Assembly (NCBI GenBank): GCA_963807645.1
Contig: CAWECO010000005.1
Coordinates: 97,216-161,215, forward strand
Direction: 5' to 3'
Origin: an uncultured Gemmatimonadales bacterium
GTDB lineage: Bacteria; Gemmatimonadota; Gemmatimonadetes; Palauibacterales; Palauibacteraceae
Length of the DNA stretch: 64,000 bases
Below, piece by piece: positions 1 through 64,000 of the stretch. The position numbers and the translations under genes are program-made. How positions within the stretch are numbered: the stretch's first letter is position 1; each line of letters starts with the position of its first letter. The notes below the pieces were generated by a model. The model saw nothing but the letters and a program-made list of their open reading frames with translations, did no database searches and was not told the DNA's origin.

Positions 1-235
1 TCACCGGCTGCCCCGTCCCCTGACCACTCGCTGAGCACCTCACCCAGCCGCCGCTGGATTTCTTCACCGGTCACGTTCCCCTTGTGCTTGTTCTCCACGC
101 TGAGCGCACCGTGCCGTGCGCTCGACTGCCAGCCGGGCGATCTGCTCGAGCACGTACCCGACCCCCTTCGGAAGACTCCGTTTGAGTACATTGGAGCCGT
201 AGATCCGGCGCCTCGGGGGCTGCGACAGGCTCTCC

Positions 236-1697
236 GTGAGGCGACGACGGACGCGAAACTCTCTCGGAGGCTTCATCTTGGGCACGCACGTCAGCTTCCT
301 GGACCAGGTCAACCGCAGCTTCGATCGAGCCGCCACGATCTCCGGTCACGATCCCCGGCTCCTGGACCAGATCAAGGAGTGCAACAGCGTCTATCGGGTC
401 ACGTTTCCGGTAAAGCGGGATGACGGATCGATCGAGGTCGTGCGGGCCTGGAGGGCCGAACACAGCCATCACAAGCTTCCGACCAAGGGCGGCATTCGCT
501 ACAGCACGACGGTCAACGAAGACGAGGTCATGGCTCTGGCGGCCCTCATGACGTTCAAGTGCGCGATCGTGGACGTGCCGTTCGGGGGGGCCAAGGGCGG
601 CATCAAGATCGACCGCCGGAACTACTCGCCCGGCGAGCTGGAGAGAATCACTCGGCGGTACACCTTCGAACTGGTGAAGAAGATGTTCATCGGACCGGGA
701 GTGGACGTTCCCGCCCCGGACTACGGGACCGGGCCGACGGAGATGGCATGGATCGTGGATACCTACAAGTCGCTCACCGGTGGCGGCGAACTCAACGGGG
801 AAGCCTGCGTCACGGGCAAGCCGATTGCCCAGGGCGGCATCGGCGGTCGGCTCGAAGCGACGGGCCGCGGCGTGTATCTCGGCGTACGGGAGGCCTGCGA
901 CATCGAGGAGGACATGCGGGCCCTGGGACTGTCCACGGGGCCTCGAAGGTAAGCGAGTGGTCGTCCAGGGACTGGGCAACGTCGGGTACCACGCCGCCAA
1001 CTTCCTGCAACAGGACGGAGCCGTCCTGGTGGGCCTGGCCGAGTACGAGGGGGCTATCGCGAATCCGGCCGGGCTCGACCTGGATGCCGTGGTCGCCCAC
1101 CGCCGCGAGACGGGCTCCATCCTCGGGTTCTCCGGCGCCACCGACATCCCGAAATCGCGCGAGGCACTGGAACTCGACTGCGACATCCTCGTCCCGGCCG
1201 CACTCGAGAACCAGATCGACGAGAACAACGCTCCTCGAATCCAGGCGCGAATCATCGCCGAAGCCGCGAACGGACCCACGACATCGGCCGCCGACGACAT
1301 ACTGGCCGACAAAGGGGTCGTCGTCCTGCCCGACCTGTACCTGAACGCCGGCGGGGTCACGGTCTCGTATTTCGAGTGGCTGAAGAACCTGTCTCACGTC
1401 CGGTTCGGACGCATGGAAAAGAGGTTCGACGAGAAGTCACACCGCCAGCTTCTCTCGGCAGTCGAGAACGCCACGGGAGCGAGCTTCTCGGATAGTGACC
1501 TGATCAGCTCGGTGGCGGGCGCCGACGAGTTGGACCTGGTGAACTCGGGACTGGAAGAGACGATGATCGACTCGTTCCACCAGATTCGCGAGGTCCAGAA
1601 GAGGAACGGCGGGGATCTCGACATGCGCACGGCAGCCTTCGTGAACTCGATCGACAAGATCGTGGTGTGCTACGAGGAGCTGGGCATCTTTCCCTGA
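236..1697 (+). CDS. gdhA: NAD(P)-dependent glutamate dehydrogenase (Glu/Leu/Phe/Val dehydrogenase family); split over two frames by a 1-nt indel near 940-955
   Basis: Frame 2 carries KGGIRYS...FGGAKGGI...[14 protein letters not shown] (catalytic N-domain). Frame 3 carries [17 protein letters not shown]...[13 protein letters not shown] (NAD domain). Junction lies at ALGLST|GLEGKRV in a GGGG run. Start is GTG at 236; the 5' end may extend further. Confidence 0.8.
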
Positions 1698-1719
1698 TCG
1701 CAGGGTATTCCGGACGCGA

Positions 1720-2541
1720 TCAGAACCGGAAGCTGAACGTGACCCACCGGGCCGGCGAAACGGCCTGCAGGTCAGGCCCAAGGCGTTGGTCCCCGAACCA
1801 CCTCCAGACGGTGGTCGAGGACAGGTATCCCAGGACGCTCCCCGCCAGTACGTCGGACAGCCAGTGCTTGTCAGCGTACAGGCGGCTCCACCCAGTGATT
1901 CCGGCCAGCGAGAAGAAAGCCACGTAGGCCCACCCCTGGTCGATCTGCCTGGCCACGATGTTCGAGATTCCAAAGGCGATCCAGGCGTGCCCCGAGATGA
2001 ACGAGGCCCGGTCGTTGGCAGTGGTGAACGGCTTGAAGCTGAAGTGGCCTTCTCCAAGCTCCGGACGCGCCCGACCGGCGATCATCCTTGCCGGCTGCTG
2101 CACGAGGCCCACGAGAAGCAGGACGTCCATCATCATCATGCCCGTGTCCCGAACCCCATCAGAGGAGAAGGCGGCGCCGGCGCCGTAGGTCAACAGGCTC
2201 GCCGGTACCGCGACATAGGGTGTCCCATACCAGAACCCCACGCGCTCCAGGACGTCGCCGACGTTGCCGCGCGAACCCTGAATCGACGTCCGAAGTTCTT
2301 CCTCGAATATCGTCGAGGCCGCGACTCCGCCGGTAATCAGGCCGGCCGTCACCCAATCACCGGAGTCCCAACGGCCGGGAGCGCTGAGGGTATGCGTGAA
2401 CGCATCCCACACTTCCTCCATGTCGGAGGAAAAGCTGCGGTCCTGAGCGATCGCCCATTGCGCCCCGAGTGGTTGCGGCGGGACGAGGAAAGCCACGCAA
2501 AGCAGCGGGACCGTCGCGCGCCTCAAAACGCGAACGACCAT
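1720..2541 (-). CDS. PAP2-superfamily membrane phosphatase (secreted/membrane, N-terminal signal peptide)
   Basis: PAP2 motifs present: ...FISGHAW (PSGH) and SRLYADKHWLSDV (SRx5Hx3D). Likely start is ATG at 2541 (MVVRVLRRATVPLLCVAFLVPPQPLGAQ), which overlaps the upstream gene stop by 19 nt. Confidence 0.7.
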   Translation of the reverse strand: MVVRVLRRATVPLLCVAFLVPPQPLGAQWAIAQDRSFSSDMEEVWDAFTHTLSAPGRWDSGDWVTAGLITGGVAASTIFEEELRTSIQGSRGNVGDVLERVGFWYGTPYVAVPASLLTYGAGAAFSSDGVRDTGMMMMDVLLLVGLVQQPARMIAGRARPELGEGHFSFKPFTTANDRASFISGHAWIAFGISNIVARQIDQGWAYVAFFSLAGITGWSRLYADKHWLSDVLAGSVLGYLSSTTVWRWFGDQRLGPDLQAVSPARWVTFSFRF

Positions 2542-5084
2542 TCGAGGTACAGCGTCGTCGTCTCGTCGCTGAAGCCGGCTTCCAGGGAAATGATGTTCAT
2601 CGTGCCCAGAAGCCCCCACCACAGGCCGCCACCGAAGCCCCAGTGAGCCGAGCCGGGCGAATCCCCGTCGACCCACACGCGGCCCACGTCCGCAAAGCCG
2701 AGCAGGCCCCACATGGAGGGCACGAGCAATTGCCCATCCATCACGTGAAGACGAAACTCGGCCGATCCGTACACCGACGCGTCGCCGGCGAATCGGCCGG
2801 CGCGCCATCCGCGCAGCGTCTCCGGGCCACCGACGAAGGCCGCGTCGTACCACGGGTAATCACCCCATATCTTCTTCCCGCCGATACGGGCCGCCCCGTG
2901 GGTCGCGTCCTTGAGAAGCGGAATCTGCAGGTAGCCCCTTAACTCTCCCCCCAGCCACCCGTACGGCTCCACCAGGTCCATCCAGTCCGGGTAGTAACGC
3001 CCCTGGGCCGTCAACGCGGCCCCGGTGAGTCTGGGGATCTCCCCCGTCCAGTGAATCCGGATGTTACGGCGGGAATCCCAGTCGAAGCGCGCAAAAGCGC
3101 CAGTCTGCCAGGTGTCATCGACTCCATACAAACCGGGAAGCTGGTTGATGAAACTCTCGGGATCGTCATCGGTGCGTGAGTAGCTGATGACGGGCCCAAC
3201 CGCGAATCCGGTCGAATTCCCCGGAAACGAACCGATGGCGAGTTCCAGGCCCGAGGCGTTTCGGTGCACCTTGGCCGAGTTGCGGTCAACCTCAGGTGAG
3301 TCATTTCCGTACCCGTAGAAATTCAGCACGTCGAAGCTGCTCGAGTAGAGTTCACCCATCACGAAGGCGCGCGAGTTCTCGAATCGAAAGTCGCCGTCCA
3401 ATCGGATCTCGTACTTGAGGGCCGTCGAAATAGCCCCGAAAACGCCGACTTCCGAGGCGTACGGCTCCTTCCGGAATCCGTAGTCGAACCAGGTCTTGCC
3501 CGCGCCGAGCTTGAACCCGTAGTCGGAGGTCAATCCGATCGTGGCCCGGGGCAGGCTCCAGCGACCCCAGTCGCGATGCGGAGGATCCATCGGGTCTGGA
3601 ATCTCGTCCGAGTTCGGGTAATCACGAGTGTTCAAAGCCGCGGATCGCTGACCGGTGATGCGGAAATCGCCGTCCACGTCGTACACGCTCACGCCCCTCG
3701 TGTCGGTCTCGAAGTGCACGTGGTCGTCTCCCCGGCCTCCTATCAAGCGCACCTTGATCGGCAGTCGGGAGGCTCCCCGGATCGTCACTCTATCACCGCC
3801 GCCGCCCAGATAGACCCGTACCTCCTTCGTCTCGTCGCGTCGAAACGTACGCCGAAAGTACGGCTCTGCGCCCTGAGCGCCGACGACAACCTCGATCGCG
3901 CCGTTCGCGTCGCCCGTGATCCGCACCTCTTCCGCTTCGAAGGTGGCGTGTATGTCCACTTCGCGGGACATCAGCAGGTAGAACCGGTTCGCCGCATCAC
4001 CCAGGGACACCCGGCGGATTTCGAGCTTCTCGCCAATCCACTCCGCGTCGAGGTCGTAGTACTGCCTCGGAAGGCGACGAAGCGCTGCGTCCACGACGTC
4101 GTCGGTCAGCACGGAAGTCAGATAGGCGGCCGTCGAATCGAACGCCGACCGATTGAGGTCGGCCAGGAACCGGCGGTCCACGAAGCGGGCGTTCCAGTGC
4201 AGGCTCAGTGGATCGTAGGATGACCCGAAGCCGGTCAGCTGGGGCACGAAGACCTGTGCTGCGTGGGGAAGGACGCCGTCCAGCCTTGAGAAGGCCTGGT
4301 CGCGGTCGAGAGGAATCGGATACCACAGGCGAGAATCGTCGTGATCGTAGGCCGCCCAGCGCCACTGGCCCGGATGGCGGTCCCAATCGCCCACGTAGAA
4401 GTCCAGGAGCCGAGCCTTGAGGAACTCCTTCGAGTCCACCCGATCCGCGGCCGAATTCAGTAGTCGGTCGACCAGTGTCTGGGTTCCCACGACCTCGCGC
4501 GGAGGCCCCATCGACATCAGGTCCGAAAGGCCCTCGTCCGCTGCTTCCTCGATCATGCCAGGAACTCCGCGAAATTCCTCTCGAAATTCGCCCAGACCGG
4601 GCTCGTCGGCGAAGGTGACGAGCTTGGGAGCCGGGTGAGGAATCCCGGCGGCCGTGGCCAGCGGCGATACGATCATCTCGCCAAGCGGGTGCTGCGAGCT
4701 GATCTGGTCGCGCAGAACGTCCATGGCGACGGAGTTCCGGAGAACCGGTGGAAGCACCGCGGAGGGTTCCTTGTCCAGTGACCGGAAATAGTACTGCCGT
4801 CCGTCGACTCCCTGCAGGCGGAGGGTGCGGCTCTGCAGGCCTCCCGTCGTGCCGGCGGGGGTTACACCTCCCGTGAACTCGGCACAATCCAGCACCTCTG
4901 CCTGAATCGAAGTGGTCCACGCGTCGCGGTAGTGGTCCCCCCACCAGAAGCGCCACCAGCCACCGGCTTCGTACTGGGCGCCCGGGATCACTTCGACCGA
5001 ATCGGTGCCGGTGGTCGGAACCTGAGCGGACAGCACGACGGGGAACGACAGAGCAAGGAAGATCGTGCAGGCAAGGCGTTTCAT
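2523..5084 (-). CDS. Large outer-membrane protein, C-terminal Omp85/BamA-like beta-barrel (ends ...EWSFAF); ~500-aa N-terminal domain of unknown function
   Basis: Signal peptide MKRLACTIFLALSFPVVLSAQ begins at ATG 5084. C-terminal region VGGPETLRGWRAGRFAGDASVYGSAEFR resembles the surface-antigen D15 family; terminal aromatic Phe. The ORF is 853 aa with no frame breaks. Confidence 0.55.
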   Translation of the reverse strand: MKRLACTIFLALSFPVVLSAQVPTTGTDSVEVIPGAQYEAGGWWRFWWGDHYRDAWTTSIQAEVLDCAEFTGGVTPAGTTGGLQSRTLRLQGVDGRQYYFRSLDKEPSAVLPPVLRNSVAMDVLRDQISSQHPLGEMIVSPLATAAGIPHPAPKLVTFADEPGLGEFREEFRGVPGMIEEAADEGLSDLMSMGPPREVVGTQTLVDRLLNSAADRVDSKEFLKARLLDFYVGDWDRHPGQWRWAAYDHDDSRLWYPIPLDRDQAFSRLDGVLPHAAQVFVPQLTGFGSSYDPLSLHWNARFVDRRFLADLNRSAFDSTAAYLTSVLTDDVVDAALRRLPRQYYDLDAEWIGEKLEIRRVSLGDAANRFYLLMSREVDIHATFEAEEVRITGDANGAIEVVVGAQGAEPYFRRTFRRDETKEVRVYLGGGGDRVTIRGASRLPIKVRLIGGRGDDHVHFETDTRGVSVYDVDGDFRITGQRSAALNTRDYPNSDEIPDPMDPPHRDWGRWSLPRATIGLTSDYGFKLGAGKTWFDYGFRKEPYASEVGVFGAISTALKYEIRLDGDFRFENSRAFVMGELYSSSFDVLNFYGYGNDSPEVDRNSAKVHRNASGLELAIGSFPGNSTGFAVGPVISYSRTDDDPESFINQLPGLYGVDDTWQTGAFARFDWDSRRNIRIHWTGEIPRLTGAALTAQGRYYPDWMDLVEPYGWLGGELRGYLQIPLLKDATHGAARIGGKKIWGDYPWYDAAFVGGPETLRGWRAGRFAGDASVYGSAEFRLHVMDGQLLVPSMWGLLGFADVGRVWVDGDSPGSAHWGFGGGLWWGLLGTMNIISLEAGFSDETTTLYLEWSFAF

Positions 5085-5390
5085 CGGACAGCCGCCTCCA
5101 GTGGATCGACTCTCCGCGAAAACCACTGCAACGCCCGGGGGGGCGGGACGATCAGTAGCGGGCGCAGACGCCGGAACCGATCGAATGTGTGGGAATTCCA
5201 CTGTTAGAGTGCTGTTTTTGTTAAAGTTGCGCCAGTGCAGGGCAGCGCTGTTCCGTCTCCTCCGTCCGTAGAGATGAACGAGGATCACCTTTGAGTACCG
5301 GGTTGGAGTGATTAGAGTGGGAAGGTCTGTCCCGAACGGCTGTGGAAATACGCATCCTCGAGGGGACATCAACTTCTCTGGAGGTCTTAC

Positions 5391-7061
5391 ATGCGATACG
5401 GGATCGTATTTTCCCTGGCGCTCCTCGCCGTGAGCTGCGGCGGCGAGACCGCGGAGCGCGCCGGACAGACCGATGACGCGCCAGTCGCCGAAGCCAACCC
5501 CACGGACGCGGACGGCTCGAGTCTCGGCACGGTCGTCGTCGCCGGAACGTGCTCCGGCGCGGCGCAGGCGGACCTGGAGAGGGGCCTGGCCTTGCTGCAC
5601 AGCATGACCTACGAGGAGGCGGCCCGGGCATTCGATGCCGCGACGGAGGCGGACCCGAACTGTGCAATGGGCTACTGGGGACAGGCCATGACCTTCGTAC
5701 ACCCCCTGTGGTCCGACCCTCCATCCGAGCAGGCGTTTGAACGGGGACGCGAGCTATTGGTCTCCGCGCGGGAACATGCTGCCACGGGCCAGGAACTGGC
5801 TTACATCGAGGCCCTCGCGGCTTACTACGATGCGGGTCGGTCGGGGTCCGAGAAGCCGAACCTCGTGGCCTTTGAGGCGGGGTGGCGCGATTTCTACGAC
5901 GCCTACCCGGAGGACCCCGAGGGCGCCGCATTCTACGCGCTCGCCCAACTCGCCACCGTGGATCCGGCGGATAAGACCTACAGCAAGCAGCGGCAGGCAG
6001 GCGCTCTCGCCGAGCAGGTGCTCGCGAGTGTGCCGGATCATCCGGGGGCTCACCACTACATCATCCACGCCTACGACAATCCTGAACTGTCATCGGCAGC
6101 GGTGGACGTGGCCCGAAACTACGGCGGGGTGGCCCCGGAGGTCCCGCACGCCCTGCACATGCCCACCCACACGTTTACGCGCCTGGGACTGTGGCAGGAG
6201 TCGATTGAATGGAACCGGCGGTCGGCCGACGCCGCCCTGAAGCACCCGATCGGCGAGGCCAAGTCGCTGCACTACTTCCACGCCCTGGATTACCTGGCCT
6301 ACGCTTACCTGCAGGGCGCCGAAGATGGCCGAGCCGCCGCGGTCCTCGCCGAGCTGCAGGATGTCGAGCCACCCTATCAGCCTCACCTGGCCAGCGCGTA
6401 TACGTTCGCCGCGGTCCCGGCCCGGCTGACGCTCGAGAGGCACTTGTGGGACGCCGCCGCGGATCTCGAACCGCGCTCCCCTTCCGATTACCCATGGGAC
6501 ACGGCTGCCTCGTCCGAGGCGATCACGTACTTCGCCCGCGCACTGGGGGCTGCTCGCAGCGGCCGTTTCGAACAGGCTCGCTCGGATCTGGCGACCCTCT
6601 CCGGATTGCTGGCGAAGGTCGCGGCCGCCAGTCCATACTGGGGGACGCAAGTCGAGATACAGCGGCTTACGGCTCTGGCCTGGCTCCAGTACGAAGAAGG
6701 CGACGGGGAGAGCGGACTCGAGACCATGCAGAAGGCCGCTGACATGGAGGCGGGCACCGAAAAGCACCCGGTTACGCCCGGCGAAGTGCTACCCGCCCGT
6801 GAACTTCTGGCGGACATGTACATGGAGCTCGGCCAGTTCAAGGAGGCCCTGGCTGCCTACGAGGCGGCTATCAACCGCAGTCCCAACCGATTCAACAGCC
6901 TGTACGGAGCCGGGATGGCGGCAACGAAGACAGGCGAATTGACAAAGGCGGCGGAGTATTTCGACGCGTTGCTCGAGGTCACGAGTCATGCGGATACGAA
7001 CAGGCCACGTCTGGAAGAAGTACGCAGTATCGTCGACGCGCGCTCGCTCGAGAGCGCGTAG
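5391..7061 (+). CDS. TPR-repeat lipoprotein (hypothetical)
   Basis: Lipobox MRYGIVFSLALLAVSCGG. GGAGG lies 8 nt upstream of the ATG. TPR-like helical repeats occur in the C-terminal half (ELGQFKEALAAYEAAINRSPN...). Intact 556-aa ORF. Confidence 0.6.
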   Translation: MRYGIVFSLALLAVSCGGETAERAGQTDDAPVAEANPTDADGSSLGTVVVAGTCSGAAQADLERGLALLHSMTYEEAARAFDAATEADPNCAMGYWGQAMTFVHPLWSDPPSEQAFERGRELLVSAREHAATGQELAYIEALAAYYDAGRSGSEKPNLVAFEAGWRDFYDAYPEDPEGAAFYALAQLATVDPADKTYSKQRQAGALAEQVLASVPDHPGAHHYIIHAYDNPELSSAAVDVARNYGGVAPEVPHALHMPTHTFTRLGLWQESIEWNRRSADAALKHPIGEAKSLHYFHALDYLAYAYLQGAEDGRAAAVLAELQDVEPPYQPHLASAYTFAAVPARLTLERHLWDAAADLEPRSPSDYPWDTAASSEAITYFARALGAARSGRFEQARSDLATLSGLLAKVAAASPYWGTQVEIQRLTALAWLQYEEGDGESGLETMQKAADMEAGTEKHPVTPGEVLPARELLADMYMELGQFKEALAAYEAAINRSPNRFNSLYGAGMAATKTGELTKAAEYFDALLEVTSHADTNRPRLEEVRSIVDARSLESA

Positions 7062-7101
7062 TCACGACAGGCTGGAACCGTATCAGGCGCCCTGATGCAA
7101 C

Positions 7102-7126
7102 GAAGCCCCTCCGCGGAGGGGCTTCG
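7102..7126. terminator. Bidirectional intrinsic terminator hairpin between convergent genes
   Basis: GAAGCCCCTCC-gcg-GGAGGGGCTTC, an 11-bp perfect stem. A second small IR ATCAGGcgcCCTGAT sits at 7082-7096. Confidence 0.5.
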
Positions 7127-7147
7127 TGCATCTACTTCACCGTCATC

Positions 7148-8886
7148 CTACAACTTCCCTGCCCGCTTCAACGCCCTCCGCTTTTCCTCGTTCTCCCGCC
7201 ACGGCTTCCGCTCGAAGTAGCTTCGCGTCTCCGCCAGCACCTGCGGCGACAGCAGCACGAGGGCGATGAGGTTCGGCACGATCACTACGGCCAGGAAGAG
7301 ATCGCCCAGGTTCCAGATCACCGCGAGTGGCAGGACCGCGCCCACGAAGTGCATCGTCACGAACGCCATCTTGTACGGAAGCACGGCCGCCGAACCGAAC
7401 AGGTAGTTGGCGCATCGATCCCCGTAGTAGCTCCAGGAGATTGCCGTGGAGAGGGCGAACAAGAGAACCGCCAGCACCACGATCGTCCCGCCCCAGTCGC
7501 CGAGCGGCGAGAGACCGATCCGGAATCCCGCCTGGGTGAGCGGCGCCCCGCTCTCGTAGGCCAGCCCGTACAGAGTCGTGTGTCTGTTCCCGTCCGTGGC
7601 CTCGGCGATGGCGTCCACCGGCCGGATCGTTCCAGAGAACCGGACGGTCATGTCCGCGATCGATGAACAGCTCTTCGACGTGCACGTCGTGCCACGCGAG
7701 TAGCGGAGCGTCCAGGGTCTGCGCGTGCCGTCCGTCCGCGATCACGAGCTCCGCGGGGGCCTCGATACCCGCCCGCACGCCCTCGGCGTCCACGCTCACC
7801 CACGTCAGGTCGCCTCCATCCAGGACGATCGGCGTCGGCAGTCGCTCGTTCCAAACGCCAGTGGTCAGAATCACGAGCCCGGTCATGGTGCAGATGACGA
7901 GCGTGTCGATGAACGGCTCGAGGAGCGCCACCACGCCCTCGGACACCGGCTCGTCGGTCTTGGCCGCGGCGTGCGCGATGGGGGCGGAGCCCTGCCCTGC
8001 CTCGTTGGAGAACAGGCCGCGCCGCACGCCCCACATCATGGTCACGAGGAACGCGCCGACACCCGTGCCGGCGACCCCGGCGGTCGGATTGAAGGCCTCG
8101 CGGAAGATCAGCTCGAACGCGGGAATCACGGCCCCGATATTGAGCCCGATGATCGAGCAGAGCGCCGAACACGTAGAGGGCCGCCATGGCCGGTGCCAGG
8201 ATCGCCGTGACCTTGCCGATCCGCGTGATCCCACCAAGGATCACAGCCGCGACGACGGTCGACGTGATCACGCCGGTGGCCCAGGCCGGGATGCCGAACG
8301 TGGTTCGCATCGTGTCGGCGACCGTGTTCGCCTGGATGGCGTTTCCGGTGAGAAAGGCGGTGAGCCCGAGGAGGACGGCAAAGAGAATGGCCATCCACTT
8401 CCAATTCGGGCCGAGACCGCGCTCGATGTAGTACATGGGACCGCCGGAGACCGTCCCTTCCCAGGCGTGTCCGTGCGTTTCCTCGATCACACGGTACTTC
8501 TGCGCCAGCGTGACCTCGGTGTACTTGGTCGCCATTCCGAGCGCCGCCGTGACCCACATCCAGAACAGCGCGCCAGGACCGCCCCAGTGGATGGCGATCG
8601 CGACGCCGGCGATGTTGCCGATCCCCACCGTCGCCGACAGCGCCGTCGTGAGAGCCTGGAAGTGCGAGACGTCTCCCGGCTCATCGGGGTCGTCGTATGC
8701 CCCGGTCGTGACCTTGAATCCGTGCCCGAGGCGCCGGAGCTGGATGAAGCCGAGACGAAGGGTCAGGAAGACGCCCGTGCCGAGGAGGAGGATCACCATG
8801 TAGGGGATCGTCTCTCCCCCTACGGTGAGTCCCATCTCCACGATGTACCGATTGCCGACCTCGGACAGCCACTGGAAGAATTCCAT
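7148..8886 (-). CDS. Na+/alanine-glycine symporter (AGCS family), split into three frames by two 1-nt indels (~8166 and ~7650-7700)
   Basis: N-part: IGNIAGVAIAIHWGGPGALFWMW. Middle part: GVRRGLFSNEAGQGSAPIAHAAAKTDEPVSEGVVALLEPFIDT. C-part: LFALSTAISWSYYGDRCANYLFG. First junction reads ...YVFGALL|IIGLNIGAV. Confidence 0.75.
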
Positions 8887-9118
8887 GCACGCCCCGTCAG
8901 GTTTCGTTGATCTTCACGGCGCCTCTGCCGAATCGAGATCGGAGAAGATAGGGAGGGTGCATGGGTTCGTGCGAATCGGAGGGTGCCTGACCGTTGGCGA
9001 TGCTCGCCTCTTTCCTCGATGAGGCGTGCTCGACTTGCTTCGCGGAGCGCAAACGGTAGATCTTCAGTAATGGCACCTCGCTCCCGGGCTGCCCCCTCCC
9101 AGGCGAGCCATCCCCTTT

Positions 9119-9991
9119 GTGCGGACAGGCTACGTGTCAACTCGGGCAGCATGGTCGCGCGCCAGCATCCGGAGTCTGGCCCCCCTCCTGTTGTGGTCAT
9201 TCGTCCCCGGGACGCTCCTGGCGCAGTCCGGCTGGATCTTCGGGGGCGATGCCGTGGTCCGAAACACCTACCTGTGGCGGGGCGTGACACGTAGCAGCGC
9301 CTGGGTTCTGCAACCCGACCTCTTCCTCGCTGGATCGCAGGACCGCTCGAACATCACGGGCGGGTGGTGGAGCACGATCGATCTTGGGTCGGTCGATCCG
9401 GGTGACCCGACGAGCGCCGGACTGGGGCAGACATGGTTCGGCCAGAACGACCTGTGGCTCGAAGTTGCGGTGCGTTCGGGGACAGTCGACTTCACCGTAG
9501 GGGTCACCCGGTACCAGTTTGCGGATCGGTCCTTCGGCCAATCCGCTGACGCGGTGAACACCACCGAACTCTACGCCACGGCTGGTCTCTCTGCGGGTCC
9601 GCTCGTGCCCCGGATAGCTCTGTGGGTCGACGTGAGCCGGGTGCGAGGCGCGTACTTCGAGACGAGTCTGGACCTGAGGGTACCGGTTCTCCCTTCCTAC
9701 GAACCCGTCATCGCGGCATACCTGAGCGCCCTCGCCGGCTGGAGCGCCGGACAGGAGATCAACCGCCAGAGCCCGGACGAAGCGGCATATTTCGGCGACG
9801 CTGGCCTGACGCATCTCGATTTCGGCCTCGACGTAGCTGTCGGCCGCAATCAGCGGTACGTCACTCTCGAACTGCACGTCCTCGCCGCGCAGGACGGAGG
9901 AGCCCGAGCGGAGCCCGGCACTTCCAGAAACGCTTCCTGGTGGCTGGGGCTGGGATTCAGTGATTCCGTCGTGCTGGGAGCCCTGTGGTGA
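9119..9991 (+). CDS. Secreted/outer-membrane beta-barrel-like protein (hypothetical); first gene of the ceramidase-kinase operon
   Basis: Signal peptide ...IRSLAPLLLWSFVPGTLLAQS. Sequence has alternating hydrophobic periodicity and ends ...VVLGALW. Its stop overlaps the next gene start (9985). The antisense ORF 9197..10060 is Arg-rich noise. Confidence 0.45.
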   Translation: MRTGYVSTRAAWSRASIRSLAPLLLWSFVPGTLLAQSGWIFGGDAVVRNTYLWRGVTRSSAWVLQPDLFLAGSQDRSNITGGWWSTIDLGSVDPGDPTSAGLGQTWFGQNDLWLEVAVRSGTVDFTVGVTRYQFADRSFGQSADAVNTTELYATAGLSAGPLVPRIALWVDVSRVRGAYFETSLDLRVPVLPSYEPVIAAYLSALAGWSAGQEINRQSPDEAAYFGDAGLTHLDFGLDVAVGRNQRYVTLELHVLAAQDGGARAEPGTSRNASWWLGLGFSDSVVLGALW

Positions 9992-12129
9992 CGGCCAGAG
10001 CCGGACGGTGCGGCGCTTCGTGGATCCCTGCCTTCCTGGCGATCGCCGGTCCGGCAACACTGTGCAGTTGTGCCTCCACGGACATCACGACCCCGGCCGC
10101 GAGATCTGCGGAACCCACGGCATCAGAGCTTCCAGGCCTCAAGGTCGGATTCGGTCGCGCTGACATCACACCTCCGCCTGGGCTCGGGCTCAGTGACTAT
10201 GGCCCAGCAGGCGGGGTAGCTCGCGGGCATCGGCAGCGGCTCTACGCCCGGGCGATGATCCTGGAGGATGGGCGCGGTGAGAGGATCGCCTGGGTCACCG
10301 TCGACCTCGCCCAGCCGTCGTTTCTGTTGCACCGGGAAGCAGCCGAGCGGGTCGTCGCCGAAACCGGGATCGGAGCTGACAGACTGGTCCTCACAGCCAC
10401 CCATACCCATGCAGGCCCCGGTCATTTCTTCTCCAGTCGCAGCTACAACCAATTCGCACCGGGCATCCCGGGATTCGACCCCGCCGTCGTCGAGTTCCTG
10501 GCGGACCGTGTGGCGATGGCGATTCGAGAGGCATCCCAGGGGCTGACGCGGGCTGCGGCCGGGTGGGTACAGGCTCAGGTATGGGGGCTTACCAGGAATC
10601 GGAGTCTCGAGGCGCATGCGAGGAACCCGGCCGTAGAGGGCCGGCCGACACCGCCGCCTGGTCTGACCATGGCGCAAGGGGCCGTCGATCCGACATGGAC
10701 CATGCTTCGGGTGGACACGATTTCTTCGCAGGGAGACACGGTACCGGCCGGCGCGCTGAGCATCTTCGCGTACCATCCGACAGGCAATCCTCCCGCCAAT
10801 GACCTTTACGACTCTGACATCTCGGGTCTCGTGGAACGCGGGTTGGAAAGGCACATGGACGCGCTGGCCCAAGCCGGCACTCGATTCGTCCCGGCGACCG
10901 TTCACCTGGTGGCGAACGGCGCGGAGGGAGACGTAGTTCTGGAAGGCAGCCTCGATCACGACTGTGAGCGGCCTGCACAGAGAAGAGGTGTTCGGCCCGG
11001 AGGCCCTCGTACTCCCAAGCCTCTCGATGAATGGACATCTCTGGCTGATGACTCCGGATCGGAGTGCGTCGGCAAGGCCCGCGCGTTCATCAACACGACC
11101 GGAGACGCCCTCGCGGCCCAAGCGATCCGAATCTTCAGTGACGCCGGGCGTGACCTTCGTTCCGACCTGCAACTCAGGAGGTCCTTCAGGACTGTTCGCC
11201 TCACCGGTCCCGAGGCCTCGACCGACTTGTGCCCCGAGCCTCAGGTAGGCGCCGGAGCGTCAGCCGGGTCGGAAGGCAGCCAGAGCAACCTGAAGGACTG
11301 GAAGGTCCTCGGTCTGTTCCCACTGCACGCGGAAGAAGGTGCGGTCGACACGACGAGCGGTGGCTGCCAGGCTCCGAAACGCAGGCTGCCGTGGATCCTG
11401 CGCATCGGGATGGGAAACCTCCACTTCCCTGCCGAGGCGCAGCTCATGGTCGTGCAGATCGGAGACCTGGCGGCCGCGGCAGTCCCCCTCGAGGTGACGA
11501 CCGAAGTGGGGTTCCGAATCCGGGATGCCATGCTACGTACTTCATTGGAAGACGCTCTGGGCATCCGAGCGGTAGCTGTGGTTGGACTGGCCAACGGGTA
11601 CATGCAATACGTAGCTACGCGGGAAGAGTACCAGGCCCAGCACTACGAGGGCGGATCCACTCTCTATGGACCCGGATTCGCCGAGTTCCTTCAGGCCGAA
11701 ATCGTAGAACTGACGGCAAGATTGAGCGACGGAGGATATGCGCGGGTAGAGCCCATTTCGGGTAACCCCGGTTCGCAACGCAAGATTTTCCCGCGTACCA
11801 GAGACCCTCGCCCGGAGCGCCTGATCGTCACACGGACGAGTTGCGGGCGTGATACGGTAACGGTGCGTTGGCTCGACGCACCCCCGGGCTCTCTGCTCCC
11901 TTCCGACGGTCCGATGCTCGAACTGCGCCGATCGCGGACGGGGGAGAGGACGACCGTCACCTGGGACGACGATCGTTTCGTAGAGGTGAGGGGAATCGAA
12001 TCGGTGGACGGTCGGGGGTATCTGTGGGAAGCCCGCTGGACTCCACCTGGAGGCACCCGGGGCGACTACTCGGTCACGTTTCTTCGCTGGCCACGCGACG
12101 CGAGCGACAGGGGGTTCCGATGTCCGTGA
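9985..12129 (+). CDS. Neutral/alkaline ceramidase family lipoprotein
   Basis: Lipobox ...ATLCSCAS. N-terminal block GFGRADITPPPGLGLSDYGPAGGVARGHRQRLYARAMILEDG...VLTATHTHAGPGHFF matches the neutral ceramidase N-domain. At 714 aa the size fits. No frame breaks. Confidence 0.65.
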   Translation: MVTARAGRCGASWIPAFLAIAGPATLCSCASTDITTPAARSAEPTASELPGLKVGFGRADITPPPGLGLSDYGPAGGVARGHRQRLYARAMILEDGRGERIAWVTVDLAQPSFLLHREAAERVVAETGIGADRLVLTATHTHAGPGHFFSSRSYNQFAPGIPGFDPAVVEFLADRVAMAIREASQGLTRAAAGWVQAQVWGLTRNRSLEAHARNPAVEGRPTPPPGLTMAQGAVDPTWTMLRVDTISSQGDTVPAGALSIFAYHPTGNPPANDLYDSDISGLVERGLERHMDALAQAGTRFVPATVHLVANGAEGDVVLEGSLDHDCERPAQRRGVRPGGPRTPKPLDEWTSLADDSGSECVGKARAFINTTGDALAAQAIRIFSDAGRDLRSDLQLRRSFRTVRLTGPEASTDLCPEPQVGAGASAGSEGSQSNLKDWKVLGLFPLHAEEGAVDTTSGGCQAPKRRLPWILRIGMGNLHFPAEAQLMVVQIGDLAAAAVPLEVTTEVGFRIRDAMLRTSLEDALGIRAVAVVGLANGYMQYVATREEYQAQHYEGGSTLYGPGFAEFLQAEIVELTARLSDGGYARVEPISGNPGSQRKIFPRTRDPRPERLIVTRTSCGRDTVTVRWLDAPPGSLLPSDGPMLELRRSRTGERTTVTWDDDRFVEVRGIESVDGRGYLWEARWTPPGGTRGDYSVTFLRWPRDASDRGFRCP

Positions 12130-13763
12130 CGGACGAGGTCTTCATGCACCCCTTGAGCGATCCAGTGTCGGGCACGTCAGGGTCTTTACCGCTGACCGCC
12201 GATCGCTCATTTGGCGAAGAGGAGAGGGAGCTTCTCACGGGTCGGTGCCGTCTCGTTTTCGGCCTCGGCGTGGCGATCAGCCTGACCTTGATCCTTCTCT
12301 CCCGTGGCTTCATCAACAGGCCGCAACTCGCCGCCAACGCGCTGGAAAGCCTCGAAACCTGGTTCGACGCGGGACACCTCCTGTCCTTCGCCCTCGCGTT
12401 CGGCTCTCTGTTCATTGGAACGCCGAGCGTACGACGCCTCCAGGTAACCGCGTTCGCCGTACTCGCGGTCAACATTGTTCTGGTCGTATTCAGCATGGGC
12501 GTGATCAGACCTGACTATCCACCCGAACTCGCGATCGCGCTGCTGCTCTTCATCCCCGCCGCGGTGATTCCGTGGCGAGTCGGCTACCAGGTGAGCCTGG
12601 GCACGATAGGGGTCGCGACACCGGCCCTCGCTCAGGTGTTCAGTTACGCGTTCATGCCGCAGGCGAGGGAATACTGGGCCGGGATAGGAGGACAGGCGGC
12701 CTTTCAGAACCACCTCGTCGTCATGGGCGTAGGTCTTCTCATCCTGGCAGCCACTTCGGTCCTGGTCACACGGACGCTGTACAGCCTCCGCCGCAAGGCT
12801 CACAGGGCGAGGCAGCTCGGCAACTACACTATCGAACGGAAGATGGGAAGAGGCGGCATGGGAGAGGTGTTCGTGGCCCGCCACGCCCGAATGTGCCGAC
12901 CGAGTGCGGTGAAGGTCCTGCGAGTCTCGGGAAGCCTGGACCTGGACGCCCTCGCCCGCTTCGAGCGGGAGGTACAGCTCTCCTCCAGTCTCACGCATCC
13001 CAACACGATCACCATCTTCGACTTCGGCCGCGCGGGTCAGAACACGTTCTACTACGCAATGGAATACCTGGAAGGGCTAGACCTCCAGCGCCTCGTGAAG
13101 CGCTTCGGGCCGCTCGGCGCCGAACGAACGATTTTTCTGCTGACTCAGGTGTGTGGCTCCCTGGCGGAAGCCCACGGCCGTCAGATAGTGCATCGAGACA
13201 TGAAACCCGCGAACATCTTCGTGACGGAGCGGGGCGGACTGTTCGACTACGTGAAGGTGCTGGATTTCGGTCTCGCCAAGCACGTGGACTCGGGCGATGG
13301 GGAAGGTGTGACCAAGGCAGGGCTTATCCTCGGAACGCCGGAGTACATGGCCCCGGAAGCTATACGAGACGAGGGGCGGGTGGACACTCGCGCCGACCTT
13401 TACGGTTTGGGGGCGGTCGCCTATTTCCTGCTGACCGGTCAGCCGCCGTTTCAGTGCCGGACCCAGCTGCAAACCCTGGTTGACCAGGTGCGGAAACCTC
13501 CCGTACCACCCTCCGAGGTCACGGAAATCGAGATCCCGGTCGAACTCGAGTCGATCGTCCTGAAGTGCCTGGAGAAGTGGCCCGAAGAGCGCTATCAGAA
13601 GGTGGAAGAGATAGACGCGGCCCTGCGATCCGTACCCCTGGAGGAAACCTGGAATCTAGACCAGGCGAGAGAGTGGTGGACCCTGCATTCCGAGGTCGCT
13701 CGCCCCGTCCTGTATGAATCGGCACCCGGTAAGGGAGTTCCCGCCGCACTCCCCGGTCGATAA
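12120..13763 (+). CDS. Polytopic membrane Hanks-type Ser/Thr protein kinase
   Basis: ATG 12120 overlaps the ceramidase stop by 10 nt. N-terminal ~270 aa contains 6-7 predicted TM helices. Kinase motifs: GRGGMGEVFVARH, AVK, HRDMKPANIF, LDFGLAK, GTPEYMAPE. Confidence 0.8.
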   Translation: MSVTDEVFMHPLSDPVSGTSGSLPLTADRSFGEEERELLTGRCRLVFGLGVAISLTLILLSRGFINRPQLAANALESLETWFDAGHLLSFALAFGSLFIGTPSVRRLQVTAFAVLAVNIVLVVFSMGVIRPDYPPELAIALLLFIPAAVIPWRVGYQVSLGTIGVATPALAQVFSYAFMPQAREYWAGIGGQAAFQNHLVVMGVGLLILAATSVLVTRTLYSLRRKAHRARQLGNYTIERKMGRGGMGEVFVARHARMCRPSAVKVLRVSGSLDLDALARFEREVQLSSSLTHPNTITIFDFGRAGQNTFYYAMEYLEGLDLQRLVKRFGPLGAERTIFLLTQVCGSLAEAHGRQIVHRDMKPANIFVTERGGLFDYVKVLDFGLAKHVDSGDGEGVTKAGLILGTPEYMAPEAIRDEGRVDTRADLYGLGAVAYFLLTGQPPFQCRTQLQTLVDQVRKPPVPPSEVTEIEIPVELESIVLKCLEKWPEERYQKVEEIDAALRSVPLEETWNLDQAREWWTLHSEVARPVLYESAPGKGVPAALPGR

Positions 13764-13776
13764 GCACTCCAGGCGC

Positions 13777-13911
13777 TCAATCGTGCAGCATTCGCTCCGG
13801 CGGATCGTCCAGGTCGTCGAACTGACCGTCTCGAGCCGCCTTCACGAACAGCGCGGCGAAGATGCCCCCCAGGATCAGGGCGATCGGGAGAAGAAAGAAG
13901 ATCGAGTTCAC
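13777..13911 (-). CDS. ccoS: cbb3 oxidase maturation protein CcoS
   Basis: 44 aa: VNSIFFLLPIALILGGIFAALFVKAARDGQFDDLDDPPERMLHD, the CcoS signature (GQFDDLD). GTG start overlaps the ccoI stop (GTGA). Confidence 0.7.
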   Translation of the reverse strand: MNSIFFLLPIALILGGIFAALFVKAARDGQFDDLDDPPERMLHD

Positions 13912-16304
13912 GTGCTTCCACCGTTCATCGAGGCCTCTATGCGGGACGAGCCCCAGATCACCATGGCGCTCGACGCCGGCATGAGAATGGCGGCCACCAG
14001 CGGATTGATCAAACCCACGGCCGCCGCACTCACCGCCACGATGTTGTAGGCGATGGATCGCCGCTGGTTCCACCGGATGGCGCGCTCACAGGCGAAGGCC
14101 GCCTGAAAGCCCGAGACGAGCGGCTGCAGCGACCAGGTCGAGATCACGCCATCCGCCACCAGCACGCTGCTCGCGGCGCCGGTTCCCATCGCGACGCCGA
14201 CGTCGGCGGCCGCGAGGGCCGGCCCGTCGTTCAGGCCATCCCCGGCGAACAGGACCCGGCAGCCGGATTCCTGGCGAGCCCGCACCCAGGAGGCCTTACC
14301 CGCTGGATCGATTTCCGCCCAGAAACTGCTGACGCCCGCCGCGGCGGCGATCCGGCCGGCGACCTCCTTGTGGTCCCCGGTCAATAGCACGACCTCGAGC
14401 CCCCGGGCCTCGAGCTGCGCCACGGCCTCCGAGGAGTCCGCTCGGACGACGTCTCCGAGACGGATGCGCCCCGCTTCACCGACTTCGTTTCGAAGGACGA
14501 CCTCGCCCGGCCCGCCTGATACGAGCTCCCAAGGCGCGCCGTCCACGCGACCGGCGACCCCCGTTCCGGGAGCCTCGTGGACCGCTTCGGCTTTCGGCAG
14601 CGGGATACCACGGTCGACGGCCTCGGCGATGATGGCCCGGGCGATCGGGTGAATGCTGAAGCGCTCGAGTCCGGCCGCGATCCTCAGCGTGGTGTCGTCC
14701 GCGCTCACCACCGTGAGATCGCCGTGCGTGAGGGTGCCCGTCTTATCGAGGCCGACAGTATCGACGTCCACCAGGTCGAGCAGACCGTCGGCCGAGCGGA
14801 ACAACAGGCCCCGGCGGGCGGCCGCGCCCAGGCCGGCGGCAGCGGCGAGGGGCCGGGACAGGGCCAGGGCACACGGACAGGCGACTACCAGGACCGCGAC
14901 GCAGGCCCGAAGGGCCGTTCCGCTGTCACCGGCGAGGAGCCACCCGGTCGCGGTCAGGGTCGCGGCGATCAGGGTCGCGGCCGTGAACCAGGGGGCGATG
15001 CGGTCCGCGGTCGAAAGGCGGACGGGACGATCCGCAGCCGCCCTGAGGTCCGCAGCCATTCGCTGGATGGTGGTGTCCTCTCCAGCGCGGTCCACCCGAA
15101 CGGTGAGAGCCCCGTCCACCAGCACGGCGCCCGAGACCACTTCGTCGCCAGCCGACGATTGCCACCGGCTCCGCTTCGCCCGTGATCAGGGCCAGGCGTA
15201 CCGTCGCCTGGCCATCGACCACGACGCCGTCGGCCGCGAACTCCTCGCCGGCCCCTACATCGATCAGGTCGCCGAGGACGAGGTCGCCGGCCGGGACGAC
15301 CTCCACCGAGTCTCGCAACCCGCCTGCGGGCCGTGGCCGGAAGCGCGGCCGCCAGTGAGACTGCGGCCTCCGCTGCCCGGCGGCGCCCACGACCCTCGAG
15401 CATGCGGCCTGCGAGCAGCAGGGCGACGAGCATGGCGAGCGAATCGAAGTAGGTGTCCGTCCCCACGATCGTCGATACGAGGCCGTGCACGTACAGAACG
15501 GCCACCGCCAGCGCGATCGGGAGGTCCATGTGCAGGACGCGGTTCTTCAGACCCTGGATGGCTCCCGAGAAGAACGGCTCGGCGCACCACAGGGCCACGG
15601 GAGTCACGAGCAGCAGCGAGGCCCATCGGAACAGCGCCGCGTAGCGCTCTTCCATGGCGGACACCCAGCCCAGGTAGAGGGCCGCCGACATCATCATGAT
15701 GTTCATGGCGGCGAACGTGGCGACACCGAGCCGGATCACGAGGCCCTGGTCCGGCCGGCTCTCTTCGCCAAGGAGACGGGGCCGGTAGCCAAGTGCGGCC
15801 ACCTTGCCGGCCAGCGTGCCGAGATCCACGGCCTCGGGATCCCAGCGAAGGCTGGCCCGTCCGGTGGCATAGCTGACGGTCGCTTCCTGCGACACCGGGC
15901 GTGGCCTGCAGGATGTGCTCGGTCACCCACACACAGGAGGCGCAGCGAAGGCCATCGAGGACGAGGCGGACCTCGGAGGTACCGTCGTCGCAGAGCGTGA
16001 CGGGCACGGCGTCCCAGCCCGCTCGCAGGGGGCCCGGACGCGGAGCGTACTCCGAGCGGTCCTCGTAGTAGCGCTCGAGGCCGGCGTCCCGGATGATGGC
16101 CGCCGCCATCTCACACCCGTGGCAGCACCACGTGTCCTCGGAACCTTCGACGGGAGTGCCGCAGTGGGGACAGCGTGAGGTGATCAGCGCGATTCCGTCT
16201 GGTAGGACGGCACGACTTCGTCCCTGTCGGATACGGCTACGTAGATGAACACCGCGTTCATGATGATCACGATCAGCAGACCGACGATGATCATGATCGG
16301 CCAC
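13908..16304 (-). CDS. ccoI: Cu-translocating P1B-type ATPase CcoI/FixI; coding sequence broken across 4 frames (indels ~15895, ~15320, ~15125); 5' end uncertain
   Basis: Segments recovered: N-terminal CPHCGTPV...CCHGCE (FixI motif); TM region; A-domain LALITGEAEPVA (TGE); VGLDKTGTLT (DKTGT); GDGLNDGPALAAADVGVAMG. There is no in-frame ATG/GTG/TTG between the upstream small ORF stop and CPHCG. Confidence 0.75.
16184..16294 (-). CDS. 36-aa single-TM peptide ORF at the position normally held by ccoH/fixH (speculative)
   Basis: MIIVGLLIVIIMNAVFIYVAVSDRDEVVPSYQTESR lies 25 nt after the ccoG stop. It overlaps the out-of-frame 5' region of ccoI. No clear RBS; it could instead be a frameshifted N-terminus of CcoI. 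Confidence 0.25.
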   Translation of the reverse strand: MIIVGLLIVIIMNAVFIYVAVSDRDEVVPSYQTESR

Positions 16305-16319
16305 AGCAGCCGGTCGAAC

Positions 16320-17663
16320 TTACGGACCGGTTGAGCCAATCTCCGCTCCCGTCTTGAACGTGGGATGCAGCACGATCTCTCCATCGCCGTCGGTCACGCT
16401 CACCTCGAAGGCCGTGGTCCGGTCGAGATCCGAGGAGGGAGGAACGCGCACGATCAGCGGCACCGTCCGGGATTCCGCTGTGTTCAACTCGACCGGCTGA
16501 GAGATCACCTCGGCGTCGCCGAGGCCGGATACGACAATGTCGTACTCCACCGGCAGCGGCGACGGATCCTTGTTCGTGATCTTTACGAGGAACGTGTTCC
16601 GGGTGGATCCGTCCGTGTCCATCGTATATAGCGAACCCGGGGCCCGGTTCACGGTCGCCTCGAATGGGACGCGGCGGGCGACGAGGACGCCGATAGCCAC
16701 GAGAATCGATACGAGCAGCGTCCCATACACGAACGTTCGCGGTCGCCACCTGCGAGGCTTGCGGCCCTGCTCTTCGGCGACCGATCCGTAGGCTACCAGC
16801 GTCGGGTGCCCCAGCTGGTCCATGACGCTCGTGCACGCGTCGATACAGCGCGCGCACTGGATGCACTCGAGCTGGAACCCGTCGCGGATGTCTATGCCCT
16901 GCGGGCACACGGCCACGCACTTGTTGCAGTCTATGCACCGCCCGTCCTGGGCGGCCTTCTTGCCGGCTTCACGCGGCTCGCCCCGCTCCGTGCTGTACGT
17001 GATGATCAGGGACTCGTCGTCCGCGAGGGCGCTCTGGAAGCGTGCGTACGGACAGACGTAGTTGCAGAACTGCTCCCGGAACCACGTGAAGTCCCAGAAC
17101 CAGAACAGGGCGATGATCGCCGTCAGCGAGTACTCGACCGGTCCCGCCCGACCCGTCCACAGCTCCCGCGCCCCGGCGAAGATGCTCATCATGGCCATGG
17201 CCAGAAACACCGAAACGGCCAGGAACACCGACCACTTGGCGGCTTTTCGCCATGCCCGGTCGAACGTCCAGCCCCTGGCGTCCCGCCGCTTCCGCGTCAG
17301 CCGGTCGCCCTCGATCCACAGCTCGACGGGCCGGATCCACGATTCGAGGAACACAGTCTGCGGACACGCGTAGCCGCACCAGATGCGCCCGAAAATGGCC
17401 GTGAAAAAGAACAGCGAGAACGCCGCGAACCAGAGGAGGAGCAGCAGTATGATCGAGTCAGACGGCGTGAAGATATAGCCGAAGTGGTAGAACCGGCGCG
17501 CCGGGAGGTCGATGAGGATCGCGGGATAGCCGTTGATCATGATCCACGGCGCCGCCAGCAGCAGCAGGTGCAGGCCGAGGAACGTCCAGCGCCGGATCGT
17601 CATGAACCGGCCCTTGATGGACTGCGGATACACCCAGTCCCGTGTCTGTGAGAAACCGAGCAC
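16320..17663 (-). CDS. ccoG: cbb3 oxidase accessory 4Fe-4S ferredoxin-type protein CcoG
   Basis: Motifs CGYACPQTVF; CIDCNKCVAVCPQGIDIRDG; CIQCARCIDAC; multiple TM helices. Intact 447-aa ORF. Confidence 0.8.
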   Translation of the reverse strand: MLGFSQTRDWVYPQSIKGRFMTIRRWTFLGLHLLLLAAPWIMINGYPAILIDLPARRFYHFGYIFTPSDSIILLLLLWFAAFSLFFFTAIFGRIWCGYACPQTVFLESWIRPVELWIEGDRLTRKRRDARGWTFDRAWRKAAKWSVFLAVSVFLAMAMMSIFAGARELWTGRAGPVEYSLTAIIALFWFWDFTWFREQFCNYVCPYARFQSALADDESLIITYSTERGEPREAGKKAAQDGRCIDCNKCVAVCPQGIDIRDGFQLECIQCARCIDACTSVMDQLGHPTLVAYGSVAEEQGRKPRRWRPRTFVYGTLLVSILVAIGVLVARRVPFEATVNRAPGSLYTMDTDGSTRNTFLVKITNKDPSPLPVEYDIVVSGLGDAEVISQPVELNTAESRTVPLIVRVPPSSDLDRTTAFEVSVTDGDGEIVLHPTFKTGAEIGSTGP

Positions 17664-17714
17664 GTCTATTCCTTGCGGCGGCGAGCGACTCGACCGGGCT
17701 TCAGACCGCGCCGG

Positions 17715-18287
17715 TCAGCCGTCCTCGCCCGCCTCTTCCAAGTTCTCTGCCTCGCCGGCTTCTTCAGAATCGTCCGGCTCGCCGACGTACTCCGCGTTCT
17801 TTTCCAGCACATAGGCCGCGACCTGGTTGATCTTCTCCGGTCCGAGAATCGGACCCCAGGTCAGCATGCCCTTCTCGGGCACTCCTTCGGTGATGACGCG
17901 AATCACGGACTCCGAGTCACCGCCGTGAATCCACTCATCGTCATTCAGGGCGGTTCCGATTCCACCCTCAAGCGCCGCGCCGTGACACATGGTGCAGTTC
18001 TGCGCGTAGACGGCCTCACCGGCGGCCACCGCTTCGGGCGTGATCGCGAACGAGACGGCCGCGGCGGCCTCGACCGGCCACCTGACCTCGGCGGCCTGCA
18101 TCTCGCGGGCCAGGTGGCCCTCCTGCGAACGGTTCCCGATGAAGTGGTAGTGCACGGCGTAGGCGACGGCCCAGATCACCGTGAACCACAGGAGTCCCAG
18201 CCACCAGTCGGGAAGCGGGTTGTCATATTCCTCGATGCCGTCGCTCTCGTCGGCATGGCCGAGCACCTGGTTGGTGTCCTTGCTCAC
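17715..18287 (-). CDS. ccoP: cbb3 oxidase subunit III CcoP, short mono-haem form with acidic C-terminal tail
   Basis: GTG 18287 overlaps the ccoQ stop (GTGA). N-terminal DGIEEYDNPLPDWWL then a TM helix. One CTMCHG haem site. C-terminus EPDDSEEAGEAENLEEAGEDG. The longer ORF-track version (from 18509) overlaps ccoQ and is rejected. Confidence 0.6.
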   Translation of the reverse strand: MSKDTNQVLGHADESDGIEEYDNPLPDWWLGLLWFTVIWAVAYAVHYHFIGNRSQEGHLAREMQAAEVRWPVEAAAAVSFAITPEAVAAGEAVYAQNCTMCHGAALEGGIGTALNDDEWIHGGDSESVIRVITEGVPEKGMLTWGPILGPEKINQVAAYVLEKNAEYVGEPDDSEEAGEAENLEEAGEDG

Positions 18288-18463
18288 CGGTCGACTCCCT
18301 CCTCGAAGGGCAGCAGGGCCGCATCCTCGAACTTCTGCCTGTTTCGGGGCGTGTAGGCGTACCACACCCAGGCGAAGAACGCAGCCATGAACAGAACGGT
18401 CAGGACGGTAGCCAGCCCGCCCATTCCTATGGATTCCGAAGCCTGCTGGGTCAGCGGATTCAT
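18284..18463 (-). CDS. ccoQ: cbb3 oxidase small subunit CcoQ-like membrane peptide
   Basis: 59 aa: MNPLTQQASESIGMGGLATVLTVLFMAAFFAWVWYAYTPRNRQKFEDAALLPFEEGVDR. Has a single TM helix and a CcoQ-like AYxPxNxxxFEEAAxLPF tail. Its ATG overlaps the ccoO stop (ATGA). Confidence 0.55.
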   Translation of the reverse strand: MNPLTQQASESIGMGGLATVLTVLFMAAFFAWVWYAYTPRNRQKFEDAALLPFEEGVDR

Positions 18464-19192
18464 CAGTACTCCACTCCCTGCTTCTCGAGCGCCGCGCGAC
18501 CGTCCACACCGAGCCGCTGCAGGTAAGCGATCATCGCGACGATGGCCCGGTCGGGCTCTGATCCGATTCCGGCCTCGCTCAAGCGTCCGACAATAGCACC
18601 GCCCTGCTCGGCAAGGCTCTCCTCCACCCCGGCTATATCCGCTTCGGAGTAGGGAGTTCCCGTCTTCCTCAGGGCCACCATGGAGGCCCTCACGTCGGCC
18701 GCGTCGATGCGATTCCGTGAGTAGCCAGGAGTAGGACGGCATCACGCTGCCCGGCGTCGTGCTCCGCGGGTCGCGCATGTGCTCGTAGTGCCAGGCATCC
18801 GGGTACTTGCCGCCCACACGGTGCAGGTCGGGACCGATCCGCCGGGACCCGAGCTGGAAGGGCCGGTCGTACTGGTACTCCCAGGCCCGCGACCACGGAC
18901 CGTAGCGCAGGATCTCGGCGCGCATCGGCCGCACCCACTGCGAGTGGCACACGTAGCACCCCTCTGACACGTAGATGTCACGGCCCGCCACTTCGAGCGC
19001 CGTGTACGGCGTAACATCGGGCGAGATCTCGGTGCCGGCCGGCGTGAACATGGGGACGATCTCCACGATCCCGCCGATCAGAATCGCGATCGTCGCCCAT
19101 ACGGCGAAGTTCACGATGTTCGCCTCGAAGAACCGGCGGTGGAACTGCCCGTATTTCTTCTCGGAACCGTGGGTCTTCATTTCGTCAGCCAT
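18463..19192 (-). CDS. ccoO: cbb3 oxidase mono-haem subunit II CcoO; one 1-nt indel near 18700
   Basis: N-part: TM helix + CYVCHSQ + FQLGSRRIGPDLHRVGGKY + VMPSYSWLL. C-part sits in another frame (18463..18693): ALRKTGTPYSEADIAG...AIVAMIAYLQRLG. Confidence 0.8.
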
Positions 19193-19205
19193 CGGTGCCT
19201 CGCGA

Positions 19206-20658
19206 TCAGTTGGCCGGGACGGGCGCCGCGGCGTCCGTCGAGACCGACTCCGGTCCTCGGATTGTCTTGAACAGGTTGTAGACCGCCATCAGGGCGCCCA
19301 CGAAGTAAAGCGTCCCGCCCAGCAGCCGCATCCAGTAGAACGGCTCGAGGCGGTGCACGATGTCGATGAAGATCGGGTTGGCCAGCTGTCCGCCGTCGCC
19401 GATGGCGCGCCACTGCAGGCCCTCCATGAGACCGGCCGCCCACATGGATACCGTATACAGCACGATGCCGATGGTGGCGAGCCAGAAGTGCTGCGTGGCC
19501 ATGTTCGGCTTTGCCAGCGGTTTGTTCCACAGCCTGGGAACCAGCCAGTAGAGCACGGCGAACGAGATCATGCCGTTCCACCCGAGCGCGCCCGAGTGCA
19601 CGTGGCCGATGACCCAGTTCGTGAAGTGGGCCAGTCCGTTCACGGCCCGGATCGACATCATCGGCCCCTCGAAGGTGCTCATGCCGTAGAAGCTCACGCC
19701 CACGACCATGAACTTGAGCACCGGGTCGGTGCGCAGCCGGTGCCAGGCTCCGCGCAGGGTGAGCAGTCCGTTCAGCATTCCGCCCCACGACGGCGCCAGC
19801 AGCACGATGCTGAAGACCATTCCCAGGGTCTGAGCCCAGTCGGGGAGGCCGGAGTACAGCAGGTGGTGAGGACCGGCCCAGATGTACAGGAAGATCAGTC
19901 CCCAGAAGTGGACGATCGACAGCCGGTAGCTGTAGATCGGACGCTCGGCCGCCTTCGGAAGGAAGTAGTACATCAGGCCGAGGAACGGCGTGGTCAGGAA
20001 GAAGCCCACCGCGTTGTGCCCGTACCACCACTGCACGAGGGCGTCCGTCATCCCCGAGTAGAGCGGATAGGAGCGCAGGAAGCGTGGCCGGCATCGCCAG
20101 GTTGTTGACGATGTGGAGCACCGCGATCGTGATCACGAACGACATGTAGAACCAGATCGCGACGTAGAGGTGCTTCACCTTCCGGATCGCGATCGTCCCG
20201 AAGAAGTTGATCGCGAAGACCACCCAGATCAGCGTGATGGCGATGTCGATCGGCCAGATCAGTTCGGCGTACTCGCGCGACTGCGACAGACCGAGCGGGA
20301 ACGTGATCGCGGCCGACACGATGATCAGCTGCCAGCCCCAGAAGTGGATCTTCGACAGCGCGTCGCTCCACATGCGCGTCTTCAGCAGACGCTGCATGGA
20401 GTAGTAGATCCCGGTAAAGCAGATGTTGCCGCCGAAGGCGAAGATCACGGCGTTGGTGTGCAGGGGACGCAGTCGACCGAAGGTGGTCCACGGGAGGCCA
20501 AGGTTGGCGGGCCACCACGCCAGCTGCAGGGCGATGATGACTCCGACCAGCATGCCCACTGCGCCCCAGATGATCGTCGCGATCGCGAACTTCTTGACGA
20601 TGTCGTCGTCATAGATCGCGGCGGGCACACCGGCACCCGCAGAAGCGGATTTTTCCAT
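19206..20658 (-). CDS. ccoN: cbb3 oxidase catalytic subunit I CcoN; -1 frameshift near 20065
   Basis: The two frames join at [12 protein letters not shown]|[30 protein letters not shown]. Cu/haem His ligands are present ([12 protein letters not shown] etc). Proposed start ATG 20658 ([10 protein letters not shown]...[16 protein letters not shown]); the ORF-track TTG at 20700 is the alternative. Confidence 0.85.
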
Positions 20659-20793
20659 GTGAAACCCCGGAGATTTGCCTGGTTGAGACGGTTGCGCCAA
20701 GGGGGTATCCTAAGGAGCCGGGAGCGGCGGGTAAAGTAGTACTGGAGTACCCCGCGGAGCCTCCCGTCGGAAGCCGAATGGAGGCAGCCGCAG

Positions 20794-21483
20794 ATGATCG
20801 AGCTGATCGCCGGAGCCGGAGTTGCCGGACTCATCGGGAGCATCCACTGCATCGGGATGTGTGGCTCTTTCGCCGTGGCCTGCGGAGGGACCGCGAGGGA
20901 GTCGTTCTTCTGGCACGCCGGCCGGCTCACGACCTACATGATCCTGGGCGCCCTCGCGGGGGCGTTCGGCGGTTCGATTCCGGGACCCGGCTGGGTGGCT
21001 GGCGTCGTCTCCACCGTACTCATCGTCTACTTCGCGGCGGTCCTCGCGGGCCTCGTACCGGAGCCGAAGATCAAGATCCCGGGAGTACAGCGGGCGGCCA
21101 GCAGTCTCATTTCCCGACCCGAAGCCGGGGCGCGCTACCTGTTCGGCCTCGTGAACGGCCTCCTCCCATGCGGCCTCGTGTACGCCACGCTCAGCGTGCC
21201 CGTCGCTCTCGGCGAGCCGGCGGCGGGAGCGGCGGCCATGCTACTGTTCGGACTGGGCACCGTTCCGGCGCTCGCGACCGTGACTTTCGGTCTACGGAAG
21301 ATTGCGTTCCAGGACATGCGGGTACGCCGGCTGCTGGCGGCGGGCGTGCTCGTGGCCGGATTATGGTCGATCGGGATGCGCCAGGGAGTGATCGGATCGG
21401 GTCACGGAATGGAGCACGGCATGGATGACGGCGACGCCCCGGCTATGGAGCACATGCCGCACGAAGCGCCGAGCCGGCGCAGT
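20794..21483 (+). CDS. DsbD_2 / 'TauE-SafE-like' polytopic membrane protein with HCIGMCG motif and His/Met-rich C-terminal tail; 3' end uncertain
   Basis: GGAGG RBS; motif GSIHCIGMCGSF; ~7 TM helices. Tail GSGHGMEHGMDDGDAPAMEHMPHE looks like a Cu-binding Met/His motif. The frame then runs on as Arg-rich noise to 21669, which suggests an indel near 21480. Confidence 0.55.
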
Positions 21484-21578
21484 GATCCGATCTCGTCGAT
21501 ACTGGGGCGGATCTGTTCCTCGCGGCGGCTCTCGCCGGCGCACCGGAGGCGCCGGCCCAGGAGCCGACCACCGTCCTC

Positions 21579-22010
21579 GTGGTCCGGCACGCCGAGAAGG
21601 TCTCGGAAGCCAGCGACGCCGTGCTCAGCGACCTTGGCCGGGCTCGGGCCAGCGAGCTCCAGCGCGTGACCGCGGAGTCCATGGTTTCGGTTCTGTTCGC
21701 GTCGCAGCACGCCCGCGCGCAGCAGACCCTCGAGCCGATCGCCGATCGGCTGGGGCTCGGAATCCTGGTCCACGACGCGGCGGATTCGGAGGGCCTGGCG
21801 AACCGCATTCTGACCGACCACGCGGGGGAGGTGATCCTGGTGTCGGGCCATTCCAACACGGTCACGGCCATCGTGACCGCTCTCGGCGCCCCGGAACCTC
21901 CGCCCGTCGAGGACTGGGACTATGACGACCTGTTTGTCGTGACGATCGGTCCTGGAGGCGACGCCAGTGTCATGCACCTGAGCTACGGCGCCCCATCCAC
22001 TGAGCCGTAG
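21579..22010 (+). CDS. Histidine-phosphatase-superfamily protein, SixA-like, probably secreted; true start upstream of 21579 and unresolved
   Basis: VVRHAEK (RHG catalytic motif) ... LVSGHSNTV. The in-frame upstream sequence SDLVDTGADLFLAAALAGAPEAPAQEPTT resembles a signal peptide, but there is no start codon before the stop at 21483. A frame break at the 5' end is likely. Confidence 0.55.
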   Translation: MVRHAEKVSEASDAVLSDLGRARASELQRVTAESMVSVLFASQHARAQQTLEPIADRLGLGILVHDAADSEGLANRILTDHAGEVILVSGHSNTVTAIVTALGAPEPPPVEDWDYDDLFVVTIGPGGDASVMHLSYGAPSTEP

Positions 22011-22018
22011 CCGGCCGG

Positions 22019-22876
22019 TCAGTTCCCCTCGCGCGTCGCGTCGAATCCAGTCTCGCAGAGCCGCTTGAACCGGTTGAGTACGTTCGTCGTAACCCGGTTG
22101 TGAATCGCTTCCCAGGTCCGCCGGATCGGCCGGACCCTCGACAGTCGACTCCTTCCATAGGGATTGAACCCGACCGCGAAGAACAGCTGTGTGGGCGCGA
22201 TCTCGTGGCGCGCGGCGATGGGCGATCGGGCGAACACCGAGAAGATGCCGATCGGATACCCTCCACTGCAGTCCCACAGGATATATCGCGCATTGTCGAG
22301 GTCCGAATCGGCCGGAACCCGGCGCACCGTCCGGGCGTTCATCTCGAACAGAGTGGCCAGGCGTCCTCCGGTGACAGATCCCAGCCAACCACCGATGGAC
22401 CGTCCCAGCAGAACGACCCTCACATTCTCGGGTCGGCCCTCCTGGATCTCCAGGGTCGCCACGTGGTTCGGCCAATATGGCGAGTCGCCCCTCCAGCGGA
22501 GAATCTCCTCGAACACGTACCGCACCGGAGCGTCGATGCCGATCCGGTGAATGTTCAGGACGGAGTAGAGCGACACGTCGATGCCGATCCGCTGGGCGAT
22601 GCGATGGGTGTAGTCTTCCCTCACCCGCTCCGTGTCGAAGTTCACCAGAGTTGGAATGGGCGGACGGTTGACGAAATAGCCCCGGACGTCAGCGGCCAGG
22701 CTGCGAGTCACGTCGGGCGCGGTCGTGTGTTCGGTCACAGAGCGCTGGCTCTCTTGTGTGGGTTCAACCGACGCCGGGAAGGGCCCCGTGGAGGTCACAA
22801 TGTGATCTGTTGGAGCCGGCCGGGCAACGAAAAGGTGCAGGCGTTGTTGTGGTCGGATTGGACAGCGCCCGGCCAC
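22019..22876 (-). CDS. Hypothetical protein (no recognised domain)
   Basis: 285-aa ORF with normal composition, unlike its antisense partner. Alternative GTG start at 22738 (VTEHTTAPDV...). Conserved-looking core: YILWDCSGGYPIGIF. Confidence 0.35.
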   Translation of the reverse strand: MAGRCPIRPQQRLHLFVARPAPTDHIVTSTGPFPASVEPTQESQRSVTEHTTAPDVTRSLAADVRGYFVNRPPIPTLVNFDTERVREDYTHRIAQRIGIDVSLYSVLNIHRIGIDAPVRYVFEEILRWRGDSPYWPNHVATLEIQEGRPENVRVVLLGRSIGGWLGSVTGGRLATLFEMNARTVRRVPADSDLDNARYILWDCSGGYPIGIFSVFARSPIAARHEIAPTQLFFAVGFNPYGRSRLSRVRPIRRTWEAIHNRVTTNVLNRFKRLCETGFDATREGN

Positions 22877-22921
22877 GTCCTCATCGTGGTTGGCCGGCCA
22901 ACCCTGGATCGAACGGACGAA

Positions 22922-23548
22922 ATGGAAGTCACGACACTCTACGCGTTGATCGGCTACCTCGGCTCAGCATTCGTCGTGACGTCGCTCGCGATGCGATCGA
23001 TCCTCAAGCTCCGCCTGATCGGACTCGCCGGAGCCGTCACGTTCGTGATCTACGGCTACCTGATCGGCGCCTGGCCCATCGTGTGGACCAACGTCGTGAT
23101 CGTCCTGATCCACCTCCACTTTCTCGGCGAAATCCGGCGCTCAGACGAGTACTTCAAGGTTCTCGAGGTGCGCCGGGAATCGAACTACTTGCGGTACTTT
23201 CTGGATCACTTCGCCGACGACATCGAGGGGGCGTGGCCTGGTTTCGAATTCGAGCCGGAGGACGACATTCTCACCCTGTTCATCCTTCGCGACCTCGTCC
23301 CGGCTGGCCTCTTCGTGGCCAGGGTTCTCGGCGATGCCACGCTCGAGCTCGAGCTGGACTACGCAATTCCCGGATACCGGGACTTCAAGATCGGCCGCTA
23401 TCTGTATTCCGGAGAAGCCCTGCGATCTCGCGGATTCTCGACGATCGTTGCGCGAACGAAGGGTGATCGACCGGCGGACTACCTGCTGAAGATGGGTTTC
23501 GAGCAGGAATCGGCGGGCGGCAATACGTGGGTCCGCGCCCTGGGCTAG
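22922..23548 (+). CDS. Small membrane-anchored protein with C-terminal acyltransferase(GNAT)-like fold (hypothetical)
   Basis: ATG 22922 (MEVTTLYALIGYLGSAF...). Three N-terminal TM helices, then a soluble domain ending ...GFSTIVARTKGDRPADYLLKMGFEQ. The 5' part of the listed 482-aa ORF is antisense noise. Confidence 0.4.
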   Translation: MEVTTLYALIGYLGSAFVVTSLAMRSILKLRLIGLAGAVTFVIYGYLIGAWPIVWTNVVIVLIHLHFLGEIRRSDEYFKVLEVRRESNYLRYFLDHFADDIEGAWPGFEFEPEDDILTLFILRDLVPAGLFVARVLGDATLELELDYAIPGYRDFKIGRYLYSGEALRSRGFSTIVARTKGDRPADYLLKMGFEQESAGGNTWVRALG

Positions 23549-24396
23549 GCAAGCACCTCAGCGACGAAGTCTGCGAACGAGTTCGCAGGTCTGGTCAGCA
23601 GCGATTCGAGATCCCCCGGACTACCCACGAACCCGTTTCGATCGTACCAGCGGAACATCTGCATCAAGGCAGCCACTGCGTAGTCGCCGAGCCCCGACGA
23701 CCGAGCTTTCCTCTCCCACTCCGCTGGATCGACGGAGACCGCTTCCACCGGCCGTCCGAGTGCGGACTCGAACGCCCGCGCCATCCGGGTGTGGGAAATG
23801 GCCTCGGGGCCACACAGTTCGTACGTGCGCCCCTCATGCCCGGGCTCGCTGAGAACAGCGGCCGCGCACTCCGCTACGTCCCGCAGATCGACCAGACTGA
23901 GCTTCGCCTCGATGTCGTAGGGCGCTTCGAGCGTTCCATGCTTCATCATGTTCGGCAGGTGAACGCACAGGTTCTGCATGTACGCACACGGTTGGAGAAT
24001 GGAGAAAGTGAGGCCGGATCCCACCAGCTTTCGCTCCACCTGGTGCTTCAGCCAGTGATGAGGCATGGCTTCGACCTCGGGATGCAATACGGAATGAAAC
24101 ACGAAACGGTCCACCTCCGCGGCGCGTGAGACCTCGATCATCAGGTCTCCGATTTCAACCTCCTGGGGATGAACATTCGGGCAGATGTGGTAGACGGCCC
24201 GCACGCCGTCCATGGCGCGCGAAACGTCTTCAACCTTCAGGAGGTCAGCGGGCACCGCTGCGCGAGCGCCCGACTCCAGTAAGGGACCGATTTGCTCAGG
24301 CGTTCTGACCAGCGCCCGAACCTCCATGCCCATGTCGCAGAGCCGCCGGATAACCTGCCGGCCCGTCTTTCCCGCCGCGCCCGTAACCAGGATCAT
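23545..24396 (-). CDS. NmrA-family NAD(P)-binding protein (atypical SDR)
   Basis: MILVTGAAGKTGRQVIRRL Rossmann motif. 283 aa, intact. Confidence 0.7.
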   Translation of the reverse strand: MILVTGAAGKTGRQVIRRLCDMGMEVRALVRTPEQIGPLLESGARAAVPADLLKVEDVSRAMDGVRAVYHICPNVHPQEVEIGDLMIEVSRAAEVDRFVFHSVLHPEVEAMPHHWLKHQVERKLVGSGLTFSILQPCAYMQNLCVHLPNMMKHGTLEAPYDIEAKLSLVDLRDVAECAAAVLSEPGHEGRTYELCGPEAISHTRMARAFESALGRPVEAVSVDPAEWERKARSSGLGDYAVAALMQMFRWYDRNGFVGSPGDLESLLTRPANSFADFVAEVLA

Positions 24397-24547
24397 TGAA
24401 TCTGTGCGCCTTCCGGGTTGATCGAAGGACGCTCACTGCCGTCGCCGCTACCAGTATAGCCAGTAATCGTCTGCGATTCGCACAAGGGGCATGTTGGAAG
24501 CCGGTGTCCTTTGTTCCAGCCGGGGCGGCCACGTACAATGTGGCCCC

Positions 24548-26477
24548 ATGATCTCAGTCTCCGGCCTCGCGAAATCGTTCGGCGCCCAGACGCTGTTCAC
24601 GGACGTCTCCCTCGAACTCATCCCCGGTGAGCGCTACGGGCTCGTGGGGGCCAACGGATCGGGCAAGACCACTCTCCTCAACATCATCACGGGTCACGAA
24701 GATCCTTCCGCCGGTTCCGTGTCGATCCCGAAGAACGTGAAGCTCGGCGTACTCCGCCAGGATCAGTTCATCTACGAAGACGAGCAGGTCCTCGGGGTCA
24801 CGCTGCGGGGAAACCCGGTGCTGTGGCAGGCGATGGTGGACAAGGAAGCCCTCCTGGCCCAGGCCGACGACGACTTCGACGCGGAACGCTTCTCGGAGCT
24901 GGAAGAGACGATTCAACACCACGACGGGTATGCGGCCGAAGCCCGGGCCGCGGAGATCCTCGAAGGCCTCGGGTTCCCGTCGAGCGTTCACCACCAACCG
25001 ATGTCCACTTTATCCGGCGGGTTCAAGCTCCGGGTGCTGTTGGCACAGGCGCTCGCCGGGTCGCCGGATGCGCTTCTCCTGGACGAGCCCACGAATCACC
25101 TGGACATTCTATCGATCCGCTGGTTGGAGAAGTTCATCCGCGACTTCACCGGACCGGTGGTCGTGATCTCGCACGACCACCGATTCCTCGACAACGTCTC
25201 CACCCAGACCCTGGACGTCGACTACCGGACGGTCCTGCAGTACCCCGGCACTTACAGCGATTTTCTGCTGGCGAAACAGGAGGAGCGCGAGCGTCGGGAG
25301 AAGAGCATCGCCAGCCGCGAGCGGGAGATCGCGCACCACCAGAAGTTCGTCGACCGGTTCCGGGCCAAGGCCAGCAAGGCCCGGCAGGCACAGAGCAAGC
25401 TCCGCCTGATCGAGAAGAAGGCGGAGGGCCTCGAGGAGCTGCCGGCCAGCTCGCGGCGCTATCCGAACTTCCGCTTCGAAGAGCGGCGTCACAGCGGCCG
25501 CGACGTGCTCACCATCAAGGACATCCGGAAGGCATTCGGCGACAACGAGGTCCTGCACGGCGTGGACCTCACGGTGGCCCGCGGAGACCGCGTGGCCATC
25601 ATGGGACCCAACGGGATCGGCAAGTCCACCCTGCTCAAGATCGTGATGGGCGAGCTGGAGCCGGACGCCGGAACCGTGAAGTGGGGATACGAGACGCACC
25701 CGAGCTACTTCGCGCAGGACCACCAGGAGCAGTTCGAGGATGCCGACCACACGGCCGAGGCGTGGATCACCGGGTTCTGCCCCGGCAAGACGTATGGATT
25801 CGTCCGCGGCGAGATGGGTCGCGTGCTCTTCTCGGGTGACGACGGCAAGAAGAAGCTGGGCGCGCTTTCCGGAGGCGAGGCGGCGAGGCTCGTGTTCTGC
25901 AAGATCGCGATCGAGAAGCCCAACGTGCTCGTGCTCGACGAGCCCACGAATCACCTGGACCTCGAGTCGATCGAGGCCCTCGTGGAGGCCCTGAAGAGCT
26001 ACGACGGCACGCTCATCCTCGTGTCTCACGATCGCTGGTTCGTTTCGCGACTGGCCAGCCGGATCGTGGAGATCACGGCGGAGGGAATCCGGGACTATCA
26101 CGGCACGTACGAGGACTACGTGCACTTCTGCGGGGATGATCACCTGGACGTGGATACGGTCGTCTTGAAGGCCCGTACGAAGAAGAAGGTCGAGAAGACC
26201 GAGCGTCGAAAGAAGGGGACTGCCGGCGGAAAGGCCGGTGCGGAAAGTCGGCCGGCCGAGGAACGGCGGCTTGGAGGAGATCACGCGCAAGATCGAAGCG
26301 CTGGAGAGCCAGGTGGCCGATATCGACGCCAGGTTCGCGGACCCGGGCTTCTACGAGGGCGCCACTCCCGAGGACTCGCGGAGGCTGGAGGCCGAGCGCG
26401 GTGCCCTCGAGACGGAGCTGGAAACTCTGATGGCCGAGTGGGAGATGATCGAAGGGCAGCTCGAAGAGCTTCCCTGA
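24548..26477 (+). CDS. ABC-F family ATPase (tandem ABC domains, no TMD); 1-nt indel near 26262
   Basis: Two Walker A sites (GANGSGKTT; GPNGIGKST), two LSGG signatures, inter-domain linker. The C-terminal coiled-coil tail is in another frame (26238..26477: ...EEITRKIEALESQVADIDARF...). Start MISVSGLAKSF. Confidence 0.85.
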
Positions 26478-26487
26478 CCCCCCGGCT

Positions 26488-27913
26488 CTATTCTCGCCGC
26501 TCCGAAGCGTAGAGCGACGGGATGCGCTGGGCACGGAAGACGTACAGGCCTTCGATGCCCGTGAGCTCCCAGCTGCGGTCGCCGGCATCCGACGTTTCGA
26601 TGATCCGACCAGCGCGTCCAAACGACACCAGGGCTCCGCCGTCCGGCAGGACATCCGTTCCCCCGCCGACGGGTGTGTAGGTTTCGGGCGCATCGCTGAA
26701 CTCGAACAGCAACTCGGCCGTCATGGCCTGTTCGTCGATTCGGTAGCGTACCAGCCGGCTGGGCGGCACATCCCCGTTGTCGAGGAGCTGGATCACCCCC
26801 GGTCCCACGACCCGCAGCCCGTGCTGGCGTTCGAAGCTCCCCTTGGGATCATTCACGAACGTGAACTGGTTCCGAAGGCCGCCGCCAAACCGCCAGATCA
26901 CATCGCCTGTCTCGGCTTCGATCTTCGTGATTTCGTCGAGTTCACGCCACGAGACCAGGAGATTGCCGTCGGTATCGAACGCGATCGCGTTGCCGTGCGT
27001 GACGTTGATCGCGCTCGCGCCTTCGATCGTCTCCGGACCGGCGTCCGTGATGTCGAAGTGGTCGGCGGGGTTCCACTCCCAGACCAACTGGCCGTCAGCA
27101 TTCACGTGCTGCACGACCGTCCAATCGAGCGCGACTTCAGCGAGGCCTCCGACGGCGGTCAGGTCGGCCACCCGTCGGTCGTGGCACATCACCCAATACG
27201 AGCCGTTCGCTTCGACACGGATTTCATGGAATCGAGTCTCCTCGCGGTCGACGCACGCAAGGCGCCCCGTCTCCCGTCCGAGTTCGTCGAGCACCCGGAA
27301 ATTGCTGCACCTCGGTGTCGCGGCCGAGAAGTGTGTAGGAACCGTCGCCGTGCGCCTGGAAGTTGCTCAGGACAGGGTCCGGAGCGGTTACATACCACAC
27401 CACCCGGCCCGTGTTGTCCAGAATCACGGGTCCGCCTGGCGCCGAGAGCGTCACGTAGCCGTCCGAGGGACTCGCACCGACGGGGGTCGCCTGTGGCAGC
27501 CAATCGGGCAGCGATCCCGTCGCAAAGGAGAGCGTGTCCACCACTTGCTCGACCGCGTCTACTCGGAGGACGATACCGAGGCTGTATTCGCTGTCCGGGA
27601 ACAGTCCGAGAACGGCCGTGGCGACCGTCGTCTCCCCGCCGAACGCAGTCGCCGGAGTCTCCTGTGGCACCTCGCCGTCCCGCCAGGCCCTGACGACCAG
27701 CTCGTCGTAACCGGTCGCCGAAACGGTCACCAGGGCGCTGATGACATTCGCCGCGACCCCAGAGACCCGTCCCGAGACATAGGTGGGTTCAACCGGGTCC
27801 GGATCGGGGTCTGGATCGGGCCCAGGACCCGGATCGGTCGGATTGTCGTCTCCACACCCCATGGCGAGGAGAACGACGAAAACGCCCAACCATCGTCTCT
27901 TCTTCCAGTCCAT
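26488..27913 (-). CDS. Secreted lipoprotein, arylsulfotransferase (ASST)-like beta-propeller family; 1-nt indel near 27300
   Basis: Lipobox MDWKKRRWLGVFVVLLAMGCG, followed by a (PD)n linker. C-part ...NGSYWVMCHD...VTHGNAIAFDTDGNLLVSWRELDEI...GDVIWRFGG repeats resemble ASST-family repeats. Family assignment is tentative. Confidence 0.45.
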
Positions 27914-28018
27914 TAGCGGCAGCTCGATTCCATTCTTCGGGCAGTCAGGGCCAATCCCGGACGCCGGGCGCGCTGAGCCGCACAACCTACGCGATCGGGG
28001 CGAGGCGCGCCGCCTGCC

Positions 28019-30207
28019 TCACTCCTTCAGGATGCCCACCCGCACGGCGGACGGCCTGTCCGCGTCGTGGTAGATCCGGTGCGTCGCCTTCTGGAAGTCT
28101 TCCTCGCCAGCCTCGTAGATATTCACGAACGTCTGCGGGTTCCGGTCCACGAGCGGGAACCACGAGTTCTGGACCTGGATCATGATCCGGTGTCCGGGCT
28201 TGAACGTATGCAGCACGGCGGGAATCTCGAATCGCACCTGCGTTACCTCGCCCGGTGTGAACGGCTCCGGATTCTCGAAGCTGTTCCGGTACCGCCCGCG
28301 CAGCACTTCGCCGCGCACCATCATCTGGTACCCGGCCATCGGCACGTCCTTGTCGTTCTCGGGATAGTCCTCGAGGTCGTCCGGGAACACGTCGATCAGC
28401 TTCACCACGTAGTCCGCATCCGTTCCCGTCGTACTCACGAGCAGGTCGGCCACGAGTGGCCCGGCCAGCGTGACGGCCTCGGTGAGGACATCGGACTCGT
28501 AGACGTCGACGTCGGGCCGGCGCGCCGCGAACCGCTGGTCATCCGTCATGTATTCGGTGGTGCGGCGCAGGTGGACATCCTCGGTGTAGGGAACGGGCCG
28601 ATCCGGATCGGCGACGTACTCTTCGTAACTTTCATTGGCGGTTGGCGGAGCGAAGCCCAGTCCGCCGCCGGGCTGCAGGTAGAGCGCCGCGGGTTCCAGG
28701 TCGGGCGAGGGCCATGCCTCGAACTCGCGCCACTCGCTGGCACCCGTGTCGAAGATGGTAGCCTCGGGCAATGTCAGATCGCCTTCGTCCCGCAGGTAGT
28801 GGTTGAAGAACTCGAGCTGTGCAGCCTGGTAGCGCTCGGACGTATTCGCTTCCCAGTGCACGTTTCCGAGGTTCGCCCCGTCGTCCCACGCCCACTGGCC
28901 GTGGAACCACGGCCCCATGAGCAGGCGATTCGAGGCGCCCGGGTTCTGCGCCTCTATCGCCCCGTACACCGCGAACGGACCGTACGAGGTCCTCGGCGTC
29001 GAACAGACCACCGACGACCATGACTGCGGGCGTCACATCCGTCAGGTGCGGCAGCGGATCGCGGGCCTTCCACCAATCGTCGTAGTCCGGGTGGTCCATC
29101 ACTTCCGACCAGAACTTGATGCTGTCCCCGAAGAATTGCTCCTCGACGTTCCGGATCGGGCCAAGCCGGAGGAAGAAGTCGTACGCGTCCTGGTTCGGCC
29201 ACTGGAACTGCGCGTTTCCGCGGCGGGTGGGCTCGGGCCTCGGTCGTCCGAACGAGGCGTAGAACGAGAACGCGTCCATCAGGAAGAAGGCGCCGTTGTG
29301 GTGGAAGTCGTCGCCGATGAACCAGTTGGTGACCGGGGCCTGTGGAGACACCGCCTTGAGCGCCGGGTGGGCTCCCGGGCAGGGACATGGTCGAGTAGAA
29401 GCCCGGGTACGAGATGCCCAAGATTCCGACTCGCCCGTTGTTGCGCGGTACGTTGTTCACCAGCCATTCGATCGTGTCCCATGTGTCGCTGCTCTCGTCG
29501 ATGTCCTCGGGCCCCTGCTTGTCCGGGTTGTGCGGCCGCACGTCCACGAACTCACCTTCGCTCATGTACCGGCCGCGCACGTCCTGGAACGCGAGGATGT
29601 AGCCGGCCTCGATGAAGTCGGCGTTCAGCCCCACCGTGAAGTTGAACCGGTCCTCGCCGGCCGGTTCCGAGTTGTACGGCGTCCGCCGAAGCAGGATCGG
29701 ATACGTCTGTGTGGTGTCCTTGGGGACGTAGAACGAGGTGAACAGGCGCGTACCGTCCCGCATCGGGATGTAGACTTCGCGTCTTGGTCAGGCGTTCTCC
29801 CGCTCCAACTGGTGCTCCCACGCGGCGGCGCGAGCTCCTCGCGCCCGAACACGAGGTCGAAGGTCTGTCCGCCCTGGCTGAATGTCCCGGTGATCTTCGT
29901 GTACGCGGCATCAACCGCGCCCTCGTAGCTCACGCCGGCCGGGGCGAACCCCCAGGTAACCGCACCATCTGCCACCGAGAAGTCGATCGGGACGCCCATG
30001 GCTCCCTGGTCCGGCACGTCCATCGTGGCCGAGTAGCCTTCGTCAGCAGCCACGACGTGGAGCGTGAAGACCCAGGCTGGCTGCTCCTACGTCCATGACC
30101 CCGAACCAGTCTCCCGTCGCGTCCTGGGCCGCCAGGGCAAGGGGCCACCAGAGAATCAGCGCCAGGCCGATCAGAGTCTTGCAGGCGAAACGCTTCAGAC
30201 TAACCAT
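28019..30207 (-). CDS. Secreted CocE/NonD-family (S15, Xaa-Pro dipeptidyl-peptidase-like) hydrolase; 4 frame breaks (~30057, ~29780, ~29368, ~28990)
   Basis: Signal peptide MVSLKRFACKTLIGLALILWWPLALAAQD. Motifs: REVYIPMRDGTRLFTSFYVPKD; YPILLRRTPYN; GISYPGF (Ser nucleophile). C-terminal beta-sandwich domain. Two junctions reconstructed: STMSL|PGAHPALKAVSPQ in a CCC run, and FDAEDL|YGPFAVYG. Confidence 0.7.
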
Positions 30208-30281
30208 GATTCCTGTGCTCCCAGTGCGGGTTGATCGTCATTTCCCCGTCAGCACCGTTCAGGATCAGAACGGTGAGATCT

Positions 30282-32431
30282 CTACTCGCCCGGCACCGGG
30301 AAGCCTCGCGCCCGCATCAACGCGTCCACGGTCGCGTCCCGGCCGCGGAACTCCCGGTAGGCATCCGCCGGGTCGACCGCGTTTCGGACCGAGTAGAGGT
30401 GCTCGACCATCGCCGCCGCCACATCCGGGTCGTAGTACCCGCCCGGCGCCTCGGCAAAAGCCTCTGCCGCATCGGCCACCAGGACTTCCGCCCACTCGTA
30501 GCTGTAGTAGCCTGCCGAGTAACCCTCTCCCGAGAACGCGTGCGTGAAGTGGGGACTGCGGTGCCGCATCACGATCTGGTCCGGCATTCCGAGTTCGGCC
30601 AGGGCCTGCCGTTCAAAGGCGTCCACGTCGAGCCCGGCCGGATCCATGGTGTGGTACTTCATGTCCATGAGAGCCGAGGCCAGGAACTCGGTCGTCTCGA
30701 ACCCCTGGTTGAAGGTGCCAGCGTTCCGGATCTTCGCCACCAGTTCATCCGGGATCGGCTCGCCCGTCTCGACGTGTACGAGATAGTTGTCGATCACCTG
30801 GTCGGTCAGCAGCCAGCGCTCCATGAGCTGTGACTGAAGCTCGGTGTAGTCTCTCACTCCCCCGTTCAGCCTGGGATAGGCGACGTTCGACGACAGGTAG
30901 TGGAGGGCGTGCCCGAACTCGTGGAACAGGGTCTCGGCATCGTCCCACGAAATGAGAACCGGGGCTCCCGCCGCGCCCTTGATGAAGTTCGAGTTGTTCG
31001 AACCCAGAGTGGTCTTCAGGCCGTCGTACGTCTCGTGGCTCCGGTAGGTCGTGGCCCACGCGCCGGACCGCTTTCCGGGACGAGCGAATGGATCCAGGTA
31101 CCACAGGCCGACGTGCTCGCCCGTGTTCCGGTCCGTCACCTCCCAGACCGTCACGTCTTCATGCCACACGGGGACCGACCCGTCGGTGATCTGCGTGAAA
31201 GCGAACTGGAACAGCTCGCCCGCCACGAAGTGCATCGCGTCGATCAGGTTGGCCAGCTGCAGGTACTGCTTCACCTCGTCGGAATCGAGATCGTACTTCG
31301 CCTGCCGCACTTTCTCGGCGTAGTAGCGATAGTCCCAGGGCTCGATGGTGATTCCGGCGCCCTCGGCGTCGGCGATCGCCTGCATGTCCGCCACTTCTTC
31401 TTCGACCCGGGCCAGCGCCGCCGGCCAGATCGCCTCCAGCAGGCCGAGAGCGCCTGCCGGATCCTTGGCCATGCGGTTCTCGAGCCGCCACGACGCGTAG
31501 TTCTCGTATCCAAGAAGCTGGACCCGCTCGTTTCGGAGCTCGAGAATCTCGGTGATCAGCGCGTTGTTGTCGTGCTCGTCACCGTTGTCTCCGCGGCTGT
31601 AGTAGGTCCGCCAGACCTGCTCGCGCAGGTCACGCTCATCGGAGAACGTGAGGAACGGAGCCATGGAAGAGCGCGTGTTGGTGACCGCATACTCGCCCTC
31701 GTGACCGCGATCGGTCGCCGCCGTAGCCGCCGCCGTGACGTACGCTTCCGGAAGACCGCCCAACTGATCGGCGTTCAGGTAGGTGACATAGCCTTCTTCG
31801 TCGGCCAGCACGTTGTTCCCGAACTGCGTGTGCACCTCGGCGAGACGCTGGTTGATTTCCGCGTAGCGCTCCTTGGCCTCGCCTTCGAGTGTCGCCCCGT
31901 TTCGGGCGAAGCCGTCGTACACGAGCCACAGCAGGCGCTGCTGGTCCGGACGGAGGTCTTCGGCTGTCATCACTCTCGTAGACGGCGCGAATTCGCTCGA
32001 ACAGGGCCTCGTTCTGAGTGATCTTCGTCCGGTGCGCGGCCAATCTCGGCGCCATCTCCATCTGGATCTCGCGGAACTCGGGAGACGATCAGGTTGGAGC
32101 TCCAAATGCCCCGATAGGTGAAGACCCGGTCGAGGTCCTGACCGACGCCTTCGAGGGCGACGATCGTGTTCTCGAACGTCGGCGGGTCTTCGTTGTTGGC
32201 GATCGCGTCGATCTCGGCGAGCTCGAGCTCCATGCCCTTCTCGAGGGCCGGCTTCAGGTCCGCGAGATCCATCTCGTCGAAGGCCGGAACGCCTCCGTAG
32301 GGGCCGGTCCATTCCGCCAGCAGGACGTTGTCGCTCAAGTCGGTCGCCTCGTAGTCCGGGGTCCGTTCGCCGCACGCCGCGACGAGCAGCGCCAGCGGCA
32401 GGGTCAGGAACGTGGCTGAGTATCTTCGCAT
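30282..32431 (-). CDS. dcp: M3-family peptidyl-dipeptidase Dcp / oligopeptidase A-like lipoprotein; 2 frame breaks (~32050, ~31965)
   Basis: Lipobox MRRYSATFLTLPLALLVAACG. HEFGHALH zinc motif. N-terminal segments sit in three frames (…EMAPRLAAHRTKITQNEALFERIRAVYE…). Confidence 0.8.
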
Positions 32432-32733
32432 GGCCGGAAGCCTCTGATCAAAGGTCGTCCTCGGGATCGCGATCAACCTGTGATAGTGCCGCAAGGGACA
32501 TTCCATCCGCGAGACTCACTCGTTGGCGCCGCATTTACATAGCAAACAATTACTTACAGGCTCCTGTCCGCATCGGGCGTGGAGCGCGGACGGGACGCAT
32601 CGACCCGAAGTGCGGTGCTGGATGCCGGCGCCGCGGAACGTCTTCCGACGAATCCGACGCGCTTGCTTCGCCGCCGCGGTCGTTTCTACTCTGGGCATGA
32701 GATCCTGTTGACTCCCGTCCGAGGAGACCCACA

Positions 32734-36522
<3,789 letters not shown>

Positions 36523-36662
36523 TCATGAACGTTCTAATCTAGTGGGCCGACCGCAGGTCACAAAGGAGGCCCGGCCCGACTGGCACCGTCGAGGCCGATA
36601 TGCTACGCTGGCTCACGTTCGGCTGGAACGAGTGAGAACCAGACACCGGAAGAGATTCAGAA

Positions 36663-36856
36663 TGTCCCTTTACACGTGCCCCACATGCGGAATGAGCGTT
36701 GGCGTTATCACCTGCGGCACCTGCAGCAAGGAACTGGTTCACGAGACGCTGACGAAGGACGACGGCAGCACGGTGCACGTCTCGAAGTGCCCGAATGGAC
36801 ACGGCATGATCAAGTCGCCGATGTGCTGCGGCACGGACATGACCTGCGCCATCTGA
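36663..36856 (+). CDS. Small cysteine-rich (9 Cys / 64 aa) zinc-ribbon-like protein, hypothetical
   Basis: MSLYTCPTCGMSVGVITCGTCSKELVHETLTKDDGSTVHVSKCPNGHGMIKSPMCCGTDMTCAI. Contains CPxCG/CGxC knuckles. Weak GAAGAG SD. Divergent from thiC. Only the 3' third of ORF 36440..36856 is plausible. Confidence 0.35.
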
Positions 36857-36970
36857 CGCTCAAGTCCGGTACAGGCTGAAGAGGGAGAGCCGTGCGGCGG
36901 GTGCAGCCCTTCGCCGGCTTTCTTTCCCAGCGCCGGACTCCCCACCCCTGCCAATCCACGAGAAGACAAC

Positions 36971-37381
36971 ATGCGTATCGGCCAACTAGCGACCACATAC
37001 TTCGCCACGCTCGTCACCTTCCTGGTGCTCGACTTCGCCTGGCTGGGAGCGATCGCGCGTGGGTTCTACCGCGATCAGATGGGACAGCTGATGAGAACGG
37101 ACGTGCGGTGGCTGCCAGCTTTCGCGTTCTATGCCCTGTTTGTAGCCGCGATCCTGGTGTTCGTCGTCTATCCGGCCGTGGAGAGAGGATCATTGGCCCG
37201 CGCCGCGACGATGGGCGCCTTCTTCGGGCTCGTGACCTACGCCACCTACGACCTCACCAATCTCGCCGTGCTGGAAGGCTTTCGGACCCAACTGGCCCTC
37301 GTCGACATGGTGTGGGGGACGGTCCTGTGCACGCTCGTCTCGATCGCCGGCTATCTCGTCGCGACTCGTCTTGCGGGCTGA
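36971..37381 (+). CDS. DUF2177-like small integral membrane protein
   Basis: 136 aa with 4 TM helices. N-terminus MRIGQLATTYFATLVTFLVLDFAWLG is typical of this family. Confidence 0.5.
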   Translation: MRIGQLATTYFATLVTFLVLDFAWLGAIARGFYRDQMGQLMRTDVRWLPAFAFYALFVAAILVFVVYPAVERGSLARAATMGAFFGLVTYATYDLTNLAVLEGFRTQLALVDMVWGTVLCTLVSIAGYLVATRLAG

Positions 37382-37405
37382 CGGGCGGGGGCTCCCGCGG
37401 ACGGC

Positions 37406-38155
37406 ATGCTAGCGGGGTTCGCCTCGTGCGTGCTGGCTGCGCCCGTCGTGGGCCAGGCGCTGGAGTCCGATTCGAGGTTCATCGTCGAGCTTGAAGGCGG
37501 ACCGGCCTGGCAGGCGAAGAACGACGTTCAGGTCCCGAACGACGCGTCCGGCACACGCTTCGCGCTGGACGACCTGACGGGCAGCGGACCGTTCCCCGCG
37601 TTTCGCCTGTACGCGGAGTACCGCCGGGCCGGCGGCACGGACTGCGCCTGCTCGCCGCGCCCCTGTCGCTCAAGGGCACTGGGGTGCTTTCCGAGCCGGC
37701 GAACTTCAACGGGGAGTCCTTCGCGGCAGGGACCGCGACTGACGGCCACGGTACCGGTTCGACTCCTACCGTCTGACCTACCGGTACCGCCTCGTCTCGA
37801 ACGCCAGCTGGCGGGTCGATATCGGCCTGACGGCGAAGATACGAGCGGCAGAGATCTCGCTCGAACAGGACGACGTCTCGTCGTCCGACTCGAACATCGG
37901 GTTCGTACCGCTGCTCAATGTCGGCGCGCGGCGTGGCAGCCGGCTCCCGGGTGGTCGCTGGCGCTCGATGCAGACGGAGCGGCCGCGTCGCAGGGCCGGG
38001 CGTTCGACGTCTCTCTGAAACTGTACCGCGACCTGTCGGACCGCTGGTCGCTGTCGGCGGGATATCGAACGCTGGAAGGCGGCGCGGACACGGATGACGT
38101 CTACACGTTCGCCTGGTTCAACTACTTCACGGTTTCGGCCGTCTACCGCTTCTGA
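37406..38155 (+). CDS. Outer-membrane beta-barrel protein (hypothetical), probably carrying two compensating internal indels
   Basis: N-terminal signal and C-terminal beta-strands (…YTFAWFNYFTVSAVYRF, terminal Phe) look real. The middle ~70 aa (GTDCACSPRPCRSRALGCFPSRRTS…) is compositionally aberrant. Confidence 0.4.
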   Translation: MLAGFASCVLAAPVVGQALESDSRFIVELEGGPAWQAKNDVQVPNDASGTRFALDDLTGSGPFPAFRLYAEYRRAGGTDCACSPRPCRSRALGCFPSRRTSTGSPSRQGPRLTATVPVRLLPSDLPVPPRLERQLAGRYRPDGEDTSGRDLARTGRRLVVRLEHRVRTAAQCRRAAWQPAPGWSLALDADGAAASQGRAFDVSLKLYRDLSDRWSLSAGYRTLEGGADTDDVYTFAWFNYFTVSAVYRF

Positions 38156-38178
38156 AGCGGCGCAGCGAGCCTGCGCGT

Positions 38179-40572
38179 CTACTCCGCCCTGAGCGCTTCC
38201 ACCGGATTCACGTGCGTGGCCCGCCGCGCCGGGAAGTAGGTGGCGAGAAAGCCGGAAAGCAGCAGGGCCGCCGCCATTCCCCCGTAGGTAGCCGGCTCGA
38301 ACGGGCTCACCCCGAACAGGAAGAACGAAACGCCCTTGGCCATCGCGAACGCGAGGCCGAGGCCGACGACGATCCCGATTGCGGCCAGGATCATCCCCTG
38401 CCGCATGATCATCCCGACGACGTCCCCGTCGCGCGCACCCAGCGCCATTCGAATCCCAAGCTCCTGGCGGCGCTGCGAGACCGAGTAGGCCATCACACCG
38501 TATACGCCGGCCAACGCAAGCACGAGCGCGATGACCGCCACCACGCTCATGATCTTGGCCATGATCGTGTCGCCTCCGAGCGACTCGTCGATGATGTCCT
38601 TGAGGGGACGAATGCTGTAGGCCGGGATGTCTGAGTCGACCGCCTGGACCTCGGCCCGGACGGACTCGAACAGCGATTCGAGCGGCGCATCCGATTCCAC
38701 CAGGTACGCAAGGTTCCGGCGACCGGACTGGTACACGGGGACATAGACCATCGGGCGCTCACCGGGCGTCGCGGTCGCCACGCCTGTGTTTGCGGCCACC
38801 CCCACGACCTCGCTCGTGGTCTCGCCGAACACGATCTGCCGCCCGATCGGCTCCTCGTCCGGCCAGTGGCGCTCGGCAAGCACCTCGTTGATCACGATCA
38901 CGTCCAGGGTGCCCTCGCGATCCGATTCCTGGAGACCCCTTCCCCGCAGGATCCGCACATCCATGGCGTCGAAGTACCCGGGCATGATCTCGAGAATGTC
39001 CGTGACCTTGCGGTCCTGGTCGGTCTGCACGTCGTCGCCCGGCAGCGTGTAGTAGGTGCTGTTGTTTCCCTGGGATGGGATGATCGATGTAGACCCGACG
39101 GCATTCACACCCGGAAGTGACTCGAGTCTGTCGGTGAGCTCCTGGTGGAACGCCACCACCGAAACCTCGTCCGGGTACTGCTGCTCCGGCAGGGCAATTC
39201 GGAAGGCCAGAAGGTCGCTCTCGTCGAATCCGCGGTCGGCGAGACGCACGTTATAGAACGCCTGCACGAGCAGCGCAGACGAAACCAGCAGCGCCAGGGC
39301 CAGGGCGACCTCACCGATGACCAGTCCCTTGCGGAGACGTCCGCCGCGTGACGCCGTACCACCGCGACCCCCTTCCTTGAGTGAGGCCGCCGTGCTGCCC
39401 CGCGCTCCCTGGATCGCCGGCGCGAGACCCACCAGGACCGAGCTCAGCACCACGATCGCCGTCGTGAACAGAAGCGCTCGTCCATCGAGAGCGATTTCGT
39501 TCACTCTCGGGAACCAGGAAGGCATCACGGACACCAGCCACCGGATACCGAACACCGAGACGACGACACCCACCACACCGCCGGCAAGGGACAGAATGAG
39601 AGACTCGGTCAGAAAGTAGCGTAGGATCCGTCCTCGGCTGGCCCCGAGGGCCGCCCGGACCGCCATCTCGCGCTCTCGTCCGACGGCGTGCGTGAGCAGG
39701 AGGTTGGCCACGTTGGCGCAGGCGATCAGGAGCAGGAACATCACGGCGAGGCTCGAAATCGATGTGCCGACCCGGAATCCCTCGTTGAAAATGTCCTCGT
39801 GCAGGGTCATGACCCTGGCCCCGTTCCCCGAGTTCGTCTCCGGGTAGTCGGCGGCGAGCCGGGCGGCGATCCGCTCCGTCTCATCGGCCGCCTGCGCGCC
39901 AGTATACCCCTCGTTCACGCGGGCCAGCACCCTGATGTAGTGGCTGTTCCGGGACTCCTCGCCCGTAATGGCGAACGGTACCCAAATGTCGTCGAAGACG
40001 GATTGGTACCAGAAGTCGGGCGGCATGACCCCGACGATGGTGTGGGGTTCCCCATCCAGGAGAATGTTCGAGCCGAGGATCTCGGGATCCGCCCCGAACC
40101 GGCGCTGCCACAGTCCGTGACTGATGAGCGCGACCTGGTCCCGTCCGTCGATCTCTTCCTCTTCCGTGAAGCCTCGCCCGAGCGCCGGCTGAACACCCAG
40201 AACGCGGAGCCAATTGGAACTCAGGAGGCGGCCCTGCGCCCGTTCCGGACGGTCGCCCTCGGAGAGGTTGAAGGAGGCGCCGTCAGACACGGCGACGTCC
40301 ATGGTCTCGCTCTGCTCCCGGAAGTCGACGAAGTCGGGAACCGAAAACGAGACCCACATCCACCCGCGGTCCTGGTTCGTCGTATACATCGACAGCAGAT
40401 CTTCGGAGTCCGGGTAGGGCAGCGGCCGGAGCATGAAGACATCGACGGCCGTGAAGATCGTGGTCACCGATCCGATACCGACCCCGAGCGACAGGATCGC
40501 GATCAAGATCAGGAGCCCACCGCGACGCAGGGAACGAACGCTGTACTTGATGTCCTGCCAGATCCTGTCCAT
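38179..40572 (-). CDS. ADOP-family duplicated FtsX/MacB-type ABC transporter permease
   Basis: 797 aa, intact. N-terminus MDRIWQDIKYSVRSLRRGG. Two FtsX modules each with 4 TM helices and large periplasmic MacB-like domains. Confidence 0.8.
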   Translation of the reverse strand: MDRIWQDIKYSVRSLRRGGLLILIAILSLGVGIGSVTTIFTAVDVFMLRPLPYPDSEDLLSMYTTNQDRGWMWVSFSVPDFVDFREQSETMDVAVSDGASFNLSEGDRPERAQGRLLSSNWLRVLGVQPALGRGFTEEEEIDGRDQVALISHGLWQRRFGADPEILGSNILLDGEPHTIVGVMPPDFWYQSVFDDIWVPFAITGEESRNSHYIRVLARVNEGYTGAQAADETERIAARLAADYPETNSGNGARVMTLHEDIFNEGFRVGTSISSLAVMFLLLIACANVANLLLTHAVGREREMAVRAALGASRGRILRYFLTESLILSLAGGVVGVVVSVFGIRWLVSVMPSWFPRVNEIALDGRALLFTTAIVVLSSVLVGLAPAIQGARGSTAASLKEGGRGGTASRGGRLRKGLVIGEVALALALLVSSALLVQAFYNVRLADRGFDESDLLAFRIALPEQQYPDEVSVVAFHQELTDRLESLPGVNAVGSTSIIPSQGNNSTYYTLPGDDVQTDQDRKVTDILEIMPGYFDAMDVRILRGRGLQESDREGTLDVIVINEVLAERHWPDEEPIGRQIVFGETTSEVVGVAANTGVATATPGERPMVYVPVYQSGRRNLAYLVESDAPLESLFESVRAEVQAVDSDIPAYSIRPLKDIIDESLGGDTIMAKIMSVVAVIALVLALAGVYGVMAYSVSQRRQELGIRMALGARDGDVVGMIMRQGMILAAIGIVVGLGLAFAMAKGVSFFLFGVSPFEPATYGGMAAALLLSGFLATYFPARRATHVNPVEALRAE

Positions 40573-40752
40573 GCCCAGGCCTGTGGTCGAGGGGAGTCCA
40601 GTGACGACCCGAAGATACTACGGTTGCCGGCCGGCCGGGTTTCAGTTGCGGATGCCGGATCCGCGGCCCAAGGCACACGGAGGCCTCCGCTTTCGTTATT
40701 CTGTTGAAATGCAGTTCGCGACGGAGGAACACTCAGCGGCGCTGGAGGCCGA

Positions 40753-41715
40753 ATGAAGATCGATCGACGATGCCTGGTATCGGGCGTGATGGCGGGATTC
40801 CTGGCGGGCGCCGTGCTCATCGTCCTTTACTTCCTGTTTGACCTGGTGCGCGGCGAACCGTTGGCCACGCCCACGTTCCTGGCGGCCAATCTGCTGGGCC
40901 AGGGGGCATTGGAGATTTCGTCGGTTCACATTGCACTGTTCACGGTCGTTCACTTCGTCGCCTTCATGATGCTGGGCGTCCTGGCGTCGGTCGTGACCGC
41001 ATCGACCTTGTCGCCGCGCACCTTGCTCGTCGGAACCGCCTACGGACTGTTCGCGTATTCCCTGCTGTTCTACGCGGCACTCGTAATCTCGGGCGCGAGC
41101 ATCGTAGACGCGCCCGCCTGGCCGGTCGTGTTCTTCGGAAACGTGGTCGCCGGCGCCGCGATGATGGCCTATCTGCGATGGGCGTCGGCGGAGGAAGGAC
41201 TGACAGGCTTCGCGGAGGGCGTCTTCGGGAACCCGGTTCTGCGGGACGGCCTCGTGGCGGGCTTGCTCGGGGCCGCCGTGGTCGCGCTCTGGTTCCTGAT
41301 CGTGGACATGGTCGTGGGCCGCCCCCTTTACACTCCCGCGGCCCTTGGCTCCGCCATGCTGTACGGCGCCGCCGCTGCGGACGCGGTGCTCGTCTCCCCG
41401 GGAACCGTGCTGGGTTACACGCTATACCACGTCGCGGCTTTCAGCTTACTGGGCATCATCGCCTCCGCGCTGATCGCCCAGGTCGTCAAGTTTCCGCCCC
41501 TGATGTTCGGGCTGATCCTGCTCTTTGTGGTGTTCGAGACGTTCGTCGTCCTTCTCGTCGCTCTTCTCGGCACCTGGATCATGCAGGAAGTCGCGTGGTG
41601 GGCGATCCTGGTGGGCAACCTTCTCGCGTCGATCTCGATGGGGATCTACCTGCAGAAGCGACACCCCGGACTGCAGGAGAGTTTGAGGGAAGAAGTGCTC
41701 TGGGCGGAGCCGTAG
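40753..41715 (+). CDS. Polytopic membrane protein with internal duplication (hypothetical)
   Basis: GGAGG RBS. About 10 TM helices. Two homologous halves, each with ...VLGYTLYHVAAFSLLG.. / ..HIALFTVVHFVAFMMLG... No known motif recognised. Confidence 0.45.
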   Translation: MKIDRRCLVSGVMAGFLAGAVLIVLYFLFDLVRGEPLATPTFLAANLLGQGALEISSVHIALFTVVHFVAFMMLGVLASVVTASTLSPRTLLVGTAYGLFAYSLLFYAALVISGASIVDAPAWPVVFFGNVVAGAAMMAYLRWASAEEGLTGFAEGVFGNPVLRDGLVAGLLGAAVVALWFLIVDMVVGRPLYTPAALGSAMLYGAAAADAVLVSPGTVLGYTLYHVAAFSLLGIIASALIAQVVKFPPLMFGLILLFVVFETFVVLLVALLGTWIMQEVAWWAILVGNLLASISMGIYLQKRHPGLQESLREEVLWAEP

Positions 41716-41718
41716 GCC

Positions 41719-43537
41719 CTACTCCCGGGACATCCGTTCCAGCAACGCGTTCCAGCGCGGATCGGCTCGCAGCGGATCGGCCGAGGGGTCTGCTCTGATC
41801 CCCGCGAGAGTGCCTGGCTCCTGTTCGTATCCCCGCTCAAGGTACTCGAAGGCCTGGTCCAGATCACCGAGCGCCCCATACACGAGCCCGATTTCCTTCA
41901 GCGGTACTCCCGCTGCCTCCGCCCGCCCGAGGTACTCGAGCGACTGCTCCCGGTCCCCCGCCCTCGCGTACGCCCACGCCAGGCCGGCCGGGTAGTAGGG
42001 ATCGTCCGGGTTCAACTCGATCGCTTGCCGGAACGACACAATCGCGTCCTCTGACTGGCCCTTCAGTGTGTGGGCCATGCCGGCATAGTAGTGCGCGTCG
42101 GCTTCGTTGGGCTCCAGCTCGAGCAGCTTTCGCGATTCCTCGATCGTCCCGTCGTGATCACTCACCCAGGCGAGCCGCGCAACCAGCGCCCGCCGCAAAC
42201 CTACGGACAGCGGGTCGAGCTGCACGGCGCGGCGGGCCTCCGCGACTGACTCCGCCGGTCGGCCAAGATCGAGCAGCGCCTGGCTGTACTGCGCATGCGC
42301 CTGGGCACTACCCGGGTTGAGCTCCAGGACCCGCTCGATCTCTCTACCCGCCTCGACGGGCCGCAGCTCGAGTCGCAGGAGTCGCGCACGGAGCAAACGC
42401 CCTTCGGCCAGGTCGGGATTGATCTCCAGCGCCTTCTCCAGGGACTCACGCGCGGGGGGCAGTGCCTCCTCCTCGGACAGGTATCCGAGGCCGAACAGCT
42501 GAAGCTGCGCGGCCGCCAGCCCGGCGTGCGCGAGAGCGTAGTTGGAGTCCACCACCGTCGCCTGGCGATACAGGTCCGCAGCGGCCTCCACGCCATCCCG
42601 GGTGCTGCCCCGGTTGTCGAAGATGAACCGACCCCGGACGTACAGATCGTACGCCGCGAGACTCTCCGTGGGCCGTTCTTCAATCCTTTCAGCGACCTCG
42701 GGCGTCAGCGTCGCCCTGAGAGCCGACGCGATTCTCTTCGCCAGATCGCTCTGGATCGCGAACACGTTGGCGGCCGTCAGCTCCTCGTCGTACGTCTCCG
42801 CCCACAGGTGCTGGTCCGTGCTCGCGTCGATCAACTGCACGTTTACGCGCACCCGGTCCCCGGACCGCTGGACACCTCCCTCGACGACGGTCGCCACATC
42901 GAGCTCGCCGGCGATCTCGCGGATGTTCCGGTTGACCCCCTTGTACTCCATGACCGACGTACGGGAGATGACCTTGAGCGAGTCGATCTTGGCGAGCTGC
43001 GTCAGGAGGTCATCGTGCATCCCCTCGGCGAAGTACTCGTCCTCTTCGGAGGTGGTTCGCGTGGCGAATGGAAGCACGGCGACGGAACGGAGATCGCGAG
43101 TCGCCTCGGGATTGGCAGCTACCGATCCCGAATCGCCGCCACCGGGCCTCGATCCCGGTCCGAAGAGCATCCAGCCGGCGGCCACGACGCCCCACAGGGC
43201 GAATGCTCCCACTCCACCGAGAATCGCGTTCTTCCAGGTTAGAAGCGTGCCGCCCGAGGCCGCTCGCGGCGGAGCACCGTCGGGCGGCTACGTCGTCCGG
43301 GACGGCCTGAGCGGACGGCTCCGGGCCGCGAACCCCTTCCTGCACGAACGCGGTGGCCAGGACGATGGGAAGTCCGAGCACCAGGAGCGCGAGGGCGAAC
43401 GCGGGAAACCACTCCGGGAGACCGAAGTTCTGTCCCAGGACATCCACGACCTGCAGGGCCACCCACGCGCCGACGGCGTAGATGCCGAGCACCTGCCACA
43501 GCGAGCGGCGGTGAATCTCGTGGATGAACTTCTTCAT
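41719..43537 (-). CDS. TM-anchored protein with TolB-N-like domain and C-terminal TPR repeats; frame break ~43200-43330
   Basis: N-part: MKKFIHEIHRRSLWQVLGIYAVGAWVALQVVD + TM helix. Downstream frame: SVAVLPFATRT..EYFAEGMHDDLLTQLAKIDSLKVISRTS, then >=8 TPR units. Confidence 0.6.
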
Positions 43538-43623
43538 GTACCGAGCAACTCATTCGTCAAAAGAAGGCCCCTCACAACCGGGGTGTATAGTGCGCCAAAT
43601 GCCTACCATGGGCAATGAAGCAC

Positions 43624-43652
43624 GAAGCGCCCGGCTGACCGCCGGGCGCTTC
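43624..43652 (-). terminator. Intrinsic terminator downstream of the NmrA-like gene
   Basis: GAAGCGCCCGGC-tgacc-GCCGGGCGCTTC, a 12-bp perfect stem, followed on the minus strand by GTGCTTCATTG. Confidence 0.5.
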
Positions 43653-43695
43653 GCTACGGCACGCTTCCCGGCCGCGAAGGCCGGGCTCCCTGCAG

Positions 43696-44646
43696 CTATT
43701 CGACGGGAATGCTGTCCACGTTCTCCTCGAGCCACGTGGCAAACGTGTGCAGCGACGGATTGAGGGACCGGGACACGTCGAGGTTCCGCGCTCCGCGGAA
43801 GTAATCCTCGAAGTCGTGCTTGAACTGGAACATGTTGCCGAGGTCGTCGGCCCCCGGGAAATCCAGTCCACGGTAGACGTCGAACGGAACCGGAATATAG
43901 GCCACCGGCTGTCCGTAGGCGTCGCTGAGGGCGGCCGCCATCTCGGCGCCCGTCAGGTGCTCGCCGGCGATTCCAACGGTGCGGCCAATGTATTCATCGC
44001 CCGACTTGAAGATTCCGTAAGCGCACCGACCGATGTCCACAGCGGCGATCCCGGGCAGTTTCTTGTCGCCCATCGGCAGCGCGAATCCGAGGTTCCCGCT
44101 CTCATCGGCCCGCGGACCCATGCCGAAGTGGATCAGGTTATCCCAGTAGAACGATGTCAGCAGGAACGTGGTCGGTACCCCGGCCTCGGTGAAGATCGAG
44201 TTCGCCTCTCCCTTGGCGTCGAAGTGGGGGACCTTGTACTTCTCCTGCAGGGTGGGCATCCGGTCGTCGCTCAGCGGAATCCACTTGCGAGTGTCCTCGA
44301 GCGTCGACCAGATCACGTGCTTCAGTCCGGTCGCGCGAGCGGCTTCCGCCATGGAGCGGACCTGCTCCTGCTCCTTCTGCGGCGAGAAGTGCTCCCAGAA
44401 GAAGGTCACGCAGTAGGCTCCATAGGCTCCCTGGAACGCTGCCTTCAAGCTCTCTCGATCGTCCACGTCGGCCGCTACGACCTCGGCTCCCAGCGCCGCC
44501 AGTTCCCGCGCCTTCTCGGAATCGGGATTACGCGTCAGCGCGCGTGCCGTGAACTCGCCGCTTTCGTCCTCGAGGATCGCCCGCACCAGGCCACTTCCCT
44601 GGGCTCCGGTCGCCCCGACCACCGCAATGATCTTCTTGTCAGTCAT
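43696..44646 (-). CDS. NmrA-like family NAD(P)-binding protein
   Basis: Start MTDKKIIAVVGATGAQGSGLVRAIL, a Rossmann motif. ~317 aa, intact. Confidence 0.7.
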   Translation of the reverse strand: MTDKKIIAVVGATGAQGSGLVRAILEDESGEFTARALTRNPDSEKARELAALGAEVVAADVDDRESLKAAFQGAYGAYCVTFFWEHFSPQKEQEQVRSMAEAARATGLKHVIWSTLEDTRKWIPLSDDRMPTLQEKYKVPHFDAKGEANSIFTEAGVPTTFLLTSFYWDNLIHFGMGPRADESGNLGFALPMGDKKLPGIAAVDIGRCAYGIFKSGDEYIGRTVGIAGEHLTGAEMAAALSDAYGQPVAYIPVPFDVYRGLDFPGADDLGNMFQFKHDFEDYFRGARNLDVSRSLNPSLHTFATWLEENVDSIPVE

Positions 44647-44721
44647 TCGTGCGCCTCCGTCATGGAAGATGCCGACCGCGGGATGCCACCGATCGGCGCG
44701 ATCGGTAGTCGCCGTTGCCAC

Positions 44722-44800
44722 TCTTCATCTTCTGTTCATTGAATGTATATGACATATAATAGACAATTATCGCACAGAAGAAAAGAGGGGGGACTGGCCG
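44722..44800. promoter_or_regulatory. AT-rich divergent promoter/operator island with 6-bp inverted repeat TATATG-a-CATATA
   Basis: Sequence ttcattgaatgtatatgacatataatagacaattatcg is ~75% AT in a 68% GC genome. It contains TATAAT and TTGAAT hexamers and sits between divergent genes (NmrA-like gene and small lipoprotein). Confidence 0.3.
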
Positions 44801-44865
44801 CATGACGCTCGGATGACGTGACCGCGTGACACTCCAGTGAGTAGGACCCTGAAAAGGAGGCTGTA

Positions 44866-45114
44866 ATGTGGAACAAGCCGCTCAAGCTCGCAGTCGCGAC
44901 CCTTCTCCTCGCAGCGCTCGGCGCATGCGATGGCAGTTCCCTGGCGGGGCCGGAGGAACATGAGGTAGAGGCGCCTGCCTATCGGACGGCCTGCATGGCC
45001 GGTGGAGACGTGGCCCAGCGAGCCGGATGTCCGGAGGACACCTGGTCGAACACGGGCGATTCGTTCGATCCGTGGGAGGAGGACCTGAGTCCGCGGGAGA
45101 AGTGGCCAAATTGA
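44866..45114 (+). CDS. Small secreted lipoprotein (82 aa), hypothetical
   Basis: Strong RBS AAGGAGG 6 nt upstream. Lipobox LLLAALGAC. Acidic C-terminus. Confidence 0.45.
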   Translation: MWNKPLKLAVATLLLAALGACDGSSLAGPEEHEVEAPAYRTACMAGGDVAQRAGCPEDTWSNTGDSFDPWEEDLSPREKWPN

Positions 45115-45140
45115 GCCGAAGACGGCGTGTCCGGCGGATC

Positions 45141-45656
45141 TCAGCGCCGGGCGGGCCGCCTGGGTCGATCCGCGCTCCGCCGCTCACGCGAACATTTCGC
45201 CACGTACTCGTCCCACACGGCCCGGTGGTATTCCTGGGCCGACACGTGGGCCTCGGGTTCGCCCCATGCCACCACGAGCCAGTCGCAATCCGTTCGAGTC
45301 AGCAGGCGCAGCCGCCGGTATCCGATGGCCGGGTACGGCATCGGGAGGCTCTGCCACACGTGCTTTGGGATCGTAGCGGCCACGTTGTAGCGTGAGCCCG
45401 CTCCGGGGACGAAGGGCGTAGTTAGAAGGAAATTGGCCTGCGCAGCCGTCACGTACAGCTCGGACAGCAGGTCACTGCCGTCGGTCCGCTGCTTCGTCTG
45501 GTCCAGAATCAGGATGCGGAGGGCCGTCGCCGCTTCCCGAAACGCGACAGGTATCGGCATGTATTTCCGGGCCTGGGCCAGCCGTGCGACCGGGTCGGCC
45601 TCGAGGGCTTCCACATCTTCAGCCCAGAATACGCCTGGTGGAAGCGTTGACGGCAT
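45141..45656 (-). CDS. Hypothetical protein (171 aa)
   Basis: GGAGAGG RBS 3-4 nt upstream of the ATG. No recognisable motif. The Arg-rich last ~20 aa (RERRSADRPRRPARR) may be frame-shifted. Confidence 0.45.
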   Translation of the reverse strand: MPSTLPPGVFWAEDVEALEADPVARLAQARKYMPIPVAFREAATALRILILDQTKQRTDGSDLLSELYVTAAQANFLLTTPFVPGAGSRYNVAATIPKHVWQSLPMPYPAIGYRRLRLLTRTDCDWLVVAWGEPEAHVSAQEYHRAVWDEYVAKCSRERRSADRPRRPARR

Positions 45657-46044
45657 CGCCTCTCCGTTCGTAACGACATACCCGCTGCCTGGGCCAGGAT
45701 GGGCACAACTCGACCCCGTTCATCCGCCGAACACCCAAATTACCGCCATCATTGTGCCAATGCGAACCGAAACTGTTAGGCGACGTAAACAGTGGTCAGA
45801 TAGAGCGCTACCGAGTCATCACCGGGTGCCCGGCCGTGGCGGTTTCGTGGCGACGACTCGTCACGTGTTGTACAAGGGCCACAAGATTACCCACGAGGAT
45901 CGGTGGTCGGCGGAATGTCTCAGCTCGCCGACGAGCGATCGATCTTCCGAAGCGCCCGGCGGGCCGCCGCAGGCATTCGAGCCTGGGCAACACAACCGGG
46001 CGCCTCGGAAAGAAGGATCTGTTAGGCGGTGTTTGTCAGGACCT

Positions 46045-47538
46045 CTACCGGTCTCCGCGCAGGCCGCTTAACCAGTGGTCAAGCTGCTTGCCGGCTGCCT
46101 CCCGCCCTCCGAGCCCGAACGCCAGCGCGAACGACACCGCGACGGCACCGAGCGTTAGACCGAAGGCCAGGTTCACGATGTCGTCGGCGATGCCCATCGC
46201 CCGCAGGCCCATGGCCACGATTACGCCCAGAATCGCGACACGGACCAGGCCCGCCAGGAAGGGCCCGTTCTTCGTCGCGACGGACAGCACGGCCGCGTGG
46301 GCGATGCCGGCCAGCCACAAACCTACTCCGATCACCGCCAGGCCGAGCAGAACCTGTCCGCCAAACTCGGTGAACGACGCGACCAGGTCGGAGATCTGTC
46401 CGAAGCCGAGTACGTCGGCCGCCTCGACGGTAGCGAAGAGCAGGAGGAAGAAGATCACAAACTTGCCGGCCAGATCCGAGATCTTCACCCGGTCAGAAAC
46501 CGTGCCGCCCAGTCCGAGCCGCTCGGGCAGAGCATCGGCGCCCACTCCCGCGAGCAGACTGGTCGTCAGCGTACCCAGCAGGCGCGCCACCAGGTAGGAC
46601 AGTCCCAATATGAGGGCGGCTGCGAACACGTTGGGCAAGGCTCCAAGAAAGGCCTCGAGCATTCGGCTGGCCGGAGCGGAGATCGTATCGATGGCCAGCG
46701 CCTCGAGCGCCGCCACGACCGCCGGAACCAGCACGAGCACGAAGACGACCAGGCCCATCAGGCGAGAGAGGGTCAGGTCCCCCCGCAGGCCGATTCGCTC
46801 GCCAAGCCGGTCCGCGCCGGCTGCTCCCAGCAGGCCCGAGATGATATCGCGAATCAAGCCAGCCACGAACCAGCCGATGATCGCGATTGCGGCCGCGGCG
46901 ATGATGTTGGGAAGATAATTCAGGATCTCTCCGACCAGATTCTGAACCGGTGTCAGCAGCCCCTCCAGCCTGAGGGCTCCGAGAATCGCCGGCAGAAACA
47001 GAAGGAGGACCAATCCGTACACGGCCTGCCCCAGGCTCTCGCTGACCGGCCTCATGTCGGCCGCTGCCGTGATCCGCTCGTCGAGCCGACCGGAGCGCAG
47101 CGCATGCACCGTGACCGTTCGCAGAACGGTGGCGACCAGCCATGCCACCAGGGCGAGGATGGCTGCCCCCACCAGGTTCGGCAGAAAGGCCAGGAATGTG
47201 GAGACCAGCTCCTGGAGCGGTTGGGATACGAGCGAAAGGTCGAGCGCGTTCAGAAACGCGACGAAGGCGAGAACCAGGACGACGTAGAATACGCCTCTGG
47301 CGACGAGTCCCTCCAGGTCCGCCGTGGCCTCGGTGCCTGAGTGAAAGCGCCGGTTGAGCCCGACCGCCCCGAGCAACCTCCGGGTCCCTGCACGCAACAC
47401 CACTGCCACGATCCAGCCAAGCAGAAGAATGGCGAGCGCCCCGATTACGGTGGGAAGGTACTGTCCGATTTGCGCGACTATCGATTGGGTCAATGCGCCG
47501 AAGTCCAAGTCCGCCTCCTTCGTTGTGCCCTGATGCAT
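46045..47538 (-). CDS. Conserved-TM-helix-repeat membrane protein (mechanosensitive-channel-associated repeat family)
   Basis: 497 aa built from ~5 tandem ~90-aa modules, each with two TM helices (…LPNLVGAAILALVAWLVA… / …LPNIIAAAAIAIIGWFVA… / …LPNVFAAALILGLSYLVA…). Confidence 0.6.
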   Translation of the reverse strand: MHQGTTKEADLDFGALTQSIVAQIGQYLPTVIGALAILLLGWIVAVVLRAGTRRLLGAVGLNRRFHSGTEATADLEGLVARGVFYVVLVLAFVAFLNALDLSLVSQPLQELVSTFLAFLPNLVGAAILALVAWLVATVLRTVTVHALRSGRLDERITAAADMRPVSESLGQAVYGLVLLLFLPAILGALRLEGLLTPVQNLVGEILNYLPNIIAAAAIAIIGWFVAGLIRDIISGLLGAAGADRLGERIGLRGDLTLSRLMGLVVFVLVLVPAVVAALEALAIDTISAPASRMLEAFLGALPNVFAAALILGLSYLVARLLGTLTTSLLAGVGADALPERLGLGGTVSDRVKISDLAGKFVIFFLLLFATVEAADVLGFGQISDLVASFTEFGGQVLLGLAVIGVGLWLAGIAHAAVLSVATKNGPFLAGLVRVAILGVIVAMGLRAMGIADDIVNLAFGLTLGAVAVSFALAFGLGGREAAGKQLDHWLSGLRGDR

Positions 47539-47605
47539 GTGCGAAAGACGTAGCCATGATCTTGGACAACGAAGGGGCTGTACTGGTCACATCGGACTGC
47601 CATGA

Positions 47606-49902
<2,297 letters not shown>

Positions 49903-49948
49903 TCCGCACGCAGGCCGGAGCAAGCATCGACCCGTCAATGTAAGACAC

Positions 49949-49975
49949 GGAAAGCCCCGGCTCGAGGGGCTTTCC
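49949..49975. terminator. Intrinsic terminator after katG
   Basis: GGAAAGCCCC-ggctcga-GGGGCTTTCC, a 10-bp stem, followed by GTGCTTC. Confidence 0.6.
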
Positions 49976-50502
49976 GTGCTTCGGGCCGGATGGACTCGGC
50001 GAGTTGAGCGGCCTTAGGATCATGGGGCGTCGCGCCACCACTCCGCGGCGTACGGTTCCAGCCGCTCCACCCGCGAGAATCCGAGAGTCGCGGAGACGGC
50101 GCCCCAGTGCGCCCCCTTCGAGAATCTCGGTGAGATCCTGTGCCCGCAGAACGACGCGCTTCCAAACATCATGGTGGGCTGCCAGAGCGGGAATGACGCG
50201 GACATACATTCGCCGGCGATCAGTCATGTCCAGGGACTGCTCTCGGGCGAGGTGGTCGACGAAGACGGAGATCGAGACCTCGGGAGCGGCGGACTCCTCG
50301 TAGGGTGGCAAGACATGAAAGCCTATGGCCCCAGCCCAGATTTCCTCCTGCCGATAGTAGAACAGGGGATCCTCCCGTCGGGGATCCCTGGTCAGGACGT
50401 AACCATCGGGCCATCTCTCGAGTGTCGACATCGCGTTCTCCTCAGCGGCTGACCGACCTTGGCACGTCCAACCTCGCATACAGCTGTGCGGGATGCGGAC
50501 GG

Positions 50503-52158
50503 CTACTGCATTCCAATGAGCCGGCGACGCACCTCCCCGGCGATCTGGATGCCGACTTCCTCTTCCTCATCAACGACTGCGTCGGCTCCTGCGATCACCA
50601 ATTGCCAGCGGTGAATGTGATATCTCGCGCGCACGACGATCGGCGTATCGGGCGCGAGGGCGCGCACCTGCTGGATGATTTGTCGGGCGGCCCATGGATC
50701 CGGGATGGTGATCACGACGCAGGCAGCGGTTCTGACATGCACGCGTTCGAGAACTTCCTCACGCGTGGCGTCTCCCATGATAGTCCGAAGCCCGTAGCCT
50801 CGAGCGAGATCCGCCGTGCGATGTGCCAGTTCGACGACAGACATGTCAAGACTGTGCTCAGCCATCATCAGTTCGGCGACCCGTCGGCCAGCGGGTCCGA
50901 ACCCGATTATCACAAGATGATCGCGAAGCCTGTCCGACACACCTGGGCCCCCGCCCGGGCCCTCTGCGATGCTCGAGGAGAGAGGCGAGCGCCCTCCGAC
51001 AAACCGAGCCACCTGCGGCCCAAGGCCCATCAGGAACGGCGTGAGGAACAGCGTTGTCATCATCGCCGCGACGATCAAGTCGAATTCCCCAAGCCCGATT
51101 AGCCCTCCCTGCCGCGCGAGCACGGCTATGACTAGCGAGAACTCCCCGATTTGGGCGAGGACGATTCCAGTCGCGAGTGACGGGCCGATTGGTCTCCCGA
51201 AGACTCGGAGAACGCCAGTGGTCACCACCGCCTTCCCGATCACAATCGCGGCCACAACGCCGGTCAGGAGCGGCCAGTTCTCGGCGGCCCACCGCGGATT
51301 GCTGAGCATCCCGATGGAACAGAAGAACAAGGTCACGAAGAGTGTTCGGAACGAAATGATGTTGGCGCGGATTTGCGTAGCAAACGGAGACTCGGCCAGC
51401 AGCATGCCCGCGACGAAAGCCCCAAGTGCGGGAGAGAAGCCCAGCTTATGCGATAACCAAGCCGCTCCCACTGCTGTGACAACCGCGAGAAGGATCGGCA
51501 GGTCGCCGTACCTTTGGGCGACTCTGGCACCGAGGAGTGCCGGTAGCGCGTGGCTGATCAGCACGTGGAGAGCACCGACGAGGACCGTTGCCATCCCAAC
51601 GGCTCGGGCTATGCCAAGACTGACCTCGGCAATCGACCCCCCGATGCTGAGGACCGCGATCAGCAGGGTGAGCGGCACGACTGCGAGGTCCTGCAAGAGC
51701 AGAATTCCCACCGCGTAACGCCCGTGAACCGCGTCTATCTCGGCTCGGGCTGCCAGAAGCTGCAGAACCGCGGCCGTGCTGCTCAAGGCAACTGCGGCCC
51801 CAAAGGCGACTGAGGTGGCCGGACTGAGTCCGATAACCAGGCAGATTCCAGCCGTTATGGTCGCCGTGAGCAAGACCTGAAGCGTGCCACCGGCGAGGGC
51901 CACTGGTCCGATGTCTCGAAGTCGTCGCCAGGAGAACTCGAGGCCGATGGTGAAGAGCAAGAGCGCGATGCCCAACTCCGCAATCGCGGTCACGGCCTCG
52001 TGGCTCGGTAGTAGGTCGAACGCATTGGGTCCGAGCAATGCGCCGGCCAGGAGGTATCCTATAAGCGGACTCTGCCTGAAACGCTCGCACAGCGCGCCGA
52101 GGACGATGGCTGCAGCGAGCAGTATCAATATGTCCAGCAGTCCTGCCCAAAGATCCAT
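50503..52158 (-). CDS. kefB: CPA2-family K+/H+ antiporter with C-terminal RCK/TrkA-N domain (KefB/KefC-like)
   Basis: 551 aa, intact. 12-13 TM helices. C-terminal HLVIIGFGPAGRRVAEL NAD-binding fold. Confidence 0.8.
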   Translation of the reverse strand: MDLWAGLLDILILLAAAIVLGALCERFRQSPLIGYLLAGALLGPNAFDLLPSHEAVTAIAELGIALLLFTIGLEFSWRRLRDIGPVALAGGTLQVLLTATITAGICLVIGLSPATSVAFGAAVALSSTAAVLQLLAARAEIDAVHGRYAVGILLLQDLAVVPLTLLIAVLSIGGSIAEVSLGIARAVGMATVLVGALHVLISHALPALLGARVAQRYGDLPILLAVVTAVGAAWLSHKLGFSPALGAFVAGMLLAESPFATQIRANIISFRTLFVTLFFCSIGMLSNPRWAAENWPLLTGVVAAIVIGKAVVTTGVLRVFGRPIGPSLATGIVLAQIGEFSLVIAVLARQGGLIGLGEFDLIVAAMMTTLFLTPFLMGLGPQVARFVGGRSPLSSSIAEGPGGGPGVSDRLRDHLVIIGFGPAGRRVAELMMAEHSLDMSVVELAHRTADLARGYGLRTIMGDATREEVLERVHVRTAACVVITIPDPWAARQIIQQVRALAPDTPIVVRARYHIHRWQLVIAGADAVVDEEEEVGIQIAGEVRRRLIGMQ

Positions 52159-52504
52159 AGCTTCCCGTCCTCATAGTTCACGAGTCGGTTCAGCCTACAA
52201 AGTAGCCATCCGGCCCTTCCTGCTCTACCTGAGGGATGAGTCGATACTGACGATCGCTCCGGAGACTAGCCAGATCACTCTCCACACATGGTTTAAGGTC
52301 GTCGGCGGCGGCGAATCCTCGTCCGAGTTGCTCTGCCGGGAACTCGGGACCTGGAACCTAAGAACATCAGGGGCTGGGACCGTTGCGGCGAGTATCCTTT
52401 AGGGCCGTGGCAAGACAGGCTACCTACAATGCGATCCAGTACTGTCTTGAGGGATCTGTCACCGCGCTTCTCAATCGATTGAGACTGCCCCCCCAGATGC
52501 ACGA

Positions 52505-52525
52505 AAGCCCCGTCGGACGGGGCTT
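52505..52525 (-). terminator. Hairpin immediately 3' of tRNA-Ile
   Basis: AAGCCCCG-tcgga-CGGGGCTT, followed on the minus strand by CTTTCGTGCATCT. Confidence 0.35.
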
Positions 52526-52532
52526 CCTTGAT

Positions 52533-52607
<75 letters not shown>

Positions 52608-52640
52608 CTCGGTCCCCGATCGCCGTCTTCACGGCTGCCC

Positions 52641-52675
52641 GCCGAAAAAGAATGCGAGTCGCGGGGGGCGACTCG
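52641..52675 (-). terminator. Strong intrinsic terminator (minus strand) between the acidic-peptide gene and tRNA-Ile
   Basis: Minus-strand sequence GCGAGTCGC-ccccc-GCGACTCGC (9-bp stem), followed directly by ATTCTTTTTCGG. Confidence 0.6.
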
Positions 52676-52835
52676 CAGCGGGGAGGCCAAACTAGTCGTT
52701 CAAACGCCGGAGTCAACCGGGTTGGGCCGGCTGTGCCGTCATTGATCGGTCTGACGTGAGTCGACCGGTTCGGGGCCAGCTGACAGCGGGGGGCCCGCCA
52801 TCTCACCGACGGGCCCCCGCATGCTCAGCAGCCAG

Positions 52836-53054
52836 TCAGTTCCAGTCGTCGTCCAGCCGTCGCCGGGGCAGACCTATTCCCTCATCCTCATCCTCATCCT
52901 CTTCCTCGTCGTCCCAGTCGTCGTCCTCATCGTCCCAGTCGTCGTCCTCATCGTCCCAGCCGTCGTCCTCGTCCTCTTCCTCTTCCTGCTGCAAGGTCCA
53001 GAGGCGCTCGATGTCTTCGTCGCGCGAACTCCAGTCCCCGGCATCACTGGCCAT
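52836..53054 (-). CDS. Highly acidic Trp-Asp repeat mini-protein (72 aa), hypothetical
   Basis: AGGAGGG RBS 7 nt upstream of the ATG. MASDAGDWSSRDEDIERLWTLQQEEEEDEDDGWDDEDDDWDDEDDDWDDEEEDEDEDEGIGLPRRRLDDDWN. Flanked by terminators on both sides. Confidence 0.5.
   Translation of the reverse strand: MASDAGDWSSRDEDIERLWTLQQEEEEDEDDGWDDEDDDWDDEDDDWDDEEEDEDEDEGIGLPRRRLDDDWN
52881..52985. repeat. Tandem coding repeats: 3 x 21 bp (gtcgtcctcatcgtcccagYc) plus (ctcatc)n runs
   Basis: Direct tandem repeats seen in sequence. They encode DDDWDDE heptads and Glu/Asp runs on the minus strand. Confidence 0.7.
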
Positions 53055-53096
53055 CTGAGACCCTCCTGAAACGGGAAAAACGACCGATTTCGCCGC

Positions 53097-53135
53097 TTAT
53101 TAAAAGAGCGCCGGCTCCGTGTCAAGAGCCGGCGC
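53097..53135 (-). terminator. Intrinsic terminator after typA
   Basis: Minus-strand sequence GCGCCGGCTC-ttgacacg-GAGCCGGCGC (10-bp stem), followed by TCTTTTAATAAG. Confidence 0.65.
53098..53125 (-). promoter_or_regulatory. Candidate sigma70-like promoter for the acidic-peptide gene, embedded in the typA terminator
   Basis: TTGACA sits in the terminator loop. After a 15-17 nt spacer comes TTTAAT/TAATAA within the U-tract, ~45 nt upstream of the ATG at 53054. Confidence 0.3.
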
Positions 53136-53206
53136 AACCGATGCGTTCGGAGGGCCTTATGAAAGATGTGTGAAGCAGCCTCGGACCGGGGGCTCAGGCC
53201 GAAGCC

Positions 53207-55047
53207 TCAGCTCCCGGATACGGCGCGCCGGTCGCGCTTGCGCTCGTGGCTCGTGAGCATGCGCTTCCGCAGCCGTATGGCGTCCGGAGTGACCTCCACG
53301 AGCTCGTCGTCCCGGATGAACTCGAGGGCGTACTCGAGCGTGATATCCCGGGACGGTTCCAGCGTGATGGCCTCGTCCGCCCCGGACGATCGGACGTTGG
53401 AGAGCTTCTTCCCCTTGATCACGTTGACCTCGAGGTCGTTGTCCCGCGAGTGCTCCCCGACGATCATCCCGTTGTAGACGGCCTCCGTCGGCTGAACGAA
53501 CAGGGTGCCGCGTTCCTGGAGGTTCCACAGGGCGTAAGCGGTCGCCGCGCCCTCCATCATGGATACCAGCGCACCTGTAGCTCGGACCTCCAACTCCCCC
53601 GCCCAGGAGTCATACCGCTCGAACTGGCGATGGAGCGTGCCTTCGCCTCTCGTCTCGGTGAGGAATTCGGACCGATAGCCGGTGAGGGCTCGCGACGGCA
53701 CGGAGAAGCGGAGCCGGACCATGCCACCATCCCCCTTCTCCATGTCCACCATGTCGCCCTTCCGCTCTCCGAGGCCGCTCATCACGACCCCGATCATGCC
53801 CTCGGGCACGTCGGCCACGACCTCCTCGTACGGTTCCTCGATCCCCCCGTCCTCCCCGAGGTGGGTGATCACGTGCGGCCGCGAGACGCTGAACTCGTAT
53901 CCTTCCCTCCGCATCGTCTCCATGAGGATCGAGAGGTGAAGCTCGCCCCGGCCCGCCACGCGAAACCGGTCCGGCTCGTCGGTCTCCTCCACGCGGAGCG
54001 CCACGTTCGTATGGACTTCCCGGAACAGCCTCTCGCGCAGCTGTCTCGAGGTCACGAAACGGCCCGAGCGGCCGGCGAACGGAGACGTGTTGGGGCGAAA
54101 CTCCACCGACAGGGTCGGCGGCTCGACCGCGATTCCCTCCAGGCGGGCCGGCGCGTTCGGATCGCACAGCGTGGAACCGACCTCGGCTTCCTCGATGCCC
54201 GCGATCGCCACGATCTGTCCGGCGCGCGCCTCCGGCACTTCCACGCGCGCCATGGCCTCGTACGCGTAGATCTTGGGAATCCGCACGGCCGCGTCGGGGA
54301 CGTCGGAGTCGAGGCCCCAAACGGCCACCGTCTCCCCTTCCCTCACGACGCCGTTCTCCACCCGCCCGATCGCCATGCGCCCCAGGTAGGGCGAATAGTC
54401 CAGCGTCGAGACCAGGAGCTGGAAAGGGGACCCCGGGAGCCCGCTCGGTGCGGGGACCGAATCCACGACGGCGCGAAACAGCGGCGCCAGGTCGGTGCCG
54501 ATCTCGGACGGGTCCACCGAGGCCCAGCCATCCCTCCCGGACGCGTACAGGAACGGAGCGTCGAGCTGCGCGTCCGTGGCCTCGAGCTCCATCAGGAGCT
54601 CCAGAACCTCGTCGTGCACGCGCTCCGGATCGGCGTCCGGCCGGTCGACCTTGTTGATGATGATCACCGGATGCAGGCCCAGCTCCAGCGCCTTCCGGGT
54701 GACGAAGCGGGTCTGCGGCATCGGTCCCTCGAAAGCGTCCACCAGGAGGAGCACGCCTTCGACCATGCGCAGAATCCGTTCGACCTCACCCCCGAAATCG
54801 GCGTGTCCCGGGGTATCCACGATGTTGATCTTCACCCCGCCACCGCCGGGAGCATCCCAACGCACGGAGGCGTTCTTGGAGAAGATGGTGATGCCGCGCT
54901 CCTTCTCCAGCGGGTTGGAGTCCATCATCCGCTCCTCGACCCGTTGACCTTCGCGGAATGAGCCGGTCTGGCGCAGCATCTGGTCCACGAGCGTGGTCTT
55001 GCCGTGGTCCACGTGGGCGATGATGGCGATGTTTCTTATGGAGTCCA
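53207..55047 (-). CDS. typA: Translational GTPase TypA/BipA
   Basis: Proposed TTG start at 55047 gives [20 protein letters not shown], with GAGG 5 nt upstream. Motifs: [16 protein letters not shown]-like domains. Intact. Confidence 0.9.
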
Positions 55048-55246
55048 AGGGACCTCGATTCCCGTCATTTGTCCTGGCCTGGAAACGGCACGCGAGGGCC
55101 ATGCGCATACCTCGCGACCGCCCGCTTACCCTCCGGATTAGGGAAAGTTCGCCGGCGGACCCCGGTGGCCGTTGCTGTCTGTCCAACGGGCCGGAGTAGT
55201 TTGGCTATCCGAACTGCGTCGCACCACTTCCACCGACGGGCGGACG

Positions 55247-56276
55247 ATGACCAACGCGTGCCAATTCCTTCGGCAACGAGGCTCCGGAATCGCCGTTGCG
55301 GCCGCCGTGGCGGGCCTCGCCGGCCTCGCGGGGTGCGGTCAGTCGTCGGCCATGGGAGAGGCTAACTCGCTGATCGTCGTCGCCGATGATGCTCTGTGGG
55401 ACCAGGTCGAAGAGGATACCTACGAGGCTCTCGAGCGCACGGTGTACACGACTCGCGATGAGAAGATCTTCAACGTCACGCAGACGAGCCCCGATTCGCC
55501 CGAGATCAACCAGCTCCTGCTCTGGCGTCAGATCCTGGTGTTCGGTGGGCCCGACGACCCGGGCGTTCAGATGATCGCCGAGAAGGTCGGTCGTGCCTCG
55601 GTCGAACCGGGTGAGGTCGTGCAGGCCTCCAACGTTTGGGCGCGTGGGCAGCTGGCCACGGCCGTGGTTCTCGAGCCCGGGCGGGAAGCCGAAAGCGTGG
55701 CGAGAGCATCTGCCGGGTTTGTCCGAGCATCTCGAGCAGCAGTTCCGCGACTACGTTCTCAGGCGGATGTTCGTCAGCGGCGTCGACACGGCCACGAGCG
55801 AGTTCCTGCGGGACCAGTTCGGCTTCACGCTCGAGATCCCGCGCGTGTACCAGACGGTGGATCGCGACGAGGGCGTAGTCCTGATCCGGAACGACAACCC
55901 GGACCCGAGCGAACTGATACGGTCCATTCTTATCCAGCGCGGTGAGGCCGTCGATTCGATCTCACCGTCGATGGTCTACGTGTGGCGCGCCACGATCGAC
56001 GACACCCACTACAACGTCCCGCAGGACTTCGACGTGATGGTGGGCACGGGCCGGAGTTTCGATCTCAACGGGTCGGAAGCGGTCGAGGCCCGTGGAACCT
56101 GGAAAGACCGGGCGGCCTATCCGGCCGCGGGCCCGTTCGTGGCCCGCGCCGTCCGCTGTGGAGAACACGTGATCTACCTCGATGCGTGGCTCTACTCGCC
56201 GAATCCGCGTCGCAGCAAGTACGAATACATGACGCAGCTGGAGGAGATCCTGGATTCCTTCACGTGCGTCCGCTGA
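55247..56276 (+). CDS. DUF4837-like lipoprotein; 1-nt indel near 55700
   Basis: Lipobox MTNACQFLRQRGSGIAVAAAVAGLAGLAGCG. NSLIVVADDALWDQVEED...LLWRQILVFGG. C-terminal half in a second frame (…FGFTLEIPRVYQTVDRDEGVVLIRNDNPDP…). Family assignment is tentative. Confidence 0.45.
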
Positions 56277-56317
56277 TCGAATGAACGGAACCCTGGAAGA
56301 AAGCGCCTGACCGCCCG

Positions 56318-59300
56318 ATGTCTTTCGTTCACCTGCACTGCCATAGCGAGTATTCGCTCCTCGACGGAGCCAACCGGATCGACGACCTGATCGGCCAGGC
56401 CGTCTCCATGGGCATGCCCGCGCTCGCCATCACCGATCACGGCAATCTTTACGGGGCCTGGGAGTTCCAGGAGAAGGCCAGGAAGAAGAAGATCAAGCCG
56501 ATCCTCGGCTTCGAGGCCTACGTCGCGTACGGCGATCGACGGCAGAAGGAGAGGCCCAAGGACGCCCCGGCCGAGTACGCACATCTCGTGCTCCTGGCGC
56601 GCGATCTCACGGGCTACCGGAACCTTGTCCGGCTCACATCCCGCGGATACACGGAGGGCTTCTACCGGAAACCCCGACTCGACCACGAGATCCTCGCGGA
56701 GCACAACGAGGGCGTCATCGTCCTCAGCGCGTGTCTCTCGGGCGAAGTGGCGAAGAACCTCCAGTTCGGACGATACGATCGGGCCAAAGAGGCGGCGGAG
56801 TTCTATGCCCGCACGTTTCCCGATCGCTATTACCTCGAGGTTCAGGACCACGGCATCAAGGGCCAGGACGAGGTCAACGCTGGGGTCTTTCAGCTCGCGG
56901 ACGAGCTCGGACTCCCGGTGGTGCTCACCAACGATGCGCACTACCTGCGCCGGGAAGACGCCGACATGCACGACACGCTGCTGTGCATCGGCACCGGGGT
57001 CCTCAAGAGCGATCCGAACCGCCTCTCGTTCGACGGCGAAGAGTCCTACTTCAAGTCGGCCGACGAAATGGCCGAGTTGTTCCCCGATCGCCCCGAATTG
57101 CTGTCACGAACACGTGGACATCGCGGAGACCTGCGGGATCCAGTTCGAAAAGAAGCACCATCTGCCGGGCTTCCCCGTTCCGCCGGAGTTCGCCGACGAC
57201 ATGGCGCACCTCCGTCACCTGACGGAGGAGGGCGCGCGCGAACGCTACGGAGATCCGCTGCCCGACGACGTGCGCGAGCGCCTGGAGTACGAGCTGGGGG
57301 TGATCGCGAAGACGGGCTACGCCGGCTACTTCCTGATCACGTGGGACTTCTGCCGGGCCGCCCGCGAGCTGGACATCCCCGTCGGTCCCGGTCGAGGCTC
57401 GGCGGCCGGCTCGATCGTGGCCTACGCGCTCCGGATCACGGACGTGGACCCGCTCGAGTTCGACCTCCTGTTCGAGCGCTTTCTCAACCCCGAGCGCGTG
57501 TCGATGCCCGACATCGACATCGACTTCTGCTACGAAGGTCGCGGCCGGATCATCGAATACGTGCGCGAGAAGTACGGCGCGGACTCCGTCGGCCAGATCA
57601 TCACGTTCGGGACCATGCAGGCCCGGGCCGCCGTGCGTGATGTCGGACGCGTCCTGGAATTCACACCGGCCGAGCAGGACAAGCTGGCCAAGCTTATCCC
57701 CAATACGCCCGGATTCTCGCTGTCGATCGGCGAGGCGGTGGAGAAGGTCAAGGAACTGAAGGACCTCTACAAGAGCGACCCGCGGGCCCACCAGCTCCTG
57801 GACTACGGCAAGGCCATCGAGGGCCTTTCGCGCCATGCTTCGGTGCACGCGGCCGGCGTCGTGATCGCCCCCGGACCGCTGGACGAGTACGTGCCGGTAT
57901 GCCGGGACACGAAGAACGGCGGCCAGGTCATCACCCAGTACGACATGGTGGCACTCGAGAAGGCCGGGATGCTCAAGATGGATTTCCTCGGCCTCCGCAC
58001 GCTCACCGTGATCCACGACGCCGAGGGAGCCATCCACCGGCGACACGGGGTGGATATCGACTGGGATGAAATCGGACGGGACGATCCCGACGTCTACGCG
58101 ATGCTCGCGACGGGGGGCACCCGCGGCGTGTTCCAGTTCGAGTCCTCGCTCGCCACCGAGAAGCTTCGCGCCATGCGGTGCGACCGGTTCGACGACCTGA
58201 TCGCGGTGAACGCCTTGATTCGTCCGGGGCCCCTGGACTCGGGCATGACGGACGTGTTCATCAAGCGCAAGAGGGGCTTCGAGCCGGTGGAGTATCCAGT
58301 CCCCGAGCTCGCGGAAGTGCTTGATACGACTTACGGCGTGATCACCTACCAGGAGCAGGTGATGCGCGTCGCCAACGTACTGGGCGGATTCTCGCTCGCC
58401 GAAGCCGACGTGCTCCGGAAGGCGGTCGGCAAGAAGGACGCCGCTCTCACCAAGAAGGTCCTGGATGATTTCCAGAAGCGCGCGATCGAGCGAGGGACCC
58501 CGAAGAGGAAGGCCGCCGAGATCGCCGACCTCATCCGGACGTTCGGCCGATACGGATTCAACAAGGCGCATTCGGTAGCCTACGCCATGATCTCGTACCG
58601 CACGGCGTGGCTCCGGAAGCACTACCCGGCCGAGTTCATGGCGGCGCTCCTCAGCTCCATCATCGACAATACGGACAAGGTCGTGCAGTACATCACCACC
58701 GCCCGGGCGATGGAGCTCGAAGTCCTGCCGCCGAGCGTCACGGAATCGCGGTACAAGTTCACGGTCGTGGACGATCGGCGGATTCGGTTCGGCCTGGGGG
58801 CCATCAAGGGGGTCGGAGAGTCGGCCATCCGGTCCATCACGGAGGCTCGTGAGGACCGACCGTTCGAATCGCTGTTCGACTTCTGCCAGCGGATCGACCT
58901 CCGACTCAACAACAAGCGTGTCCTCGAGTGCCTGATCTCGTCGGGGGCGCTGGACGAGTTCGGGGAGCGCGGCGCGATGAAAGCCGGACTCGAGACCGTT
59001 CTCTCCGAGGCGCAGCTCCGGCAACGCGAGCACGACACGGGGCAGGAGTCGCTGTTCGGTTCGGCCGACTCGGTTGAACGCCGGGACCCTCAGTTGCCGA
59101 GGACGGCACCCCTCACCGAGGCCGAGCGACTGAAAGACGAGAAGGCCGTTCTCGGATTCTACATCTCGGGTCACCCGCTGGAGCGCTACCGCGACCTGGT
59201 CGAGATGTTCGCCTTGGAAGCCAATACGGCGACGGTACCCGAATTCAGGGATCGGCGCGTGGAACTCGCGTGCGTGGTGACGTCGATGAACGTCAACGTC

Positions 59301-59774
59301 GGTCGCAGCAGCGGGAAGGAATACTGCAAGCTCATCGTCGAGGACTTCCACGGTACGGCGGCGGCGATGGTCTTCGGCGATGTGTGGCAGGAGACGAAGG
59401 GGCTGTTCGCCGAGGACGCGCCGGTTCTGATCGAGGGCCAGGTGTCCGGAAACTCGCGAGATGAAGAGAATCCCCCCATCTTTGTGGATTCGGTCCAGCT
59501 GCTCAAAGGCGTGGACGCGAGTGGTGGGATCGCCGTGTGCATCGAGCTCCGCGAGGGAGACGAGGCGCACCCGGGCGAGTTCAAGAACGTGCGCGAGGTA
59601 CTGGCATCGGCACCAGGAGACGGGGCCCTCTACCTCAGGTGGCACGCGGAGGGCAACGGGGTCGAGCCTCCGATGCTGGCTTCGAGCTCGCTCAAGGTCG
59701 CGCCGTCTGCGGCACTGCTCGCGGACCTCAGGGCTCTGCTGGGCAGGGAGCGGGTACACCTGATCCGCGGATAG
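56318..59774 (+). CDS. dnaE: DNA polymerase III alpha subunit; 1-nt indel near 57105
   Basis: PHP domain [18 protein letters not shown]. Polymerase core with PDIDIDF motif, fingers, OB fold. Junction at FPDRPEL|[17 protein letters not shown]. Confidence 0.9.
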
Positions 59775-59778
59775 AGGG

Positions 59779-60732
59779 ATGAGCGAAAAGGCGCAGGCAG
59801 GACAGTCGGACATGAAGAAGCACCTCGAGGAGCTCCGCACCCTCGCCCAGGAGCGCGGAATCGACGTCAGCGGCGAGATGCTTGAACTGGAGAGGCGTAT
59901 CGACAACTCCGAGCCGGTCGAACCGACGCGTTACGACCGCGTGCAGCTGGCGCGTCACCAGGAGCGTCCGTTCACGCTGGATTACGTCCGGATGATGTGC
60001 GACGACTTCGTGGAGTTGCACGGTGACCGGAAGTTCCGAGACGATCCAGCCATGGTCGGGGGTTGGGCGACCCTCGACGGGCGATCCGTCATGATCATCG
60101 GTCAGCAGAAGGGCCGTGACATGAAGGAGAACCTGCGCCGGAACTTTGGATCGGCGCATCCCGAGGGCTATCGGAAGGCCGAGCGATTGATGCTGATGGC
60201 CGAGAAGTTCGGCCGCCCGGTGATCACGTTGGTGGACACGCAGGGCGCCTATCCGGGAATCGGTGCGGAAGAGAGAGGCCAGGCCGAGGCCATCGCCCGG
60301 AACCTGTTCGTCATGGCCGGACTCGGCGTGCCGATCATCTCGGCGATCATCGGAGAAGGCGGGAGCGGCGGCGCTCTCGGCATCGCCGTGGCGGACCGCG
60401 TTCTCATGATGGACAACGCCATCTACTCGGTGATTTCCCCGGAAGGCTGCGCAGCCATCCTGTGGCGGAGCCGGGACATGGCCTCCGATGCGGCCGAGGC
60501 ACTCAAACTCACGGCGTCGGACCTGGCCGATTCGGGCATCATCGACGAAGTCGTGGAAGAACCTTCGGGCGGAGCCCACCTGCACCCTGAAGGAGCGGCG
60601 CAGGCGCTGCGCGAGGCTCTGATCCGGCATCTCGCGGAACTCGAAGGGCTGAACGCGGCGCAACTCGTTGAATCGCGCCGGGCGAAGTACTACGCCATGG
60701 GTGCTTTCGAAGAGCCGGGCGCGGATGGCTGA
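59779..60732 (+). CDS. accA: Acetyl-CoA carboxylase carboxyltransferase alpha subunit
   Basis: Motifs: RPFTLDY; [30 protein letters not shown]; GEGGSGGAL. Intact. Alternative start at 59812. Confidence 0.85.
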
Positions 60733-60739
60733 AGAGAGG

Positions 60740-60759
60740 CGTCGGCCAAGCGGCCGACG
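60740..60759 (+). other. GC hairpin just downstream of accA (possible attenuator/terminator)
   Basis: CGTCGGCC-aagc-GGCCGACG, an 8-bp stem, with no U-tract. Confidence 0.3.
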
Positions 60760-60913
60760 CGGGGGCGATCGGGGTCGATCCGCGCCGCGCCCCATATCCG
60801 ACGGACGTAGCGGGGTCAGCCGCCCGGTACCGTCCCACCCCGCTCCACGCCCCATCTCCGAATCCGGATCGACGGGGAGTGGAAGCGGCAGGGTGTTCCA
60901 GATTGCCCAGGTC

Positions 60914-61774
60914 ATGTTCAGGGGCGTTCGCTCCGAGTACTACAGCTACCGGGGCGAGGTCCCGCTCGAAGCCAACGAGTACGTGATCGTGGAGGCCGAT
61001 CGGGGCCAGGACCTGGGTTGGATTCGGCGCGCAGTGGACGGTGAGACGCACAGCTGTGAGGGCGGCTGCGATCACGCGCACCATGGCCCGGTGGTCCCGC
61101 CCGCGCGCAAGGTGCTCCGGCGGGCATCCCCGGCCGACGTCGAGCGCCGGCTCAGGCTGGACGATAGCGAGGCGGAAGTCCGGTCGCGCACGCGGGCTCT
61201 CGTGCAGCGTCATCGCCTGAAGATGAAGGTGAGCGAGGCGGAATGGCAGTGGGATCGCAACAAGCTCACCGTGTACTTCACCGCCGAGAAGCGCGTCGAC
61301 TTCCGGACCCTGGTGAAGGAGATGGCCCGGACGTTCAAGACCCGCATCGAGCTCCGGCAGATCGGCGTCCGTGACGAGGCCAAGCGCCTGGGTGGGATCG
61401 GGCGCTGCGGACGAGAACTGTGTTGCCGGCTGTGGCTTCCGGAGATCGAGCCCGTGACGCTGCAACTCGCCAAGGACCAGGGCCTGTCCCTCAATCCCGC
61501 CCAGATTTCCGGTGCGTGTGGACGCCTGATGTCCTGCCTGCGCTACGAACACGAGCAGTATGTCCAGGCCCGGAAGCGTTTTCCGAAGGTCGGCAAGCGA
61601 CTCGACACGAGCCGGGGCCAGGAAGAGGTCACGGGTTGGGACCTGTTCCGCGAGACCATCTCTTTGCGGGGAAAGGATGGCGAGATGCGGACGGTGGGAC
61701 TGGAGGAGCTCAAGTCCGAGACCGTGACCGTCAGGAAAGGCCGTGGCCGCTCTTCAGTCGAATCATCCGACTGA
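60914..61774 (+). CDS. PSP1-domain protein (RicT/YaaT-like)
   Basis: Start MFRGVRSEYYSYRGE...GDYVIVEADRGQDLG. Conserved block KLTVYFTAEKRVDFRTLVKEMARTFKTRIELRQIG...GRCGRELCCRLWL. The 5' 82 codons of the listed ORF are Arg-rich noise. Confidence 0.6.
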   Translation: MFRGVRSEYYSYRGEVPLEANEYVIVEADRGQDLGWIRRAVDGETHSCEGGCDHAHHGPVVPPARKVLRRASPADVERRLRLDDSEAEVRSRTRALVQRHRLKMKVSEAEWQWDRNKLTVYFTAEKRVDFRTLVKEMARTFKTRIELRQIGVRDEAKRLGGIGRCGRELCCRLWLPEIEPVTLQLAKDQGLSLNPAQISGACGRLMSCLRYEHEQYVQARKRFPKVGKRLDTSRGQEEVTGWDLFRETISLRGKDGEMRTVGLEELKSETVTVRKGRGRSSVESSD

Positions 61775-61810
61775 GCCATCTTCCCCCGCAGCAAGCCGAG
61801 GCATCGCTCT

Positions 61811-63337
61811 GTGTCCCGATACTACCTGACGACAGCCATCGACTATTCCAATGGCGATCCCCATATCGGGCACGCCTACGAAAAGGTGGGCGCCGACGTG
61901 GTCGCCCGGTTCCGTCGGCTGATGGGCGAGGACGTCCACTTCGTCATCGGCATGGACGAGCACGGGCAGAAAGTGGCGCAGGAGGCGGCGGCACAGGGGC
62001 GTACGCCGCAGGCACTGGTTGATGAGCTTGCGGCACGCTTCCAGGATGTCTGGCAGCGCCTGAACATCTCGCACGATGACTTCATACGGACGACCGAGCC
62101 GCGTCACACGCAGGCCGTACAGGCGCTGGTCCGACGGATTCGGGATACCGGGGACCTCTATCGTGACCGCTACGAGGGCTACTACTGCGCCGGATGCGAG
62201 GCATTCAAACGCGAGGCGGAATTGGAGGACGGGCGTTGTCCGATCCACCCCTCGCGCGAGATCGAATGGACGGACGAGGAAAACTGGTTCTTCCGCCTCT
62301 CCGCGTACCGTGATCGGCTGATCGGACACATCGAGGAGCACCCTGAGTTCATCCAGCCGGAGAGCCGACGGAACGAGATCCTCCGTCTCCTGGAGGGCGG
62401 GCTGGAAGACATCTCGGCGTCGCGCTCGCGGGTACCCTGGGGGGTGCCCTTCCCGGATGAGCCGGGTCATACCGTCTACGTTTGGTTTGACGCCCTGCCC
62501 AACTACATCTCGGCGATCGGTTATCCGGCGGATGGCTTCGGAGACCGCTGGCCCGCGGCCCTGCACGTCATCGGAAAGGACATCACGCGATTCCACTGTG
62601 TCATCTGGCCGGCGATGTTGATCTCGGCCGGATTGGAGCTTCCGGAAACGGTTTGGGGACACGGTTTCGTGAAGATCGGAGGCGGGAAGCTCTCGAAATC
62701 GGAAGCGGCCTTGCTTGACCTCGACCAGCTGGTCGAACGAAACGGCGCCGACGCTTTCCGCTACTTCCTGCTGCGCGAGATCCCCTGGGACCGTGACCGG
62801 GACTTCCCCTCCGTGGACGCGTTTCTGCAACAGTTCGACGAGCGCTACAACTCCGATCTCGCGAACGACCTCGGCAACCTGCTCAACCGTACGGTGAGCA
62901 TGTCGCGCAAGTATCGGAACGGAGTGGTCACCCGCTCCGCTGATACCGAGCTCGACGCCCACATCGATTCGGCCCTGGAGGCGTACGGGAAGGCGATGCG
63001 CGAGCACCGGCTGCACGATGGCCTGGACGCGGCCATGTCGATCGTTCGGGCCGCGAACGGTTTCGTCGACTCGGAGCAGCCGTGGAAGCTGGCGAAGGAC
63101 CCGGAGCAGGACGCCCGCCTGGACAACGCGCTGGCGGCGCTGGTGCGCGGCCTGGGAACCACGGCCGTTGTCCTGAGCCCGTTCATTCCGACGAAGGCCG
63201 GCGAGATCTGGAAGCGCCTCGGGGGCGACCAACTGCCCTCGCTGGCTGACCTTACGGGTGAGCTTCCGACCCTCCTTCCGGAGGCCTGGGACACCGTCCT
63301 GTTCCCCCGCATCGAGAAGGAGCGGGACGGCGGTTGA
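61811..63337 (+). CDS. metG: Methionyl-tRNA synthetase (short form)
   Basis: GTG start. Motifs: AIDYSNGDPHIGHAYE (HIGH); CAGCEAF...CPIHPS zinc knuckle; KLSKS (KMSKS). Intact. Confidence 0.9.
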   Translation: MSRYYLTTAIDYSNGDPHIGHAYEKVGADVVARFRRLMGEDVHFVIGMDEHGQKVAQEAAAQGRTPQALVDELAARFQDVWQRLNISHDDFIRTTEPRHTQAVQALVRRIRDTGDLYRDRYEGYYCAGCEAFKREAELEDGRCPIHPSREIEWTDEENWFFRLSAYRDRLIGHIEEHPEFIQPESRRNEILRLLEGGLEDISASRSRVPWGVPFPDEPGHTVYVWFDALPNYISAIGYPADGFGDRWPAALHVIGKDITRFHCVIWPAMLISAGLELPETVWGHGFVKIGGGKLSKSEAALLDLDQLVERNGADAFRYFLLREIPWDRDRDFPSVDAFLQQFDERYNSDLANDLGNLLNRTVSMSRKYRNGVVTRSADTELDAHIDSALEAYGKAMREHRLHDGLDAAMSIVRAANGFVDSEQPWKLAKDPEQDARLDNALAALVRGLGTTAVVLSPFIPTKAGEIWKRLGGDQLPSLADLTGELPTLLPEAWDTVLFPRIEKERDGG

Positions 63338-63584
63338 TCCGCAGCGCTTGACACCCTCTCCCGGCCCTGATTAGTCTCCTCTCGTCCCGCTCGGATCCGT
63401 CCGTTTCATCGGAGCCGAAGCCAAACATCCCCTGCACATGCACTTACGCTTTTTCGGCGTATTGCTGTGCTCTCGTGCATCGAGGCCCGCGTCTTGCGCA
63501 GAGACGGGGGCAGGGGGTATCGAATGGGCGGGATGGGCCGGCGAGACCGGCCGATCTGCAACGGATAGCAGGGTACGGAAAAAT

Positions 63585-64000
63585 ATGTCACACGGATCCA
63601 CCGGCACTGGGCACGACACATCCGCCCATTGGACGGTCCAGATCATGCCCGACGGCGGAGGGCGCATTCGCACGATGCGCGTGTCGCGCCGCGTGGTGCG
63701 GCTGGCGGCACTGGCAGCCGCGGCAGCTGGGCTCGTCACGATCGCCTTCGTCGTCAGCCTCGGATTTGACGGCGCGCGTGAGGCGGAGCTGGTTCGTCTC
63801 CGGCTCGAGAATCGTCATCTGACGGACAACCTCGGCAGGGTCGAAGATCAGGTCGGTACGCTCGCCAGCACGGTCGACGAGCTTTCCGAGCAGGAGCAGA
63901 AGTTCAGGCTCCTGGCCGGGCTTCCAGACCTCGACGACGACATCCGGGCCGTGGGAGTCGGTGGCCCACTTCCCGAGGCCGCCGAGCGAGAGGAGTTCCT
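63585..64000 (+). CDS. M23/EnvC-like peptidoglycan endopeptidase family protein, N-terminal part (runs off window end)
   Basis: MSHGSTG...; TM/signal anchor RVVRLAALAAAAAGLVTIAFVVSL; coiled-coil ELVRLRLENRHLTDNLGRVEDQVGTLASTVDELSEQEQKFR. No stop before the window end. Confidence 0.45.
   Translation, partial: MSHGSTGTGHDTSAHWTVQIMPDGGGRIRTMRVSRRVVRLAALAAAAAGLVTIAFVVSLGFDGAREAELVRLRLENRHLTDNLGRVEDQVGTLASTVDELSEQEQKFRLLAGLPDLDDDIRAVGVGGPLPEAAEREEF

Follow-up and report, generated by a model that had tools for sequence, protein, structure and literature searches.

Apparent frameshifts in a Palauibacterales metagenome-assembled contig are very probably consensus errors

The window analyzed here, a stretch of 64,000 nucleotides, carries 36-37 frame breaks in 19 genes, spread between positions 936 and 57107. 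Based on sequence comparisons, we propose, with a probability of about 0.9, that these breaks are consensus errors of a metagenome-assembled genome (MAG) and not mutations of the organism. The finding would then very probably be an ordinary one, with the genes intact in the organism, and a matter of data quality and not of biology. Given an artefact, the collapse of strain variation during assembly is, at slightly better than even odds, the main cause. The breaks are present in the deposited 310,752-bp NCBI/ENA contig of the Palauibacterales (Gemmatimonadota) MAG, and the 291-aa run-on product of the TauE gene is a public protein record of that contig.

A Viterbi frame tracker based on codon usage detected a same-strand frame switch at every site named in a preliminary description of this DNA, which had claimed about 35 single-nucleotide frame breaks, close to our own count. 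Most of its counts per gene also hold, with five events instead of four in the CocE/NonD gene and three instead of two in the outer-membrane barrel gene; the TauE/SixA junction, given there as at least one break, comprises a +2 and a +1, and the single dnaE break is a +2/-1 pair. When translations are stitched across the breaks they contain no stop codon, and Pfam domains cross the junctions uninterrupted in gdhA, AGCS (two junctions), ccoI, ccoN, ccoO, ASST, CocE, acs, DUF4837 and thiC, where the ThiC_Rad_SAM domain spans all three junctions. Likewise, the intact single ORFs of relatives map onto two to four frames of the window for ThiC, Dcp, Acs, AGCS, TPR/TolB, DnaE, GdhA, DUF4837, CcoN, CcoI, ABC-F and ASST. 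The stitched CocE/NonD protein is 100% covered by full-length 731-aa homologues, katG is a single 750-codon ORF in relatives, and two DnaE proteins (L039, 1173-aa ORF; L045, 1152-aa ORF) pass from frame 2 to frame 3 of the window at 93-96% identity. All 37 lesions measure 1-2 nt. The net direction is insertion in 33 events and deletion in 4, with 39 bases inserted and 5 deleted across events, and no nonsense codons, larger deletions or IS elements were found among the approximately 37 frameshifts in 57 kb. The density amounts to 0.58 events per kb, at which intact neighbour genes of 2-2.5 kb are to be expected; the long neighbour genes described earlier as intact are indeed so. Two events lie beyond the earlier list, the insertion at 50086 in a hypothetical gene and the event at 45114-45129, on which the poor conservation of the gene casts doubt.

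Table 1. Frame breaks in the window, with the change in the window relative to related sequences (L numbers) and coverage by independent conspecific contigs.
Gene	Position	Strand	Change in window	Basis or remark	Conspecific coverage
gdhA	936	+	+1, C preceding GGGG	L047 GdhA ORF (497 aa) passes from frame 2 to 3 at 936-940; Pfam ELFV_dehydrog crosses junction	
AGCS symporter	7657	-	+1, CG vs C or G in relatives	Passes two-allele test	yes
AGCS symporter	8154	-	+1	Intact L119 protein spans three frame pieces	yes
ccoI (P-type ATPase)	15161	-	+1	L119	yes
ccoI	15313	-	+1	L119	yes
ccoI	15890	-	+1	L033 (98.2% identity), L116	yes
ccoO	18716	-	+1, CG vs C (L033), G (L034, L035, L117)	FixO domain crosses junction	yes, several contigs
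ccoN	20081	-	+1, AG vs A (L116), G (L117)	COX1 domain crosses junction	yes
TauE/DsbD_2 gene	21468-21469	+	+2, four codons upstream of stop	ORF 291 aa instead of 229	yes
SixA-like phosphatase, signal-peptide region	21512	+	+1	L117	yes
ABC-F ATPase	26270	+	+1, between second ABC domain and C-terminal domain	L117, L041, L043; Pfam	yes
ASST-like gene	27304	-	+1	L117; Pfam	yes
CocE/NonD hydrolase	28988	-	+1, CTCG vs CTG (L043), TCG (L117)		yes
CocE/NonD	29373	-	+1		yes
CocE/NonD	29780 and 29798	-	two +1, 18 nt apart		yes
CocE/NonD	30071	-	+1		yes
dcp (peptidase M3)	31963	-	+1	L011, L006, L042	
dcp	32089	-	+1		
acs	33759	+	-1 (base absent in window)	Five relatives concur	
acs	34257	+	+1		
acs	34611	+	+1, GGG to GGGG		
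thiC	35410	-	+1		
thiC	35570	-	+1, CC to CCC		
thiC	35829	-	+1, codon GAC+G vs GAC, GAG or GAT in relatives		
Outer-membrane barrel gene	37620-37930	+	-1 at ~37620-37625, +2 at 37741-37751, +2 at 37921-37930	L007, L011 and L124 (intact 260-aa gene) concur	
TPR/TolB-like gene	43286	-	net +1	L028 (643-aa ORF) passes from frame -1 to -2 at 43284-43286	
Small lipoprotein-like ORF	45114-45129	+	net -1 or -2, uncertain	L028 and L126 differ on gaps	
katG	49202-49214	+	net +2	L094, L093, five further relatives	
katG	49465	+	+1		
katG	49594-49595	+	+2		
140-aa conserved hypothetical, downstream of kefB	50086	-	+1	L121 protein passes from frame -1 to -2	
DUF4837 gene	55677-55702	+	+1	L039 (398-aa ORF) passes from frame 2 to 3; Pfam	
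dnaE	57098-57107	+	+2 and -1 within 9 nt, net +1	Six relatives concur, one intact ORF	

The preliminary description had suggested a comparison with the orthologous loci of related genomes, and in these the genes are in frame at the event sites. All 17 events that are covered by independent conspecific contigs (94.8-99.1% identity; Table 1, with 18716 recurring in several contigs) are in frame there. These contigs come from other samples (L119, 98.65% identity; L120, 98.74%; L033, 98.2%; L034, 98.3%; L035, 99.1%; L117, 94.8%). Over 1-6.9 kb, the alignments with the first five show non-triplet gaps only at the events, position 7657 being among the sole such gaps against L119 and L120. The three frame pieces of the AGCS symporter share 99.4-99.6% amino acid identity with the intact 578-aa protein of L119, and out-of-frame pieces in general are 98-99.6% identical to conspecific proteins. 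For acs, thiC, katG, dnaE, gdhA and dcp, where no conspecific was found, the events were judged on relatives at 82-88% nucleotide identity. One further contig, L032 (ERR12040029, probably a related run), is 99.84% identical to the window and overlaps no junction.

The size of the contig, together with the name of another contig, which follows the style of Flye, would fit a long-read-type assembly, in which the reads of co-occurring strains may have been collapsed into one consensus that would contain many extra bases. At a site of substitution between strains, both alleles would be retained side by side, and the result would resemble a +1 insertion. Retention of both alleles would lead to an excess of insertions, close doublets, no link to homopolymers and a higher density of events in variable genes such as CocE. 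In a two-allele test, in which the relatives serve as proxies for the co-assembled strains, deleting either of two adjacent bases restores the allele of a different relative. This pattern is found in 6 of the 22 testable +1 events, where 1.5 are expected (P = 0.002); with stricter matching the excess is 4 against 1.2 (P = 0.03) or 3 against 0.87 (P = 0.05, borderline). The density of mismatches within 30 nt on either side of the events is 1.37-1.49 times the background (P = 0.0007-0.006; 1.47 times at P = 0.0007), these counts being somewhat inflated by misalignment around gaps. Events per kb and local conspecific divergence are also correlated (Spearman rho = -0.76, P = 0.0005), with the density of events rising where divergence rises; CocE, with its five events, is 83.6% identical to L117, its neighbours 97-99%. 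The excess of two-allele cases and the location of events in locally variable sequence thus suggest a consensus collapsed from mixed strains. A comparable effect is known from a collapsed PacBio assembly of Trypanosoma brucei Lister 427, where nearby allelic variants gave rise to INDEL errors and apparent frameshifts through misaligned reads (PMC8445201). As in that assembly, the extra base corresponds to an alternative allele in part of the testable events and lies in variable sequence; the "alleles" here, however, would be those of co-occurring bacterial strains and not of homologous chromosomes, and the link is statistical. The assembly error that the preliminary description had offered as one of two explanations is supported by every test that we ran. 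Of its details, the link to homopolymers is not supported, and the extreme excess of insertions at locally polymorphic sites points to collapsed strain variation more than to patchy coverage alone.

Strain variation may also be irrelevant to breaks that are artefacts all the same, if noisy long reads gave rise to random errors in the consensus where local depth was low, or if the breaks derive from unpolished long-read gap-fill; we regard this as a tenable possibility, well short of even odds. Gene-fragmenting indel errors in long-read assemblies were reportedly the subject of work by Watson and Warr in 2019. The insertion excess and the lesion size of 1-2 nt suit noisy single-molecule reads, and 16 of the 22 testable events have no second allele among the relatives compared. 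Such gene-fragmenting errors are well known (PMC12007338), and our case resembles them, with many small indels splitting conserved genes into adjacent ORFs, intact orthologues, no nonsense codons and, for a sediment MAG, a very long contig. The difference is that nearly all events in the window are insertions and are untied to homopolymers. Of 14 exactly placed insertions, 3 fall in runs of at least 3, where the baseline is 12.6% (P = 0.25), so that the enrichment expected of typical nanopore consensus errors is not seen. The earlier impression that several junctions lie in homopolymers is not supported; at the GGGG near 945 in gdhA, the extra base is a C before the run, at about 936. Spacing is close to random, the largest event-free gap being 7.0 kb where 7.1 kb is expected (P = 0.45). 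Binned at 4 kb, the events have a variance/mean ratio of 1.55 (P = 0.05), and their spacings a coefficient of variation of 1.25 (P = 0.04), so that of the non-uniform distribution noted earlier a weak clustering stands, while the long gaps do not exceed chance. Random error would not account for the enrichment of two-allele cases or for the tendency of events to fall where mismatches are dense and in those genes that diverge most, and the distribution of events has no block structure that would fit gap-fill.

It is very improbable that the frameshifts are real, that is, that a Palauibacterales strain very recently inactivated dozens of genes, including acs, thiC, katG and those of the cbb3 oxidase, in early reductive evolution or as a mutator lineage. 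The indels do exist in the deposited contig, and the in-frame conspecifics come from other samples and differ by 1-5%, which in principle leaves room for very recent strain-specific mutations. A faster evolution of pseudogenes could also produce the correlation with divergence, but the substitutions speak against it: at conspecific distance, broken genes have 169 synonymous to 45 non-synonymous differences and intact genes 131 to 45, a non-synonymous/synonymous ratio of 0.27 versus 0.34. In AGCS there are 23 synonymous and 3 non-synonymous differences, with the out-of-frame piece 99.4% identical, and genes with 3-5 independent events show no relaxed selection. Bacterial pseudogenes have a deletion bias, and the 33:4 excess of insertions runs in the opposite direction; so many frameshifts, moreover, are unaccompanied by any other kind of lesion. 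In Mycobacterium leprae and Sodalis glossinidius, which are host-restricted, mass pseudogenisation involves mixed lesions (stops, deletions and IS elements), deletion bias, relaxed selection and intact replication genes. The window resembles these genomes in its many interrupted genes, metabolic ones among them, and differs in that all of these hallmarks are absent. Within the one window read, whatever the copy number elsewhere in the genome, the breaks do not spare essential functions, as expected of an artefact, with dnaE broken alongside metabolic genes, and extrapolation to the whole genome would leave most genes dead. The decay of acs, thiC, katG and cbb3 genes, which the preliminary description had considered as its other explanation, is not supported. 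Even less credible is a free-living marine Palauibacterales strain with dozens of very recent, insertion-biased frameshifts in its central genes (dnaE, thiC, acs, katG, cbb3 oxidase) that survives as a transient mutator lineage or by unusually tolerant decoding.

The genes would be functional as they stand if the breaks were decoded by ribosomal frameshifting, whether programmed or tolerated, or by slippage during transcription. This reading has in its favour the coding signal kept on both sides of each break and nothing else, and is effectively refuted because the breaks are absent from conspecific orthologues; no orthologue has one, those at 98-99% identity included. At programmed sites, as in prfB and dnaX or in the widespread +1 frameshifting of Euplotes, both the slippery motif and the shift itself are conserved among orthologues; the sites here share with them an interrupted frame between coding sequences, but have no common slippery motif or long homopolymer and mix shifts of +1, +2 and -1.

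If the breaks are consensus errors, they matter mainly for what is read from the public MAG, in which thiC, acs, katG, subunits of the cbb3 oxidase and even dnaE would be scored as missing. Protein databases already contain gene fragments from this MAG, such as the run-on TauE. Strain-collapse errors in the consensus sequences of metagenomes might be flagged cheaply, with no need of reads, by the two-allele signature. A role as cosmopolitan thiamine producers has been proposed for Palauibacterales (PMC10469786), and a false "loss" of thiC in MAGs of this order would distort that inference. In favour of an artefact, a sister assembly has a fault of this kind: in a related ENA contig from a different species ("contig_12262", 181,525 bp), thiC is split by a +1 of its own, at another position.

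A codon-usage Viterbi path through the six frames switches frame on the same strand, without intervening gaps, at every place listed in the preliminary description. Together with stitched translations free of stop codons and Pfam domains that span the junctions, these switches establish that the frame breaks are real at all of those places. The domains that cross junctions uninterrupted are ELFV_dehydrog, Na_Ala_symp, E1-E2_ATPase, COX1, FixO, Arylsulfotrans, Peptidase_S15, AMP-binding, ThiC_Rad_SAM and DUF4837, and the junctions of ABC-F, dnaE and katG fall between successive domains of the same protein. ThiC, Dcp, Acs, AGCS, TPR/TolB, DnaE (a 1173-aa ORF), GdhA, DUF4837, CcoN, CcoI, ABC-F and ASST are each one intact ORF in relatives and occupy two to four frames in the window, while the stitched CocE/NonD hydrolase (CocE) is covered 100% by 731-aa homologues. 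With exact sites taken from nucleotide alignments, the total comes to 36-37 events in 19 genes, the event at 45114-45129 being uncertain. Newly recognized are a fifth event in CocE, a third in the outer-membrane barrel gene and, within a hypothetical gene of 140 aa, a +1 at 50086. The breaks were already in the public record and not added afterwards. A run-on TauE/DsbD_2 (TauE) product of 291 aa (229 aa in relatives) is recorded for the public NCBI/ENA contig of 310,752 bp, to which exact look-ups assign nine proteins of the window; the same kind of look-up gave no contig for the ADOP permease. The window has a G+C content of 65%, and the orthologues of its intact ADOP permease that a scan recovered (68-95% identical) come only from marine-sediment Gemmatimonadota MAGs, including Candidatus Benthicola marisminoris, whose genus belongs to Candidatus Palauibacterales.

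Same-species contigs from other samples were retrieved by exact look-up of small neighbouring proteins and of cluster members.

Contigs from independent assemblies aligned to the window
Locus	Source	Identity	Window position
L119	JGI 3300045962	98.65%	2100-8982
L120	Logan SRR35386096	98.74%	1383-8118
L033	JGI	98.2%	15644-18881
L034	Logan	98.3%	around ccoO
L035	Logan	99.1%	around ccoO
L117	JGI	94.8%	18550-30130

Against the first five contigs, non-triplet gaps occur only at junctions 7657, 8154, 15161, 15313, 15890 and 18716, each of them one surplus base in the window. In L117, ccoN, TauE, SixA, ABC-F, ASST and CocE are all intact, and relative to it the window carries +1 or +2 at eleven further events. 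The genes acs, thiC, dcp, katG, dnaE, gdhA, DUF4837 and TPR/TolB could be compared only with relatives at 82-88% nucleotide identity; up to ten of them agree per site, with the window the odd one out. A ThiC search extended to cluster members found no conspecific ThiC, the best match having 95% amino-acid identity, and hence the conspecific comparison does not extend to thiC or acs. A scan of JGI metagenomes with a 6x60-aa composite query adjoining junctions of gdhA, thiC, acs, katG, CocE and dnaE returned relatives of 75-87% nucleotide identity only and no conspecifics, and a search for near-identical junction-spanning proteins with a composite protein query was filled by tandem Acs fusions. 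Loci L121, L125 and L126 were either not conspecific or stopped short of any junction.

The lesions measure 1-2 nt throughout and are overwhelmingly insertions (33 net insertions and 4 net deletions; 39 bases inserted, 5 deleted). Given this spectrum and the intact conspecific genes, we regard the frame breaks as an assembly artefact, with a probability of about 90%, in agreement with the first of the two origins offered initially, an unpolished long-read or MAG assembly. A related species gives a parallel: its contig L124 (ENA ERZ25039600 contig_12262, 181,525 bp, with a Flye-style name) carries in thiC its own extra T at window-equivalent 35632, a position other than the window's, leaving pieces of 294 and 298 aa, and this suggests a data-set-level problem. 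In L012, a short-read MAG relative, a 4-nt gap at window-equivalent 39157 splits the ADOP permease into two ORFs.

As to the cause of the artefact, we lean towards a consensus collapsed from co-occurring strains, in which both alleles of a SNP would have been retained, giving an extra base. At 18716 the window reads GATTC-CG-TGAG, with C in L033 and G in L034, L035 and L117, and this pattern is repeated at 7657, 20081, 28988, 29780 and 35829. When we scored events at which two different one-base deletions each reproduce a different relative, 6 of 22 qualified, against 1.5 expected from a matched random-insertion simulation (P = 0.002); stricter matching left 4 (1.2 expected, P = 0.03) or 3 (0.87 expected, P = 0.05). 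Events also lie in variable sequence: mismatch density within 30 nt on either side exceeds background by a factor of 1.47 (P = 0.0007), the number of events per kb tracks how far the sequence has diverged from the conspecific one (rho -0.76, P = 0.0005), and CocE, with the most breaks, is 83.6% identical to L117, its flanking genes 97-99%. The two-allele excess and the variable surroundings argue for strain collapse, which we judge somewhat better than an even bet, over plain read noise, a less probable though credible cause. The same kind of artefact is documented in a PacBio assembly that had been collapsed, in which allelic variants lying close together gave INDEL errors and apparent frameshifts (PMC8445201).

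The distribution of events bears out the non-uniformity described earlier only in part. Two measures indicate weak clustering, a variance/mean of 1.55 for 4-kb bins (P = 0.05) and a CV of 1.25 for the spacings (P = 0.04), but the widest event-free gap left by the 37 events across 64 kb is 7.0 kb against 7.1 kb expected (P = 0.45). Clean gaps are thus about as large as chance predicts, and the intact long neighbours are unremarkable. Long-read gap-fill blocks between clean short-read stretches are not supported, since the events are spaced almost at random and the widest clean gap is as expected. The proposed link to homopolymers is not supported either, and homopolymer-driven error was rejected: of 14 exactly placed insertions, 3 fall in runs of at least 3, the baseline being 12.6% (P = 0.25).

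In bacterial pseudogenes, lesions are of mixed types and biased towards deletion; the lesion spectrum of the window is the opposite of this pattern and unlike decay. The repaired frames contain no nonsense codons, three stop-like triplets in the ThiC and TPR/TolB alignments lying upstream of the true start codons. At conspecific distance, the broken genes have synonymous to non-synonymous differences of 169:45 and the intact ones of 131:45. Genes with three to five breaks bear no sign of neutral drift, and the part of AGCS that separates its two breaks retains 99.4% amino-acid identity to L119. Real, recent pseudogenisation, the decay of central genes offered as the other origin, is therefore most improbable, given the insertion excess, the lack of nonsense codons, a broken dnaE, no relaxed substitution pattern and intact conspecific genes.

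Other differences from conspecific contigs were recorded. In the Omp85 gene, an in-frame 3-nt difference at 3910 from both L119 and L120, in contrast to the frame breaks, has the look of a natural indel of one codon. Intergenic differences of 1-4 nt occur at 24487, 26478 (C7 vs C6), 27970, 28012 and 36662; outside coding sequence, an error cannot be distinguished from a natural indel. A TPP riboswitch upstream of thiC, sought as a structured feature in which errors could be seen independently, gave no match at E<=1 in window 36379-36961 (583 nt non-coding) or in the conspecific contig L122. A long near-perfect hairpin of ~80 nt lies at 806-884 of L122, from which the window differs by two single-base gaps (36906 and 36928). 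L122 also lacks 606 nt (window 37568-38173), most of the barrel gene, which is intact (260 aa) in the more distant L007, L011 and L124. At 52534-52608 a solitary tRNA-Ile(GAU) lies within 680 nt of non-coding sequence, and no rRNA gene is close by. L119 lacks a 4.8-kb stretch (window 8982-13764) encoding an outer-membrane protein, a 714-aa ceramidase-like gene and a Ser/Thr kinase; it contains no frame break and is a strain-specific island, since AGCS directly abuts ccoS/ccoI in L119 (98.6% identical). The low identity of CocE/NonD (28022-30213) to L117 amid its conserved neighbours suggests a recombined or hypervariable allele.

Follow-up and report, generated by a model that had tools for sequence, protein, structure and literature searches.

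Across the Gemmatimonadota, an outer-membrane beta-barrel protein is encoded directly upstream of a lipoprotein of the neutral/alkaline ceramidase family, and this two-gene cassette is the core of an arrangement to which a membrane-embedded Hanks-type Ser/Thr kinase is a lineage-specific add-on. In the stretch analyzed here (64,000 nucleotides of contig CAWECO010000005.1, from an uncultured Gemmatimonadales bacterium; hereafter, the window), all three genes are present and, judged from their layout, form a translationally coupled operon that is predicted to be co-transcribed. The explanation that we prefer, at a probability of roughly 0.45, is that the barrel feeds an N-acyl lipid to the tethered amidase and that the lineage-specific kinase reads the effect of the cassette.

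The three open reading frames occupy positions 9119-9991, 9985-12129, and 12120-13763 of the + strand and overlap at both junctions, a layout matched in an independent assembly, the Logan contig of run ERR12040029, whose genes encode 285, 713, and 547 amino acids. At the first junction, the barrel gene ends in TGA at 9989-9991 and the ceramidase gene begins either at GTG 9985, giving a 7-nt overlap, or at GTG 9988, giving the classic 4-nt GTGA overlap; at the second, the kinase ATG at 12120 and the ceramidase stop codon at 12127-12129 define an overlap of 10 nt. An AGGGGG run resembling a Shine-Dalgarno sequence (12109-12114, + strand) falls within the 3′ end of the ceramidase gene and is separated by 5 nt from the kinase ATG; the stretch, CAGGGGGTTCCGATG, is unchanged in six close relatives and reads CAGGAGGTTCCGATG in locus L067. 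Among the 12 cases in which the kinase gene follows on the same strand, the 10-nt overlap recurs in 11 (the window and 10 of 11 relatives), including relatives whose ceramidases are as little as 53% identical, and the barrel and ceramidase genes overlap by 1 to 7 nt in 10 (the window and 9 of 11 relatives). Because these lengths are kept among relatives, the overlaps are not a matter of chance. The earlier note on this DNA had proposed a three-gene operon with overlapping starts and stops and had taken its genes to be translationally coupled, and both proposals are borne out; its remark that a ceramide-responsive unit of this kind would be undescribed in this lineage agrees with our literature search, which found no description there. 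The presumed promoter region, assigned by position, is the intergenic stretch at 8887-9118 (+ strand), which is common to a divergent symporter gene. A consensus scan recovered no sigma-70-like promoter and no convincing terminator near the operon, and Rfam gave zero matches there. Putative frameshifts lie on both sides of the operon, within 7100-8900 and 13900-16300.

The middle gene (9985-12129, + strand; 714 amino acids, with an alternative start at GTG 9988) encodes what its sequence indicates is a putative zinc amidase of the neutral-ceramidase family, predicted to be lipid anchored. Its catalytic domain (approximately nt 10141-11673), which is followed by some 150 C-terminal amino acids, matches Pfam Ceramidase_alk (PF04734) with an E value of 8.8e-55 and 186.7 bits against a cutoff of 32.1, over profile positions 2 to 501 of 509. 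HMMER alignments to its PDB relatives 2ZWS (PaCD) and 4WGK (human), to which identity is low and only two blocks align, place the zinc ligands at H140, H264, E503, and Y542, equivalent to H97, H204, E411, and Y448 of PaCD and to H194, H303, E540, and Y579 of the human enzyme. In the family alignment (A1), these ligands are invariant or at least 90% conserved, the one exception across 80-plus loci being an Ala at the E503 position, and the catalytic residues H142, R206, and Y554, whose human counterparts H196, R257, and Y591 have assigned roles (PMC6952831), are invariant. Counterparts of all of the PaCD residues H97, H99, R160, H204, E411, Y448, and Y460 are found in the window enzyme.

The amidase motif of this family is NxGDVSPNxxGPxC, in which Ser354 of human neutral ceramidase supports the catalytic Arg (PMC6952831). 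In the window, the motif reads NGAEGDVVLEGSLDHDC, with Val318 (codon at 10936-10938, + strand) in place of the Ser. The position varies across the family (S, A, G, V, I, M, or T): GDVSP is present in most of the Gemmatimonadota family, and V, I, or M occurs in the close clade of the window. The score against the NCBIfam neutral ceramidase equivalog (NF041649) is 114.3 bits, far under its cutoff of 1200. No Pfam match was obtained for the middle region when scanned alone or, in a sequence search with E values of up to 10, for residues 560 to 714, Ceramidase_alk_C included. The predicted lipidation site, Cys29 (L-C-S-C; codon at 10069-10071, + strand), is followed by a Pro-rich tether, and this lipobox Cys is aligned in 19 to 20 of 22 homologs, where a run of hydrophobic residues and then a small one precede it (L/V/A-x-G/A/S-C). 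Six Cys conserved in the family alignment are consistent with an oxidizing, extracytoplasmic location and could form disulfides. The public NCBI/ENA call for this gene (P0002; 624 amino acids) returned no match in an exact-sequence look-up and is truncated at its N terminus, where signal peptide, lipobox, and first conserved block are all missing.

Pseudomonas aeruginosa CerN/PaCD (2ZWS) belongs to the same Pfam family and, like the window enzyme, is bacterial and extracytoplasmic, with zinc ligands and catalytic His, Arg, and Tyr that align. PaCD, however, is secreted and soluble, whereas the window enzyme is predicted to be a tethered lipoprotein and, compared with PaCD, aligns by sequence in two blocks only, has Val at the motif Ser, and has a C-terminal domain that is not recognizable. 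Two reports tie the P. aeruginosa ceramidase to SphR, a sensor of its product sphingosine (PMC5150637, PMC3900636). The partner in P. aeruginosa is an AraC-type transcription factor, whereas those in the window are an outer-membrane barrel and a membrane Hanks kinase; neither AraC-type regulators nor genes resembling sphBCD, of the SphR/CerN/SphBCD regulon, recur beside the ceramidase in 72 ceramidase loci. Human ASAH2 (4WGK) has equivalents in the window enzyme for H194, H196, R257, H303, E540, Y579, and Y591, as well as for the amidase-motif-like block GDV..C and the conserved Cys after it. It differs in Ser354, which is Val in the window, in an Ig-like C-terminal domain whose HMM has no match in the window enzyme, and in its membrane anchor, which is a type II signal anchor rather than the predicted lipid.

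The first gene (9119-9991, + strand) encodes an outer-membrane beta-barrel protein of 290 amino acids (285 if translation starts at GTG 9134), a divergent putative porin of the Gcw_chp/TorF type with a signal peptide at approximately residues 1 to 35. The AF2 model built from a 16-sequence alignment (pLDDT of 72; pTM of 0.73) has 12 to 13 long antiparallel strands; it was used in place of a single-sequence model that was unusable (pLDDT of 35). Its top Foldseek matches in the PDB are all outer-membrane barrels, led by the COG4313 channel 4RL8 (TM-score of 0.55 to 0.59), and the twelve-stranded translocator barrels FapF, intimin, NalP, and BrkA are also among them. Because these matches are generic (TM-scores of at most 0.59), they do not establish a channel specificity; the resemblance to 4RL8-type channels is one of general barrel fold, with 8 to 13% identity and no sequence homology, and a PDB sequence search with the barrel profile found no match. 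The presence of LpxR among the fold matches raised the candidate of an LpxR/PagL/OMPLA-like lipid hydrolase, which was rejected given the generic nature of those matches and the lack of an HxS-type motif.

The window barrel is similar to the Gcw_chp/TorF putative porins (PF09694, TIGR02001) in size, signal peptide, and an early W/Y-R-G motif but scores below the Pfam cutoff (E value of 0.029; 14.8 bits versus 24). Its membership is supported transitively, through a homolog that is 31% identical and carries a precomputed PF09694 assignment (P0142) and through PF09694 matches in 2 of 16 members of the barrel family (best E value, 4.2e-6). No Gcw_chp/TorF member with a known function or structure turned up in the resources searched. 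The hydrophobic-solute barrels offer a similar gene logic: AlkL, TodX, and FadL are barrels for small or hydrophobic solutes that are encoded beside catabolic enzymes, and the window likewise has a small barrel beside an enzyme for a hydrophobic substrate.

The third gene, which ends at 13763, encodes an N-terminal six-helix membrane domain (residues 1 to 233; 12120-12818, + strand) followed by a Hanks-type Ser/Thr kinase catalytic domain (12825-13598, + strand). The latter matches Pkinase (PF00069) with an E value of 3.5e-45 and 154.9 bits against a cutoff of 31.7, and the motifs GRGGMG, the VKV Lys, RFEREV, HRDMKPAN, DFG, and GTPEYMAPE are evident in the sequence itself and do not vary among 18 relatives. 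Hydropathy gives six hydrophobic segments, whether computed for the window protein or averaged over the family; by the positive-inside pattern, the N terminus and the catalytic domain are in the cytoplasm, and the periplasmic loops, of only about 23, 5, and 19 amino acids, include no sizable domain. The membrane domain has no match in Pfam or the PDB. A word-index search with it returned only 2 proteins, and an exhaustive search of representatives was used instead, in which just 34 clusters matched among 1.84 billion; the full-length matches are all about 480 to 550 amino acids long and always have the domain at the N terminus. The catalytic domain shares all canonical motifs with PknB/Stk1 kinases, in which an N-terminal kinase is followed by a single transmembrane helix and a C-terminal extracellular domain, PASTA or other; the order is reversed in the window, where six transmembrane helices precede the kinase. 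Against the PknB/Stk1 model (NF033483), the window kinase scores 264 bits, under the cutoff of 450, with the kinase domain alone matching, and its membrane domain, by comparison, is limited to a very small family.

The products named in the earlier note hold up for the most part: the outer-membrane barrel, from its signal peptide, AF2 model, and Foldseek matches; the ceramidase lipoprotein, from PF04734 and the aligned lipobox Cys; and, with the Ceramidase_alk and Pkinase matches that it had suggested as checks both found, an intact polytopic Hanks kinase, although six transmembrane helices are counted rather than the approximately seven proposed. Its question of whether the conserved catalytic residues are retained has a divided answer: the zinc site and the catalytic His, Arg, and Tyr are retained, whereas Val318 takes the place of the amidase-motif Ser.

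Of 61 informative Gemmatimonadota loci, 59 have the barrel gene directly upstream of the ceramidase gene and in the same orientation; none of 15 loci from other phyla does. The cassette is carried by the complete genomes CP070812 and CP070722 and by the Longimicrobiales chromosomes OZ250165 and OZ252253. In about 18 of 51 loci, a kinase gene adjoins the pair, nine times on the same strand and nine times in a convergent arrangement that cannot be co-transcribed; about two-thirds of the barrel-ceramidase loci lack a kinase gene over 6 kb. Conservation of the trio elsewhere, a check named in the earlier note, thus holds for the barrel-ceramidase pair, which is phylum-wide, but only in part for the kinase, which is adjacent in only about one-third of the loci and convergent in half of those. 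Across 72 ceramidase loci, only the ceramidase, barrel, and kinase families recur, every other family being present in at most six; flank synteny is confined to relatives with at least 79% identity, and beyond the three genes, flanks vary within each group. Not one locus showed genes for sphingolipid synthesis or catabolism in the neighborhood of the cassette. These conclusions rest on tblastn coordinates, as GC3-based gene calls mispicked antisense open reading frames in several loci.

When metagenome loci were collected by their kinase and those with sufficient flanking sequence on either side were compared, about 11 proved to lack a ceramidase and 5 (4 of them unique) to have one. Equally similar kinase relatives often adjoin unrelated envelope genes, which encode a TLC/MFS transporter or a TPR/CsgG-like protein. 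Each kinase subclade has a fixed neighbor: a same-strand ceramidase, a convergent ceramidase, the TLC/MFS transporter, or the TPR/CsgG-like protein. Adjacency to a ceramidase occurs in two non-sister kinase clades, in opposite orientations. In the ceramidase tree, the same-strand loci form one monophyletic group and the convergent loci another, which is the pattern that vertical inheritance of gene order would produce. In locus L012, a clade A kinase stands beside a phylogenetically distant ceramidase, a pairing that argues for repeated selection of kinase-ceramidase adjacency.

Under our preferred explanation, a barrel of 12 to 14 strands and the Gcw_chp/TorF type would be made together with a periplasmic, lipid-anchored, Pro-tethered zinc amidase. 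The barrel would be a substrate-specific passage for a hydrophobic N-acyl lipid (ceramide or a ceramide-like amide), which would come from outside or from the outer leaflet, through the barrel, to the tethered enzyme and there be cleaved to a long-chain amine and a fatty acid. In the lineage of the window, the kinase gene would have been fused into the operon through the 10-nt overlap; its compact six-helix membrane bundle would act as the sensor, probably reading either the membrane disturbance that the cassette causes or one of its substrates or products that partitions into the membrane, and the kinase would relay the signal by phosphorylating cytoplasmic targets. We infer the cooperation of barrel and enzyme, the identity of the substrate, the direction of lipid flow, and any sensing by the kinase; ceramide-responsive signaling by the operon is plausible. 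We count for this explanation the conserved lipoprotein signal, the intact zinc site, the six conserved Cys, the upstream barrel in 59 of 61 Gemmatimonadota loci but in none of the 15 from elsewhere, the resemblance of its model to channels that pass small or hydrophobic solutes, the recurrence of just three gene families across the ceramidase loci, the kinase adjacency in two clades, the L012 pairing, the kept overlap and Shine-Dalgarno-like run, and a six-helix kinase without a sizable periplasmic domain. We count against it Val318, the equivalog score of 114 versus 1200, the unrecognizable C-terminal domain, the kinase missing from about two-thirds of loci, the other kinase neighbors and the convergent cases, the generic barrel matches, and the lack of sphingolipid genes seen near the cassette. 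That a TorF-like barrel and a tethered ceramidase turn over a ceramide-like outer-membrane lipid, with the six-helix kinase directly sensing the released long-chain base or fatty acid in some lineages, seems to us very improbable; were it true, the kinase would be the first of the bacterial Ser/Thr kinases to be gated by a sphingolipid metabolite, and endogenous sphingolipid biology in Gemmatimonadota would be implied.

A serious contender, at somewhat short of an even chance, is that the kinase is a general sensor of membrane or envelope state that sits beside the cassette through inherited synteny, its overlap with the ceramidase gene being a product of genome compaction. The fixed neighbor of each kinase subclade, the monophyly of the same-strand and convergent groups, and the majority of cassettes without a kinase all suit this reading, but inheritance of gene order sits less easily with flanks that differ outside the three genes within each group, with adjacency in two non-sister kinase clades and a clade A kinase next to a distant ceramidase in L012, and with an overlap length and ribosome-binding run kept down to 53% ceramidase identity. 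If the link is mere synteny, a useful but ordinary family annotation remains. The substrate may also be other than ceramide: we consider it unlikely, if still of some weight, that this distant subfamily splits another hydrophobic amide, such as N-acyl amino acids, lipopeptides, aminolipids, or acyl-homoserine lactones. The low, two-block identity to solved ceramidases, the equivalog score far below its cutoff, a motif Ser that is variable in the family and Val in the window, the lack of a Pfam match for the middle region and C-terminal domain when scanned alone, and a penicillin-amidase-type acylase directly upstream of the barrel in one lineage lean toward such a substrate; on the other side, every characterized PF04734 member that we know of is a ceramidase, and the window enzyme covers the catalytic profile in full (2 to 501 of 509) with all seven zinc and catalytic residues conserved.

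Rather doubtful, in our estimate, is that the pair recycles an endogenous sphingolipid or another N-acylated outer-membrane lipid of the cell itself, with the barrel opening the outer leaflet to the tethered amidase, by analogy with MlaA and OmpC/F, and the kinase reporting the lipid state of the envelope. A housekeeping role in the envelope would fit the barrel-ceramidase linkage in 59 of 61 Gemmatimonadota loci, an isolated cassette, next to which genes for catabolism, transport, or regulation do not recur, and an enzyme predicted to be membrane tethered rather than secreted. However, the known outer-membrane lipid-remodeling enzymes PagP, PagL, LpxR, and PldA are themselves barrels, and a periplasmic hydrolase whose gene is coupled to that of a barrel more typically belongs to an uptake system. 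The breadth of Spt-like genes, reported in metagenome-assembled genomes of 38 bacterial phyla (PMC11334938), speaks for endogenous lipids, but Gemmatimonadota are not named in the main text of that study, and the literature searched gives no evidence of sphingolipid synthesis by this phylum. Least probable of all is that the barrel anchors the lipoprotein or displays it on the surface, possibly with help from an Omp85-family protein encoded nearby, letting the enzyme act on lipid outside the cell. Tight coupling of the barrel and lipoprotein genes is consistent with production in fixed proportion, translocator barrels are among the fold matches, and Omp85-family genes precede the cassette in four Longimicrobiales loci and in the window; but a folded enzyme of 680 amino acids with probable disulfides cannot traverse a barrel of 12 to 14 strands, the fold matches are generic, and the closest relatives of the window have no Omp85-like gene.

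To our knowledge, almost nothing is known of ceramide degradation or sensing by diderm bacteria outside Pseudomonas. A phylum-wide cassette of barrel and lipoprotein ceramidase is a testable way into the lipid handling of the largely uncultured Gemmatimonadota and a first functional lead for the uncharacterized Gcw_chp/TorF barrels, and the kinase is a candidate membrane-embedded, lipid-sensing Hanks kinase of unusual, reversed architecture. It comes at a time when bacterial sphingolipid biology is growing fast, as the 38 phyla with Spt-like genes illustrate (PMC11334938).

Several other neighbors of the cassette were considered. A metallophosphoesterase upstream of the barrel (L026 and L035) and a penicillin amidase directly upstream of it (L009, L101, and L102) were rejected as extra partners, as neither recurs in other lineages, and Rho, S46 peptidase, DUF5916, GGDEF, and phage-sheath neighbors were judged unrelated to the cassette. 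The Omp85-like protein found no match in a PDB sequence search; its gene is absent from L001 and L002, the closest relatives, is directly upstream of the cassette in the four Longimicrobiales loci, and lies about 3.7 kb upstream in the window.

A divergent neutral-ceramidase-family lipoprotein and a TorF-like outer-membrane barrel form a phylum-wide cassette in Gemmatimonadota, which in the window is additionally joined by a rare six-transmembrane (six-TM) Hanks kinase. The three open reading frames together fill positions 9119 to 13763 of the plus strand, and the overlapping operon described in the earlier note is borne out by the frames, by both junctions, and by independent gene calls (285, 713, and 547 amino acids) in a Logan assembly of run ERR12040029. 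Gene 1 (the barrel) ends with TGA at 9989 to 9991, and gene 2 (the ceramidase) has two possible GTG starts, at 9985 and at 9988, of which the second gives a classic GTGA overlap. The ATG of gene 3 (the kinase) at 12120 overlaps the end of gene 2 (stop codon, 12127 to 12129) by 10 nucleotides and follows an AGGGGG run at 12109 to 12114. Its neighbors on both sides are on the opposite strand (upstream, a sodium:alanine-type symporter; downstream, a ccoS/ccoI-like cluster), which marks the trio as a self-contained unit; promoter, terminator, and Rfam scans detected no such element within or beside it. The gene 2 length of 713 to 714 amino acids (9985 to 12129) is backed by homologues and the Logan call. 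The public NCBI/ENA call (P0002; 624 amino acids, 100% identical) is N-terminally truncated: its start is placed at an internal Met, leaving out the signal peptide, lipobox, and first conserved catalytic block.

We conclude from its sequence that gene 2 encodes a predicted lipid-anchored, extracytoplasmic zinc amidase, a distant member of the neutral ceramidase family. Pfam places it in the ceramidase family, the Ceramidase_alk match spanning the entire catalytic-domain profile (E = 8.8e-55, 186.7 bits). Solved relatives are limited to the Pseudomonas aeruginosa ceramidase (PaCD; 2ZWS) and human ASAH2 (4WGK), and all close homologues come from Gemmatimonadota MAGs. The NCBIfam equivalog neutral-ceramidase model scores 114, far below its cut-off of 1200, and the final 155 residues match no Pfam model. 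Counted through alignments, PaCD H97/H99/R160/H204/E411/Y448/Y460 correspond to H140/H142/R206/H264/E503/Y542/Y554 in the window and to H194/H196/R257/H303/E540/Y579/Y591 in ASAH2; the functions of these residues are summarized in PMC6952831, and all seven show little or no variation among 22 homologues and more than 80 loci. All the zinc and catalytic equivalents are thus present on alignment, but the serine of the amidase motif is not. That motif, NLGDVSPNxLGPxC (PMC6952831), is recognizable in the family as NGxEGDVSPxWPxxxRC and reads GDVVLEG in the window, with Val318 at the position of human Ser354, which supports the catalytic Arg (PMC6952831). Most family members have S at this position and the others A/G/T/V/I/M, the close clade of the window protein having V/I/M. 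The enzyme is probably active, and we infer a ceramide-type substrate. At the N terminus, a hydrophobic segment closes with L-C-S-C29 and leads into a Pro-rich linker; Cys29 is aligned in 19 to 20 of the 22 homologues, among which six further Cys are conserved.

The gene 1 protein carries a signal peptide, and modeling establishes it as a small outer-membrane barrel, although the fold matches do not extend to its specificity. Alone, it has no significant Pfam match (best, Gcw_chp; E = 0.029); PF09694 is present in the barrel homologue P0142 and is matched by 2 of 16 family members (best E = 4.2e-6). Structure prediction failed from a single sequence; a 16-sequence alignment gave a model with 12 to 13 long antiparallel strands (pLDDT 72, pTM 0.73). 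Foldseek against the PDB returned outer-membrane barrels only, among them the COG4313 channel 4RL8 (TM-score, 0.55 to 0.59), OmpG, PcoB, a KdgM-like porin, Tsx, LpxR, FapF, and autotransporter domains. A sequence search of the PDB found no solved relative, and the literature on the Gcw_chp-type barrel family is essentially empty.

Gene 3 encodes a polytopic Hanks kinase (Pkinase, E = 3.5e-45) whose Gly loop, catalytic Lys, alphaC Glu, HRD, DFG, and APE motifs form a complete set, invariant among relatives. The helices, previously counted as about seven, number six by hydropathy, within the N-terminal 233 residues of both the window protein and the family average. Periplasmic loops measure roughly 23, 5, and 19 amino acids, and enrichment of basic residues in loops 2, 4, and 6 places the N terminus and catalytic domain in the cytoplasm. 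This order, membrane sensor first and kinase last, is the reverse of that in PknB-type kinases. The membrane domain has no match in Pfam or the PDB and, in a set of 1.84 billion representatives, matches no more than 34 clusters, whose full-length members (about 480 to 550 amino acids) likewise carry it N-terminally.

To what extent the trio persists elsewhere depends on the gene considered. The three genes were placed by tblastn in 80 loci from GTDB species representatives. Of 61 informative loci labelled Gemmatimonadota, 59 have the barrel as the gene next upstream of the ceramidase, in the same orientation; none of the 15 loci from other phyla (Myxococcota, Planctomycetota, Acidobacteriota, Actinomycetota, and Rhodothermales) has the barrel. 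Conservation of the pair therefore holds, that of the trio only in part: 9 loci have the six-TM kinase beside the ceramidase in the same orientation, 9 have it directly adjacent and convergent (in one, the kinase domain alone was detected), and in about 33 it was not found within 6 kb. When all ORFs were clustered, only these three families recurred, every other family occurring in at most 6 loci, and flank synteny with the window reaches no further than relatives whose ceramidases are at least 79% identical. Precisely 10 nucleotides are shared by the ceramidase and kinase genes in the window and in 10 of 11 same-strand relatives examined, mostly with a G-rich ribosome-binding run ahead of the overlap; the exception, locus L012, has a 61-nucleotide gap. 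One contig binned as Akkermansiaceae (L067, CAXMRU010000051.1) holds a full trio with 65 to 88% identity to the window and is probably mis-binned.

From the kinase side, 80 metagenome loci were retrieved by kinase motifs. Of the loci that include the membrane domain and extend far enough in both directions, 5 (4 unique) carry the ceramidase pair and about 11 lack it. A neighbor-joining tree sorts 52 six-TM kinases into four groups, each with its own gene context: a same-strand ceramidase, a divergent TPR/CsgG-like gene, a downstream TLC/MFS transporter, or a convergent ceramidase. The two groups next to a ceramidase do not form sister clades in this tree, and each is monophyletic in the ceramidase tree. 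The full trio of L012 (JBDHHR010000042.1, 5105 to 9835) combines discordant histories, its kinase being of the same-strand type (64 to 68% identical to that of the window) and its ceramidase lying on a distant branch (43% identical). Together, the trees, flanks, and L012 indicate that kinase-ceramidase adjacency is kept despite flank turnover; it probably arose more than once and is dispensable from either side. The transporter (about 775 amino acids; PF03219, E about 1e-13) follows the kinase on the same strand, with no adjoining ceramidase, in L085, L087, L090, L092, L096-L100, L103, L110, L133, and L136. The divergent partner, of about 610 amino acids with an N-terminal TM helix, a CsgG/TolB_N-like domain, and TPR repeats, occurs in L088, L089, L091, L093-L095, L104, L131, and L135.

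The robust unit is thus the barrel with the lipoprotein amidase. Small barrels are encoded beside enzymes for hydrophobic substrates, as with AlkL, TodX, FadL, and COG4313, and by this analogy we favor a reading in which the barrel would pass substrate to the tethered periplasmic amidase; the lipid could be external and taken up or the cell's own outer-membrane lipid being turned over, and the data fit both. For the kinase, the best reading is an accessory to this cassette found in particular lineages; its membrane-only sensor domain would lend itself to the detection of a lipid product or a membrane perturbation. That it stands there merely through inherited synteny is a serious rival, consistent with the different neighbors found beside related kinases and with how many cassettes lack a kinase, but the recurrence of kinase-ceramidase adjacency runs against this and gives moderate backing to a functional tie. 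In P. aeruginosa, ceramidase expression is controlled by the sphingosine sensor SphR, a conceptual precedent, although the parts in the window differ; the literature searched yielded nothing on Gemmatimonadota ceramidases or sphingolipids. Overall, the observation behind the ceramide-responsive signaling unit proposed in the earlier note is confirmed, while its interpretation is only partly supported.

Among genes near the cassette, a large Omp85-superfamily outer-membrane protein is encoded about 3.7 kb upstream of the operon (2526 to 5372, minus strand) and also at other loci (L036, 330 to 3071; L049, 2325 to 4871; L057; L043; L038; L133, 2769 to 5312; L122). The family matches NF047779 (E = 5e-18 to 4e-25), with the N-terminal 600 or so amino acids unassigned. 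Its gene immediately precedes the barrel-ceramidase pair in four Longimicrobiales loci and a six-TM kinase in L133; the closest relatives, L001 and L002, lack it. In a single lineage, a penicillin-amidase-family gene (Ntn hydrolase, acylase type) directly precedes the barrel (L009, 2800 to 5043; L101/L102, 10689 to 12932), so that a second N-acyl amidase adjoins the cassette there.

The symporter (7151 to 8904, minus strand) is interrupted near 8154 and 7650, its parts falling in three reading frames, either as a pseudogene or through an assembly indel error; its orthologue in L001 is a single intact 587-amino-acid ORF. The CcoI-like heavy-metal P-type ATPase (13917 to 16217, minus strand) lies in four pieces and three frames (breaks near 15870, 15314, and 15153), that of L002 being intact at 768 amino acids. 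The 4.6-kb operon between these broken genes is frameshift-free. Several short same-strand ORFs at 33821 to 35385 (minus strand) resemble pieces of one ThiC-like gene, which suggests that frameshifts are spread across the window, as an error-prone assembly would leave them. Read by eye, positions 13777 to 18509 (minus strand) hold a putative cbb3-oxidase maturation and subunit cluster downstream of the operon (a CcoS-like peptide, the CcoI-like ATPase, a CcoG-like 4Fe-4S protein, and a dihaem CcoP-like protein). The sole RNA gene detected in the window is a tRNA-Ile (GAT) at 52534 to 52608 (minus strand).

Follow-up and report, generated by a model that had tools for sequence, protein, structure and literature searches.

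A DsbD_2-family membrane protein gene of cbb3 oxidase clusters and its candidate role in copper handling

Introduction

cbb3-type oxidases support respiration at very low oxygen in many bacteria, pathogens included. To our knowledge, the route by which copper reaches their active site has been worked out in detail for Rhodobacter only. Many organisms with a cbb3 oxidase are devoid of the copper importer CcoA (PMC5829832). A 64,000-nucleotide stretch of a contig from an uncultured Gemmatimonadales bacterium (assembly GCA_963807645.1, contig CAWECO010000005.1; hereafter the window) contains a cbb3 gene cluster from which two genes with disturbed reading frames diverge. A first-pass annotation had proposed that these genes, one for a membrane protein with an HCxxMCG motif and a Met/His-rich tail and the other for a SixA-like secreted phosphatase, constitute a copper-handling module for the oxidase. 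This raises the question of what each gene encodes once its frame is restored, and of whether both, one or neither of them serves the oxidase.

Results

The cbb3 cluster lies on the reverse strand of the window. By tblastn, ccoN (cbb3 subunit I) was located at 19206..20659 (−), split over two HSPs whose frames differ and whose identity to CcoN of the metagenome relative L001 is 87% and 93%, with a 1-nt insertion placed at position 20082 by comparison with locus L005. The remaining genes, ccoO, ccoQ, ccoP, ccoG, a 51-aa mini-FixH recognised by a FixH match, ccoI and ccoS, were placed at 13777..19192 (−) with the L001 proteins as tblastn queries. On the opposite strand, the membrane protein gene starts at ATG 20794, 9 nt downstream of a Shine-Dalgarno sequence read as GGAGG (20780..20784, +).

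As deposited, the open reading frame from 20794 extends to 21669 (291 aa) because of a frameshift at about 21466..21472 (+), which in alignment with L086 and L087 appears as a gain of 2 nt or, equivalently, a loss of 1 nt relative to these loci. All close homologues of the protein end at this break, and the 65 residues past it match no homologue; the part of the frame beyond residue ~226 (~21472-21669) is out-of-frame noise. The second break is an extra A at 21511 (+), a 1-nt insertion within the signal peptide of the downstream phosphatase (GGCGGATCTG in the window against GGCGG-CCTG in L086), owing to which the signal peptide is lost from the phosphatase frame. L086, the closest intact relative, served as the reference for both breaks. 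Removing A21511 gives a 175-aa protein that begins at GTG 21482 with MIRSRRYWGGLFLAAALAGAPEAPAQEPTTVLVVRHAEK... and is identical to the orthologue P0121 at 158 of 175 positions (90%) with no gap. The membrane protein gene in turn finds its real stop at TGA 21483-21485, with a repaired C-terminus of ...MEHMPHEA(X)EPAQ and 215 of 229 residues identical to the L086 protein. After repair the two genes share the four bases GTGA, an overlap also seen in the closest relatives.

The frame ambiguity that the first-pass annotation had flagged is real, and it sits in the public assembly itself, where the same breaks yield a 291-aa run-on (P0241) and, for the phosphatase, a fragment of 109 aa (P0126) on one 310,752-bp contig. 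Its presence there speaks for taking the breaks at face value, either as marks of decaying pseudogenes or as the source of a real 291-aa protein that reaches into the phosphatase gene. However, five further 1-nt insertions were found in the cluster (ccoN 20082; ccoO 18714; ccoI 15163, 15318 and 15889), which brings the total within 8.2 kb to seven indels, none of them compensated, in genes that are otherwise highly conserved and show 72-93% amino-acid identity on either side of every break. With an extension that resembles no homologue and a one-base repair that gives back a full-length orthologue together with its signal peptide, we regard real breaks as very improbable. No error-free copy turned up when metagenome contigs were searched with an exact 53-mer. 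On these comparisons, the frame ambiguity is very probably the product of assembly errors, two of them here, and not of biology. The window thereby gains a corrected gene model in which ccoN, ccoO, ccoI, the membrane protein gene and the phosphatase gene are those broken by the seven indels of the public contig.

After repair, the membrane protein gene spans 20794..21485 (+) and encodes 229-230 aa (homologues, 226-247 aa), opening with MIELIAGAGVAGLIGSIHCIGMCGSF... Its sole Pfam match at E ≤0.1 was PF13386 (DsbD_2), with a score of 111.6 bits where the cut-off is 24.9 (E 6.1e-32) and an alignment that spans profile positions 4-197 of 199, which bears out the family named at first pass; the same profile search gave no match to MFS families. 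Six spans are indicated by the helices in the secondary structure of a low-confidence AlphaFold2 model (pLDDT 63, pTM 0.58, from a 17-sequence alignment), and the charge pattern of the loops is compatible with them. The product is thus predicted to be a DsbD_2 protein with six helices in the inner membrane. In our literature search on PF13386/DsbD_2, including its occurrence with cbb3, no experimental study of any family member was found, and published cbb3 gene maps show the gene merely as a 'tauE' arrow. Proteins of this kind are usually mislabelled as sulfite exporters, and judged by the profiles the public name 'TauE/SafE' has no support here, the TauE model PF01925 giving no match at E ≤0.1. 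An exporter of sulfite or organosulfonates with no oxidase connection, as that name implies, would also not explain why the gene is linked to cbb3 and why its product bears the metal-type residues described below, and we accord it next to no probability; the name was probably transferred from distantly related families.

Homologues were collected with a scan pattern made of the TM1 (HCxGMCG) and TM4 (LPCG) motifs. The wider DsbD_2 family comprised 9092 representatives at E ≤0.001, and linkage was assessed in the best 80 species-level loci, 69 of which carry CcoN, CcoO, CcoG or CcoS within 10 kb of the DsbD_2 gene (CcoN in 60 of the 80); chance linkage is about 0.5% by our own estimate for a 20-kb window in an assumed ~4 Mb genome. 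The recurrence beside cbb3 genes previously noted for Bacteroidota was therefore seen there and in many other phyla, and a lack of co-occurrence with cbb3 in relatives is not what the loci display. The linked loci fall into at least four gene arrangements. The DsbD_2 gene diverges from ccoN in 11 Gemmatimonadota loci and in 2 MAGs labelled Alphaproteobacteria; it lies co-directionally just upstream of ccoN in L015; it is found 3' of ccoG and FixH in 44 loci from Bacteroidota, Ignavibacteriota, Kiritimatiellia, Zixibacteria and Kangiella, with a 1-nt overlap in Flavobacterium (L049); and it adjoins ccoS in Mariprofundus and Psychrobacter. Because the linkage to cbb3 outlasts such rearrangement, a shared function can be argued. 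Judged by its neighbourhoods, the DsbD_2 gene is an accessory of cbb3 oxidase clusters that is conserved and uncharacterised.

The residues that are retained indicate what kind of accessory this might be. The TM1 motif GSIHCIGMCGSF (20836..20871, +), with H18, C19, M22, C23 and G24, agrees with the HCxxMCG reading of the first-pass annotation and is invariant among 78 homologues from several phyla, as is the TM4 motif LLPCGLVYA (21160..21186, +) with P125, C126, G127 and Y130; this invariance is partly by construction, since the scan patterns contained both motifs. Outside the scan pattern, Y48, G52, M149, F152, G153 and T156 are likewise invariant in the 78 homologues. Ligand-type residues invariant across the 78 sequences are thus H18, C19, M22, C23, C126, M149, Y48 and Y130.

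The acidic C-terminal tail GHGMEHGMDDGDAPAMEHMPHE (21400..21465, +), in which 8 of 22 residues are Met or His, is in frame and kept in homologues, which disposes of the possibility that it is out-of-frame noise. In homologues of 95-55% identity it reads ...GSGHGMQHG..D.PAMEH.QHE, with the stop 3-10 residues further on. The tail sequence is variable and its chemistry is maintained: in 74 of the 78 homologues the tail has one or more Cys, or four or more Met/His. It takes the form GHGMQHG..PAMEH in Gemmatimonadota, (MNHEQ)n in Psychrobacter and a His-rich stretch in Kangiella, and ends in ...CH or ...CCH in Bacteroidota. Tails of Gemmatimonadota, Psychrobacter, Kangiella and Zetaproteobacteria are of the Met/His kind and have no Cys. 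The mean number of K+R is 3.1, 5.8 and 4.1 in loops 1-2, 3-4 and 5-6, and 0.03, 0.45 and 0.17 at the N-terminus and in loops 2-3 and 4-5, respectively, from which the positive-inside rule predicts that the tail faces outward into the periplasm, as had been supposed at first pass. C-terminal fusions of relatives to periplasmic SCO1 and to a multihaem cytochrome c are consistent with this orientation.

These fusions, together with other neighbours in relatives, bear on function. Fusions of DsbD_2 to SCO1/SenC occur in two groups with a mutual identity of only 38% (P0390 and its relatives; P0417), and the fusion in L171 lies between a FixS-like gene and a gene for a CcoI-like ATPase, directly 3' of COX1 and FixO genes in a cbb3-type cluster. 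In a further relative, P0297, the fusion partner is a domain bearing four CXXCH motifs. A three-domain multicopper oxidase is encoded directly downstream of the gene in L004, whose DsbD_2 protein is 80% identical, and a second P-type ATPase is encoded downstream in L014. Because of the invariant His, Cys and Met of the membrane helices, the metal-type tails of 74 of 78 homologues, the SCO1/SenC fusions and the multicopper oxidase of L004, we prefer copper handling for cbb3 assembly as the most likely role of the protein, at a probability of roughly 0.5.

Several observations count against a copper role. The fold relatives of the protein are thiol-disulfide electron carriers and not metal transporters, and the SCO1 fusion copies the layout of DsbD, in which a thioredoxin fold on the periplasmic side comes after the membrane domain; on architecture, this layout would suit the transfer of electrons no less well than that of copper. 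The fusion of P0297 to its CXXCH domain is a further such point. The main rival is a conduit like CcdA or DsbD in which the Cys of TM1 and TM4 would draw reducing equivalents from thioredoxin in the cytoplasm and deliver them to the periplasm. Electrons and not copper would then be moved, still on behalf of cbb3 assembly, and the CxxxC of Sco/SenC-type chaperones or the CXXCH of apo-CcoO and apo-CcoP would be the targets kept reduced. The Pfam title of the family, 'cytochrome c biogenesis protein transmembrane region', points this way, and one Cys in TM1 with one in TM4 is the arrangement of CcdA. CcdA (2n4x) was also the sole solved relative by sequence, in a weak profile match (E 0.016), and CcdA (5vkv) was the most probable Foldseek match in the PDB (probability 0.89, TM 0.40, E 0.2). 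The DsbD_2-SCO1 fusions mirror the beta-gamma architecture of DsbD, P0297 carries its four CXXCH motifs, and Bacteroidota tails finish in Cys pairs. By contrast, the Pfam profile search gave no match to PF02683 (DsbD_TM) at E ≤0.1, and the fold evidence is weak, with no Foldseek match in the PDB at E ≤0.001 for a model of pLDDT 63 that we used solely as a hint of CcdA. Moreover, His18, Met22, the third Cys and Met149, all invariant, would be superfluous for thiol exchange, and the tails of Gemmatimonadota, Psychrobacter, Kangiella and Zetaproteobacteria, having no Cys, can therefore take no part in disulfide exchange. We consider a thiol-disulfide conduit a serious but rather unlikely explanation.

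A third possibility is that copper handling is not tied to the oxidase, the protein being a general Cu, Ni or Co efflux or detoxification permease of the LysE/NicO type that happens to lie near cbb3 genes with no specific role in assembly. Residues 115-166 match the NCBIfam model for the nickel/cobalt efflux protein RcnA (NF007454) weakly, at E 0.013; the soft-metal motifs and tails are compatible with efflux; and the multicopper oxidase beside the gene in L004 and the additional P-type ATPase in L014 would suit it. However, the protein scored 14.7 bits where the RcnA model calls for 195, we noticed no metal-sensor gene beside the DsbD_2 gene in the annotated loci, and a linkage to cbb3 that is shared by 69 of 80 loci from many phyla, and that persists through at least four gene arrangements, is hard to explain with no cbb3-specific role. 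A general efflux permease is thus improbable, and copper handling for cbb3 assembly remains our preferred reading.

The downstream gene (21482..22010, +) encodes an exported histidine phosphatase of 175 aa after repair, whose GTG start overlaps the stop of the DsbD_2 gene. Its PF00300 (His_Phos_1) score of 40.1 bits exceeds the cut-off of 21.7. The protein is a short histidine phosphatase of branch 1, with the RH..E and GHSN catalytic motifs on a core of ~150 aa, and has R35, H36, R55, R78 and H123 invariant among 19 homologues. The repaired N-terminus MIRSRRYWGGLFLAAALAGAPEAPAQE has a Sec-type signal peptide, and so do all close orthologues; the intact orthologues P0121 and P0122 (175 aa, opening MIR.SRCW.GL...) confirm the signal peptide suspected at first pass, and some orthologues have a lipoprotein-like Cys. 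The description 'SixA-like' holds for size, as both are short branch-1 histidine phosphatases and SixA structures align over most of the length of the protein. It does not hold for identity: the SixA model TIGR00249 scored 12.5 bits against an equivalog cut-off of 74.5, and SixA is cytoplasmic whereas the present protein is exported. PmrG/Ais-type periplasmic histidine phosphatases share export with it and differ in sequence, the PmrG model scoring 13.5 bits against a cut-off of 170.

Whether the phosphatase joins the membrane protein in a two-gene copper-handling unit for cbb3 depends on how far the pair travels together. The genes overlap by 4 nt in L086 and L087 and are separated by 37 nt on the same strand in L085, and DsbD_2 is directly upstream in 5 of 7 orthologous phosphatase loci of at least 60% identity in the metagenome scan, as well as in L085-L088, which were found separately from the scan. 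Against such a unit, none of 74 phosphatase homologues of at most 49% identity has DsbD_2 or cbb3 genes nearby, and the phosphatase is absent from all 80 DsbD_2 genome loci and from the metagenome relatives L001-L004. Its position is taken by a convergent PNPOx gene in L001, where the DsbD_2 protein is 89% identical, and by another gene in L004; in nine other divergent-type loci, seven of them from Gemmatimonadota, the genes 3' of DsbD_2 are all different, leaving no second conserved partner. We also know of no chemistry that ties a histidine phosphatase to copper delivery. A two-gene unit is accordingly quite improbable, and gene order suggests that the phosphatase is a local neighbour, translationally coupled to the DsbD_2 gene only within a narrow clade (orthologues of at least 60% identity). 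Of the module proposed at first pass, copper handling thus survives as the best reading of the membrane protein, and the partnership with the phosphatase does not extend beyond that clade; likewise, neighbourhood conservation in Gemmatimonadota holds for the cbb3 linkage and not for the genes downstream of DsbD_2.

The divergent region that the gene shares with ccoN runs from 20660 to 20793, between ccoN ATG 20659 (−) and ATG 20794 (+). These 134 nt agree with the spacer first described, and their length (131-135 nt) and much of their sequence are kept in L005, L013, L085-L087, L089, L090 and L094. A sigma-70-like promoter, TTGAGA-17-TATCCT (20683..20711, +), may drive the DsbD_2 gene; it is a consensus match, the sole promoter-like site in 20560-22200 (0.1 in shuffles), and both hexamers are kept in relatives. 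The palindrome AGTAC-N4-GTAC(C/T) at 20738..20751 is a candidate operator, matched twice in the window against 0.26 expected, with its arms kept and its spacer varying in L005, L006, L013, L085-L087, L089, L090 and L094. An FNR/FixK-type box (TTGAT-N4-ATCAA), sought by eye in the intergenic region, gave only a poor half-match and none is claimed, and Rfam returned no RNA element on 20400-22300. A terminator-like match at 21673 was discarded, as it lies inside the phosphatase gene and within chance expectation.

Discussion

With its copper-type residues and its adjacency to cbb3 genes in many phyla, the uncharacterised DsbD_2 protein is a good candidate for an oxidase assembly factor. If its role is copper handling, the acidic Met/His-rich tail could capture copper in the periplasm and pass it to an intramembrane site formed by His18-Cys19-x-x-Met22-Cys23 of TM1, Pro-Cys126 of TM4 and Met149 of TM5. 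The protein would then move or relay Cu(I) across or along the membrane, in a direction not readable from sequence, and the copper may feed the route of CcoG, CcoI and CcoS (and Sco) that loads the CuB site of CcoN. Put more sweepingly, and with a chance that we judge a little short of even, the HCxGMCG/LPCG subfamily may be a missing cbb3 assembly factor that spans phyla, a small Cu(I) permease or relay whose tail collects copper and whose His-Cys-Met-Cys site hands it on to CcoG/CcoI/CcoS/Sco. If this is true, it would represent the source of copper independent of CcoA that has been postulated for organisms with a cbb3 oxidase but no CcoA. DsbD_2 genes with copper-type ligands, sometimes fused to SCO1, occur in the cbb3 clusters of Gemmatimonadota, Bacteroidota, Ignavibacteriota, Zetaproteobacteria and some Gammaproteobacteria, and the family offers a concrete target for a mutational test of copper supply to cbb3.

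Among known systems, CcdA and the membrane domain of DsbD are likewise small six-helix membrane proteins with a conserved Cys in TM1 and in TM4, to which the DsbD_2 protein has weak matches in sequence and fold; some relatives bear a C-terminal SCO1 thioredoxin-fold domain just as DsbD bears its gamma domain. The TM1 motif of CcdA/DsbD is P-C-x-x-P, whereas that of the DsbD_2 protein is H-C-x-x-M-C-G. The latter also differs in its lack of a PF02683 match, its three invariant Cys with invariant His and Met, its Met/His tail, and a gene linked to those for cbb3 and not to cytochrome c maturation genes. The copper chaperones SCO1/SenC/PrrC share with it a CxxxC spacing (C19-x3-C23) and a His as candidate copper ligands, and are fused to it in Kiloniellaceae-type and P0417-type proteins, one of them within a cbb3-type cluster. 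SCO1 is, however, a soluble thioredoxin fold with no sequence homology to the DsbD_2 protein, in which the CxxxC lies inside a transmembrane helix. In the mercury importers MerT and MerC, likewise small membrane proteins, a Cys pair in TM1 relays a thiophilic metal that arrives from a binding element in the periplasm; with a different fold and helix count, and with no homology claimed, they serve only as a picture of how the DsbD_2 protein might work.

CcoA, an MFS copper importer with MxxxM and HxxxM copper motifs, has been experimentally proven to be needed for cbb3 assembly in Rhodobacter, and for some Rhizobiales genomes ccoA is drawn alongside the gene clusters for cbb3 structure and assembly (PMC5829832). 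In 23% of alphaproteobacterial genomes cbb3 occurs without CcoA, the setting in which a CcoA-independent copper supply was postulated (PMC5829832). Like CcoA, the DsbD_2 protein is a membrane protein with Met/His motifs, and a copper supply dedicated to cbb3 is the role proposed for it. However, the 12-helix fold of CcoA is unrelated to the six helices of the DsbD_2 protein, which by its inferred role would be at most a functional analogue; nor would it be a simple replacement, since CcoA homologues occur in Bacteroidetes too (PMC5829832), so that the presence of one need not exclude the other. Finally, ccoX, ccoY and ccoZ of Campylobacter jejuni are extra genes of the cbb3 locus that were found by mutagenesis to be needed for full oxidase activity (PMC8267372). 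They are not homologues of the DsbD_2 gene, belonging to different families (DUF4006, a 33-residue peptide and DUF5130/TPM, respectively; PMC8267372), and they provide a precedent for unrecognised accessory factors of cbb3 oxidases.

Identification of the membrane protein gene divergent from ccoN

Translation from the ATG at 20794 on the plus strand, preceded by GGAGG at 20780-20784, gives a hydrophobic protein with the motif GSIHCIGMCGSF at residues 15-26, LLPCGLVYA at residues 123-131 and a Met/His C-terminal tail, GHGMEHGMDDGDAPAMEHMPHE, encoded at 21400-21465 (+); the HC..MCG motif and the in-frame tail read by the first-pass annotation are thus both present. Its PF13386-type assignment held as well, with Pfam returning DsbD_2 (PF13386) at E 6.1e-32 and no other family at E ≤0.1, TauE (PF01925) and DsbD_TM (PF02683) both being absent. 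The public name of the gene, TauE/SafE sulfite exporter, is backed by no Pfam model match, and the sole NCBIfam match, to the RcnA nickel/cobalt efflux model, is sub-threshold.

A 134-nt spacer separates the gene from ccoN, which starts at 20659 on the minus strand, the remainder of the cluster on that strand being ccoO, ccoQ, ccoP, ccoG, a 51-aa ORF, ccoI and ccoS. The 51-aa ORF (16187-16339, minus strand), located between ccoG and ccoI, is conserved in the relatives L001, L004 and L087 and matches FixH/CcoH in its transmembrane part alone (PF05751, profile positions 4-41 of 150, with a sub-threshold E of 6.6e-4), and these Gemmatimonadota seem to carry a 'mini-CcoH' without the periplasmic domain. 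Upstream of the cluster lie a neutral/alkaline ceramidase-family protein (9985-12129, plus strand; PF04734, E 8.8e-55) and an ORF resembling, by eye from its translation, a membrane-anchored Ser/Thr kinase (11868-13763, plus strand), neither of which is related to the DsbD_2 finding.

The divergent spacer (135 nt in the earlier reading) is conserved at 131-135 nt among the closest relatives. It holds a sigma-70-like site directed toward the DsbD_2 gene (TTGAGA-17-TATCCT, 20683-20711), which is conserved in relatives and is the sole such site in 20560-22200, and, about 27 nt past it, a candidate operator, the palindrome AGTAC-N4-GTAC(C/T) at 20738-20751, the arms of which are kept while its spacer varies in nine relatives (L005, L006, L013, L085-L087, L089, L090 and L094). 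As consensus matches only, these elements fit a dedicated operator and would permit the proposed co-regulation with ccoN. No Rfam family matched in 20400-22300.

Linkage of the DsbD_2 gene to cbb3 genes

A scan with one genome per species gave at least 586 loci with DsbD_2 relatives, of which the best 80 were retained and searched with nine cluster proteins of a clean relative (L001) and the window phosphatase. CcoN, CcoO, CcoG or CcoS was found in the flanks of 69 of these best 80 loci, and CcoN in 60, against a chance linkage that we estimate at about 0.5% for a 20-kb span and a genome assumed to be about 4 Mb. These counts cover the best 80 loci of a subfamily selected by motif; the family as a whole comprises 9092 representatives at E ≤0.001. 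Among the 11 loci without a match, nine lie on contigs of at most 11.3 kb that extend no further than about 4.7 kb upstream of the gene, and two are from Psychrobacter; in two sister loci of that genus, ccoS sits immediately upstream of the DsbD_2 gene.

The divergent layout occurs at 13 of the best 80 loci (11 Gemmatimonadota and two MAGs labelled Alphaproteobacteria), and metagenomic relatives whose proteins are 89% and 80% identical share the window's form of it; at L015 the gene is instead co-directional with ccoN, 37 nt upstream of it. At 44 loci, from Bacteroidota, Ignavibacteriota, Kiritimatiellia, Zixibacteria and Kangiella, it comes after ccoG and a FixH-like gene and shares their strand, overlapping the FixH-like gene by 1 nt in a Flavobacterium (L049). 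In Mariprofundus and Psychrobacter it adjoins ccoS. The expected recurrence of PF13386-type genes beside cbb3 loci in Bacteroidota was therefore found, and it extends to other phyla, Gemmatimonadota included. Association of the DsbD_2 gene with the structural and assembly genes of cbb3 is conserved, and this linkage is already visible in databases. In four Psychrobacter loci (L040, L042, L052, L060), cbb3 structural genes are absent within 10 kb.

Frame breaks in the public assembly

As read from the contig, the DsbD_2 ORF runs for 291 aa to 21669, and its final 65 residues are without any match. Homologues with 95-55% identity have 226-247 aa, carry the tail in the same frame and stop 3-10 residues past ...MEH.QHE; the tail is therefore real and not out-of-frame noise. 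The phosphatase frame is open from 21486 with its first start codon not before 21579. In L086 and L087, the nearest relatives with intact genes, a DsbD_2 gene of 229 or 226 aa overlaps a 175- or 178-aa His_Phos_1 gene by 4 nt. Alignment with L086 shows that the window has two additional nucleotides (equivalently, one missing) around 21466-21472, and at 21511 an extra A. After repair, the DsbD_2 protein ends ...MEHMPHEA(X)EPAQ with TGA at 21483-21485, and the phosphatase starts with GTG at 21482 in a GTGA overlap with this stop, its sequence (MIRSRRYWGGLFLAAALAGAPEAPAQEPTTVLVVRHAEK...) giving 175 aa, 158/175 identical to its homologue P0121 without a gap. The frame ambiguity suspected between the two genes is thus real in the public contig and very probably an assembly error.

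Public records from a single 310,752-bp contig include the 291-aa ORF as well as a phosphatase fragment of 109 aa, and the frame errors belong to the public assembly. Uncompensated 1-nt insertions relative to L005 were also present in ccoN (20082), ccoO (18714) and ccoI (15163, 15318 and 15889), with 72-93% amino-acid identity to the L001 proteins on either side of every break. Seven indels within 8.2 kb of such well-conserved genes indicate assembly error rather than gene decay. Given an apparent rate of about one indel per 1.2 kb in this part of the public contig (window 13777-20659, minus strand), further window genes may be broken too.

The downstream phosphatase

The repaired protein matches PF00300 with invariant catalytic residues R35-H36, R55, R78 and H123, and the apparent signal peptide noted before is present in all close orthologues, several having a lipoprotein-like ...LAC or ...AAC. 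Both the SixA and PmrG equivalog models were missed by a wide margin, and 'SixA-like' fits the protein in size only, solved SixA proteins aligning over most of its length. Phosphatase neighbourhoods were taken from a metagenome scan (80 loci), with L085-L088 found separately. Orthologues of at least 60% identity directly follow DsbD_2 (L089, L090, L092, L094 and L085-L088); that of L091 is an exception, and the upstream sequence of L093 is too short to judge. Neither DsbD_2 nor cbb3 genes were near any of the 74 homologues of at most 49% identity, and among the best 80 of at least 586 DsbD_2 loci no phosphatase was found outside a narrow clade. In L001, whose DsbD_2 protein is 89% identical, a convergent PNPOx gene occupies the phosphatase position, and other Gemmatimonadota have unrelated genes there. 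Because distant homologues and other DsbD_2 loci are without this pairing, the phosphatase is an operon partner of DsbD_2 within one narrow clade only, and the functional two-gene module that had been proposed is not supported.

Further downstream, ORFs of 285 aa (22019-22876, minus strand) and 222 aa (22880-23548, plus strand) have no Pfam match. L086 has two Pfam-less genes at the same relative positions, then an NmrA-like gene and an ABC-type ATPase, as in the window, and the two ORFs look like conserved proteins of unknown function.

Conserved residues and C-terminal tails

In 78 complete homologues, H18, C19, M22, C23, G24, Y48, G52, G118, G122, L124, P125, C126, G127, V129, Y130, M149, G153 and T156 are invariant. 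Invariance within the two motifs is partly forced because both served as scan patterns; Y48, G52, M149, G153 and T156 lie outside them. The charge pattern fits six spans: K+R averages 3.1 in loop 1-2, 5.8 in loop 3-4 and 4.1 in loop 5-6, and 0.03 at the N-terminus, 0.45 in loop 2-3 and 0.17 in loop 4-5. By the positive-inside rule, both the N-terminus and the C-terminal tail are predicted to lie outside the cytoplasm. Soft-metal ligand residues sit inside the membrane helices, and the tail, of metal-binding type, would be on the outer face.

The tails keep their chemistry with variable sequence across lineages: GHGMQHG...PAMEH.QHE in Gemmatimonadota; (MNHEQ)n, or Asp/Met/His richness over the final 45-70 residues, in Psychrobacter; His-rich tails in Kangiella; Met/His-rich ones in Zetaproteobacteria and one acidobacterium; and, in Bacteroidota/Ignavibacteriota, a conserved LGIPYxSP, then a short linker with a CH, CCH or CC end. 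Of 78 tails, 74 contain one or more Cys, or four or more Met/His residues. The four Psychrobacter loci L040, L042, L052 and L060 have extreme tails, including tandem MNHEQ repeats.

Fusions and possible mechanisms

A profile search over 1.84 billion representatives gave longer DsbD_2 relatives. P0390 (563 aa) joins DsbD_2 to SCO1/SenC (E 1e-48, SCPDVCP) and Sel1, an architecture repeated in about a dozen clusters (P0405-P0415 among such fusions), and P0417 (419 aa) represents a second DsbD_2-SCO1/SenC group, just 38% identical and without Sel1. In some lineages, DsbD_2 is thus fused to a copper chaperone. In a Kiloniellaceae MAG (L171), the fusion gene (8001-9701) directly follows COX1 and a FixO-cytochrome c fusion gene, with a FixS-like gene on one side and a CcoI-like P-type ATPase on the other; oxidase genes are absent from the P0417 neighbourhood. 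In L004 (80% identical DsbD_2), a three-domain multicopper oxidase gene (8830-10572) lies directly downstream on the same strand. In a further fusion, P0297 (370 aa), the C-terminal domain bears four haem-binding CXXCH motifs. Both SCO1 and c-type cytochrome domains reside in the periplasm, in agreement with the outward tail topology predicted for DsbD_2.

The P0297 fusion bears on the main rival explanation, that the DsbD_2 protein is a CcdA-like electron conduit keeping Sco or apocytochrome thiols reduced. CcdA is its sole solved relative (E 0.016), Foldseek matched CcdA with probability 0.89, yet at TM 0.40 and a query model pLDDT of 63, and the SCO1 fusion mirrors DsbD in joining a thioredoxin-fold domain to a membrane domain. 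However, Met/His tails free of Cys, together with invariant His and Met residues, argue against such a conduit, which we regard as less likely. In the best reading, which retains copper handling from the first-pass proposal but not the clade-restricted phosphatase, the DsbD_2 protein is a candidate copper relay or permease, acting in import or in export, to which we assign a probability of roughly 0.5. Its tail would gather copper, Cu(I) would be carried by an intramembrane site of H-C-x-x-M-C, P-C and M149, and copper would then join the CcoG/CcoI/CcoS/Sco route known from Rhodobacter. Since either a copper relay or an electron conduit would make it one, the protein is very probably a cbb3 biogenesis factor.

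Comparison with known systems

Our literature search found no functional study of the cbb3-linked DsbD_2 family, and the family to which the window gene belongs as an ordinary member is catalogued but uncharacterised. The finding draws its value from evidence across phyla (tails, invariant ligands and SCO1 fusions), which renders a copper role testable. A Kangiella gene map (PMC6000758) already shows a DsbD_2-family gene as gene 15, following ccoS, and the extra cbb3 genes of Campylobacter, ccoX, ccoY and ccoZ, belong to other families (PMC8267372). In 23% of alphaproteobacterial genomes cbb3 occurs without CcoA, and a CcoA-independent copper supply has been postulated (PMC5829832, also cited for the Rhodobacter CcoG/CcoI/CcoS/Sco copper route).
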